Part shown: piece after piece, positions 1 through 64,000 of the stretch
How the letters are laid out: every line of letters starts with the position of its first letter
How positions within the stretch are numbered: the first letter of the stretch is position 1
NCBI RefSeq assembly: GCF_964188315.1
Contig: NC_135664.1
Coordinates: forward strand, 3,410,001 to 3,474,000
Source of the DNA: Podarcis muralis
Lineage: Eukaryota
Reading direction: 5' to 3'
DNA: 64,000 bases
Program-made: the position numbers and the translations under genes
Notes under the pieces: model-generated
Databases searched by the model: none
Seen by the model: only the letters and a program-made list of their open reading frames with translations
Told to the model about the DNA's origin: nothing

Positions 1-84
1 TGGAATTCCTTTATATTCTACACGTCCAACTGCCCCTGTAGCCAACAGTGTATCCCTATCAAAGAGGAGAGAGCACAAAGTGAC
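1..84 (-). other. Candidate exon of the putative minus-strand host gene, running off the window start
   Basis: Minus-strand acceptor 'cctgatttgtttccag|GTCA' at 84. One frame is open to the window edge (VTLCSLLFDRDTLLATGAVGRVEYKGIP); the other two frames stop. Protein not recognised. Confidence 0.2.
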
Positions 85-1288
85 CTGGAAACAAATCAGG
101 ATTTTTTCTAAATGCACAGATACAAGGTGAATCTTGGGGGCAGTGCACCCTAGTAGTATTTTGTGGTATCCATGAGATTTCCTTAGATTTCCTTATGTGC
201 CCCCAGTCCCCCAAACATTGGGGACCCCTGCCTTAAAATTATGGTTTTTCATGGTTTGGACTAATTTCCACACTAGGCGTTCCATTACCCATTTCAGTGT
301 AATGTCTGTAATGAAAATCAGCTGTGTAGGGAACAGATCCACAAGGATCTATCAGTTTCTCCAGCTATCTATAAACCTACCAAGGTGTTATAGCCAAACA
401 GAATTCTTAACAAATCTGTCTCCCTGTGTAGCTAAATTTGCAAAGTGCATTTTGTTCTACCTGATTTGAGTTTCCTCCAAAGAAAAACAGCTTATGGACC
501 AAAAATAGTTTTGTCAAGTGTGAAGAACAGGCTAGATTCAACTCGGTGATGTGTGTCATTCTATTCTATATGTGAAGTACAACATTTGTGTCTGCAAACA
601 GGGTTTTGCACATGGCTGGATGGGGGCTATTTGGCAGAAACCCATCAGGTGAAATTGGTGTGCAAGGGATGATTAATAGACATAATATTTGCTGATGTTC
701 CTAGCTTGAAAACAACATTTCTTGGAGCAGAGACAGCAAGCACATTGATTGTTGATTCAGAAAAGTAATCGGTATGAAAAGCACCTTTTCATCTGACAAA
801 TGCCAAGACCTTTTGGTTTATTGAAGGTCGTATATTCTCTGTGACAGACAACAAGGGAGTCAGTTCAGGAGAAGATTTTTGATATTTAAAATGCAACCAA
901 AAGGACACAATTTCACTGGGTTTAGTCACTAATACAATTTTGGAGAAAGCCAACTGCTATCCATCACCAGGTTTCTGTGATGTCTTTATTGGTGGAATCC
1001 AGGAATAGATCAAGGTAAATGTCTAGCACTTGGTGGCTCTCCCTGGGTCCAATGGTCAAAGGCGGTGTTTTAGTTGCTCATAATTAAGCCTGTTCTACTG
1101 TTGCTTTGTTGTGATGTTCTGTGTCACTATATTGATTTTTTTGGGGAGTAGGCTTCACTGTTGTAATATTAACTTTTATTTTCAGTACATTGCCTTGAAT
1201 AGCTGCCGGAAAGCTGACATACAAATTTATGTGGCAAATAAAACACAATGGCCTTTTATGGGCTGGCATGTCTAGGAATGCATGTCTA

Positions 1289-1644
1289 GGGACATGGGTA
1301 GCGCTATGGGTTAAACCACAGAGCCTAGGGCTTGCTGATCAGAAGGTCGGCGGTTTGAATCCCCGCAATGGGGTGAGCTCCCGTTGCTCAGTCCCTGCTC
1401 CTTCCCACCTAGCAGTTCGAAAGCACACAGTGCAAGTAGATAAATAGGTACCGCTCTGGCGGGAAGGTAAACAGCGTTTCCATGCGCTGCTCTGGTTCGC
1501 CAGAAGCGGCTTAGTCCTGCTGGCCACATGACCCGGAAGCTGTACACTGGCTCCCTCGGCCAGTAAAGCGAGATGAGCGCCACAACCCCAGAGTCGTCTG
1601 CGACTGGACCTAATGGTCAGGGGTCCCTTTACCTTTACCTTTTT
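1289..1644 (+). mobile_element. Sauria SINE (Squam1 type), full length
   Basis: tRNA-like head GGGACATGGGTAGCGCTATGGG, core 'gcagttcgaaagcac...gtagataaataggtaccg', (ACCTTT)n tail, TSD atgtcta(g) at 1282 and 1645. Confidence 0.93.
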
Positions 1645-1689
1645 ATGTCTAGGAAAGGGCTGTTGTGTTTATTTCATTTACATCCTGCC

Positions 1690-1860
1690 TTTCCTCCAAC
1701 AATCACAAGGTTGTGTATGTCATGGTTCTTCTCCACCTCTTACAGCAACCCTGTGAGGTTGGTTAGGAAAAGAGATGGTGACTGGCCCAGTCATGGCTGA
1801 CAGAAGATTTGAACCGGGGTCTCCACAGCTACAGTCTGCCACTCTGACCTCTGCAGACTG
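1690..1860 (-). mobile_element. Degenerate MIR/Squam3-like SINE fragment
   Basis: 'cagcaaccctgtgaggttggttagg...gactggcccag...atttgaaccggggtctcc' resembles the reverse complement of the MIR-type core and B box. Confidence 0.45.
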
Positions 1861-3989
1861 TGCCAGAAATACCCTCTCCTGGCTCCTCCCTGCACCCCAC
1901 CTTGCTCTTGGCAAGGATTGATAACTTTTTTCCCTGTCAGGCAAAATCAATCAATAAATTGCTTGTCATGTTGGAGCCCTGCCAGAAGAAAAAATGTGCA
2001 ATCCTATGGGCTGAGGAAGGGGAGCAATGATGGCACATAACACATACTGTGAGCTTTCTGCTTCTTGGGAACAGCAGTGCGAGGTTGTGCTACATTTCCC
2101 TTGTCTTAAATTGTAGGACATTGCTGCCCCCCCCAGCCCAAATACAGCATGCTGATTTCTGCCCTGCAGCTGAAACTTATATTTATGCCATGCTGTAAAT
2201 CCCCACCCCCCACCCCCCCGCAGGAGTCCCCAGCCACTTGGTCCAGGGTGGGCACAGTTGGAATTCTGAGAAAGTGTTGTGGTTGCCAGTCACAAAATGG
2301 CTGCTGAGAGGGTGTGGTGTAACATCCAACAGAGCAGGAAAAGAGGCAGGGTGATGGCATGCCCATCCATCAACCATCCATGGGAAACGGCACCTGCACT
2401 ACTAGCCACTGCTGTACTCACTCACACTCACACTGACAAAATCCCTCACACTTTGATCTCTGAGGATTAAAGGGAAACTGGAGCAGAGGTGCGAAGCCTT
2501 TTCCAAGTGTCCCTGCACTTCCCTTTTAAGTCTCAGAGATCAGAATCAGACTTAAAGGGGGGAGGGACTTGCAAAAGGCTTTAAGACAGCCCCACACTTC
2601 CACCTGAGCAAACAGGAGTGCAGAAGCAGTCTTAAAGGCTTTGCAAAAGCCTTTTTGAAGTTTTCAAAGGGCACTTTTGCACAGGACTTTAATTCCCACT
2701 CAGCTGATGAGTAGGAATTAAATCACAGTGCCTTGGCTGAACAATTTTGTTTCCTGCTGATAACAGGATCATGCAGCTAATGCAGAATTAAACTCCTGTC
2801 CCCTGCACACCAGCTGATTTCCTCAGTGGGGCCCAATTGGACCCTCTGGTGGGCCAAAACTGGCCTGCAGGCTGGTGGTTCCCAATCCTTGCTCTACCTG
2901 GGAGGTACAACAAAGCCGGCTGAGCACATGCAAGGAAAACATAGCAAGCTTCCTTACCATTGGTACATTGAGCTCAGTATCATCTATAGTATCATCTCCC
3001 TCCCTCCCCAGCCAGTGTGGCCAATGGGCAGGGATGTTGGGAGTTGTCGTCCAGCAATACTGGAGAGTCACAGAGACAGATAGCAGTTCTGGGGGCTTTC
3101 AGATGGCTTTTGCAGCTAACTGGAGATGGCAGGGATTCAATGTGCATATGAAGCACCCCTTCCTTTTATTTCCTCAATTGTGTCGGAAGGAATGCACAGA
3201 GGGCAAGCAGTCAATCTGTGTGATGTGTCCATACTGTGGCTATGGCAAAAATGGATTGGTGACCCAGTAGTATTTCTGACATAAACTTGGTTGTTTTCTA
3301 AATGTGCAGGCAGTTGGACAAGGGAATGAGTCAAAGATTTTTTAGAATGAAAAAGAAATCTAGTTTTGAGTCTTGCGTTGTGTATATTCCCTGTTTGCAA
3401 AAAAACACAGAGAAGGTTTCCTCAGCTATTATCCAGCCTAAATGCAGCATAGCTGTGCCAAGTTCAGTGCTGATTTAAATCTGAGGAGCATTTTGTGAGA
3501 TTATATATATATATATATTCAACAAAAGCCTTCCTGAAGGCACACTTCCTACAGCCGTTTCACCAGTGATGACTAATGAAGCTTCCAGCTACTGCTCACA
3601 GGGGACTGAGACAAGTGTTAGGGTGTGAGAGGCTGAGAATGCATTCAGGCCAGGACTTGGCTGAACTATGAATCAACATATTTGGGCGATTCATCTTCTG
3701 TACCTGATGGAAAAGTGGAAAGAAGCATGCCCCACCATGCAGATGTGCATTACACAAAAGGTCATCCTTTGTCCATCTTAAAAGAAAGATTTCACACATC
3801 AAGACTACCTAGCTGTATAGTTTAGAGAAAGGAGGGCTATGGGTGGGGGGGATGAACAAGGATGGTGAAAATCATATCTTGTTTGTGGACAGAGACTTCC
3901 CGCCTCCCTTTTACTTGATAAAATAAATTATGGTGCCTAAAAGTTTCTAGTGATGCTATCAGGCCCAGCTCTATAAATGGGAACTGTTC

Positions 3990-5350
3990 TCATGTTGCCA
4001 ACCTCTGCACCTTCCTCACGGAGGTCCCATGGAGAAGCACTGCATATGCAGATGAAATCAGCCTTCTTAAAGTCCAGGGGGCATGTCTGACTACTCTCAG
4101 CTTTCCCTTGCCTGTGTATAATGAAATCCAATAGAATACGATCACTTCCTCCCAAGGTTCCCTGTACTTTCACTTCATCATTCAGTACCTTCCTGTTCAT
4201 AAGGACCAGGTCCAAGATAGATGATCCCCTTGTTGCTTCTTCCATCTTCTGGGAAATGAAATTGTCAGCTAGGCAATGGAGGATTTTGTCAGACCTTACT
4301 TTCCTGGCAGAGTTTGAGTTCCAAAAGATATTGGAGAAGTTGAAGTCTCCCATGACTGTTATATATCTCCTTTTTGAATGTTTCATAATCTGCTGTAGTA
4401 AGGCACCATCCAAGTCTTCAGTCTGGCTTGGTGGTCTATAGCAGACCCTTACAGTAAGGTCACTGTTGTTTCTCTCGCCTACAATTTTTACTCATATATT
4501 CTCAATCTGCTTTCCATGCTCCAGGTCATGGATCTCTTCACAAGTGTTACACATTCTTTACACAAAATGCTGCTGCTCCTCTCTTCCTGTTTGGTCTATT
4601 CCTTTTGAACAGGTTATGCCCCTCAAATCCTACATTCCAGTCATGAGTCTCATTCCACCAAGTTTCAATAATGCCTATTAGGTCATATTTGCCATCCTGT
4701 ATTAAGAGCTCAAATTCAAACTGCTTGTTTTCCAAGCTCTGTGCATAAAGACAAGAATACAGACAACTGAAACTATGAGTCATTCCCTCCAGCTATTTCC
4801 TCCCTGAAGTTTCCTGCCCTTTAGCGGGTTTCTGTAGCACCACCTCAGTTTCTTGTGCATCAATGAAGATATTATCCCCAGTGCCAGGTATTTCCCTGTT
4901 GTCTATACAGTGGTACCTCTAGTTATGAACTTAATTCGTTCCGGAGGTCCGTTCTTAACCTGAAACTGTTCTTAACTAGAGGTGTGCTTTCACTAATGGG
5001 GCCTCTTGCTGCCACTGCGCCGCCGGCACACAATTTCTGTTCTCATCCTGGGGCAAAGTTCTCAACTAGAGGTAACTCTTCCAGGTTAGCGGAGTTTGTA
5101 ACCTGAAGCGTTTGTAACCTGAGGCGTTTGTAACTTGAGGTACCACTGTAATATTTTCTCCCTCCCCCTCAGGATTTAGTTTAAAGCTCTCCTGATCAGG
5201 TTTGCAAGACTCTTAGCAAACACATTCTTGCCAGCCGCTGTGAAGCGCAGCCCATCTCTTGCCAGAAGTTCTTCCTCAAAGAAGCCGAGACCACAGTGCA
5301 AGAAGCTAGACCTTTCCTTACAACACCACCTGCACAGCCAATGCTTTACT
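3990..5350 (-). mobile_element. Old CR1 LINE fragment (ORF1 C-terminus plus ORF2 endonuclease), interrupted by a MITE
   Basis: ORFs 4547-4783 (IETWW) and 3937-4413 (GDFN, DLVL) give APE motifs. 5170-5350 encodes [29 protein letters not shown], matching the ORF1 end of the young CR1 at 60971. Frameshifted. Confidence 0.88.
4908..5148. mobile_element. Tigger/pogo-like (Tc1/mariner) MITE
   Basis: TIRs CAGTGGTACCTC / GAGGTACCACTG, TA TSD on both sides, subterminal 'gtaacctga' repeats. Confidence 0.92.
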
Positions 5351-8205
5351 TTTAGTATCTTCCTGTCTCTTTTTAAAAAGCGGATATTGCATTTTAGTTA
5401 CAGCTATGTTGGTTTTTATTATTATTATTCATGCAAGTTATTGTAAAGACAATTAAGAGAAGGTTTACTGTAAATGTCACATGAACAAAAAAAATATGTT
5501 TTCAATGTTGTTTTAACTACATTGAACTCTTTTAACATTTTTTTAAAAAGAGTCACACCATTTTTATTCCCTAATCTTGAAAATCTCCCCGTGCGGAATT
5601 GCTTTGTGATTTATAGGAGCATTTGAAGCCCTGGAGGAGTTGTCTGAATTTCAGTATCATCTCATGCTTTTATTGAAGGGGGGGGGGAGAGTCCTCCAAC
5701 CCACTCCAGTAATTAACATTACACATTAGGCTTTTCTTTCTAACAAGTAAGTGCTCACAGTAATTTTGAGCATCATTTGCTGCATATAATATCACAAGTA
5801 ATTAGTAAGCAGTATTAGGAATTTAGGGAGGGCAGGGGCACATGGCAGTTTGTGTTGCTATTCAAATATATCCTCTCCAAGTGGGGCCTGCAGCAAAATG
5901 CTGGCATGTGGGGGGCTCCTGCTCACTCTTCCAAGTCCCCTTCCCCGCTGCCTTCCATTTCATGCACACTGAGCATGCTCAGCCATCGCTGGACCATTTT
6001 TGAGTCTCCCTCCCCTAGGGCTTTGTTTTTGTACTTTTGCAGAGCCCACTTGCACCTGTGTTTTGTGTGAACAACTGTGTACGGAGTGATTCACTGCAGG
6101 CATTGCAGATGGAATGCTACAGGCAGACCGTCTCTGCAGGAGAACCAGGCTGGGTTACAGAGGAGGGCGGGCTGAGCAGGGGACCACAAGAGCAGGGCAG
6201 GGCAATCAGATTCACACCAAGATGCAAAGGCTTTCGAGTAGATTCAAGGGAACAATGCAGTGTTTGAAGAGCATTGATATTCATCCTCACATCTCTTTAT
6301 CTCGTGAATCCTCTTCTCCCAAGAGCAAATCATGTGCCATATATTAAAATCAGGCTGGATTTCTTATGCACCAAATATAATTCTTCTGAAATTAACTCTG
6401 GGATTGATTGAAGGAACAAGAATAACACCCTCTAGTCATAGTTGTTGAAGGGACCGCCCAATAGCATTTGTTCTTAAGAGTGGGCTGGAGGAATAAGATG
6501 GAGCAAAATTTCAGAGAAAATAAAGGCTTTCAAAAGAGGAGGGATTCAACAAAGAATAGTGGAGGAGAACAGAGAAGGATTATGTCCCAGATGGTAGATG
6601 TTAGCACATAGGGGATAGAAAACTTAGTTGAAAAATATTTTCCCCCTCTGATTTGAGATTACAAGGAACTAGGGGCTGGTGGGAGATACAAATAGGCACC
6701 CACCCCCATACAGATGGAGAAAATCAGGCTGCACACATGCACTTAGTTTGAGAATCAATGGAGACTGTGCTTTTTTCACCCTGTGTAGTCCACACAGAAT
6801 TTGGATCTATTTTGTAAAGATCTATTTGCCCCTGTAAAGCTCTTCTTGAGAAAGTGGTTTCATTCTGACAAATTTTGTGGGAGGTGGTCTTTTTTAAAAA
6901 ACCAATCAATCACAAACTGAAGTGGTGGAAATGTGCAGGTAGAAATGGGAAACTGAGAGAAATTGAAATGAACATATTTGTCCATCGGGGCATCGCTGCT
7001 TCATGATAGCAGTCAACCCTAGGGCATTTCTCCATTTTCTCAGGGCTGAAGGAAAGGTTAGTGGTGGTTGCAAGGTGACTTATCAGATGAAGTGGGGCAG
7101 ATGGGTAAATGGGAAAGCACATCCATCACGGGAGATCCTGAAAAGGGAGGAATTCTTCATCCATCTAAAAGGGCTTTAACTTCTCAGTGTTGAGATGAAA
7201 AGAGAGAAAAATGTGTTAGATCTTGGAGTTCTTCCCCCTCATTGCTGTCATTGATGTTTTGCCTGAGTAAGGATTGACTAAAGAATTAAACCTTGAATTA
7301 CAGGTAAATTCCTTAATTAACATACAGATTTGGTTAAGCAGTGTGCAAGGATGGCTATTGGCAGCTGAGATAAGGGAGAGCAATGGTTGAAAAAAATTAA
7401 ATGGATTAAAACATTTAACTGGCTTTAGGTTGTCTAATGAGTTATTAACAGACTATATAATCCTCCTCTATCCATGTCCTCCACCCGCTGTACTTATTAT
7501 TCTCCAAAGATAAACATGGCTGCTTCCAGTGGGGTTTTGTTTTCAAGTGACTTGTGTCTATATCACTGAAGACCTGCAGCCAGTGAAGGTGAGGATCTGT
7601 AAAGCAATTCAGGGGGCTGGGCAATTATATTTCCCCAGCATGGGGAAACAGCCATTGTGTCCCAGGCTCATTCTACGGTATTTGTAGTGAATAGGACCTT
7701 GAGTGTCAATGTGGGAGAATATCTTGCCAGAGATCCTGGAAAGTCAGGGAAGGTATAAGGTTGCCCAAGGCCTTTTCTAGATTATGGAGACTCTCCTTGA
7801 AAATAACCATATCCTCTGGTTAGGAGTGTGGGATGTGACACATAAGTGGCATTCAAGTACAACATTCCTTGTTTGCCTAGAATGGACATGCAAAGGGAAT
7901 GCTTGTTCCAGTCAGTCGAAAACTTCCTGTTTCCTCCTGGGCTGGAGCATCCTTCCTTTTGCATGTGACTAGAGGTGGGCGTGACCTTACCTTACCTGCA
8001 CAAGGCACAAAGCCCTCCTCCCTTCTTTTTGACTTCCTCTCGTTGTTGAAGCAGCTTTTTAGCTAGAGATGCTTTCAGCCAACAGAGGACAAAGAGACTA
8101 TCTCCATATGGGATAGACTCACATGTATTTTTCTGTAACTAAGTCTGCCTTCAGGGATCCAACTGTGAACTGATGCTGCTGCTGTGAGTAAACTACTTTT
8201 ATATA

Positions 8206-8457
8206 CAGTTATACCTCGGGTTGAATGTGCTTCAGGTTGAGCACTTTCGGGTTGTGCTCCGCGGCAACCCAGAAGTAACGGAGCACGTTACTTCCAGGTT
8301 TCGCTGCTCACGCATGTGCAGACACTCAAAATGATGTCACGTGCATGGGCGGAAGCGGCAAAACATGACCCACAGACGCACCATCGCATCTTACGTTCTG
8401 TTCAGGATGCAAACGGGGCTCTGGAACGGATCCCGTACGCATCCTGAGGTACCACTG
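8206..8457. mobile_element. Tigger/pogo-like MITE with a different internal sequence
   Basis: CAGTTATACCTC ... GAGGTACCACTG termini, TA TSDs at 8204 and 8458. Confidence 0.88.
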
Positions 8458-10093
8458 TACCTTAAATAAGATTGTGGAGTGTTTATTCTTTTAACAGGGA
8501 AATAAGGAATCTTACCAGGAAACTATATTGAGAAGCTTAAACAAAGCTTGCAACCAGCTACCCGCTGTTGCTAGTGCAAATTAGGAAGGATATTAATAAA
8601 CAATATATCCTCTCCGGCCTCCCTGAACATTCCCACAAGGAGTGACAAACCTTGCCTGCTCCATAGGATGAGACAGGATGGCATTTATGCAGTCAAGAAG
8701 ACCAAGGCATTTGGAGAGAAAGAGTGGCATGAGAGTGTGGAATATGAAACAGTCAAAGACCCCACTGGGGTACCAGTAGGCGAAGCTGCATGGGTTTGAT
8801 TGTGTGAGCTTGTGGTGCCCAGTCTGGGGCCTTTGGGTGCTGTTTGACTACAGCTTCTGCAGTCCATGGCATTTGGCCTGCAGTTAAGCAACATCTGTGA
8901 CCTTTGATTTGGCGGTGGGTCATTCTGGGTGATGTGATATGAAGCATAAGTCTGCCAACCCTTGCTCCCTTGACATAGTGACTCCAACAAAATTAGTTAT
9001 TGACTGGATCTATAGAGGAAGAGGGAGACCAGTGAGTGAACAGGCCTGGGGAGGGAGGCAAAGAACTGACCTAGGTGACCCTTTTGGCGCCCTCAATCCT
9101 ACAATTGCAGGAAAAACAATCTTATCATGTCAGTGACTAAGTTTTAAGTCCTCTGTGCACTAACTTACCTGGAAATAAGCCCCTTTATGCACAGCAAGAC
9201 TTACTTCTGAGTAAATAGGAATGGGATAGCAATGCAAGAGAAAACAAAAGTGCACAGGTGAGTTTCCTTTTCTAAACAGTCATATTGACACTGTAAATGT
9301 CATTTAAATAGCCTCACAAGGAAACTTCAAATAAATATATCTCATCATTATGTGTATTTGACTGATTATGTTTCTTCTAACTTCATCCTCCTCTTGTTTT
9401 CTCGGGGGTAAAAGATAATATTTTCCCCCTGACCAGCTTGCTGATTCTTAAAAATTGCTGCAGTTGCATTTGAGTTTATATTACAAACAAGATAAAATTC
9501 CCTAGTCTGTCTCAATTTCTCTCCTAGGAAAGCAGAGTTCAGTCAAACTGCACAATTAATTTGAGATCACTTTTGGGAAGAAGAGGTGTGGGTTAGGAAA
9601 ATATTGTGTGAAGCTCTGCAGCTCTCTTCTGGGGGATTTCAGGTCTATGCAAGGAAGCTTAACTCACTTTCCTATAAAAAGTAGCTCATTGTTTTCCTGG
9701 AACTGTCCTATCAGGTATGTTTTCCTTTAGAATTGCAGGTTGCATCCTTTTCATCCTATGGCAGATGCACACCCTCCATATGCTTGAGTGTCTCGTGCTC
9801 CAGAGCTTGCCTTGTAATACCAGAAAGGTACCTCTTGCACAGCTGAGAATCACAAGATTTGGATGCTCAACCTTTTGTGTGTGCATGTGAATCGTTGCAG
9901 ATGATGTTAAGTATAACAATTTAATTTACTGAGATTGGGAATGTTTAAATGCATTACTGTGTGTTTAATTCTGGAATGTTCCCCAGTAATTATCCACCTT
10001 CCTCGTCCAAAGGAAATATGCATTCTGTTGCCTAATGGCTATGTGGGTTGCAGTGCTGCTATAACCTTATCATCTTTGCATATCAGCAGAGAT

Positions 10094-10456
10094 GGGATGC
10101 GGGTGGCGCTGTGGGTAAAACCTCAGTGCCTAGGACTTGCCGATCGCATGGTCGGTGGTTCGAATCCCCGCGGCGGGGTGCGCTCCTGTCGTTCGGTCCC
10201 AGCGCCTGCCAACCTAGCAGTTCGAAAGCACCTTCGGGTGCAAGTAGATAAATAGGGACCGCTTACCAGCAGGAAGGTAAACGGTGTTCCGTGTGCTGCG
10301 CTGGCTCACCAGATGCAGCTTGTCACGCTTGCCACGTGACCCGGAAGTGTCTGCGGACAGCGCTGGCTCCCGGCCTATAGAGTGAGATGAGCGCACAACC
10401 CTAGAGTCTGGCAAGACTGGCCCGTACGGGCAGGGGTACCTTTACTTTTACCTTTT
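10094..10456 (+). mobile_element. Sauria SINE, second subfamily
   Basis: GGGATGCGGGTGGCGCTGTGGG head, conserved core, ACCTTT-type tail, TSD agagat(gg) at 10088 and 10457. Confidence 0.93.
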
Positions 10457-10968
10457 AGAGATGGACCTTTATGGCCTGATCCCACCAATTCACTGGTGTT
10501 GTTGGGTTTCCCCCAAAAAAGAAGGAACCACTTTGATCACTTAACATGATATATTGATGCTAACTATTCTGATATTTCTCTCTGTGATTTCATCAGCATT
10601 GTGCTCAAAATTGCCACAATATCCTGCTGTGTGATACTGTCTCACCAGCACAGCTGCTGGTGTATCACTTCTGTTCAGCAGTCATGCGCTGGCGCATGAG
10701 TCTTAGGCTTGGGAAGAAGCTCTTTGTAACAGCTGTAGATGTGAACGAAATTTTACACGTGCAATATTGATATCTAGCCAAATAATAATAATGTGAATAA
10801 ATCCTGGGGAGAGATTTGAAATGACTGAAATGACTTGAAAAAGTAGAATCTCTCTCTACTGTTTTTTTTTTTTTGACAAAGTGAAGCTGGGCCCCATAAG
10901 GGCTTATGCATGTTCAGTTGTATTTTTACTTTGAGAAGAAGACTCCCTCTCTCCTCTTCAGAGCTTAC

Positions 10969-11269
10969 CAATACCTGCTTCACAAACTTTTGGCAATTAG
11001 CTATTTGTACAATAAATGCCATGATTGCAGGTGTGCAATGCAGGTTTTGCATTGCATAACCCGTTTCAGAGGGTTTCGTTTTGCAGAATTTGGAATGCTG
11101 GTTCTCATAATTTTGTCATAGTCTGGGAAGAAGGATTCATGAAATAAAGGGAAGCACTAGATGCATGTGAGTAGAGATATGTGCCAAGCACAGAGGCTAT
11201 GTCTATTTCCTGGTCCTGTCTTCTAGTTTCTTGCTGCTCAGTCCATGTGCTTTCAGGGCTGGAACCTTG
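10969..11269 (-). other. Candidate internal (5'UTR / start-codon) exon of the minus-strand gene
   Basis: Long polypyrimidine acceptor 'ttctttctcattttccctttctttgtctaag|CAAG', donor TTG|gtaagc at 10969 (alternative CAG|gtattg at 10975), and an ATG with good Kozak context at 11022 (atcATGG; MAFIVQIANCQKFVKQ). Confidence 0.3.
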
Positions 11270-12032
11270 CTTAGACAAAGAAAGGGAAAATGAGAAAGAA
11301 GGAACCATGTGGGCTAGATTAAGAAGAGAGCGAGGAAGCACAGTCTCCCAGCATTTAGCAACAGCTCTCCGTTTGTGTGTTAAAGCCCACGTTCTATCAT
11401 ACCCGTTTTGGGTTTGTCCTCTGTCACCCAGAATATGATAGTAATTTGTCCATAATTTTTGTGTTCCTAGATAGTTTTCCACTGAATTACTCACTCCGTT
11501 TAAAATTACACTACATTTCATAGGACAGGCCATCAATTTAACAGTGCTTCATAATACACCTTGTTTTGCTTGCAGTTATGTTGATTTGGTAACTACAATT
11601 CAGGTCAACTGACAGTGCAAGCTGAACCATGTCTACTCAGAAGTAAGTCCTATTGAATTCAGTGGGGTATACTGCCAGAAAAATGGGGTTAGGACTGCAG
11701 TCTTTGTCATGATAACTAGGTTGCACTGGAAATCAAAGGTAAGAAGTTATTTATTCTCAGTGAGCTAAAGTTTGGGGATTGGGGCAAATGGCAGGATGAA
11801 CTAAGCCAGTCAGTGAATTAGCATCTTGTTTCCATGTGTTTTGAAAATGTTTTCATTGTACAAAGGAACAGTCGCTGAGAGAAAAAAATAGGGGGGATAG
11901 ACTCTGTAGCTGTAGCTCTAACTGACATAGCCTATAATAATTTGGACACAGGGGAGCTTTGGGTGTTAGGAATGGGGTAACTTCAGCTGGAAAATTCATT
12001 CTTGTATCTTACAGCTGGTTTGCAGGCAACAC

Positions 12033-12118
12033 TTAGAATCAGAGATTTGGAAGGGACCCCGAGAGTCATCTAGTTCAACCCCCTGCAATGCAGGAAAATC
12101 AGCTAAAGCACCCATGAC
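12033..12118 (-). mobile_element. CR1 3'-end fragment
   Basis: 'agaatcagagatttggaagggacccc...tagttcaaccccctgcaatgcagg' is the reverse complement of the CR1 3' terminus. Confidence 0.7.
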
Positions 12119-15100
12119 TTAAGGGTGATGTGATGGTTTAGCCAGCTTACAGTCATTCACACATCTGAAAACCCAAGAGATTTTTATTTTTGCCTTATCA
12201 AAAGCCTTCGGTGTTCAATTTGGTTATTGTGTTAATTGGAGCCCCTATTTATTAATGGGAGGCTCTTTGCCTTTTACCAGCTACATGGCAGGCAGAAATG
12301 CATGAGGTTCAGTTCAGTCACTGATCCCCATGTCCTTAAAAAGCTTTCATTTGTTGGGTTTTAGCTGACCATGCTCCCTTTTAAGGCACAGAGCCTCTGT
12401 CGGAAAGAAAGGTGGCAACCTGGTGCTTAAGTTTCTTCACTTGGAATGGACTCCTTCCTATTCTTTAGAGGAAAAGATGTCATAGTTGTAACACAGATTA
12501 ACTGATTATATCTGTGTGAAACATTTGCTCCGTGCAACTGGTTCTCAGCACAATGCTCACTTTTGCTCCCTCGTTATTTCTACACTTGCATCTGGAAATT
12601 GAAGGTTCAGCTAAGGCCAACCCCACATTATTTATTAGGGTTCTAAACTAACCAGGAAAAGGGGGGGGGGGATAATCAGCTTGACCTGCTCCTGTGCCTT
12701 GAGTGGCAGCTTGATGTGTGGAAAAACTACAATCTGAAGCTCTTCACACCATAGAACTAAACATTATTACTTGCTAATGTCTGCTCTGCATATCAATCTG
12801 TGATCAAAGGCAAGGCTGAAGAGTTGGCAGCCCTCAAATTCAGGTTTTTGTTTCACTGAAGTTGCAGTTCTGTGGGTGGAATTCAACTAAATTTTAGCAC
12901 ATGGCTAAGTTAGGTCCATTAATTTCAGTAGGTCTATTCTGAGTAAACTGAATCCCACCCTATGCACACTTACCTGGGAGGGAGCGGCTTTGAAGATAGC
13001 ATGGTTTAGGACACATGCTTAAGAATGGGCTGAATCTGTTCAAAGACAGCACAGCACAGAACATTAGCTATATATTACTGTACCCTATAGGGTCTGAGCT
13101 GATTCCCATGGCAGATTCATCTCGTGAAGAATGCAAGTAACATGTGGTGAAGACCAGCATGTGTGAAAATGTGATCACAAATCTAACACACTCCACATAA
13201 ATTGATTTGGAAACAATAAGCTCATGTACTCAGCTGATAGCCACCCAGTGTAGTCAATTGATGTCTATGTCTATGTGAACCACAGTTCTCAATATTGGGA
13301 GGATGATTTCTCCCTGATATTTATTAAAAATGCTGCATTTTATGTAATGTATTTTGAACATATGCTGGCAAATAGCACCCCCTAAAATGCCATTTTTAAA
13401 AAAACAGCAACAGCAGCATCAAAGAGTCTTGTAGCACCTTAAAAGACCCACAGTTTTTTATTTTCATATTATTAAGTTATTTTAGTCTCCATGGTACAGA
13501 ATTTGAGAAAAATAGTTTGTGTTCTTATGGCTCTACAACAGCTGTTCACAGAAACATTGATAGTTTTTGGATAGTTGGTACAATGGATGATACAGGGGTA
13601 AAATATTTATGGACAAAGAAGTACAAAAGGCTGAGCTGTGTCTCCTTCCACCATTGAAGTTCTGTGGCTCTGATCACTCACTAATTAATGGGTCAAGAAG
13701 GTTTCTCATGCATATTCACAGATCTGCCCTACAACTGAAAGATTATGTTCAAATATTTTAAAGCACCATGATTTTGTTTTTGTTTTTTTAAAATGTGTTC
13801 ACTTGCAGCTTTGTCTAGAGTAAATAAATAGTATGGTTTTACTCTGATTGCCTGGATCAAAACATGCAAGCAGCAAGCAATATCATTCATGCAGAAGAGA
13901 GAGGAATATCCTCAAAATGTACAGCCATTGTTCTGTGACAATATATTTGATCAGGTGACTTCTACACCTTGCAAATTGTTTTCATGAATATTTAACCAAC
14001 CAAGGGATTGTATGAGTGGAAATTCAGGCTAAGTCAGTGTCCTTAGGCTGTTTGACTTTACATTCTGCCAAGAAAGGTATTTTAAAACTAAAATTTGATC
14101 ACTTCCCTACCAAATCAGTTAATGGCATTTCTTAAAGATTAAAAAAACACAGAGCTACAATTGCTTTTCTTAGATAAATACATTTTAAAGCTAAGTCCTG
14201 GATTCCACCCCATTCCTCTGAAATTGGTACAAACAGTAGAATTATTAAGCAAATAGACTTGAAATTAAAATGCACACAGTAAATTAAAAGGTGTGGAAAA
14301 TAACTGACATAAACTATGTATAGTGCTAAATATATACATATGGCCCACATTCCAAAGGCAAAGATAACTTCTATAGCAAGCATAAAAAGAATATGCATAT
14401 ACACAAAACATACAAAAATGAGTATAAAATGAGAAAGGTCTTGCCAACAGAGAAAACAGTGAAAAGAAAGATATAAATGAGGATTGGGCTATAGTTTCAT
14501 AACTAAACAAATGGGCTTTGGGTAGGTTGCCCTAGAATATTGGTGACTATGGAATCACAATGGGAACAAGGAACCGAAGGTGATCTTCTGTTTTGGCCCC
14601 CCTATCTGAGGACTGACATTTTTACATAAAATAATGAACACACTCTGACAGCTCAACCTAACAGGAAGTTCTCTCATGCAAGTCTCCTGGAAATAAATGG
14701 GAGCTTTGCAGGAGCATTCAGTGGGGCTTGCACAGCACCTCCTGGCAGATTGTCCCCAAAATGTTTAGATCTCTAACCACTATATCTGGTCATTTCTGTG
14801 TTCTGAATCTCTTCACTCTTGCTTTGCCTTTAAGGAGGAAATTCTGTTTGTTATTGGCCATCAGATTTAAGAGCCAAAAACCTCATGCAACAAACAAACA
14901 AGTAAAGCCCTCTTGGCTGCAAGTCTCATCATGCCATTTGCTTCTCTCAAATTTCTCTCTCCTCGCTCTCTTTTTTATCTGGGGCATGCAGGAAGAGGTC
15001 AAGAGAGAACAAGAGGGCTCACACCTGCTACATCTTTTGAAGGCTCCCGTTTACACCCAGGAAATAAAACAAGCCGGATTTCCAGCCCCTGCTTCTCTGC

Positions 15101-15379
15101 TCTCTTCCCCACTGCAGGAGTGCCAGGTCCCTAGAGATGCTCTGCTGCAAACCCTTTCCCACTTGCCCATCCCCTGAATACGAAGTTCGAACACTTCCCG
15201 GGAGGAGCAGACCAACGCTGACCATCCAGCATGCGAATCCAGAGTCAAACCACACTTGGCCCAGAACATGAAGTCCATCATAGAGGATTAGAGTCTTGGA
15301 GGGGGTCTTGGGGGACATCCAGCCCACCCGCTTGCTCAGCAATCCTTAGCCACAACACCTTCTCTATTCCAAATGCATA

Positions 15380-16700
15380 TATAATAGTAATTATGATAAA
15401 TAATAATATTTGGGGAGCCACTGCATAGGGCTCCACCTTCCTCCTGGAGGGCTCCCGAGCTCTCGCTTTCTCTCTGCGCGGATCCCCTTCGGATTCAGTC
15501 ATTCCACGCCTGGGCTGCTGGCCCAGCTTATCCCGAAGACACCACGACGCTTCCCGAGCGAGCCCTTGCGCCGAAAACTTTCCCCCTGCCGCCCTCGCCC
15601 GCTTTCGGTCCTGGGCAGCTTCTCCCGAGAAGGAGGCGGAGGATGTCGCCTTACCTGGCGCTGGCGGGCGACGCTGGCTGGCGGCGGCTGCACTTCTGGT
15701 CCTCCACATCGTCACCATAACGCGGGCGGACGGGCGGGCGTCCTTAGAGATCCGAAAGAGATGTGGAGGCACCCCGGGGAAATGCCCGCACCCTCTTCCT
15801 TGGGGAAGGTGGTCCTCCTCCTCTTCCTCCTCCTCCTCCCCCTGACCCCCCGCCCCTCTGGGCATCAAGGCTGGCGTGAGCGGAGACGGGTGGGGGCCAG
15901 GGGGCGTCGGGAAGAGGCAGCGCGCAGCGGAGATCGGCCCCCTTTCCCAAGCCCTCCTCCTCCTCCACCCGCCACCCTTCCCCACACAGCCCCAAATCGG
16001 AGAAGTTTCACTGTCCCCAAGTGATGCGCTTTGCTGCAGCCCCGCATCTGGGGACTGCTGCTCCCTTCCAAACCTATCGCCTCTCTCTCTCACACACTCT
16101 CTGCCCCCCCCCCCCCAAATCCAGAGCTCCGGGCGACCCCCCCCCCCCCCGCTCGCTTGCCTAGGATTGGGCTAGCAGGATGGACATGGGGCTAACTTCG
16201 CATGGCCGGCAACTGAAATCGGCAGGTAGCCCTTGAGAGGTCTAAATCTGCCTTCCCTCCCGCTGCAGCCCCGTGTTGCTTCTGCTCTGGAGTGACAGCC
16301 CTGGAGAGGCAGACTTTGATGCGCGCCTCGTCCCCCTCGGCTGTTGAACTCCACTTGCAGCCCGGGCAAGAGCCCCAGCCCCTCCGGTCCCTGCTTCTGG
16401 AGGACCAGACGCGGCCGTCTCCTAGCAACGCCCTCATCAATCTCCGCGGGATGCTCTGTGATTGGGCCGGGCGGAGAGGGAGACGCGCCCGTTTCCCTTC
16501 CCCGAGAACGCTCAGGATGCTGCAGCCTGTTGTTTGCATCTTTCCCGCAGCGATAGGTAGACAAGACCCACTGGCTTGGGGGAGCCGGATAGTGTTGCGG
16601 GGGGGGGGGGGCGCGGGGAGGACAGAGAGAGGCTGGAATGCAAAATCAGGGTCATTATCCGCTGCCTCTTCCTGCTTCTGTCCGGGGTGGTATATCAACT
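15380..16700. promoter_or_regulatory. CpG island / probable promoter
   Basis: Sharp rise in GC and CpG against a CpG-poor background. GGGCGG boxes, ATTGG (CCAAT) near 16461 next to a GC box, and long C/G tracts at 16104-16150 and 16598-16611. Confidence 0.85.
15655..15900 (-). other. Probable first exon of an unidentified minus-strand gene (5' boundary uncertain)
   Basis: Strong donor CCAG|GTAAGG at 15655 inside the CpG island. ATG at 15718 gives MVTMWRTRSAAAASQRRPPAP with a phase-1 junction. Confidence 0.45.
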
Positions 16701-17747
16701 TAGATTCTCCTATTGTCTCTATTCTGAGAAACAGCCATTCACAAACTCCTCACTGTGGTTCATTGATCTTAATGACAGTTTGGCTTGGAATTTAAAATGT
16801 GCCTTTAATAAAGTGTGCTTATGTTCTCTGGTAGATGACAATCAACAGGGGAGTGAAAGGGGGGGGGGAAAGGGGAAATAATCATGATGATAAAAATTAA
16901 GAATCTTTTAGGATATTTAATATATTAGGTATTGTACACAGTATAATACATACAGGTATATAGTTATTATTAATACAGTATAACTTCATATATATATATA
17001 TATGAAAAATGAAGGACTTGTACCAGAACAGCCAGGTGTTAGGAAGCTCATTGTCTTTCGACACATGGAGGTGAAAACTGAGGTTAGAATGAAGATAATT
17101 CAGCCGCCCTCTCCCAAAAAACCTTGGGGGCAGTGGTCCAACTCTGTACGGGTACAATATCATTTGAGAGCTAGCTATGGATGCATCTAGGGAAAATACA
17201 TTTATTTATATCCTACTTTTCAAAATTAAAAATCCCCCCAAGGCAACATGCAACAGGAGAAAACCATAAATCAAAGTCCTCACTAAAACCAACCTGTATA
17301 AATCATGAAGAGTGAAATGCAGGAGTGCACAAGACTCGACCCAAACCCAAGCAACGGATAATTTGACAATTTGTCTCATAGAACTAGCATGTGCTTTGTT
17401 GGCAGACACGCTTGCCATTAAATATCGAGAAGCATTTCGTAAAAGAAGGGGCAAAAAGGCTTGGAAGCAACAAGGAAGTGCCTTATGTGGAGCTGAAATT
17501 AGGGGATGTTGTAAAGAGAAATAAATTTGGTTTCTTCTTCACTCTAAAAAACTTTGGAAATAACCCTGCAGTGCTCTTGGCAATAAAAAAAGAAGTGTTT
17601 ATTTATCACCACAGGGCAGCAGAGCAACATATTTCATTCCCAAACCACACACATACAGAGAGAGAGAGAGTTCATATCCTGCTCGACAAATATATGGTAT
17701 ATTTATTTAAATTATTTGTTTTAAATGTTTATAAAGCTCTTCATATT

Positions 17748-17751
<4 letters not shown>

Positions 17752-17792
<41 letters not shown>
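17752..17792. repeat. (CA)n microsatellite; a second one lies at ~17999-18023
   Basis: Direct observation. Confidence 0.97.
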
Positions 17793-17794
<2 letters not shown>

Positions 17795-17993
17795 CATTGC
17801 AGTGATAAACTTTCTGTCATTAAGGATGAGGGAATACAACTCATTTTCTTCATTTCCTAAACCTACCAGAATCATTTCCATTCTAACTCTGTCACTCCAT
17901 AGATGCTCCCACACAGGGCTTTGGATGTCTCAGCTTCTTTGCCCTGATTCTCTCCCTCCCTGCCGACATTCATGCATTTTATTTGTATGCCAC

Positions 17994-18024
<31 letters not shown>

Positions 18025-18056
18025 AATTTGTGCTCAAAGTGGCTTAGAACAAATAA

Positions 18057-18131
18057 ATTCCTGAATTGCAGGGGGTTGGACTAGATGACCCTCGGGATCC
18101 CTTCCAACTCTACAGTTCTATGATTCTATGA
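18057..18131 (+). mobile_element. CR1-type / Squam2-type 3' tail
   Basis: 'gcagggggttggactagatgacc...ccttccaactctacagttctatgattctatga' ending in ATTCTATG-type repeats. Confidence 0.8.
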
Positions 18132-18269
18132 AACAGGGATGCTGCCTGGGCATCAAACAAACACTCCAAAAACATTTCATAATACCATAGCAAAACAACA
18201 GCAAATATAACAACATACCAAAGAACCCACATTCCAATACTATAAATTATACACAGTCACTTGTTTAAG

Positions 18270-18620
18270 TGACTAAACACCCAGCCCAACCCCCTGATGA
18301 TCTCTCCCAGTGGCTTCATGTAGATGTTAAAAAGCATGGGGGAAAGGACAGAGCCCTGAGGCACCCCACAAGTGAGAGCTCAGGGTCTGAACACTCATTC
18401 CCCGTACTTCCTGGACACAGCCCAGGAGGAAGGAGTGGAAGCACTACACAAGTGTCCCCAACTCCCAGCCCCTCTAGACGGTCCAGCAGGGTACTGTCCT
18501 CGAAAGTATCAAAAGCCACTGGGAGATCCAGCAGAACCAGGAAACAGCTTTCACCTCTGTCCCAAGCCCTCTCTCCTTGCCTCACCTCAGATTCCCTCTG
18601 GCCCAGAAATTCATAGTGAT
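18270..18620 (-). mobile_element. Degenerate L2 LINE reverse-transcriptase fragment
   Basis: ORF 18316-18585 contains LVLLDLPVAFDT...LLDRLEGLGVG, matching the L2 RT motif LVLLDLSAAFDT. Confidence 0.8.
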
Positions 18621-18781
18621 ATCAGATGCTATATAATATTGGATTCCCACCACTGGGTACTAACACCTATGAAATGGCATCCTTTGTCAGTTATCAAATA
18701 TTGAAATGAAATATCATAGATAAATATTGTATGAACATTTGAGAATCCAGAGAACAGTTGAGCTACGTATCAAAATAATTA

Positions 18782-19023
18782 CAGTGGTACCTCGGGTTGC
18801 ATACGCTTCAAGTTACATACACTTCAGGTTACAGACTCTGCTAACCCAGAAATAGTACCTTGGGTTAAGAACTTTGCTTCAGGATGAGAACAGAAATCGT
18901 GCTCCGGCAGCGTGGCGGCAGCAGGAGGCCCCATTAGCTAAAGTGGTGCTTCAGGTTAAGAACAGTTTCAGGTTAAGAACGGACCTCCAGAATGAATTAA
19001 GTACATAACCAGAGGTACCACTG
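18782..19023. mobile_element. Tigger/pogo-like MITE, same family as 4908-5148 in the opposite orientation
   Basis: CAGTGGTACCTC / GAGGTACCACTG TIRs, TA TSDs; the internal sequence matches the reverse complement of the 4908 copy. Confidence 0.92.
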
Positions 19024-19875
19024 TATTGGGAAGAAATTTCTTACAAAGACATTTCAAATAATGCAGCAGCAAGGAGGGGTCAGTTGCCATGTGGCAGCCA
19101 TATATATACCTATCCATGACAAATACAGTGCATACTTTGGCACTTCTGAATGTTTCTTCATGTTCTCAGATCCATGGGGGTGGGGGCAACCTGCTGCTCT
19201 ATTTTTTGTGTTCGTACAGGTAGAAAAGAAGGGAGAAAACTGGGGGGCATACATAGGGGCACAGGGCTGGCCCTCATTGGGCAAGGTGAAGCAATGCCCT
19301 TTTGTGGGGCAGCAGCAGGCCACCCCAACAACTCCTGCTTAGCCCTCTGGCCAAAGATATGTGTGCCCATGCCTGTCATGCACCCCACAGACTGTTGTCT
19401 GCTAGTGGAGTGGGGGGATGTTATCCCATTGCCAGTGTTGAAAGGAGATTCAGCTGCCTGCGGAGTCTGTAGGAGCACATGGAAGGTAGCACAATGTCTT
19501 GGGGCAGCTCTGGGATGGTTGAAGATGGATGAGGGGTGGGGCAAAGAGGGTTCTCCACCCAGTTTTGGCTCTGGTCTTGCCCCCTCCCCCAGGCAGGAGG
19601 CTCCCAATGGGGGGGGGGGGAGTATCATCCGCAGAATGCAGTGAATAAGTGTGGCTGCATTCAGATGTGGGGTTTAATGTGTTCATCTGACCGGTTATTA
19701 TGCTAGCATTTTCTCACATTCCTTTTGTACTTGTGGTACCTTTTGAATTATGGCTCTGTTGCTCTTTGATCAATATATTGCCATGCCTCACTGAATTTGA
19801 AATGGTGGGGAAGAACCTCAAGCCAAGGATATCACCCCAAATTTTGTGTGGCGTTATCTTGAAAAACCATGGGAC

Positions 19876-20125
19876 GAGGAGGAGGAGTTTGGATTTGATA
19901 CCCCGCTTTATCGCTACTCGAAGGAGTCTCAAAGCTGCTCACATTCTCCTTTCCCTTCCTCCCCCACAACAAACACTCTGTGAGGTGAGTGGGGCTGAGA
20001 GACTTCAGAGAAGTGTGGCTGGCCCAAGGTCACCCAGCAGCTGCATGTGGAAGAGCGGGGAATCGAACCCAGTTCCCCAGATTACGAGACTACTGCTCTT
20101 AACCACTACACCACACTGGCTCTCC
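19876..20125 (-). mobile_element. Squam3-type (MIR/Ther1-derived) SINE
   Basis: The reverse complement begins GGAGAGCCAGTGTGGTGTAGTGGTTAAGAGC, has a MIR-like core 'gctgggtgaccttgggccag' and a (CCT)n tail. Confidence 0.9.
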
Positions 20126-23100
20126 AGTAAATGGAGAATTTACAGTGCAACATTCCTGTGATTTTTCTAGTTAACAGGGTTGCAAACTGACCCCCCCCCC
20201 CGAAACAGTTAACATCAAAATGAGCACTCAATTCTGCTTGATTTCTAGAAGTAACTTTTATGATATGTGAGTGAGTGGGAACTGATTTTTAATGAGTGGG
20301 CTGCTGCCATCCTATTTGTGCTGTGACTGCTGGTATGTTTTTAATTGAAATTGTGTGTGTGCATTTAATTGTTTTTTAATAATTGTCCCCACGGCCACCA
20401 CCAGCACTTCCGCCAATGTTTTTAGTTCTTATTTTATCTGTAAGCTGCCTTGAGTCTCTATCAGGAAAAAGATGGGGTATAAATAAATTAATAATAAACA
20501 GACAAACAAATAAACAAACAGCAGGTAAGGAAGCACCAAGAAGAAGGAATAAAGTTTTGCCTGAAAGCAGCCTCTGTGTTTACTTTTTTTTTGGATTTTT
20601 AAAAATTGTTTCACAATAAATAAGTTTTCACAATACACTTTCACAATACAATGAAAAACAATGCAATGAATGAAAGAAACTAATCTACAGGAAATAAAGA
20701 GAAGAATGAAACTGAAGAAGGAAGAAACAGAAAAAGAAACTCCATCACCACTGTATCTCCACTTTCATCCCCTACAGAGGAAGCTGTGCTCTCACCTGGG
20801 CTCATCCCTCTCTTCTCACAGCCTCCCACCCTGTGAGATCTCCCCTGACCCACCTCTCCCATGGGGTCCATACTGTCCTTCCCCTTCATTTGTATATAGT
20901 TCTTACCAAAGTACATTGAGAGAGAGAGAGTAAGAATATAGGGATAATAATACGCTACCAAGAAATTTAAAAATTAAGAGAGAAGAAATAAATAAAAGGA
21001 CCTCCAGCTATCCACCTGTCAGTTGTGTATACAAAATTTCTTCAAAATAGTCAGATGCAAAATCTGGGTTACTCAGTTATGTTTCCCTTTGCTGGACATT
21101 GTTTTCCTCACCTTCCATCCAGAGCTCTCCAGTTCATTTACTTTTTTCAATGCAGAAATTCTAAAGGAGATTCTCCAGTTACTGCCTTCACAATTATAAA
21201 ACATTCCCTCTTTATTCTTTATCTCCTCCTCCAAAAGAAAACTTTTTTTTACTGTATTTGTATATTAACGTATAGTAGTTCAATTGTTTTAAAATCTTAA
21301 TTCACATCCCAATCCATTTCCTGTGTCATTTTCATCCAGATATCAGTCCTGTATCCATATATCAGTTCATCAATCCTGTTTGCCATTTTCCTCCTCTTCT
21401 AGTTAACCAGAGGGACAAGATTCCATTCAAATTGCACACAAATTATATCCTTTCTCTGCTGTACTTCCACTCCTGGGGGTTTCTCCAAAATCAAAACTCC
21501 AGTATTTGGCAGTTCTGTTACTTCCAGCCTTTGCTCACCCATTTACAACTCTGCCATTCCATTCTGCATCTCTGATTCAAGGATTTCTTCTTCTTTCCCT
21601 TTGGCTCCCCCCTCCCCCGAGTTGAGTCTGCAGCTTGCATCTCCTTTTCTTGCAATTCTGGCACTGCATCTTAGGATCATTTCCCCCATCTATGCATTAA
21701 TTTCTTCAAACAGTGCTCTTGCCACATTAACTGTCAATGGGAGGCCTTTCAAACTCTTCATATTTGTGGTCACGTACTTTCGTAGTCCAGTCCTCTCACA
21801 GTTAAATGGTGTGTCCTTGGGATGCTTAGAATTCCAATCTCCCCCCCCCCCCACACACACACACCATTTTTCTTACTAGTGGCATAAATCTTAACAAGGA
21901 AGGCTGAAAAGCACCACAGAACAACCCCACAGAAAACTTTTCAGAGATATAGAATCTCCTGTCTGTGTCTATATTTCTTTGATTTATATTTCAAATTGAG
22001 CTTTTTGCTTATGTTCTCCTGAGCACCATCACTAATAACTTGAGTCAGTCCTCAGGTCATATTTTGCACAAGCCCTTAAACTGACACATAGATAACTTCC
22101 CAATTAATTTATAGGTGTAGTTTCAAAGATAGTTAAAGAGAAAACAGAAGGATCGGAGAAGTGGCAAATCTTTTTGTTGTATTGATCTCCAGCATCTTAA
22201 GTGGTGCTTGGGAATGCTGAAATTTTCTCCCACTCCCAGATCACTCACCCGATAGAATTTTTCTATCCTGTTGGTGAACAATCCACTCTAGAGCTTCTGG
22301 AAATTAATCCCTTGTCATCTCTGACAGCAGAGATAAAGACAGCAGATAAATAAATCTGGCATTAAATACCAATTAATTGCAATTAATTGCAATTAATTGC
22401 AACTTTCAGAGCTCTAGCGGCGGTTCATAAGAGTTGCGACCAACGTGGATAAACTCCTCCCATGAAGTCTGCAGTCTGTGTGTTTACATTCATGGTCAGG
22501 AAATAATTAACCAGGAGTTGGGAACCTTGTGGTCTTCCAGATGTTGCTAGATTACAACTCCTATGACCTCTTGAGATGGAGTCCAACAGCATCTGAAAAA
22601 CCACAGGTTCCCCATCGCACAGGCTCCCCTCTGCATGACCACAGCCACCCACAGCTGAATGAAAAAGCAGAAAAGAAAGGGCAATTTGAAGGAATCTGCA
22701 ATGTAATGTCATTTAGCTGTTACAATGTGGGTCATGGTTTGCAGATGTGTCAACAAACACCATGAAATGACTGGCCTTCCGTGTGTAATGTCCCCAACAC
22801 TGCCATCTCAGCCCTACACCACTGATGTAGACCTGTGGGTGGGATGACAGAATTTCCCACGCTACTGCAGAAAAATCAATGACTGCAAATGCACGACAGA
22901 CTGACTCATCCTTAGGGAAGCTAGATCAACATTTCAAGAAGGGTTCATCATATTCAAGATCACATAGCATGAAATAGTTGTTACCCTTTAACATCCTTAA
23001 TTACCTTTTTCTATGTACACAATCAGCATAGTAAAAAAGGGTGTAAAGATTTTTTTAAAAAACTTTTTCAATCCACATTGAAGTGTAAATCAAGGGGAAC

Positions 23101-24585
23101 TTAAAGTGTTTTGATGGGAATGATTTCCTTTCATAAGCTTGCCATGACTGAAATAATGGGTTTATATTGCAGTTGATTAAACGCCATATTAGTTTCTAAT
23201 GTGTCACTGCAGCTTCGCGATAACATTTTTCACATCATCCGCCAGTGAACAGAAGAAATTCTATTACAGAACTCAAAGTAAAATTCCTTATATAATTTTC
23301 TGGCTGAGACCAATGGCCTGCTGATCTGTTCTGAAATTACTGTAACACTTGAAAATGTGTCATTTCCTCCTTGGTTAAATAAACAAGTGTTATCTCACCG
23401 TGGTTTATTGTTCTGTAAACCATATTTACTTTTGCTTGGCCTCTAGACCCCCCGAGTTGTAGTCAGCCAAGTTCCAAATTCGTCTATTCTGAGCAGGACG
23501 AGCCAGTTCTGTCCGATGAGTCTATTCTGACTATTGAAATGAATAAATCTAGGTTAGTCACTTTCATTAACTTCAGTGGGTCTACTCTGAGTAGGACTAC
23601 ATGACGTAGATCTGACCATTCTATACGTTGGCTTTGGTGTTAGATTGTTTTGTTGTTGGACTTGGGGAGCAGTGTGTGATTTTTTTAATTGTTCTGCTGC
23701 ACCCACTAAGCTGTGAAAAAACTCTGCTGGTTGTTACCCCTGTCCTGCCTTGCAAGATCCACCAGGTTCATAAGACCCAAAGAGCCCTGCTTGATCAGAT
23801 CAAAGGCCTATCTGGTCCAGTATCCTGTTCTCACAGTGGCCAGCGTGAGTCCTATGGGAAGCCCAAAAGCAGGACACAAAGAGTGCTCTCCACCTGGGCT
23901 CCCCAGTCTCCTGTATTCAGAGGCACACGACCTCCAATATTGCAAGTAGTACAGAGCCATTATTACATTGAAAGTTGTATCTTCCATCAATTTGTCTAAA
24001 CTCCTTTTAAAGCTATCCAGATTGATCACCACCACTACATCCTGTGGTAGATTGCATGAAGAAGTACTTTTTTGTGTGTGTCCTAAATCTTTCAGAATTC
24101 AGCTTTACTGAGTGAACTTGTTTCTAGTATTTTGAGAGAGGAAGTAAAATGTCTCTCTGTCCACTTTCTTTACACCAAACATTAATGCTATGCACCTGTC
24201 ACTTCTCCACTGCCTCACCCTTTTTCTGAATTAAAAGCCCCAGATGTTGCAGCTTTTCCTCATAGGGGAGATGTTCCAGCCCCACAGTCTTTTCCTTTGC
24301 CATTTTCTGAGACTTTTCCAGCTGTGCAATATCTCTCTTGGGGGTGCAGAGATCAGAACCGACCACAGCATTTCAAGTGCAGTTTCACCATTGGGTTGTT
24401 TAATGGTATTATGTTATAGGCAATATCCTTTTCTATTTCTTTGAGAATGTTTCTTAACATGGAATTTTCTGTTTTCACAGCTGCTACACACTGGGTTGAC
24501 ATCTTCATCAAGGTAACCACTATGAGCCCCAGGTCTCTTTCCTGGGCAGTCTCCTCCAGTTCAGATCCCATTTGTACATATGCAA

Positions 24586-24631
<46 letters not shown>
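24586..24631. repeat. (TAT)n microsatellite; similar AAT/TAT tracts at ~52810-52857, ~54030-54089 and ~54378-54423
   Basis: Direct observation. Confidence 0.97.
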
Positions 24632-24841
24632 TTGCACCAAAGTATATGTATTTACAGTTCCATAGGATGAATTGGCTTTGCCATACTGTTTATTTGCCCA
24701 GTTTGGAGATTGTTTTTGAACTCTTTAAACCTCTTCTGATTCTTATCACCTCAAACAGTTTGTTGTTATCAGCAAACCTGGCCAGCTCACTGCTCTATAG
24801 GTCATTTATACACAAATTAAAAGGCTCAGGTCCCACAATTA

Positions 24842-25098
24842 CCGTATTTTTCGCTCTATAGGACGCTCTTTTTCCCTCCTAAAAAGCAAGGGAAAATGTG
24901 TGTGCGTCCTATGGAGCGAATGCAGGGGGGAGGCAGGCGGGCAAAGCTCCCAAGAGCTGCACACAAGCTCCGTGCGGCTTTGCTGCTTTAAATAGTGTAG
25001 TGCAACATTTGATTCAGAATATTTTTTTTCGTGTTTTCCTCCTCTAAAAACTAGGTGCGCCCTATAGTCAGGTGCGCCCTATGGAGCAAAAAATACGG
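24842..25098. mobile_element. Tc2-like (Tc1/mariner) MITE
   Basis: TIRs CCGTATTTTTCGCTCTATAGG / CCTATGGAGCAAAAAATACGG, TA TSDs at 24840 and 25099. Confidence 0.88.
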
Positions 25099-25435
25099 TA
25101 GTCTTTGGAAGACTTCACTTCATATGTTCCTCCATTGGAAGAACTACACATTTATTCCTACTCTCTGCTTTCTGTTCTTTAACCAATTACTCTTTTTATC
25201 CCATGACTGCTCAGCTTACTCAGGAGACCTTGGTGAGGGACTTTATTAAAATACCGTAATTTTGAAAGCATAAATATGCAATATCTAATGGATCGCTCCT
25301 TATCGACTTTCTCAAAGAAGCCTAAAAGTTCGTTTGGTAGGACTTACCATTGTGGAAGCCATGCTGCTGCTGCTGCTTCTGCAAGACTTGTTCTTCTATA
25401 TGCATGATAACGCTACCTTCACTGGTGCTCTGAAC

Positions 25436-25659
25436 CAGGGGCCAGCAAACGTTTTCAGCAGGGCGTGGTCCACTGTCCCTCAGACCTTGTGGGGGGGATG
25501 ATGAATGAATTCCTATGCCCCACAAATAACCCAGAGATGCATTTTAAATAAAAGCACACATTCTACTCATGTAAAAACATGCTGATTCCTGTCCGCGGGC
25601 CAGATTTAGAAGGCGATTGGGCCAGATCCAGCCCCCGGGCCTTAGTTTTCCTACCCATG
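25436..25659. mobile_element. hAT-superfamily MITE
   Basis: Perfect 8-bp TSD ctctgaac (25428, 25660); imperfect TIRs CAGGGGCCAGCAAAC / GTTTTCCTACCCATG. Confidence 0.88.
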
Positions 25660-26095
25660 CTCTGAACACAGGCCAGTCTCTTACTCCAAGCATGGGCCAT
25701 GTGTTTGCAAAATTACAAGCTGAGAAAGCTACTCTTAACTTAATGTGGGGAAAACCGTAAAGCCAGGCAATGCTCCTCTTGATTCCTGCAGCCCCTGCTA
25801 ACTCTGCCGGCTCAGCTCTCCCCTGCCTCCTGCAGGCAGCAAATCACCAGAGCAGGTGCCAGCAAAAATCACAATGCAGGAAAAAACTGTGAAGCCAGCT
25901 GATGTCTCTACATACTGCCATCCTTATTTCAGACGTCATTATATATCAGCATATTGCAATGTTTAGCTCGTGATATATCAGTATGTTGAAAATGTTGATA
26001 TCGCCCAGCCATACTATTAGCATCAAGAAGTACTCAAAAACCACAGCCTTCTTTTGCAGACTTGAGAAGGGGAAACATGTTTAGTATGAGCCTCA

Positions 26096-26127
26096 GACCT
26101 AATGGTCAGGGGACCCTTTACCTTTAC
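26096..26127 (+). mobile_element. 5'-truncated Sauria SINE tail
   Basis: 'gacctaatggtcaggggaccctttacctttac' nearly matches the 3' end of the 1289 copy. Confidence 0.75.
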
Positions 26128-28064
26128 AGAAATAAGTGACATAAGCATGTCTAGAGTGCAGCTGCCTCAATAGTGAGGAACCTTTGTATTTAATAAGGTG
26201 ATTCAATGACAGGCATTCTTTGTCTAAACAGTTCATCTTATCATCACCACAGTAAAAGAGCCTCCTGGATTGGACTGAAGCCCCATCTAGCCCTGCATCC
26301 TATTCCAACAGTAGCCAAACACATAAATAATTGTCAAACCTAAAGAAAAGCAGACATACAAAATCTCCATACTTCTATCAGCTCTAAAGACACACACAAA
26401 CACTACAGTTCCAATAGCACACGAGTACTGAAAGTTGCAACACACACAGTGCCTGCCTCCCAATCCTCCACCCCATTCACAAACTAAATGCAAATGCTTA
26501 AGTAAAAATAAATAAAGGTTAGGGTCTCACACTGCATGCACCATTGCTCACGCCTAACAAATATGAATAAAAAACAAGCTGCTCAAACTAGAAACCACAC
26601 CCTTCTCATGACTAGCTACAAAGAATGTGCTTTGAGTTGTTTGGAGGTGTGGCCACCAAGGAAACAACCCTGAGCATGCTCAGAGCAGATCATTGGCTCC
26701 CAGGTCTAACCAAAAGGGTAGACCTGCTAAGGTTAGATCCCTCATAAGATTGCCATCATGACAGCAGGAGGGCGGGGAAAACAAAATGTTTCTGCATGAG
26801 ACAGATAGTTGGGAGCTTCTGGCCAAACTTTTTGAACTGACATTGGCTGCAGGCTGTCCAGAAACTGGGAGTATGAAAGCCATGTCCCTAGAAGAAACAT
26901 CTCTAAATTCAATGGATTATGCAAGGACATATGGAACAGGAAAGAGTCTGACACTGAGATTTGTTTGCTGGGTGGAGGGAGGGAGGGAGGAAGGAAGTAG
27001 AAACCTTTGCTTAACATTTCAACTAGTAGGAGCAGTGGAGCAGCCTCCACTGTCTGTGGGGCATCCAGTTGGCAAAGGCTTTCTTATGATGATCCAAATG
27101 GAAAATTTCAAGTCAAAACTTGGACACTGCTGTGCTCATTCTCTCATGGGGATTTCTGGCTTCATGGTAAATGATTATGTTACCAATATCATCCGATCCA
27201 TTTTGCTTTTTACTCAAGTCAGCATTAGGCGCCTGCTATAGTCTGATACTCTGTGAGCATTCAAGCTGTTTCCAGTTTTCTCTCTTTCAAACACAACAAG
27301 CTGGCAATACAATATTTCCCTTCCTGGCCTCACAAACCTCCCATACGGATGACCTACTTTACATATTTTCTTTAAGGTGCTTTTGGATGCATTGAGATGC
27401 ATGCTTTGCTTATTGGGGTTATGCAACATTATCAAGCTCTGAGCCACTTAGAAGCCATCAGTGGGTTAAATTCAAAGACCAGCTTTCAATTTCTTAAGAG
27501 AGCATGCCATAAAGTTCAGTGCATTGCTATCATGGGCAGTGACACATGGAGACATTTCCTTTATAATCCCATCATATCTATGACCTGCCACATGCCAAGC
27601 AAGGCGGCAGAGTGACATTTCCCTATTAATGTGAGAATTTGTGCAAAAATAAGAACACCCACAGCTCACAGGCAACAGCTTCTGTGAGTCTAAAAGCTCC
27701 ACTTCAGCCTGTTTTTATTATGTCGGCAAGTGTACTTCTGCTTCCACACACACTGAGAATCCATCTGTTTGTATTGCTGTCTAAACATCCTGCAGAGATC
27801 TTCCTTTGCTCCCCTGGTTAAAATTGGAAGGTGCAATTTATAAACAGAAACTTTATTGTTTTCTTTAGTGGAATGATATTCTTCTGAGAGAGTGGGGCAA
27901 TTGATCACTCTTGGTGTGCAACCATCAGCCTCTATGATTGACAAGATACATGAAGTCTCTAGATTGGCTAGGCAAGACATCAATAATAGACACAACATCT
28001 GTCCATGTTTTCTGATAGGTGTTATTGGCAAATCTCTGTTTCTGTTTCATGCTAACTTTGCCTT

Positions 28065-28215
28065 NNNNNNNNNNNNNNNNNNNNNNNNNNNNNNNNNNNN
28101 NNNNNNNNNNNNNNNNNNNNNNNNNNNNNNNNNNNNNNNNNNNNNNNNNNNNNNNNNNNNNNNNNNNNNNNNNNNNNNNNNNNNNNNNNNNNNNNNNNNN
28201 NNNNNNNNNNNNNNN
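28065..28215. other. Assembly gap (151 N)
   Basis: Run of N. Confidence 1.
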
Positions 28216-28291
28216 TGTATTGATTTTTTAAATTTGCAAATTGTCCTGTAAAGTGATGCTACATGGCAGTACAGAAATTCCTTAATAAAAT

Positions 28292-28692
28292 ATGTTGTTA
28301 TAAGTTTGGGGTGTTGCTGGGGAAGATAGCTTCCTGGTGAGGTGATGGGGGGGTGAAGGGGCTTGTTGAAAAATAGCAAATGGGTGGGACCCCGTCCCTC
28401 AAGAGAGAAAGCCAGAGTTTTGCAGTGATGTCACCTAGAAGAAAAGCAGCAAGCCGGAGAGAGAGTCAGAGTAATGTTTGAGAGCAATGTTTGATTTCTG
28501 CTTAAGTCCAAGGCTGCGTCTTTGGGAGAAACAAGACTCTTTTGAGGTATTGATGCTGTGGACCCCTCCATTGCAAGCTCAGGTTGTATAAAGGAGTAAA
28601 TCAAGCATATGTCAAAGAAAACATGAACCCTGGGTAAACACCTGAAACCCCTGGAATCTCACACTGCTCAGACATTGGGGTAGCAGGCAAAC
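28292..28692 (+). mobile_element. Probable solo LTR followed by a (CA)n(GA)n microsatellite (~28690-28748)
   Basis: TG start ('tgttgttataag'), TATA-like 'gtataaa', U5-like end 'cctggaatctcacactgctcagacattggggtagcaggcaaaca'. No TSD visible because of the microsatellite. Confidence 0.45.
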
Positions 28693-28695
28693 ACA

Positions 28696-28755
<60 letters not shown>

Positions 28756-30443
28756 CAGATACCTTCCCTTCTGTGCACACATCAGTCCTGCCTGTCCTGA
28801 TAGCTACAACACAAAACATTCAACTATGTGTACTGATATAATTAGTACAATCTCCCCGAGCCTCCTCATTTTCCTCTGTGAAATGTTGGAGGGTATGGAA
28901 TATTAGGACTGTCTGAGCCGGGTCAACAGAGCTGTTACTTTCTGCTTATTGAACTCTAATCTCCACCTGCAAGCACAATAATGCAGTTAGACTCTGCATT
29001 ATTTTAGACTCTGGATTCAATGCTCTACCCTCTCTTTAGATGATAACATGAATGTTTTTGCTTATTACAGAAAGCAATAAGTTGGCAGCACTGCATTTGG
29101 AATCATCTGCTCATTATACTGAGTGGGGCACTGGAATTCCGCCCCCAATCCTGTTCTGACAGCATCAGTGCTCCAGCTGAACCCACTAGCCTCAAGGATC
29201 ATGTGTTGATTCAGGTGTGGATGACCACGGTGGATGACCAGTGTCGCCCTTCCAGCCATGCACAGAGCAGCCTCTCCCAGCCTTCTGCCCTCCAGCATGG
29301 ACCACGGTCAGGAATGATGGGAGTTGTGGTCTACAACATCAGGAAGGCAGTTTGCTGGGGAAGGATGGCGGCATAGACTCCTGTAGATGAGGGGCAGCCA
29401 ACCTGGTGCACTTCAGATGCTGTGGACTGTGACTCCATTCAGCCCCAGTCAGCGCAGCCGATGGTCAGAGGGCGATGGGATTGCACTTCACAATCCCCAG
29501 AGGACACTACACTGTTGCAGACCGGTCTTTATGTGGAATAGCTGTTTCTGTGGCACACAGTCTCTGCTGTGCTCAGAAAACACTGAGCCAATTATTCGAC
29601 AGTAATATTACTATTCTAGCTCACTGTCCAAAAAGCAATGAAATGTTATCATCTATTGTTGCTGGTGTAATGAGCCAAACAATAACTGGCTAAGTTAAGC
29701 AGGAATCATTTGCAATATTCCAAAACTAGCATTCCCCCGAAATGAGGGAGTTACTCAGATATGAATATCCTAAATTAATAACTTGTGGGTGGCTGCCTTT
29801 TCAAAAAATCTGGGTGAATGCAACAACAATTCTGTTCCATTTTCTGCCTGGAACTATACTGAGGGGGGAAATGTTTTAAATATAGTAAACCTGCACACAC
29901 TTTCCTCAAATAAAACTCAAACTCACAGATGTCGATGGGGGAGGTGTGCGACTGGCAGGGTAAATAAGCAAACCCTTGTTAGCACCTTTCAGCCACAGAG
30001 TCATGCGTGGCAATGGCTCAGTTTTTGCAGTGTCTGCTGATCCTATGGAACGTGCAACTGTGGGGAGGGCTGAGGGATGCTTTCTGTTGGAGGAATGGCA
30101 GAAATAGTGTTGAAAAGAACTGCAGTGTGAAAATCTGCTCAGGGATATATTGTGGGCTTAGAAGAAGAAAAAGCTTTCCTAGAGGATTTACAGTTTTCAT
30201 TGACCAATCTCTCATGAATAAAAATACTGCCATTTATAATATGCTACAGACTCAAAAACAGATACCAGCTTATTATATGTGGGGGAGGAGGTGTCAGGGT
30301 TGAGTGCATATTTTTCCTCCCAGCGAGGATGTGGCTTTTTAGATTGGTGCTTTCAGAAATGCAAAGCGCCAAAGAACTACACAATGCTCCCCATCTCCTC
30401 TGTTTCTTTACTTTGGATGTGATGTTGCTCTTTGGGTCCTGGA

Positions 30444-30660
30444 TAGGGATGGCTGAACCTTTCAATTTTGGTTTCTCTCAGTTTTGCATTTTTCCAATCT
30501 TAAATTCAGTTGTCCACATTTCCACTTCAGTTTGCATTTTGAAAAAGTCCCAATGAAAATTTATCAGCATCTCAGTAAAATTCCACCTAATATACACGGT
30601 TTTTATTTGCATTTTCCCCAATACTAATTTTTTTGCAAAGCAGTTTTCCATAGGATAACA
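30444..30660. mobile_element. hAT (Ac-like) MITE fragment
   Basis: Begins TAGGGATGG, like the Ac TIR TAGGGATGAAA, followed by T-rich subterminal sequence. Right end not resolved. Confidence 0.4.
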
Positions 30661-30789
30661 TTTTTAAAAATGTAACAAGACAGAATACAACATAAAGAAA
30701 CAAAATAAGCAAAGATATCATTACAAACATCATTCAAAACATCAAAAAATACTGTCCCATGGCACAACTCTATGGACACAACTCTGCAG

Positions 30790-31620
30790 GTATGAATGGA
30801 GCCACCATGGTGTGGTGCCACTGATAATCATCCCACAGAGTCAGTCTAGAAGAAGACCATGGACAATGATATTAAAAACTGCTGTGAGGTCAAGCGGAAG
30901 AAGTAAGGTTGCATTCCTCCTGTCTTTCTCTCAAAAAATGTCATCCATCAGGGAGACCAAGGCAGATTCAGTCCCAAATGCAGGCCTGAATCCAGACTGG
31001 CACGGATCCAGATAATCAGGCCATGTATGGAATCATCACCAACACTTTTTTATGCACACTTTTGCCCTTTTGTACACATTACGTGGCTGGAAAACTGCCT
31101 TGTGAAACCCAGAGACGTGCAACTTTTGAAGGACAGCTGTGCTTCCATTCTCATATTGTTTTGGAGAATGTGAATGAGGTAGGTTGACCTTTAGAATGTA
31201 GACTGGATCATGTTTCTCCTCCTGGTTTATACATTCACCAGGCACCACTTCAGTTCTCTTGGTGGAAGAGCAGGACCCTCACATTCTCCATGATGTGACG
31301 TAGGTGCCCCACTCAAAAGTCCAACTGCAGGCCTGGTGCACTGACGTCTCTTGCTGATCTTCCCCCAGCCTCCAGCTCTATCACAAAATGCTTCTTCACA
31401 GCATTCATTGCTACTAGAAGCTCACTTGGATCATGACTGAACAATGCTGAGTCTCTTGGATTGCAGCTGGGAAGAAGCAGATGGTGTTTTGGGAGCACCC
31501 AAATGTCTGCTGATGACCATGTGCAGGTGCAAAGCATGCCAGTCAAGAATGTGCAAATGCAAGAAGCTTTTGATTACTTGCTATACTTTATACACACAAG
31601 AAAAGCTGTGCCACAATGCA
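30790..31620 (+). pseudogene. Decayed DNA-transposase fragment, XPG/PIN-like domain plus Cys cluster (Academ-like)
   Basis: Ordered motifs across frameshifts: VRSS..VAFLL, TGT, LYTLRG, DLPPASSS, LLHSIHCY*KLTW, SWEEADGVL, APKCLLMTMCRCKACQSRMCKCKKLLITC. Confidence 0.6.
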
Positions 31621-31864
31621 TAGTCAAGAAGAAACTCGGGTTCAAAAATTTAATTGCCATTATCGGTTGAAATGAATGTTCTTTGAATGTTGATTGTGAT
31701 TTCAGTGGTCATTAAATGACTATTTACTTTCCATTTTTATTCCATTCTTCCTCTAAAAGACCAGGGCAGGATAAATGACTGTATCTCCCCATATCCTATA
31801 AGCATACCCACAGTTAGGTTAAGAGATGGTTACTCACTGAAGGATTATTGGTGAGCTACATAGA

Positions 31865-32383
31865 TTTCAGGGACTGGCTGGATGGAGAGGAGTGGGGGGA
31901 GGCACCAGTTGGGAACCACAGGGAAGCCTCGGAAGAGGAAGGCTCAGAGCCAGGAGAGTGGTGGTGGGATGCTGAGGACAGATCAGAAGGTGAAGGGCGG
32001 AGGGAGATGGCTGGAGGCTGAAGATGCAGCAGACAGGCACGAGCAAGAAGAGCCCAGTGAGGCTTCACAGAGGAGAAGAGGACAGCATCTGCAGAAGCAG
32101 CCCAGGAGCTTGCTGTTCCTACTGCAGAGCTCTCCTCCCCCCCTTGTCTCCAAGGGCACGGAGGGCTTCCCATGTAGCAGAAGAAAGGGCACTGAGGCCC
32201 CTCCCTCATAGTGTAAGGCTGCTAGGGAAACGGAGTAGGAGGGGTCTTCAGGGGATGTAGAGGGGAGAGACCCTCAGTCCTGGCAACTGCTCGAAGGAGC
32301 AGTAGGCAGTGCCAAGCTGTAAGTTGTGTTTGTGAATAAAGAATTAAAATACACTGCTGAACTCCATGTCCTGTGTGCTGACA
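31865..32383 (+). mobile_element. Solo LTR (Gypsy-like family 'A'), copy 1
   Basis: T(T)TCAGGGAC...GCTGACA termini, AATAAA near 32335, TSD atag (31860 / 32384), purine-rich U3. Confidence 0.8.
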
Positions 32384-33112
32384 ATAGCTAAGCAGGGATA
32401 TGAACCAGAGTCACCCTCCTGTTCCTAGTCCAGCTTGTAATAGTTCTTCTATCTCAACTGTAAAAAAATCCTGTTTTGCCAGGAAAAGGAGCTTTCTACA
32501 CAGACTCATTCATGAGTTATCACATGCCCACTTTTGCATGTCAGACATTCTGGAAATTGCCAGCTTCAGAATGAATGTCACAGGGTGGGCTTCTCTGTGC
32601 AAGCTAAATATGCTCCTACATAAGGATGAAAATAAAACAAAGCCCAATATTCTCCATTTGTGGGGGGTTTTAAGTGGGGCCTGTGGCAAATCAAATATTT
32701 CTTTTTCTTTCAGACTTGCAAGATCTAAGTTGAGAGTTGCTGCTTTCATGGTATATTTGAATTAAGTAGCAGTGAGACACTTGTACTTTTTCCAAGAGCA
32801 AAAACAAATCTGTTTTTCAACATGTGACGTGATCACCCCATGAGTTTTAATGTCTATTTAAGTGATAATCTCTATCGCCTCATAATACAGCAACTAGCGA
32901 ACAGCTGTTCTGGCTGATCAAATGCAGAACCAAAGTTGAGACACTAATCTGTTGCAGAAGCTGTTTATTGCTCCTGGCGCATAAAGCAATAGGGGTTACT
33001 GCCATCCTGTAACCAGCAGTAATGAGAAGGAAGAGAAAACAAAAATGGTCTTGAAGCAGATCCCACCCCCGTATACTCTAAAAACCACCATGGGTTGTTT
33101 TAGGGGTTTTTA

Positions 33113-33616
33113 TGTGAGGATAAACTTAGATACTTGGAGACTCAGGCAGAAGTTGACCAAATAAGAAAGATTTATTTTACAGAACAAAGTTGGTAAAACA
33201 AATATGTCAGGAGATAAAAGTATTTCAGGAAACAGATAACTTAATAATACTTAATCTACCGAATGATACAGGCTTCTAAACACAGGAGGTAACACACAGC
33301 TTCTTTTAAACATCAATTGTTTAATTCGGTTATTACTCCTCAGATGTTACATGTTTCTAGACTAGATGGTCAATGCTCAGCTTATTTCCGTTTATGTTAC
33401 TTCAATTTCTTAAATTAGTTGTTGCTTAGGTGTTACCGCCTAACACTTTGGTTCCTAAACAAGGTGGAACTTTCTGTTGATTTCCCAACCTTTTCTCACT
33501 TCCGGTAGTATCACAGTTCCAGGGGATCCCCACGTCCCTCTTAACTGGTCTGGGAGTCTTCAGAGGATCTCTCTCCTCCTGACTGACATGCAACTCAAGG
33601 AGACAGTATCCTCACA
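33113..33616 (-). mobile_element. LTR of a different family, antisense
   Basis: Perfect 10-bp terminal inverted repeat TGTGAGGATA / TATCCTCACA, TTTATT (antisense poly-A signal) near 33171, and a pyrimidine tract right after it (PPT on the minus strand). No matching TSD. Confidence 0.55.
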
Positions 33617-35475
33617 GCTTCTCCTTCTCCTGACTCAAACTCAGCCCTCCCGTTACTCCCGTCTTTGTATCTAAGCCTAGAGACTCCTTTCTCTAGCTGG
33701 AGACGCTGAGGCCCCTGAGGGCCCCTCAATATGTGCAGGCAAGGGGACTTCCGGTTTGGATCGCCTGCAGTATGGGTGCGCGGAGAAGTTGCTGAACAGC
33801 TTTTCTGAACTGCATAGGGGGTTCTGAGGGGGCAACGCAAAGGCACTGCGACCCCCGAAACCTCAAGGGGGGCCCCCTTGAGGGAAGCGCAACCGGCAGC
33901 GTCGGAGGGACCCGAAACCCCTTTTGAGCTTTCTCTATTTTGGGATGACTCAGGAGTGACGGATCGAGAGACGCACTATGGTAAGCCCTGCGAACCCCAT
34001 GCAGTAATGCTTCGAGCCCCAGCTGAAAGTGGCGACAAATCTCCGTAACTTTAAGAATAACCGCCTTTGGGGTAGTCAAACAGATGTCAAAATTGAAAAT
34101 CTGAAGAATGGAGCCCAAGGCGTGTTGGATTTAACCTGATTAAACTAAGGAGCCCGACCTGTATTTCGGAGCTAAGATGGCGCTGGGACGCTAATCGGGA
34201 GAGTGAAACAAAGAAACTCTTACTTACCCGCTGTAGAAACAAAGAAGAGAAGTCCCCGCTGGGAGTTTCACGGGGCAAAAGTATCCAAGACAGATAGAGT
34301 TTATTTGGAAAGGAGACCTTAGAGACTTTGTATTAAATAGATCGCTAGAGGCAAGTTTGGAGAGAGACTAAAAGGAGTATTAGAAGAAGAAGATTGTAAG
34401 GAGGCGATAGTGAGAGACGGAGACGGAGACGGAGGGGGAAGGAGGGGGAGAGGTGAAGAGCCCTGAAACATGGAAGAGACGAGCCCTGCCCCCCTCCTCA
34501 ATACCTCCAACAGCCCCGCTGGTCTTTGACAGCGGTGATAAATAAAACAACCTTTGCCGACTTTGAGCCTCCGTCCTCCCCCCCCCCTTTTGTGTTTTTC
34601 TCTTCCTTCATACTTTTCGGCTTTTGCCGGCTTTTATAGCTCTCGCAACTTGCCGGATGTGGGAGGAAAACTTTGTGTGAGCTTGAGCACGTACGCCAGT
34701 CTTTATCTCCATTAGGGCTGCAATTAAGCAGATATTGTGAAACCTGGCTTGGAAATCTGGCGCGACTCTGATACTTGGCTGGACTTCGACGGACTTAATT
34801 ATTGTTTAGACTTAACTTCAACTAGAACTACGAAAGACATGATTTCGCCCAGTTCTGTTTAATTTGAAGAACACCTTCTTTCTGGGGGTGGTGGAAGCTT
34901 TGCTCTTCGCCTCACTCCAGTTGGAAACTAGGAGTGAAACCTAGCCACCTTCCCTTCTTTTGCAGACTATCTAAACCTCGTAGAAAGACTCGGAAACCTA
35001 TAGGACTTCCAGCACTGCCCTACCCTTTGCCCCCCTTATCTCCTCCCACGCCTACCCCCCCTTCCCTTTCCCCCTCCATCCCTGGCTTGCAGTCCTGGCG
35101 GTCCCCACGGAGACATCAATCCATACAAGGTCGGAACGAACTTTGGATTAGGTCAAACAAGTGGCTGAAGCCAGACTTGAAGAAAGAATCTTAAACCCTT
35201 CCTTTTTCCTTATGGTTTTTGGATTTTCTGTACCCCTTTCTTGTCCCCCTTCTTTTTTCAGTCCCCTCCCCGCTCTATTCCCTTCCCTCTTCTGATTTTT
35301 CTCCCTTTTCTCTTTTTCCTTTTTTACTGAATTTTACAATAGTGTTCTGACTTGTCTAAGGAGCAGGCCAACGGAATCCCCCTCCAGATTGTGCGCCCCC
35401 TAGGGGTGAGCAATAAGAAACATAAGTTTGTTTATCTTTAAGGATTGGGGAAGAGGAACGGAATAGACCGGGCAG

Positions 35476-36372
35476 ATGGCGGGGAGAGACGGGAAAAAGT
35501 CGGTGGGAACACCAATAGAGAGGAAAACGTCAAGACAAGAGGAAATAAGGGATTTGGATGCTTTATGGTTGAAAATAAAAGAGGAATTTAGACAGAACGA
35601 AAACCACATGGGGAAAAAGTTAGAAGAGATGCAGGAATCTTTTGATAAAAAAATAGAGGTGGTGGTAGGGGAACTTTCAAATAAAATTAAAGACCTAACG
35701 GGCCGAACAAAGTCCTTAGAGGACGCAAATAAGAGAACACAGAAAGAAATGAAAGATCAGAGAAGAGAAGTAGAAAAAATTAAGGAGAACTTTGAAGAAC
35801 TAAATAAAAGCCAAGACCAAGTCTTAGATAATTTAGCCATGATGGAAATGAAGCAAAAGCAGCTAAATTTGAAATTTAGAGGAATAGGGGAAGTAAGGGA
35901 CGAAGATATAAAAGGAAAAATGATAAAAGAACTGGCAAGGTGGCTAGCATTGAGAGAAGAGGAAGTTGCACAAACCATAGAAAATGCCTTTAGAATAAAA
36001 ATAAGACCGAAGCAAAACAAACAGAAAAGGATTCCAGGAGACTGCCTAGTGTTTTTCAGTTCGATAGAGATGAGAAACACAATTTTGAGAGAAAGCTATC
36101 AGAGGAAATTAATGATTGATGGGAAACCAATTATTGTCTTTAAGGAAATACCAATCAGGCTCCTTCGCAAGAGAGAGGGCTACAAACAGATAGTCAACAC
36201 TTTGAAAAAGAACGGTATACAGCATAGATGGGAATTCCCTGAAGGGATCTCATTTTTTTACAAAGGAAAAAGGTTCAAGATAACAGAGATTCAGGAAGTC
36301 AGTAAATTCCTTCGCAGATATGAAAAAGAGCTAGGGGGGATGATGGAGAGATATGGGGGGAAGGGGCCGTGA
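35476..36372 (+). CDS. L1 ORF1p (coiled coil + RRM + CTD), 298 aa, intact
   Basis: Heptad-rich K/E N-terminal half, then NLKFRGI (RRM start) and HRWEFPEGISF (CTD). Lies directly upstream of ORF2. Confidence 0.92.
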   Translation: MAGRDGKKSVGTPIERKTSRQEEIRDLDALWLKIKEEFRQNENHMGKKLEEMQESFDKKIEVVVGELSNKIKDLTGRTKSLEDANKRTQKEMKDQRREVEKIKENFEELNKSQDQVLDNLAMMEMKQKQLNLKFRGIGEVRDEDIKGKMIKELARWLALREEEVAQTIENAFRIKIRPKQNKQKRIPGDCLVFFSSIEMRNTILRESYQRKLMIDGKPIIVFKEIPIRLLRKREGYKQIVNTLKKNGIQHRWEFPEGISFFYKGKRFKITEIQEVSKFLRRYEKELGGMMERYGGKGP

Positions 36373-36567
36373 GAGGGAGGGGGAGGGGGGAGCGGGGGGA
36401 GGGTCGGAAGAAGAGGGAGGAGGGGGAGAGGGAGAGGAGGAGGCGAAGGAGGGAGAGACAGAGGAGGAACAGGAGGAAGTAGAGAATCAAAACACTCGAA
36501 TCTAAATCGGCTAAAACTTAAAACCTAAACCGATAAATTACTGACTTGTTAACAGATAAAAGCAATA

Positions 36568-39500
36568 ATGAATCTCAAAATTTTAACATGGAATGTAAAT
36601 GGACTGAATGAAAAAACAAAAAGGAATAAAATTGCAAATGTGTTGAAGAAGAAAAAATTGGATGTAATTTGTATACAAGAGACTCATGTAGCCAAAAAGC
36701 ACAAACATGTATTAGTAAATAAGAACCTGGGAATAGAATTCATAAACTCCGGGAGAGAGAAAAAAAGGGGAGTGGTAACGTATGTCGATGAAAAATGGGA
36801 ACCCAAACTGACCTATAAGGATGAAGATGGAAGGATATTGGGGGTTCAAATAAGCTTTCAAGGAGAAAAGATCGACGTGGTAAACATCTATGCCCCAAAT
36901 ACAAATAGGTCAGAGTTTTACAAAAAATTGGAACAAGTGTTACTAGAATTAGGAAATAACAAGACGATATTATTGGGAGACTTTAATGCAGTGCCGACAT
37001 TAGAAATGGACAGACAAACAGAAAAGAGAAAACGAAAACAAGGAAAGTTACCGGAATCATTTCAAGATTTGGAGGAGAACATGGACCTAACGGATGTATG
37101 GAGACACAAGCATCCAACAGAAAAACAGTTCACCTTCTTCTCAGAAGCACATAAAAGCTGGGGAAGAATAGATCAAATTTGGGCCTCAAGAGAAATTACT
37201 TTAAGAGTGATAAAATGTGAAATTCAACCGAGAACCTTCTCCGACCATAATTCAATAACTTTGGAACTAAAAGGAGAACTAAAGGGAGGCTTCAGATGGA
37301 GACTGAATGACTCTCTGTTGGACAACGATGAGGTCATCGAAAAAGCTAAAGCCACACTAAAAGAGTATTGGGATTTGAACCTCAATAAAGGAACAAAAAT
37401 AGAAACAGTCTGGGACGCCAGTAAGGCGGTTTTAAGAGGTTTCTTCATCCAGCAAAACAATCACAAGAAAAAAATAAGGCAGCAAAAGACAGATGAAATA
37501 CTTAAACAGCTAAGGGAGCACGAGAAGAAATTATTAGAACACCTGAAAGACGAGCAAAGTTTACAATCAATAAAAATACTACAAAGACAATACTCAATAC
37601 TAACGAACCAAGAAATAGAATGGAAAATCAAGCTAATGAAGCAGAGATACTTCGAATCGGCGAATAAAACCGGAAAATTCCTAGCCTGGCAATTGAGGAA
37701 AAGACAGAAGCAGAATGTCATAAATAAAATAATGGTAGAAGAAGAATTAATAGCAGACCCAAAAAAAATACAAAAAATTTTTCTCAAATTTTATGAGGAG
37801 TTATATAAGAAAGGAGAAGAAGACCCAGCTCAAATAGAAAAATATTTAGAGAATTGCACAGGGAAAACTGTTACAGAAGAAGAAAGAACACAATTAAATA
37901 GTCCCATTAGTATCGAGGAGATTGAGAATGCGGTAAAAAAAATGAAATTGGGGAAAGCACCAGGTCCGGACGGGTTATCGGCCAAATATTACAAAGTTTT
38001 GGGAGGTCAATTAGTACAAGTACTCTGTGACACCATGAACAGCATCCTAAGAGGAGGGAAAATACCCGATTCATGGAGGGAAGCCTTTATAACTGTAATC
38101 CTCAAACCAGACACGGACAAATCAAACATGAAGAACTACAGGCCAATATCGCTATTAAATAACGATTACAAAATATATGCGGACATAATGGCCAACAGAC
38201 TGAAAAAATGTTTAACAAAGTTAATCCACAAAGACCAAGCGGGTTTCCTCCCAAATAGATACCTGAAAGATAATGTGAGGCACGTCATTAATTTAATCGA
38301 ATATTTGGAGCTTAACAATAATATACCGGCGTCCCTGATTTTTATAGACGCAGAAAAGGCGTTTGACAACGTCTCCTGGAGGTTTTTACTAAAATCGATG
38401 GAAAAGGCAGGGATCGAGGGTGAATACTTGAAAGGAATACAAGCAATATACTCAAACCAACACGCCAAATTGATAATAAACAACAACCTCACGAATAGAT
38501 TTAAAATAGAGAAAGGAACAAGGCAGGGATGCCCTCTCTCCCCGCTCTTGTTCATTTTAGCTCTGGAAGTCCTGGCGAATAAAATAAGGTCAGAAACGGA
38601 GATAAAAGGGATTAAAATAGGATTTAAAGAGTATAAATTAAAAGCTTATGCGGACGACCTGATGTTATCCCTAGAAGAGCCGCAAGAAAGCATGGGCAAA
38701 GTATTGGAGATCATGGAGGAGTACGGCAAAATATCGGGCTTCAAGTTGAATAAAACCAAAACAAAAATGTTGACGAAGAACCTGAGTAATGATGCGAAGG
38801 AAAGACTAGAGAGACAATATGGAATCAAAGTGGCTAAGAAATTAAAATATTTAGGAATCTGGCTTACACCCAAAAACATAAATTTAATTGAAGACAACTA
38901 CACGCCAACATGGAACAAAGTGAAAAAGGACTTGGATGTTTGGAATAGGGTGAATCTTTCGTGGTTGGGCAGGATGGAAGTGATAAAAATGAACATACTC
39001 CCTAAGATGCTGTTCCTATTTCAAAACATACCTGTTATCAGAGGGACTAAAGTATTTAAGGACTGGCAGAAGACCCTTTCAAGATTCATATGGCAGGGAA
39101 GAAGGCCAAGGATCAGATTCAAATTACTAACAGATCGAAAGGAGAGAGGAGGGCTGGCAGTACCTGATTTAAAATTATATTTTGAAGCGGCTTGTCTTTG
39201 CTGGGTTAAAGACTGGATAACCTTAGAAGACACGGATTTATTAGACCTGGAAGGGGCCGACAATAGATTTAGCTGGCATGCCTACCTCTGGTCAAATAAA
39301 GATAAAGTACACAAAGGGTTCTCGAGCCATATTATTAGAGGTCCTCTGTATGAAGTCTGGGAAAAAAATAAGAAATTGCTGGAATGGAGAACACCCTGGT
39401 GGCTATCCCCAACAGATATCTTATCAATAAAAAGAATGAATATGGAAGAGCGAAAACTGACATATGAAGATCTATTAGTAAGATCCCAAGACAGCTGGAA

Positions 39501-40321
39501 GCTAAGACCATATGAAGAATTAAAGGAGAAGTTGGAGGGCTGGCTACAGTATCATCAAATTAACGCGAAATGGACAGAAGATTAAAAAAATAGGAATGAA
39601 TGAAAAGAAGTCCAAATTTCAGATTGAAGTAATTGAAAGTAAATCAAAGATATTATCTAAGATGTACAATATACTACTGGAATGGGAAACTAAAGATGAA
39701 GAGATCAAAGAAGTCATGGTTAAGTGGGCGATAGATTTGGGGCATACTATAGAATACGAAAAATGGTCAAAATTGTGGAATGAGGGATTAAAATTTACGG
39801 CAAGCGCTGCAATTAGGGAAAATTTGGAAAAGATGATTTATAGATGGTACCTAACACCAGAAAAATTGAGTAGAATGTACAAGACTGCAGACAAGGCTTG
39901 CTGGAAATGTAAAACAAAAGAGGGTAATTTTATACATATGTGGTGGACATGTGAGGAAATCAAAAAGTTTTGGGACCAGATATATAATGAGCTAAAAAAG
40001 ATATTTAGATACACATTCCCCAAAAACCCAGAGGCCTTTTTACTAGGGATGGTTGGGAAAGAAATTCAGGATAAAGATAAAACTCTATTTCAATATTCAA
40101 CAGCAGCGGCCAGGATGCTAATCGCTCAAAATTGGAAAAGCACAAATCTTCCAACGGTGAGGGATTGGCAATTAAAACTATACGACTTTATTGAACTGGC
40201 AAGGCTGACACAAAGAATTAGAAATCACAAAAATATAAAGCTAAAAGAGGATTGGAACAAGTTTATGGTTTATTTTGAAGGCAATTTTAAAAACTTACCA
40301 AATACAGCAGGTTTGTTTTAA
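36568..40321 (+). CDS. L1 ORF2p (APE endonuclease, RT, Cys-rich domain), split by one frameshift at 39583-39595
   Basis: NVNGLN, QETH, GDFN, RIDQIW, SDH; PGPDG, YRPISLLN, DAEKAFD, RQGCPLSP, YADD; CWKC...HMWWTC in the second ORF (39596-40321). Confidence 0.96.
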
Positions 40322-42110
40322 AATCTCCGATGTGCAAACTAAAAAAAATTTTTTGTATACCAGCGGTAAAAATGAAACTACTGAAAGTAAATACCCGAAA
40401 TCAGTAGGGAAGGAAGTCGTGGTTTTTATGTTTCTTGGTTGTAGTTTTTTTTTTGTCTTTTTTCTTACTTCTTTTTTTCTTTCTTTTTTTTCTTTTTTCA
40501 CTTCTTCTTTTTAGTATGAATGTATTTGTTTTTTCTTTTTGTGTGGTAATAAGGAATTCAATAAAAAGAATTTAAAAAAAAAAATATGTGCAGGCAAGGG
40601 GCCAAGCTCCCCTCCCAATGTTGAGGGGCAGAGAAGGCCTCCTCCCAATGATGCACCACACCACCACCCCCTGCCCACAAATGCGGCTCAGAACCCCTCA
40701 AACCATTGCTGCTGCTTGCTGCCTGCCTGCTGCCTGCTCACTCTTGGCAGGCTCTCCAGAGCAACTAAGTCAAGATGTCCTCTGGCCCCACAAAGCCTCC
40801 CTTGAGGGCTGCTGCAGCCGCAAAAGTACCTCTAGAAGCCGGGCCACACTTCCAGAAGGCGGTCGGCAGTTGGAGTAGGCCTTAATGGAGGCCTTGTGGC
40901 GGAGGCCTTGGCCTAGCCAGCACCCCAGTAAGGTGGTGGGTGGCAGAGATGGCGGAGGCCTGGGCTGCCTTTGCAGGCAGGGGGTAGTAGTGGGACACCT
41001 TGTGCATCGGAAGGAGGCCGAGCACGGAGCCCAGCAGCACACACATGTGGCATTACGCATGATGTCATGACATCACATTGCATGTGCAACACTAGACCCC
41101 CCACACACACCATCTGGGGTGCAAGTTGGTGCCTCTGGCTGTAGATATTTTCCTCAGAGTGGATGTTCCACACAGCGACCAGAACCAACTCATTAACTCT
41201 CCCTTCCCAAACTCTCAACCTTAACCGTCTCTGCCCATCTCTCAGAAATGGCACCTTTTATTCTCCCTCCCAAAGTGCTGGCTCCACTCTTGGCAGCCAT
41301 TCAGAGAGAGGTGGGATTCTGAGGCACTGCACCACCCGACTCTGGTCTGGCTCAGCTGTCCATCACAGGACTCCTCTTCCTTCAAAATGTTTGGGGGCGT
41401 TACATTTCCAAGTGTGTGTGTTTCTGGTTCCATTGGATATCTTAATGGCAACCAAGAACATATAATAAAGGACCCTCAAATCATCCCAAGGGGCCTCATT
41501 ATTCTGCCCCTATAAAGAGTTGTTGTACTCCCCTACTACTGGCATGTCTCTGCAGTCACTCTGTACCCCAAATCCTACCTGCCAACTAATTAACCTATTC
41601 CTCTGAGTGAGCTCTAGTCAGGGCCAGCCCACCCATGAGGTGGGTTGAGGCAGCTGCCTTGAGCAGCAGAACCCCAAGAGGCGGTGCTCCCTTGGGTGCC
41701 CTGCTGCATCCACTCCTGCCTGCGCAAGATCTCACTGGGACCTGCCGTTGTTGTTGCTGCTTTGCAGGCACAACTGCACAACCAGTCACGGGAAACTTCA
41801 GCCATGATGGGGCAGCATCTTCCTGTTTCGTCTCAAGCAGCAAAACGGAACACACCATCCCTCTCTCCAGCAGTCAGGGTGTTCATCACACCCGTGAAGC
41901 ATTTGTTGCTACATTGGTCCAGCTTTGTTACGGAACTTGACTGACAGTGAGGAGTGCAAAGCCGTATCCAGCTGTTATTGCAGGAGCCCCTGTGCCTATG
42001 GAGTGCGTTTGGAGTAAGCAACAAGCTTGCAGTAAGTTACCTGAAGTGGGATCGGGAATAGAACTCAAGGCAACCTACTCTTCCTTCACTGGTTCTTCCT
42101 TAAGCAACTA

Positions 42111-42473
42111 ATTTTTTTAATATATTTTTATTAAAGATTTTATTGATTTACAAAGGTATGTGCAATGTCTCTCTCGTGTTTTTTTCCATGTAACTTTTTT
42201 TTTTTACAAATCGGTTTCATTTGTTGAGACATTAGGGAAAAAGGGGGAAAGAGGTGGAGGGGGGAAAGATGAGTGGGGATGAGGTCGGGTGGCAATGTTT
42301 CTATTTTACTTAATATGTGTGGGGTTTTGTGTCAGCATTGCTTGTGCAGGTTCTCTGCTGTTCACTTGTGTTCCTTTGGTGGTGAGAGAGGTTGGGGTTG
42401 GCCTAGGGTGTGGTTGTCCATTTGTGGTTGGCTGTGGTGGTCTTTGTTTTCATGTGTGAGTGGGGTGGGTGGT
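42111..42473 (-). mobile_element. 5'-truncated L1-type 3'UTR insertion
   Basis: T-rich tail with TTTATT at the left end; 8-bp TSD agcaacta (42103, 42474). Confidence 0.65.
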
Positions 42474-42514
42474 AGCAACTACTTATTGATATGTAGATTG
42501 TTTCCTCCTGCTTT

Positions 42515-42900
42515 AGAATCATAGAACTATAGAGTTGGGAGGGGTCCCAAGGGCCATTTAGTCCAACTCCCTGCAATGTGGGACTCTTTTGCCCACGACC
42601 CTGAGGTTGAGAGTCTCATGCTGGTGAGCCAGTGTGGTGTAGTGGTTAAGAGCGGTAGTCTCGTAATCTGGGGAACCGGGTTCGCGTCTCCGCTCCTCCA
42701 CTTGAAGCTGCTGGGTGACCTTGGGCCAGTCACACTTCTCTGAAGTCTCTCAGCCCCACTCACCTCACAGAGTGTTTGTTGTGGGGGAGGAAGGGAAAGG
42801 AGAATGTTAGCCGCTTTGAGAATCCTTAAAGGGAGTGAAAGGCGGGATATCAAATCCAAACTCTTCTTCTTCTTCTTCATGCCCCACTAATTGAGCTATC
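42515..42900 (-). mobile_element. Squam2-type SINE (tRNA-Lys head + CR1 tail), split by a nested SINE
   Basis: The reverse complement reads GATAGCTCAATTAGTGGG|GCATGAGACTCTCAACCTCAGGGTCGTGGG...CTATAGTTCTATGATTCT. Confidence 0.82.
42622..42876 (+). mobile_element. Squam3-type SINE nested in the Squam2-type SINE
   Basis: GAGCCAGTGTGGTGTAGTGGTTAAGAGCGG head, (CTT)n tail, TSD tcatgc (42616, 42877). Confidence 0.92.
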
Positions 42901-42939
42901 ACAGGAGTTTACTGCCTTCCTCCTTCTTCTCCAAGGTCA

Positions 42940-43349
42940 ATTCGCAGGAATTCCCCCCACTTGGCTGATTGGCTGTAGCCATTTGGGTTTCGCCTGCCGC
43001 CTAGCAATTCATCACAACTTGAACAACTGGTTCAGGTGATAGGAATGGGAGGACGCTCTCGCCATCCCTATGTGAAGGGTATTCCGTTAAGGGAACCCAG
43101 GGACTCAACTTGGTTTGTGCCTGTGCCTGAGTCCAGGGAGCATCTAGGGAGTGAACAGAGTCTGTTCCCAAACTTTTCACCTGCCTCAGGTGTTCACCCT
43201 TGGCTGACCTATGACAGAGCTCTGGGTCAGTGCTACTTGCAAGGGTGCAGGGAGCTACTCAAACCAGAGCCTATGCAACCACTCACTTTTCTGTAATCAA
43301 TAAAGTTGTGTCTTTATTTAGGAGGGAGGTCTCTGGGTCTGAACACACA
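42940..43349 (+). mobile_element. LTR-like fragment
   Basis: CCAAT-like 'gattgg', 'caataaagttgtgtc', ends '...gaacaca'. Left end unresolved. Confidence 0.35.
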
Positions 43350-46300
43350 ACTGAGTACTGCTAAGCTTGTGCTCAGAATGGCTTTGTTTGCCATGAGCAG
43401 TGAATCTTTATTTTCCTTATTCATTCAACCAGCCCTGTCACCAGACTGTTTCTTTCTACACTCCGCTGCATTGGAATGCAGAGAGAACTGGGGGCAGTGC
43501 ATCCTAGCACCTCCCAGTGTCTCCATGCAAGATGCTCACAATGCAGGCTACCCACTCACACGGTTGATGTTGTGTGTCTTCAGCTGCATGCATGAAGAAT
43601 CCCCCTTCAGGCCTCCTTGTCAATGCTGGAAGGTCCCAGGCGGACCCAGCATGTGCACAGACATTTATGGCAAGCAGCTAGAAGGCCCAGCCACACTCCT
43701 CCCTACACAGGTTGCTGCAGTCGTCAAACAAACCAGACTTTTGGCTCCTGTGCCTGTGCAGAATATTGGTGCCCTTAAAAGTTCAAAAGTTGGTCATCCC
43801 TACTCTGAACTGAGCCAGAATCTGTTTCACGGGGCCAGTAAAAAGAAAAGGGGGGGGGGGGGAGCCTGTTATTGCAGCATTTATTTACTTATTCTACCAA
43901 GAACACAGAAATGAGATGCAGGCAGCTTAGACTTCCCACATTGATAAAATGAAAGAAAACAGGCTGATTTGGGGCATGGATTGCCAGAGGTAAGGGAAAA
44001 AGGAGAACAAACAAGTCGAATGAGACTTAAAAGGAGAGCTCCTGAATATATAAGAAATATTCTGCTTTGTAACCCAAGATATGTTATCATAGCAAAAGAG
44101 AGAGCGCTGAGGAAACATTGACTTCTTTTAGGATTTTGTTCCACTTTGGGGGTCTCTCTGTGTTGTATTTGTGACTCCTGCGCAGTTTTGTTGGGATAAC
44201 CTTGGCACAGTCATCCAAATGCCATGGGGTGTTTTATTAGGCACTTGCCTTGTGAGCTCCTCCGACCTGATAACCGTTGGAAATATCTACCCGTTTCAAA
44301 AATAAATATTTCAGAGATGCTCTGGCAAAGGACCTTTGTCTTAATCGCTGTGAAATCACAAGCATCGGTCTTGGAGTCCCTGTGACTCCTGATGGAACTG
44401 CTTTCAATTCATTTCTGCTCCTTGAGGGATGGGTTCACTGACAGTTCACCGGATCCCTGCCAAGATGTTTGTCATCACAATATTTCACATTAACGTGACA
44501 AACTTCACTGCATTAAGCAACCATGCCACACTGAAGCAATCCTTCGAATGCATCCTTGCTTCTTCATCTCTCCTGCAACGGATTCTTTCTGCTTTGGGGT
44601 GACTTCAGTCCCTGATATGAACATGTGGAGGTGGGGAATGGAATCACGTGACCCAATCTCAACATGGTCATAATAAAGGCCTGAAAGGAGCACTTGCACT
44701 GACTGCTTTCTCTGTGCTATCAAGATCCTAAACAAGAAATTGCATTCCACGGACTCTTTCCAGACCTCATTATCAATTCATGGAGGTCAAGCATGTGCAA
44801 GCCTGATTCTACCACATACAACCCAAAGACTCAGGGCTTATCTAATGAATGCAGAGATACACTAGCAGTCATCAAGGAACCTTGAACCCAGGACTGTAGA
44901 ACTTCAGACTCACTGAGACAAGCACAGTCCACCGATGTCAGAGACTGGCAGGATGCTGATGAGTGTGCCCTGGGGGCAGGGGGGCTGCAGTCTGACTTGG
45001 GAAAGACAGGCAGTGGTTTGTGGGGAGCCCTCCTGCACCACTGTCTCCTAGAAGCAAGAGGGAATGAAAAAGAAATGAGAAGTTTCCATGCAGGCACAGT
45101 CTTCAGCTGTGTGTGCAGCACATCAGGGGAAGATACATGACCTGGTGGAGGGGGAGTGGTCCTCTGTTTCTGCAACTCTTCCATAGAACATGGACCTAGA
45201 AATAGCTGCCTAGCTGTTAGATTGGTGTGCGCAGATATCCAGAGCTGCAGAAGGGACTGTGTTATCTCTGACAATAAAATAAATACTTAAGCATCTGCCA
45301 GGAGCATTTCTTTGGCTGGGAAATGCCTAGACAACCAGGCATATACTGTATTTTGGTCTGCCCAGGTGCTTGAGGGCAGAGAAGCCAAGATGAGGTGGCA
45401 CCTAGTAGACTGGGGCAGAGCTGAGGGAATCTGGTGGATCAAGGGTGGATCAAAGAGAGAATCTGGTGGGTTATGGGTAAAGCTTGATAAAACTCCGTTC
45501 CTGGCTGAGCACCATGCACAACTGTGTTTGGCTCCATGGGTCACAAGCTGTGCAGAGATAATCTGACTAATATCTTTGGAACTGCCTCAGCATGAAGCCC
45601 CCTCTGCTAAAGGAATATTTAAAAATGTATGTGACACAACGGAATGAAAATGGGTCAGAGAGTAGGAACGACAGTCCAAAAGATTGGACGTGATTTGTTG
45701 GAGACAATTTTTCTGAGCTGCAGTGAGGAGGGCAGCTGTAGAATGTGGCATGCCAAGTCAATGCATCAGGAGATAGGCCGTATTAATGGATTTCAACTAG
45801 ATTTCAGTGGGAGCAATGCATGCAGGTCTGCAAGCCTAGAAGCAAGAGGGAATGAAAAACCCCTGAACAATTACAACAACAGTGGAGGCCAAAATATACA
45901 ACCTCACCACACCCCACTCAATGCGTGTTAGCTAGTATGTTGCCTGAATAAATGTGCATTACAACTGTGTATGCTGCAAAGTGGTCCTTTGATTATCTCA
46001 CTAAGCTTGGAGCAGCATCCAGAATGGCAATTAGGTGTATGGTGAAGCAAATGACATACATTTAATTGCCAGAATTTTGCCTGGGTGTTTGCAACAGATA
46101 CACCTTTTCTGACCTCCCAAAGACTAAATGCTATTTAGAACTGTTTCACATCATTGTAAGTCATTTATGTATCTCTGTTGATTCAGGCAATGCATTACAG
46201 GAGACCTTCCAAAATGTAAGAACATGCCTGATTTATTTTGCCAAGAGTGAATGTTATCATCACAAAACAACCCCAGAATATTACCAGTACTTAGAAACTG

Positions 46301-46603
46301 TTGCATTCATTTTGTTGGTTGGTTAATGGATTAAAAGCAAGATGACTAAAGAGCTTTAACGGGTTGACACAGCATTAGTGAACATGGCAGGCAGCCCTTG
46401 CTTCTGTGTACATACTGAGCTGATGAATCAAAGTGGCTAAGAGAACAATCCTATTTGCACTTATCTGAGAGGAAGTCTCATCGAACTCAGTGGGTCTTCC
46501 TTTTCAGCAGATGTGTTTATGATTGCGTTACAAAAGGCTGGTTCATGCCTTACTTTTTCTGAAGTGCACTCCAAATATTTTCTGTGTATTTACAGATGTT
46601 AAG

Positions 46604-47042
46604 TGCCATGGACTGATTGGATGCAGAGCGATGGTGGGAGGAACCAGCTGGGGAACTCCCAAGGGAAGATGGCTCAGAGCCTGGGGAGTGGTGGTTAGAG
46701 GAAGAAGAGGGAGAGGACTGGAAGGAGGAAGAGTCAGAAGCTGAAGAAGCAACAGGCTTTAGTGAGCAGAGAGAGTCTGCGGAAGAGGGAAGTCAAGAAA
46801 CAGAGCTAGAAACTGAAGCAGGGGAGGGGAATGAGGGAAGCCAAGAGGCAAAGATGAGGCAAGCTGGTGAAGAGTCACAGGAGAGGCAGCAGTGGGGAGA
46901 CTTGGACCTTCAGAGGCAAGACCTGGTGGAGATGAGCTGCTGTGCTCATGAGGACTGACACTTCTGTGCAGATCCTGTTGTTGCTAATAAAGAGTTAACT
47001 CCAACTTGCTCGGTGTGATTTACTGCTGACTCGCTCCTGTCA
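46604..47042 (+). mobile_element. Solo LTR family 'A', copy 2
   Basis: TGCCATGGAC...CCTGTCA termini, AATAAA near 46986, TSD ttaag / ttagg; shares GGCTCAGAGCCNGGNGAGTGGTGG with copy 1. Confidence 0.8.
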
Positions 47043-47080
47043 TTAGGTGTGACATTAGCACATGCTAATTTGCACATTAT

Positions 47081-47452
47081 AAGGTAAAGGTACCCCCTGA
47101 CCGTTAGGTCCAGTCGCGGACAACTCTGAGGTTGCGGAACTTATCTACTCTATAGGCCAAGGAGCCGACGTTTGTCTGCAGACAACTTCCGGGTCATGTG
47201 GCCAGCATAACTAAGCCACTTCTGGTGCAATGGAACACCGACACCAGAGCAGTGCACGTAAACACCGTTTACCTTCCCGCCGGAGCGGTACCTATTTATC
47301 TACTTGCACTTGACGTGCTTTTGAACTGCTAGGTGGGCAGGAGCTGGGACCGAACAATGGGAGCTCACCCTGTCGCGGGGATTGGAACTGCCGACCTTCC
47401 GATTGGCAAGCCCTAGGCTCTGTGGTTTAGACCACAGCGCCACCAGCGTCCC
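47081..47452 (-). mobile_element. Sauria SINE, full length, antisense
   Basis: (AAGGTA) tail at the left; the reverse complement starts GGGACGCTGGTGGCGCTGTGG; flanking 'cacattata'. Confidence 0.92.
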
Positions 47453-47511
47453 ACATTTTCACATTATACACATATATTAATTATGAAGCCATGGCTGGTT
47501 GTGCTTTCACA

Positions 47512-47655
47512 CAGAGACACATAGCTCAGTGGTAGAGCTTTGCATGCTGAAAGGTAGAGCTGTGAGAGTTTCCCAGGTGAAACCCTGGTGAGCTGCTGCC
47601 AAACAGTGCAGACAATACTGAGATACAGTAGGTGGACCAATGGTCTGATTGCCTT
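47512..47655 (+). mobile_element. Degenerate tRNA-derived SINE, family unassigned
   Basis: A-box 'tagctcagtggtagagc' and 3' 'gacaatactgag...ggaccaatggtctga'. Confidence 0.55.
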
Positions 47656-47902
47656 ACAGGGGTGTCCAACTGGTCGATCCCCGGGAGGTTCGGGTTGATC
47701 GTGGTCTCTTTTTCCTTTGCGTGGGAAAAAGAGGATTCAGCCCGCCTGTCCTCCAAACTCTGACGTTCCTTCCTAATGAAAGCTCAGCAGCTTTGACCTG
47801 AAAGCCCCCTGCCCAAAGGGGTAGATCACTGCCAGTTTTTTATTCTGTGAGTAGATTGCAGTCTCTTGGGGCTGGACGTCCCTGCTCTAAGGCAGCTTCT
47901 TA

Positions 47903-47987
47903 GGGGAAGGTGCAGCTCAGCCGTGGAGCCCATGATTTGCATTCGAAAGGTCCCAGGTTCAATTCCTGGCATCTTGAGGAAGAGCTG
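47903..47987 (+). mobile_element. tRNA-derived SINE head, 3'-truncated
   Basis: A-box-like 'gcagctcagccgtggagc' and B-box 'ggttcaattcc'. Ends abruptly at a duplicated 59-bp segment. Confidence 0.55.
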
Positions 47988-50900
47988 GCAAAATATCAAT
48001 AGGCCTCCAGCAATGCCCTTCCAAAGGAAACCAACCTTGTGCTCCTTGTGCCCTGAGCTCCACCCTCATTGAGTAACTTTCAAAGACCAATCTGGTGTGG
48101 AAAGTAAATGCCTTCACTTGATCAGTCGTTTGTTTGAGAGATTGACTCCGATTTATGAATTTCAGGGTTTATTATAATTTCCTTACTACATAAAGCATCT
48201 TGGATTTGTAGAAAAATGGGGATATACATTTGAAAAGAAATACAAGTTCAAAACACCTATCATTTGTCATTTAATACACTGATCAGCAAGCAGATATCTG
48301 CTGCTATTGTTTCATTAATGTCACTTTTTCAGATTGTAATTCCTTATTTCAGAAAGGATAAAGATATGAACCAACAATGTTTCTTTTGAGGGTGGGAGGA
48401 ATGTGAATAGCCTGACATTTAGCTAGGCTAAAGGCTGACAGATATGTCCAGAGTATATGTACATAGACACGCTTTATTTTCTGGCAGGTGGTGTGGAGAA
48501 AGGGTACATCTGCAAAAGCGCCATGTGTTTCTTAGCAAACTCTATTTAGTTTACTTTTTTAAAATAGTCCTTCCAGGTGTTCAGAAACGCGCTAATTTGA
48601 AGACATCATTGTGTTGGGGAAATTGATATTTGTTCGTGAGGAAGAGAAATGGCCTTCCATACAACGGGGTTGGGTGGGCACCTTCCCCACAAGCTGAGAA
48701 AAAGAAGACACAGAGAAAGAAGATGGGGTTCAGCTGAGGAGGGAAAGGCAACATCAAGTCACCTGAAGACCTTTTCCAGTTTGCTATTATTTACCAAAAG
48801 TTTGCTATATGATGATCCTTCATTAGTACCTTATACTAGCTAGATTGTTGTATTTATTTGCTTGATTATTTAATATATATTAAGTATATAATAGCTCCCT
48901 TCAATGTAAAATTTACAAAGTCATTTATGGGATAAAAACAACAAAACCTTAACCATACAATAAAATGTCAATGATCAATTCAATAAAATGTTCCATGGGA
49001 ACAGATTCTGGTGAACTGCTTCACAGGCCGTCTTTAGAGGAGCTGAATTTATGCTCAGATTTATCGATCCCGGACATTGGATAGTATCAATCAAATCACA
49101 AGATGTGTCAATAGGCCAGATCCTTTGAGTGCTTGGTTAGAGTACGATGAGGATAATTTTCATCCCTCCAGGCTAATTCTTGGCATTGGAAAAGACTACT
49201 GTAACATCAGGAAAGGAATGGCTGATGAACAACCATTGAAAGTTTCAAGATGAATCAACTGATATGTAAATTCTTACCCCAAAGAGGGTTGGAACTGTAG
49301 TTTTGACAGTAGAGAAGTGCAACAACAACAATGACAACAACTGTTTTAAAGCTCAGGCTCCACTTTGGTTTCACCTGGATATCTGTAAATAGACACAAAT
49401 ATTGCAAAATATCAATAGGCCTCCAGCAATGCCCTTCCAAAGGAAACCAACCTTGTGCTCCTGGAATTTCTCATATTTCATTGTTTTTAGCTGTTATTTT
49501 CTTCTCATGGCTTATTGCTCTAAGAAATAAAGAACCGTCTGCTGTGTGCTATCTGCCATTGATCTCAATCAGCCTACTCCCAAGGAAATCCCATTGTCTA
49601 AATTCCCAGGAAGCTGTGTAAAGGATGGTAGCTCACAATTTTCTGCTTCATAATAGCCTTTTCTAATTGCAGTTCTAGCTCTCAGGGATCATGTTGAATA
49701 CTTGAATGATTCCCTTTGCTTTGCCAAAATAAGCTTGACACTATTCCTGTGTTCCCAATTAAAGGTGATATATAGAAAACAGAGAAGTCATAAGAAAGCT
49801 TTTTAAATGGAAGATAAATTCCTTGAAATTGCAAGCTGCAAGAGGTGTTTATTACAAATGATTTAAAATAAAAGCAGTAAGCAGCTGTAAAAATGTCAAC
49901 TCTGGAAAATATTGGATCTCTGCCTCCAGGCTAGAGGTGGAGAATTGGTGGCTCCTGGGGTCAATTTGACCCACACAACCATTTTGACTCCCCCTTTAGC
50001 CTCTCCTGGAGCCCCATCCCTCCTCGGCAGCAGCGCAAATGGGACCACAAAGTGCTATCCTGAGGACCTTCCGCTTCTCCTTGTAGCTGAAGGGGAAGGT
50101 GGGCAGAGCATTGCAAGTATTGAAGGTGCTGCAGAATATATCCATGTGTGTGCATGCGTGCATTTAACAGAAATGTTTGTTTTCATTTTCCCCTTCCATA
50201 AACTACAATTTCTAATGCCATCTCGCTACCCGTTTGGGTCATCTATAGGTAGAGATATTAAAAATTCAACGGTTTTGTTTCCAGCAGGGAGCTGTTATCT
50301 ACTCCCTAAGGAGATAACTGACAATGCATTTGTGCCTTGAATTATTGGTTGCCAAGACAGATATCAGATGCAGGGTGACAAAGAAGCATCCTACTTTGTT
50401 AGCTTTAACTAAATGGGAGTCAACTGGGTCAATTGCATCTTGGGGGGAAACTCTTACCAAAAGAAGAACAATTATATTCTGTTCAGATATTGCTTGGTTG
50501 TTATAATTTTTCCTGGGGCTTAGCCAACCATTCTAAATAAAATATTTAGAACATTAAGTTCAAATGAGAGGCTTTGTGTGCAAGTTCCTATAAAAGCCCT
50601 GTTTTGCTTAACAGATTTGCTCATTCTTCACTCCTTGTTTGCAAAAGCATCGACTGTGTTGCTGTCCACTGCTCAGTGTCATTTCCCACCTTTGTGTGCC
50701 TTCAGGTTTTTAACATTGATTTAGAATCCCTCAGTATTTGTATTCAATTGACAAATCAAACCTGTGTGTCTTTATGGAGTCTTACTCTGCTATGTTAAAT
50801 GGACAAAGCAATTTCTTTGTTCTGAAATGCATATTCCCATACAGTACAGTAAACCACCAACAGGCACAGCCCATCATGGTTTCTTGTTGCTTCTCTTTCG

Positions 50901-52187
50901 TATCGTGCAATGGTGTGTGGGATTCAGTCGTATAAAAGTTTAAAAAATAGTCACGACAACAACCTATAAGACCTTTTATCCCCACACCCCAAATTATTTC
51001 TGCAGGCTCTCATGGTGGCACACCAACAGACATTCAGGCAATTACGCAGTTTGGTTGCTTGGTGTGAGGTGGGGGCGTGTAGCTCTTTTACGCCAGAGAA
51101 CAGGACATTCCTTCTACCTGGGATGGTCATGCTCTTCTGTCCAGCTTCAGGAGGGATGCACATGCAGTACAGCCAGCCAGCCAAGTCAACTCTGGTGATC
51201 AATGGGGTGGCTGATGTTACAGTCAGATCAACCTTACAACCATGTGTGCGGATTGTGCAGGACAACAGTACATTAACTAGGCTTCAGTATTCAACTTGGT
51301 TTTGAATTTGCACTGATTTTGATGTACAGTCATCTCTTATGCCCCAGAGAATTCTCTTTCTTTTTCCAGGATTGTGTTCCAGCTACTGTTGAGGCACCAT
51401 GTTTACGATAATAAGATGTCCTCCAGAGAGGGCCTCAAGTTTTATTTTAATAATTGTGTATTATAATTTAAAATATTCCGGATGAGAATTTATCCTGCCT
51501 AGGTTTGTTTGCTGCTACTTTCCTGGGTTTTATGGATTTTTGTATGGTTTTTATTATAACCCATTCTTACAATAAATCTTTATGTAACAAACAACTAATA
51601 AATTGAAGTAATAATAATAATTAGAACAACTCCATCTAATTTGCATAAGGTTCAATTTACAGACATGGCAGACAAGCATAAAGCTCAAGTTATTTGCCTT
51701 CTTTATGCAACAATTTGGGTTCTTGCCGCCTCTCCCAGTCCTCAAACAGTAAGAAAGTTATACGACTTTTGAAAAGGAAAAGAATCATTTCTCTAACTTT
51801 CTTTCTAGCTGGAATGATAAGACACAGCAATATGGTGAGGTGATTAATGTAGAAATAGCCCAGCTACTATAATGCATCTCTCCTGATAAGGCAACACATT
51901 TTACTGTGATGTTGCAGAAGTGGATCTGTGCTTTCTCTTGGCTTATTTCATTTCTGTGTTTCCTTCCTTCCTTCCTGATGGCAGTGGGAACTGAAGATCC
52001 ACAGGAGATGAGAACATGAGTGAGTGAGGAAGTGAGGTTCTTGCTTACACAAGAGTGAACTTCAGAAGAGACAAGGCGGCCGTTTTTGTAACAATCCCTG
52101 CAAGGAGGGGATAGAAAGCTATGACCTCAGGAAAAGAATTTGGGGCCCAGCTTCATGCTGTACTAGCTTTCTTATTGCAAAGGTGGT

Positions 52188-52218
<31 letters not shown>

Positions 52219-52589
52219 AAATGTAGTGGAGGGTTTAAAAATATGATCCTTCACTTAAAGTCTGAAGTGGTACAATTTATTCTGCTGCCTTCACAGACCA
52301 GGTTTTCATTTCAACTCCCTCCCTCCCACACCTGTGCAAATGCTAGAACTGGCACTTTTGAAGGATAGGCAGACCAGCAGCTCCGAGAGGAGATCAGGCT
52401 TCAAAATGAACAATCTCTGCTACTTTACAAATCGGTAGCTTGATGTCTGCATACTCAACAGTAATATGCATAGAAGAATATACTGCAAGGCTGCCTGAAA
52501 TAGCATCTGTAGCTTCCTTTCTGTCGTGATACCTAGTATCACTCACGATGGGCTAGAGCTGCGTGCAGATAGTCTCTTGAAAGTCTCTA

Positions 52590-52813
52590 CCCTCCTTGTG
52601 GACAGAGAAATTGAGGGGTGGGATATTTACAGAAGTTTATAAAATTATGCCTGGCGTGGAGAAAGTGGAGAGAGAAGAGTTTTTCCTCCCTCTCTCATAT
52701 GCCAGAACTGATGGACACCCGATGAAGTCAAATGTTGGAAGATTCAGAACAGATAAAAGAAAGGACTCTGGGCTTTGCTCCCACTGGCGGTAATAATAAT
52801 AATAATAAGCAGC

Positions 52814-52857
<44 letters not shown>

Positions 52858-53250
52858 TATACCCCGCCCATCTGGCCGGGCTTCCCCAGCCACTCTGGGC
52901 GGCTTCCAGAAAAATATTAAAATACTGTAATACATCAAACATTAAAAGCTTCCCTAAAGAGGGCTGCCTTCAGATGTCTTCTAAAAGTCTGGTAGTTGTT
53001 GTTCTCTTTGACATCTGGTGGGAGGGCGTTCCACAGGGAGGGTGCCACTACCGAGAAGGCCCGGTAGAGATGACCACCAACCTGGGTGGCTTTAAATGAG
53101 GACTGGACAAAATTGTGGAGGATAAAGCTAACAGTGATTACTAGTAGCAGCTCTGCCTCCCCTGTTGAAGGCAGTAATGCTTCTGCATACAAGCTGCTGG
53201 AAGCCACGGGAGAAAAAGTGCACTTGGGTTTGGGCCCCACTTGCAGGTGC
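52590..53250 (+). mobile_element. Old CR1 3' fragment interrupted by an L2-tail insertion
   Basis: EVYKIMPGVEKVERE...GRFRTDKRK, resuming at 53062 'gtagagatgaccaccaacctgggtggctttaaatgaggactggacaaatt'. Confidence 0.75.
52793..53061 (-). mobile_element. Young L2-type 3'-end insertion
   Basis: ORF 52935 frame reads RAFSVVAPSLWNALPPDVKE..TFRRHLKAALFREAF; (TAA)n tail; TSD cggta (52788, 53062). Confidence 0.88.
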
Positions 53251-53661
53251 AGATGTGGAATTTCTGCAAAACACATTATCCGTGAGGCCAGTGCCACATG
53301 CACAAGAGTGCAGCCTGGCCACAGAATTGGTAAGAACCAGTTAAGACTGAACGTTAGAGTGAGAAACAACTCCGTGTAAGGAACAAGGAGGGCTCTGATA
53401 GATACAACAGAAATGGGTTGTGCTTTCAAGGACCGTAGTCAGATGAAGAGATGGTGAAACAATGAGTTGGCCAAAGGTGGATGGTGATGGTGAAACAGCC
53501 AAGATGACGCGCATTTTTTCAATATAGAGTGTGTCGTAATGGAAAGCAGAGTCTTTGAACTTCATCCTGGATTCCTGAATAAAGCCTGACCAGTTGGGGA
53601 TTTGGTGTGAGCCCCCAAATCTTGAATCCCCCAAATCTCTCTCACAGTTTCCCACTGTGAG

Positions 53662-53808
53662 AACAAGATGTTTAGGGAAGCTTTTAATATCTGAAGCACT
53701 ATTGTATTTTAACATTTTGTTGGACCCGCCCAGAGTGGCTGGGGAAACCCAGCCAGATGGGTGGGGTATAAATAAATTATTGTTGTTGTTGTTGTTATTG
53801 TTATTGAT
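53662..53808 (+). mobile_element. L2-type 3' tail
   Basis: 'gcccagagtggctggggaaacccagccagatgggtggggtataaataaattatt'. Confidence 0.8.
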
Positions 53809-54027
53809 GCTGAAGTAGTTGGACCATTGGCCTCATCCAGCATCTTTGTGTTGTGGTCAAATCTTAAATTTCTCAATTTCTCCAGCAGGAATAGACATTT
53901 GCCGACATTTTCTCAGGGGTGGGGCTCACCATCAACAATGGCAGTAATAACTATCCTTCCTTCTTTCCTCAGGAGATGTTGTTGCTCCTGCTGCAAGTGG
54001 GAGCCAGGAGCCACATGCAGAATGTTA

Positions 54028-54089
<62 letters not shown>

Positions 54090-54377
54090 TGCTTACATTT
54101 ATATCTTACCTCTCTTCTGTCACCAAAAGGCAGAACTCGTGAAGATGCAGCTCTGCTCTCCCGTTTCTCCTGACCGCTCATGGAAATTATTTTCAGGGCT
54201 TCCGGTGTGGTGGAGCCCACGCCAGTTTCTGTTTCAGAGAACCAGGCATCAGTATTGTGTTTGAGTTTGAAAGCAGATGTGTTGTAACAAAATGATAGCA
54301 ATGTATATTAAGAATAAGAATAATGACAATGACGGGTATTTTGTGTTTTCCTTTTGTAATTTTATGCTATAAATAAA

Positions 54378-54425
<48 letters not shown>

Positions 54426-54583
54426 ATGTGGATGCCTAGGCAGATGTCCTTTTCGATGTGTCAATGGGGGGGCAGAGTCTACTGCTGCCCCCCATCTGTG
54501 CCTTCATTCTACAGCCGAGGAGGAGTCCTAACACCTGAATAGGCCACTGTTCACTCTTGCATCTGAACTGGCATACTTTAGGT

Positions 54584-54779
54584 CTGAGCTTTCCAAACTG
54601 TGTGTAGCAACACATTAGTGTGTCGGTTGCAGTGTGTCGTGTGAATGTTCCCTATGCACCTTCCAGGGCTGGAAAGGGGTTAGTTTAACCTCCGGTTTGC
54701 TAGTAAAACTGAATTACTGTGTCACAAAATGATGCATGTCTAAAATGTGTCACCAACATGTAAAGTTTGGAAAGCTCTG
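54584..54779. mobile_element. hAT-superfamily MITE
   Basis: TIRs CTGAGCTTTCCAAAC / GTTTGGAAAGCTCTG; perfect 8-bp TSD ctttaggt (54576, 54780). Confidence 0.9.
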
Positions 54780-55597
54780 CTTTAGGTGATATCCAGTTTT
54801 GTGCGTTGGGATCTAGGGTGTTGCGGAGGGGGGTGTTGCTTGGTGGAGGTTGCTGCTTTTTAAAGATTTTGTTTTGATTTATGTGGAAATTGTTCAGTTT
54901 TTTCAATATTTTATTTATTATGACTACTTTTGTTATGTTGTGGTTACGTATTTTTTCATGTTGTAAGCCAGCTTGAGCACAGTTTGAACTGTGGGAAGGT
55001 GGTATACAAATAAAATTAAGTATGTCTGAATGTAAACTTTGAGTAGACTTCCTTTTCCTCTCCACCTGCGTGCTCTCCCCCAATCTGCTCCCATGTCCTC
55101 GCCCCCCTGCAGCAGAGTTTTGGGGATGAGTGGTGCTGGGGCTGCATATTGGGGAGGAGAAGAAGTCCTGTTGCACCAGCAGAAGGCTGCCTTCCCAACC
55201 AGAGTTGCAAACCAGGAACAGATCATGTGCAGAATTGATCAACTAGCAGATCTGAATGGGGCTGGGTGGGGAAGGAAGAGAAAGTGCAGGAACCCACATC
55301 AAATTCTGAACTGACCCAAGGTGTCTCGCTAGCTGTTACATGCCTCTCCCTATGAGGGAATGGTTATCAACTTGATTTCATTCTCCAGCAGAGCACTGAA
55401 CAGTGATGATCACACAAAATTGAACCTGCGTTTTCTCTTGGCTCATTTCATTTTTGTGGGGAATGGAACACAAATTTCTGTCTCCATGAGGGGAATCCCA
55501 ATCGCCCTGGTGAGTGTTGGGAATGCAAAGTCAAATACAAATTCTCTTCCCTGTTAAGAAAGAAATGTGATTTGAAGTGAGGCTGCAGGGAGCCAGA

Positions 55598-55800
55598 CAG
55601 AGGACCTTCTTGGTAGTGGCGCCCACACTGTGGAACGCCCTCCCTTCAGATGTGAAGGAAATAAGCAGCTATCTTATATTTAAAAGACATCTGAAGGCAG
55701 CCCTGTTTAGGGAAGTTTTTAATATTTAATGCTGTATTGTTTAATGCTGTCTTGTTTTTAACACTCGTTTGGAAGCTGCCCAGAGTGGCTGGGGAAACTC
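55598..55800 (+). mobile_element. L2-type 3' fragment
   Basis: 'gtagtggcgcccacactgtggaacgccctccc...agacatctgaaggcagccctgtttagggaag...gcccagagtggctgggg'. Confidence 0.82.
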
Positions 55801-56549
55801 ATCTATAAATGAGATTTATAGAAACTCTTAAAATAAGAGGATGAGGTTTATTCCTTCTACAGGTTAGAAGGAAAGAAGAAAGGTAGCTCTTCAATGGGTA
55901 TAGGAGAAAGCATTGCAAGGGAATAGTCTGGTAAAACACGGGACGCAATATGAGGTGTGCAAAATAGAGCCCCTTTTGTACTGTCCCCTGGAGGTGGGAC
56001 ACTGCAACTCGACTCTGTCTTGCCTTGCTGGGGTAATGGGAAACTAAGTCTAAGTGAGACGAGCCAGAATTTGGCCCTCCTTATGGCAGTATGGCCTCAT
56101 TTTATGGAATGGGTTCTGCTAAACATGAGAGGAGTGACAAAGAAAATGATAAGTACATGGAATCCATTTCTGCATTCCCTGCTGCCCCTTTTCTCTTGGA
56201 CTCAGTTATTTGGCAGAAATGACTCTGCTGAAGCTATTATACCTAAGAGGTGATATTGATTCCCAGAAACAAATGACTAGGTATTTTGCAATTGAAACAG
56301 CATACTAGGTACTCCATTCCACTTCTGTTCTTAATGAAGGTGCCACGGGAATCATAGACCCTCAGGGTCATCCAGTCCAGTCCCCTGCAATGCAGGAATT
56401 ACTTGGAGGAGCCCACAAATTTTATTTTGGCTCCATTATTTGTGATGGACCCTTTCCTGCTCCTGAGTCTCTGGCACATGGAAGGACTTGGGGAGTTCTC
56501 ACATGTCCTGTTGAACTTTAGAGCAGCAGCCAGCAGTGTGAGAGACCAG

Positions 56550-56702
56550 GGACTAATCTACACTGGTGAGTTATAATGTTATAAATGCGTTATAAAAATG
56601 TGACACCAGGGGGCGCTGTACAGCAGGCAACGGGAAATTCCACTGAGAGCTATAGAACGTTTTTTTTTCTTAGCATCTTTTAATATCAGTGTAGATCCAG
56701 CC
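56550..56702. mobile_element. PIF/Harbinger-like MITE
   Basis: Imperfect TIRs GGACTAATCTACACT / AGTGTAGATCCAGCC; 3-bp flanks cag / tag. Confidence 0.6.
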
Positions 56703-56822
56703 TAGCCCAGCCAGTCCCCATTCCAAAGGGCAGCTTCCTCCTACTCGTGACCAGCAGCGACTTCTGCTTGCCAGATGCAGCAGAGAATCGTGTCACCTGG
56801 GGGAAGCTCTGCGGTGTGTGAG

Positions 56823-56975
56823 TGTCAGGGACACCGAGGTGTAGTGGCTAGATATGGAAGTGTGGGCACTGGGAGAAGGAAAGAACGGGTCCATGATCTG
56901 AGGGAGCCTGGAACAGCCGGGAGACCCGAGTCAGAAGCAGGAGAAGATGCAGGAGTGGAGACTGAAGAGCAGGAG

Positions 56976-57034
<59 letters not shown>

Positions 57035-57137
57035 CTGGTGGAGAGTCAAGGGCTTCCCCACCTTCTCCTTCTCCTGCCCCCTCCTCTCCTGCTCCACTGT
57101 CTCCCTGGACCAGAAGAAGTTTGAAGCGGGAGGAGCA
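56823..57137 (+). mobile_element. LTR family 'A'-related, copy 3 (3'-truncated, internal (GA)n at ~56978-57029)
   Basis: TGTCAGGGAC start, WLD-x-E-x-W in the same frame as copies 1 and 2, acidic stretch, then PLSPWTRRSLKREE. Confidence 0.62.
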
Positions 57138-57344
57138 CATTCCCCCTCCCCATCACACAATGCAGTGTCCCTGCTCACTGTCCCCTTGCCAAGCCACACA
57201 CACACCCCGCCACAAACCCAGGCCTTGGGGAAGGTTGCAGCAGAGGGGCTCCATTCTCTTTCCCCAGGCTGCTACTTGGTTCCCCAGGTTTCAGGAGGCT
57301 GTTTGCTTCTTTGTTCTCCATCTGGAAAGATCTCCCTCACTCCT

Positions 57345-57487
57345 GGATAGCTCAGTCAGTCCAGCATGAGACTCTTAATCTCGGGGTTGTGGGTTTGAGC
57401 CCCATGTTGGGCAGCAGATTCCTGCATTAAAGGGGGTTGGACTAGATGACCCTCGTGGTCCCTTCCAACTCTACAATTCTATAATTC
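57345..57487 (+). mobile_element. Squam2-type SINE (tRNA-Lys-CTT-derived head + CR1 3' tail)
   Basis: GGATAGCTCAGTCAGTCCAGCATGAGACTCTTAATCTCGGGGTTGTGGGTTTGAGCCCC followed by 'gggggttggactagatgacc...ctacaattctat'. Confidence 0.87.
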
Positions 57488-57588
57488 AGTGATTCCTGCT
57501 GGTATTGTCTGTCCCACATTGAGGGTTTCTTTGAGTTTTGGGCCAGAGGCGGAGATTAGGGATTCCTAGCAGTGGGAATTTCTGGTGC

Positions 57589-57636
<48 letters not shown>

Positions 57637-57966
57637 AGAATTCCTGGAATGTAAGATCCAAGTTTGGGGTAAGTACTCTCTGGTGTGAGAACTCCAGCAG
57701 AGATTTAACAAAATATGCAGCAAAGCAAAGCATGGAAATAGAGGCTGTAAAAACTTAAAAGGTGCTCTTTAAAGTGAGATCCAAATTGCCCCCATAAAAT
57801 ATTCCTTTCCGAAGCTTCCCTCTTCCCCCAGCATGGGAAAAAGACTACATGTTTTGCAAGTTAAAGAAGAGTTTACTTACAAGCTCTCTGAAGGTCAGAT
57901 TCATGTGCTTTAGAAAAGTAAAGCTTAGCTTAGTGCAAGTTCCTAAATTTTTGGTATAGGAACTCA

Positions 57967-60900
57967 AGAATCATAGAATCATAGAGTTGGAAGAGACCCC
58001 AAGGGCCATCGAGTCCAACCCCCTGCCAAGCAGGAAACACCATCAGAGCACTCCTGACATATGGTTGTCAAGCCTCTGCTTAAAGACCTCCAAAGAAGGA
58101 GACTCCACCACACTCCTTGGCAGCAAATTCCACTGTCGAACAGCTCTTACTGTCAGGAAGTTCTTCCTAATGTTTAGGTGGAATCTTCTTTCTTGTAGTT
58201 TGGATCCATTGCTCCATGTCCGCTTCTCTGGAGCAGCAGAAAACAGCCTTTCTCCCTCCTCTATGTGACATCCTTTTATATATTTGAACATGGCTATCAT
58301 ATCACCCCTTAACCTCCTCTTCTCCAGGCTAAACATGCCCAGCTCCCTTAGCCGTTCCTCATAAGGCATCGTTTCCAGGCCTTTGACCATTTTGGTTGCC
58401 CTCCTCTGGACACGTTCCAGTTTGTCAGTGTCCTTCTTGAACTGTGGTGCCCAGAACTGGACACAGTACTCCAGGTGAGGTCTGACCAGAGCAGAATACA
58501 GTGGCACTATTACTTCCCTTGATCTAGATGCTATACTCCTATTGATGAGGCCCAGAATTGCATTGGCTTTTTTAGCTGCCGCGTCACACTGTTGGCTCAT
58601 GTCAAGTTTGTGGTCAACCAAGACTCCTAGATCCTTTTCACATGTACTGCTCTCAAGCCAGGTGTCACCCATCTTGTATTTGTGCCTCTCATTTTTTTTT
58701 GCCCAAGTGCAATACTTTACATTTCTCCCTGTTAAAATTCATCTTGTTTGTTTTGGCCCAGTTCTCTAATCTGTCAAGGTCGTTTTGAAGTGTGATCCTG
58801 TCCTCTGGGGTGTTAGCCACCCCTCCCAGTTTGGTGTCATCTGCAAATTTGATCAGGATGCCCTTGAGTCCATCATCCAAGTCGTTGATAAAGATGTTGA
58901 ATAAGACCGGGCCCAAGACAGAACCCTGTGGCACCCCACTAGTCACTCTTCTCCAGGATGAAGAGGAACCATTGACGAGCACCGTTTGGGTTCGGTCAGT
59001 CAGCCAGTTACAAATCCACTGAGTGGTAGCATAGTCAAGACCGCATTTTACCAGCTTCTTTACAAGAATATCATGGGGCACCTTGTCAAATGCCTTGCTG
59101 AAATCAAGGTAGACTACATCCACTGCGTTCCCTTCATCTACCAGGCTTGTAATTCTGTCAAAAAACGAGATCAGGTTAGTCTGACATGACTTATTTTTCA
59201 GAAATCCATGCTGACTATTGGTGATCACAGCATTCCTTTCTAGGTGCTCACAGACTATTTGCTTAATGATCTGCTCCAGAATCTGCCCTGGTATTGATGT
59301 CAGACTGACTGGGCGGTAATTATTTGGGTCCTCTCTTTTCCCCTTTTTGAAAATAGGGACAACATTTGCCCTCCTCCAGTCTGCCGGGACTTCGCCTGTT
59401 CTCCAGGAATTCTCAAAGATGACTGCCAGTGGTTCTGAAATCACATCTGCCAGTTCTTTTAATACTCTTGGATGCAGTTCATCTGGCCCTGGAGACTTGA
59501 ATACATCTAGACTAGCCAAGTATTCTTGTACTATCTCCTTAGTTATTCTGGGCTGTGTTTCCTCTGCTGAATCATTTGCTCCAAATTCTTCAGGTCGGGC
59601 ATTGTTTTCTTTATCGGAGAAGACTGAGGCAAAGAAGGCATTGAGGAGTTCAGCCCTTTCTGTGTCCCCTGTTTGCATTTCACCATCTTCTCCTCTGAGT
59701 GACCCCACGGTTTCTTTGTTCTTCCTTTTGCTACGAACATACCCATAAAAGCCTTTTTTGTTGCTTTTAACCTCTCTAGCAAGCCTGAGTTCATTTTGTG
59801 CTTTAGCTTTTCTGACTTTGTGTCTACACGTGCTGGCTATTTGTTTGAATTCCTCTTTGGTGGTTTCCCCCCTTTTCCATTTTTTGTACACATCCTTTTT
59901 TAATCTTAACTCAGTTAAAAGTTCTTTAGATAGCCACCCTGGCTTCTTTAGGCACCTTCCATGTTTCCGTCTCATTGGTATTGCCTGAAGTTGTGCTTTT
60001 ACTATCTCCCTCTTAACAAACTCCCAGCCATCTTGAACTCCCTTTCCTTTTAGTATTACTGTCCATGGGATCTCACCCAGCACTTCCCTAAGCTTTATGA
60101 AGTCGGCTTTCTTAAAGTCGAGAAATTGAGTCCTAGTATGCTTGGCTGCTCCTTTCCGCTGTATAGTAAACTTCAGAAGAGCATGATCACTCGCGCCTAA
60201 TGATCCTTCCACTTCTACCCCACTAACCAGGTCATCAACATTGGTTAGGACCAGATCTAAAATGGCTGTTCCTCTTGTTGCTTCTCCCACTTTCTGGACA
60301 ATGAAGTTGTCTGCAAGGGCAGTGAGGAATCTGTTTGACCTTATGCTCTTGGCTGAGTTTGACATCCAACAAATATCCGGGTAATTGAAGTCCCCCATTA
60401 CTACTATCTCCCTTCCTTTTGCATGCTTGGCCATCTGTTCCAGGAAGGCATCATCTATGTCCTCCGTTTGGCTTGGGGATCTATAGTAAACTCCCACAAT
60501 GAGGTCACTGTTATTCTTCTCTCCCTTAATTTTGACCCAAATGCTCTCACTTTGGCTTTGAGGTTCTAAATCTTGGATCTCTTCACAGGTATACACATCC
60601 CTGACATATAACGCCACTCCTCCTCCTTTCTTGTCTGGTCTGTTTCTTTGAAATAGATTGTATCCCTCCATTATTACATTCCAATCGTGGGATTTATCCC
60701 ACCAGGTTTCAGTGATTCCTATTATGTCATATTTAGTTTGCTGTACCAGGAGCTCAAGCTCATCTTGTTTATTTCCCATGCTTTGCGCATTAGTGTACAG
60801 ACATTGAAGTCCATTAATCATTCCCCCGTGTCTCTTATTTAAGGATTTTCTCCTCCCACCACTAGGTCTGCATGCTCTTTGCTCCATTCGGTCTATGACA

Positions 60901-64000: not shown

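Follow-up and report, generated by a model that had tools for sequence, protein, structure and literature searches.

Squamate chromovirus LTRs very probably encode the end of pol, including a tail with a candidate nucleosome-binding motif

Three diverged LTRs within one 64,000-nucleotide stretch of the Podarcis muralis genome (NC_135664.1; hereafter the window) raise the question of whether U3, the 5′ part of an LTR, can carry the end of a protein. The original prediction, made from the letters alone, was that a frame beginning at base 2 of each LTR, with an acidic head and an arginine-rich end, derives from the integrase ORF of a Gypsy-like parent. Retroviral U3 genes such as nef, sag and bel2 are likewise located at or close to the 3′ LTR; these are separate genes, whereas the lizard frame reads as a continuation of pol.

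Results

Each of the three window elements is a decayed solo LTR, and each represents a different subfamily (c1–c3) of a lizard chromovirus (Gypsy; Table 1). They fit the solo-LTR class, which is defined by TG...CA ends bearing short inverted repeats, a polyadenylation signal, target-site duplication and no internal genes. No gag or pol remnants were found in the window. Copy 1 has AATAAA close to its 3′ end and is missing about 20 nt from that end relative to its relatives; copy 2 retains the acidic part and has had its basic block deleted, as judged against a real copy (L058); copy 3 contains a (GA)n run at ~56978–57029. First-look candidates genome-wide numbered 1642 for the c1 LTR and 3399 for the c2 LTR, and copies were dispersed over all large contigs. 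Among 38 copies with both ends called (80 loci), 16 had a 5-bp target duplication matching at 4/5 positions or better, and none matched 4/4 over a 4-bp or 5/6 over a 6-bp duplication. No gag or pol adjoined the LTRs in 140 loci, save one RT match at the far edge of L023, and copies selected by DNA shared no flanks, except for one duplicate locus. A DIRS-like layout, raised by an inverted LTR pair on C3, was rejected: the two are ordinary LTR copies with no ORF between them. An endogenous retrovirus, with retroviral pol, env and a tRNA primer site, was also rejected, as the internal remnants are of Gypsy integrase with SH3 and chromodomain.

Table 1 LTRs and coding features in the window
Feature	Position	Strand	Basis
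Copy 1, solo LTR, subfamily c1	31865..32383	+	flanks ATAGA/ATAGC, 5-bp target duplication 4/5
Copy 1, acidic Trp-rich head of LTR-coded pol tail (open part)	31866..32018	+	translation
Copy 1, GSEPGEWW block	31941..31964	+	translation; common to copy 2
Copy 1, basic end of tail: SPR block and H-S-V-R-L-L block	32141..32233	+	translation
Copy 2, solo LTR, subfamily c2	46604..47042	+	flanks TTAAG/TTAGG, 5-bp target duplication 4/5
Copy 2, GSEPGEWW block	46671..46694	+	translation; common to copy 1
Copy 3, 3′-truncated LTR, subfamily c3	56823..57139	+	alignment to its subfamily until ~57139
Copy 3, SP-W-TRR block	57094..57135	+	translation; frame is that of copy 3 head

The translations predicted for all three LTRs were recovered where they had been placed, and the frame of the copy 1 head is the pol frame found at relatives' junctions. 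The basic end of copy 1 reads PLSPRARRASHVAEERALRPLPHSVRLLGKR and the corresponding block of copy 3 reads PLSPWTRRSLKREE. A frameshift between head and tail had been proposed for both; this holds for copy 1, but in copy 3 the middle block alone is shifted. The proposal that CpG decay of arginine codons produced the odd residues fits the histidine but explains the copy 3 tryptophan weakly, because the codon at that site is AGG in 9 of 14 c3 copies (CGG in 1, TGG in 1). Both GSEPGEWW blocks carry that peptide with two differences, each a synonymous third position; two such sites prove nothing by themselves, but the signal persists across 60 genomic copies.

On those 60 copies, the frame from LTR base 2 is under purifying selection between subfamilies. 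As the original prediction had anticipated, dN/dS across subfamilies was well below 1 in this frame only, with net values of 0.30 for c1–c2 (95% interval 0.17–0.49), 0.44 for c2–c3 (0.24–0.72) and 0.39 for c1–c3 (0.18–0.64), and 0.28–0.51 after removal of CpG-prone codons. The remaining sense frames gave 1.11–1.80; one antisense frame gave 0.56–0.72, as expected because third positions are shared. The 3′ control region past the stop, short and noisy, ranged from 0.38 to 1.90, with 3 of 18 intervals ending just under 1. Two young families gave 0.24 (0.15–0.37) and 0.41 (0.21–0.87) for the LTR part and 0.97–2.21 in shifted frames. The distance seen most often between anchor motifs was divisible by 3 in all but one of 9 comparisons, the middle distance was in frame in just 7 of 14 c3 copies, and synonymous codon swaps between subfamilies occur within the motifs.

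Relatives that retain internal sequence indicate, very probably, that this frame is the end of pol. In a sister subfamily and the two young families (Y1 and Y2), the order is integrase, chromodomain, polypurine tract and 3′ LTR, with pol extending about 111–209 codons into the LTR. Relatives in the same genome encode integrase core, SH3 and chromodomain, reach the polypurine tract without a pol stop and enter the LTR at base 2; the predicted pol/integrase ORF is thus the source in these relatives, and the extra 3′ ORF offered as an alternative is unnecessary. LTR coding was likewise borne out, the c2 stretch (~140 codons) slightly exceeding the 100–130 codons guessed. Across 31 loci, 9 of 14 VRD-type junctions were in frame with the chromodomain and 5 were not (P = 0.017 versus one third); the 14 are not independent, because they include the query itself and three junctions situated near one another on a single contig. 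Of 28 Y1 loci that retain a junction, 16 have their stop 209–211 codons inside the LTR, and 6 of 8 Y2 loci keep the frame across the junction.

Closer to the window copies, one c1-type LTR (L186/L255) is preceded by integrase and chromodomain remnants (tblastn), and this single c1 junction is out of frame. The remnants cluster with the sister subfamily within a squamate clade of 99/97 support, in a tree of the integrase C-half plus chromodomain from 26 sequences, without named reference elements. Three pattern searches yielded no c2 or c3 pol–LTR junctions; the internal parts of the c2 and c3 parents and any 5′ junctions of c1–c3 were not found. A first polypurine-tract pattern matched 28 places, none with a chromodomain upstream, and seven GGGGTAA matches were discarded as near-identical duplicates close to contig ends. 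As homologues of c1 and of its sister subfamily, the c2 and c3 parents are presumed to have read through likewise. Pfam identifies Y1 as a chromovirus (Ty3/Gypsy; domain order PR-RT-RH-IN, with integrase ending in a chromodomain) and detects Chromo in the sister subfamily (E = 1e-10); the c1 parent remnants were assigned to chromoviruses by tblastn. After its 5′ LTR, Y1 has an 11-nt stretch complementary to the LTR at base 610, which resembles a self-priming site and stands where a tRNA site might be expected.

The encoded tail consists of an acidic stretch, then SP, then R-R/H-S-L-R-L, and in most of the families covered its basic block closes in RRS[AL]R[LI]. Likeness to HMGN proteins, part of the original prediction, was strengthened: Y2 has PRRSARL in 7 of 8 loci, its RRSARL being exactly the HMGN core; RRSARI or RRSLRI closes the pol proteins of Anolis (RRSARIAA, RRSLRIAA); and a real c2 copy (L171) reads RRSLRLL, so that an HMGN-like core (RRSxR[LI], three arginines) is present in all three and absent from Y1. 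The motif-bearing Anolis proteins form one clade and were covered at the protein level, the likeness of their junctions suggesting that this tail, too, lies in the LTR. The pattern R[RK][ST]xR[LIVM] occurs in the tail of 5 of 16 squamate-labelled proteins, with 2 more nearly matching, against 3 matches in 215,447 upstream residues, a background less arginine-rich than the tails that overstates the enrichment. Two of 18 amphibian tails contain RRSPRL, which was discounted as support because these tails are arginine-rich throughout. Basic tails without the motif occur in Y1 (ending RRTVRRKRW), three Podarcis-labelled proteins and a sister-subfamily copy (L194); Podarcis proteins other than Y1 end in RRKLPRRESRRR, and among old families the SP-R-x-RR block is more widely retained than RRSxRL. 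The c2 tail (P0001) contained no Pfam family and scored against none of 1382 longer candidate proteins; an Atlas search with a Y2-type tail gave no usable match, and the 37-residue basic block had no sequence match in PDB at E values up to 10.

Discussion

Taken together, the original interpretation is supported, and we consider it on balance probable that the three solo LTRs of the window, now dead, carry in their 5′ part the coding terminus of pol, derived from a clade of squamate chromoviruses, and that the arginine motif closing the tail tethered integrase to the nucleosome acidic patch. The tether itself, judged from the motif, is somewhat favoured. The tail would remain on mature integrase, where the motif would act as an HMGN-like arginine anchor, adding to the chromatin contact made by the chromodomain, and the acidic part may serve as a flexible spacer or intramolecular shield. 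Each new insertion would duplicate the coded U3 at both ends and recombination would leave solo LTRs, which would thus keep the frame without an upstream promoter or start; the window copies are not expected to be expressed. More tentatively, and a little short of an even call, squamate elements may have evolved an HMGN-type anchor in U3, forming a two-point nucleosome reader, kept from lacertids to anoles, in which the chromodomain binds the H3 tail and RRSxRL the acidic patch, and in which tail exchange between families retunes insertion.

Read-through could be real and the basic block instead a nuclear localization signal or general DNA/RNA-binding patch, possibly switched by SP/RRS phosphorylation, with no acidic-patch anchor. 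The wider retention of SP-R-x-RR in old families and the Y1 and other Podarcis termini fit this account, as do the basic, localization-signal-like stretches described in excerpts on plant chromovirus and Ty1 integrases (PMC3605345). It is nevertheless rather unlikely: a fixed S-x-R-[LI] after RR would be needless, yet is kept in lacertid and Anolis families, and arginine is mostly preferred over lysine in the kept motif. Both roles can coexist in one tail.

An account that treats the c2/c3 frame as a small ORF of its own, or as a peptide freed by protease to act independently of integrase, draws on an ATG at LTR base 5 (TGTC-ATG in c2, TGTG-ATG in Y2) and on the missing c2/c3 junctions. It is improbable, since Y1, the sister subfamily, c1 and c3 have no such ATG, transcription probably starts downstream of it, and in Y2 it coexists with a frame still continuous with pol. 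Least probable by far is an accident of purine-rich U3 and promoter constraint, with neutral read-through and no protein function. GA-rich DNA does have few stops in several frames, and the base-3 frame is as stop-poor as the base-2 frame in c1 and c2, but dN/dS below 1 in the pol frame only, in old and young families, largely refutes it, and the synonymous swaps inside motifs also speak against it.

The preferred reading, an LTR-coded integrase tether, has several partial precedents. Tf1/Sushi chromoviruses (GyDB V-clade: Sushi-ichi, Amn) share Gag, protease, RT, RNase H, integrase, a Tf2-type SH3, the chromodomain and the 5-bp target duplication with the lizard elements and, going by excerpts of PMC6317226, perhaps also self-priming, for which Y1 has a candidate site. 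Unlike the squamate clade, which adds more than 100 residues (mostly LTR-encoded in lacertid elements), 139 of 163 non-squamate, non-amphibian homologues stop at most 40 residues past the chromodomain. U3 coding proved less unusual than originally supposed: extension of pol into the 3′ LTR is already known from plant CRM group A elements, in which, according to the text available, the polyprotein frame continues into the 3′ LTR and codes for a putative chromatin-targeting CR motif, as 3′-LTR sequence also codes for a putative chromatin-targeting part in Beta vulgaris Bingo (PMC3059260, PMC3605345). The lizard elements resemble CRM group A in layout and are not members. There the CR motif substitutes for the chromodomain, whereas in lizard elements a chromodomain (Pfam Chromo) precedes the polypurine tract and the LTR encodes a distinct acidic/basic tail in addition; CRM-A elements are centromeric, tRNA-primed and plant-hosted, and lizard copies are dispersed.

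Excerpts of PMC12480509 and PMC12871379 describe the HMGN core RRSARLSA, Dsup RRSSRLTS and Dot5 RRSARIAT as acidic-patch binders, and Y2, Anolis and c2 share with them RRSxR[LI] in a low-complexity tail. Homology is limited to six to eight residues and the lizard tail's binding is putative; the likeness is likely convergent. Prototype foamy virus Gag, KSHV LANA and CMV IE1 place arginine anchors on the H2A–H2B acidic patch, and the Gag anchor steers foamy virus integration, as stated in the accessible part of a viral arginine-anchor review in which the string 'retrotranspos' is absent (PMC9040877). These anchors sit on Gag or DNA-virus proteins with other sequences, unlike the LTR-coded motif on lizard integrase. 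The literature searched, with Repbase/Dfam, subscription journals and supplements outside its scope, contained no element combining an intact chromodomain with an LTR-coded HMGN-like tail, and no relevant paper on an acidic-patch arginine anchor on a retrotransposon integrase; the read-through may be recorded in Repbase/Dfam or subscription journals.

Access of vertebrate chromoviruses to chromatin has so far been credited to the chromodomain alone, and the LTR-coded tail is a candidate second tether that is easy to test. If confirmed, retrotransposon integrases would join the viral proteins LANA, IE1 and foamy Gag as acidic-patch mimics. A conserved LTR-coded tail also makes thousands of lizard solo LTRs protein-coding fossils whose U3 evolved under codon constraint, which bears on dating, on neutral-rate estimates and on the raw material for exaptation.

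The LTR frame is coding

Copies 1, 2 and 3 in the window are LTRs, one from each of the subfamilies c1, c2 and c3 of a lizard Gypsy chromovirus, and no gag or pol remnant was found within the window. The translations behind the original prediction, which proposed a protein tail encoded inside the LTR, were reproduced at all three sites.

LTR copies and LINEs in the window
Feature	Position	Strand	Remarks
Copy 1, LTR	31865-32383		5-bp flanking duplication, 4/5 positions matching
Copy 2, LTR	46604-47042		5-bp flanking duplication, 4/5 positions matching
Copy 3, LTR	from 56823		Similarity to relatives ends near 57139; carries (GA)n run
LINE, presumably L1/Tx1-like by its motifs	35467-40321	+	ORF1 of 301 codons; endonuclease-RT ORF2 in two frames (1010, 265 codons)
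LINE, presumably CR1-like by its motifs	58043-61651	-	Several frames; esterase-like ORF1 piece, endonuclease-RT

The 1.52-Gb genome is that of a lacertid lizard, to judge by one young element whose protein is 98% identical to a database entry labelled Podarcis muralis. In a first look through it, copy 1 gave 1642 candidates, copy 2 gave 3399, the copy 3 head 33 and a c2 peptide 9919, totals that are not copy numbers. Both ends were called by script in 38 copies (from 80 loci), 16 of which had a 5-bp duplication matching at 4/5 positions or better; almost every copy is therefore a solo LTR, belonging to c1, c2 or c3. At L031 (G000:C3:18116159 and 18120049), two near-identical LTRs intermediate between c1 and c2 lie inverted, 3.9 kb apart, with no internal ORFs between them.

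The frame starting at LTR base 2 is coding. In real copies it runs from an acidic, Trp-rich head through an SPR block to an S-L-R-L-L block and a stop near base 430; residues 1–100 of the c2 copy L058 contain 35 D/E and 4 K/R, and the final 43 contain 5 D/E and 9 K/R. We computed pairwise dN and dS on 60 aligned DNA-selected copies (22 c1, 24 c2 and 14 c3; 20 of 80 were left out as duplicates or because they had no called start) and subtracted within-subfamily values. Comparison with the other five frames, as the original prediction proposed, bore it out: net dN/dS for the three subfamily pairs was 0.30 (95% 0.17–0.49), 0.44 (0.24–0.72) and 0.39 (0.18–0.64), or 0.28–0.51 without CpG-prone codons, versus 1.11–1.80 in the remaining sense frames. 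Two antisense frames gave 0.80–1.52 and the one sharing third positions 0.56–0.72; the short, noisy stretch 3' of the stop gave 0.38–1.90. Subfamilies differ synonymously within motifs (for example, Pro CCA versus CCC; Leu TTA, CTC and CTT), and in 8 of 9 comparisons the commonest distance between anchor motifs was divisible by three. Of 30 protein-selected c2 copies, 24 were readable at the codon preceding S-L-R-L-L, which was CGC in 6 of them, CAC in 9 and TGC in 3. This is a CpG-decay pattern, so the earlier view of the His as a decayed Arg codon stands; the same account explains the Trp of copy 3 weakly.

pol continues into the 3' LTR in relatives

The LTR frame is the end of pol in relatives of these elements. 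In a sister subfamily close to c1, the chromodomain (Pfam Chromo, 1e-10) continues directly into LTR base 2; 14 junctions of this type were found among 31 loci, 9 of them in frame (p=0.017 versus one third, for loci that are not fully independent). The sister tail carries SPRTRRALKVGEQRAQ, for which the c1 counterpart is SPRTQRALHVAEQRAQ. At L186, remnants of integrase and chromodomain precede a c1-type LTR in a decayed, out-of-frame copy. In a tree of the integrase C-terminal half, c1 and sister remnants group together (92/80) inside a 14-row clade (99/97) that takes in every squamate-labelled sequence, plus two that are unnamed. A pattern search for a G-rich tract ahead of an LTR start yielded junctions; because none of the pattern searches gave one for c2 or c3, read-through in these subfamilies is taken from homology and would follow the same layout.

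Two young chromovirus families of the same genome, Y1 and Y2, retain this layout intact, and the predicted passage of pol through the polypurine tract was found open and in frame in both, as in the sister subfamily. Y1 LTRs are ~756 nt long and 99% alike within one element; among 28 junction-bearing loci, pol stops 209–211 codons into the 3' LTR in 16, and chromodomain plus at least 150 LTR codons form a single open frame in 12. Y2 is in frame at 6 of 8 loci, with an LTR part of 111–117 codons. dN/dS of the LTR-coded part was 0.24 in Y1 and 0.41 in Y2 (upstream pol, 0.16 and 0.08; shifted frames, 0.97–2.21). Translation of pol extends past the polypurine tract into U3, and selection kept the resulting tail.

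In Y1, a stretch of 11 nt downstream of the 5' LTR is complementary to the LTR from base 610. The Tf1 self-priming mechanism is the basis for placing the start of R at such a site; if base 610 is the start of R, the tail would span all of U3. Comparable complementarity is described for self-priming in Tf1/Sushi elements (PMC6317226). Between its chromodomain and its polypurine tract (L111:9250-9500), Y1 also contains an internal segment, DDW...SEPSYWWDD, resembling the DWLD...SEPGEWWWD head inside c1/c2 LTRs as though the LTR border had shifted relative to the tail.

Extension of pol into the 3' LTR is already known, being described for all plant CRM group A elements (PMC3059260) and some Beta elements (PMC3605345). 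The lizard elements share the group A layout but are not CRM, and retain the chromodomain beside the LTR-coded tail, whereas a CR motif replaces it in group A. The LTR-coded frame is a real observation; within the open-access papers searched, what is new is the vertebrate clade, the chromodomain beside such a tail, the evidence of selection and an HMGN-like motif common to lacertid and anole elements.

An arginine motif in the tail

Y2 tails end with SP, 15 residues and RRSARL in 7 of 8 loci, and the real c2 copy L171 reads SPRTRRG...RRSLRLL. Anolis pol proteins, which form one clade and whose tails presumably also lie in the LTR, finish with an acidic stretch, SP and RRSARIAA or RRSLRIAA. R[RK][ST]xR[LIVM] occurs in the tails of 5 of 16 squamate-labelled proteins, with a near match in 2 more; the others comprise 3 with long acidic/basic tails lacking the motif, 2 whose tails are short or missing, 2 fused gene models and 2 without a chromodomain. 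Of 163 other homologues, 139 finish within 40 residues of the chromodomain and 16 have mid-length tails; the motif was absent from all of these 16 tails, from Y1 and from the sister copy L194. Across the 215,447 residues that precede the tails, a background less Arg-rich than the tails themselves, it matched 3 times. Two frog-labelled proteins in a separate amphibian clade (P0067 and P0076) have post-chromodomain tails with RRSPRL, either by chance or because the motif arose a second time.

The core of HMGN reads RRSARLSA; the Dsup sequence RRSSRLTS and the Dot5 sequence RRSARIAT are described as binding the acidic patch (PMC12480509, PMC12871379). In the proposed mechanism, the tail would remain attached to integrase, the chromodomain would read H3 methylation and the RRSxRL block would place a putative arginine anchor into the H2A-H2B acidic patch, with the acidic stretch perhaps serving as its spacer or shield. 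Foamy virus Gag anchors its integration complex at the acidic patch by an arginine (PMC9040877), and the Y-W-Y cage described for group I chromodomains (PMC3605345) is kept in Y2 and the sister subfamily. The main rival to nucleosome anchoring is that the tail serves nuclear localisation or nucleic-acid binding.

A hand count placed 27 of 149 hits of Y1, whose chromodomain lacks the first aromatic residue and the Trp and which also lacks RRSxRL, within the first megabase of large contigs. The corresponding figures were about 1 of 105 hits for Y2 and 0 of 149 for c2 solo LTRs. Subtelomeric duplicates account for some of the Y1 hits, and with a single family of each type no causal claim can be made. 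The 30-Mb contig C20 of the same assembly (G000) carries many of the LTR-internal junctions and chromovirus hits and may be a repeat-rich sex chromosome. Within the window, 15001-17000 is a GC-rich island (0.53–0.60 versus about 0.43 in its surroundings) that probably marks the promoter or first exon of a host gene.
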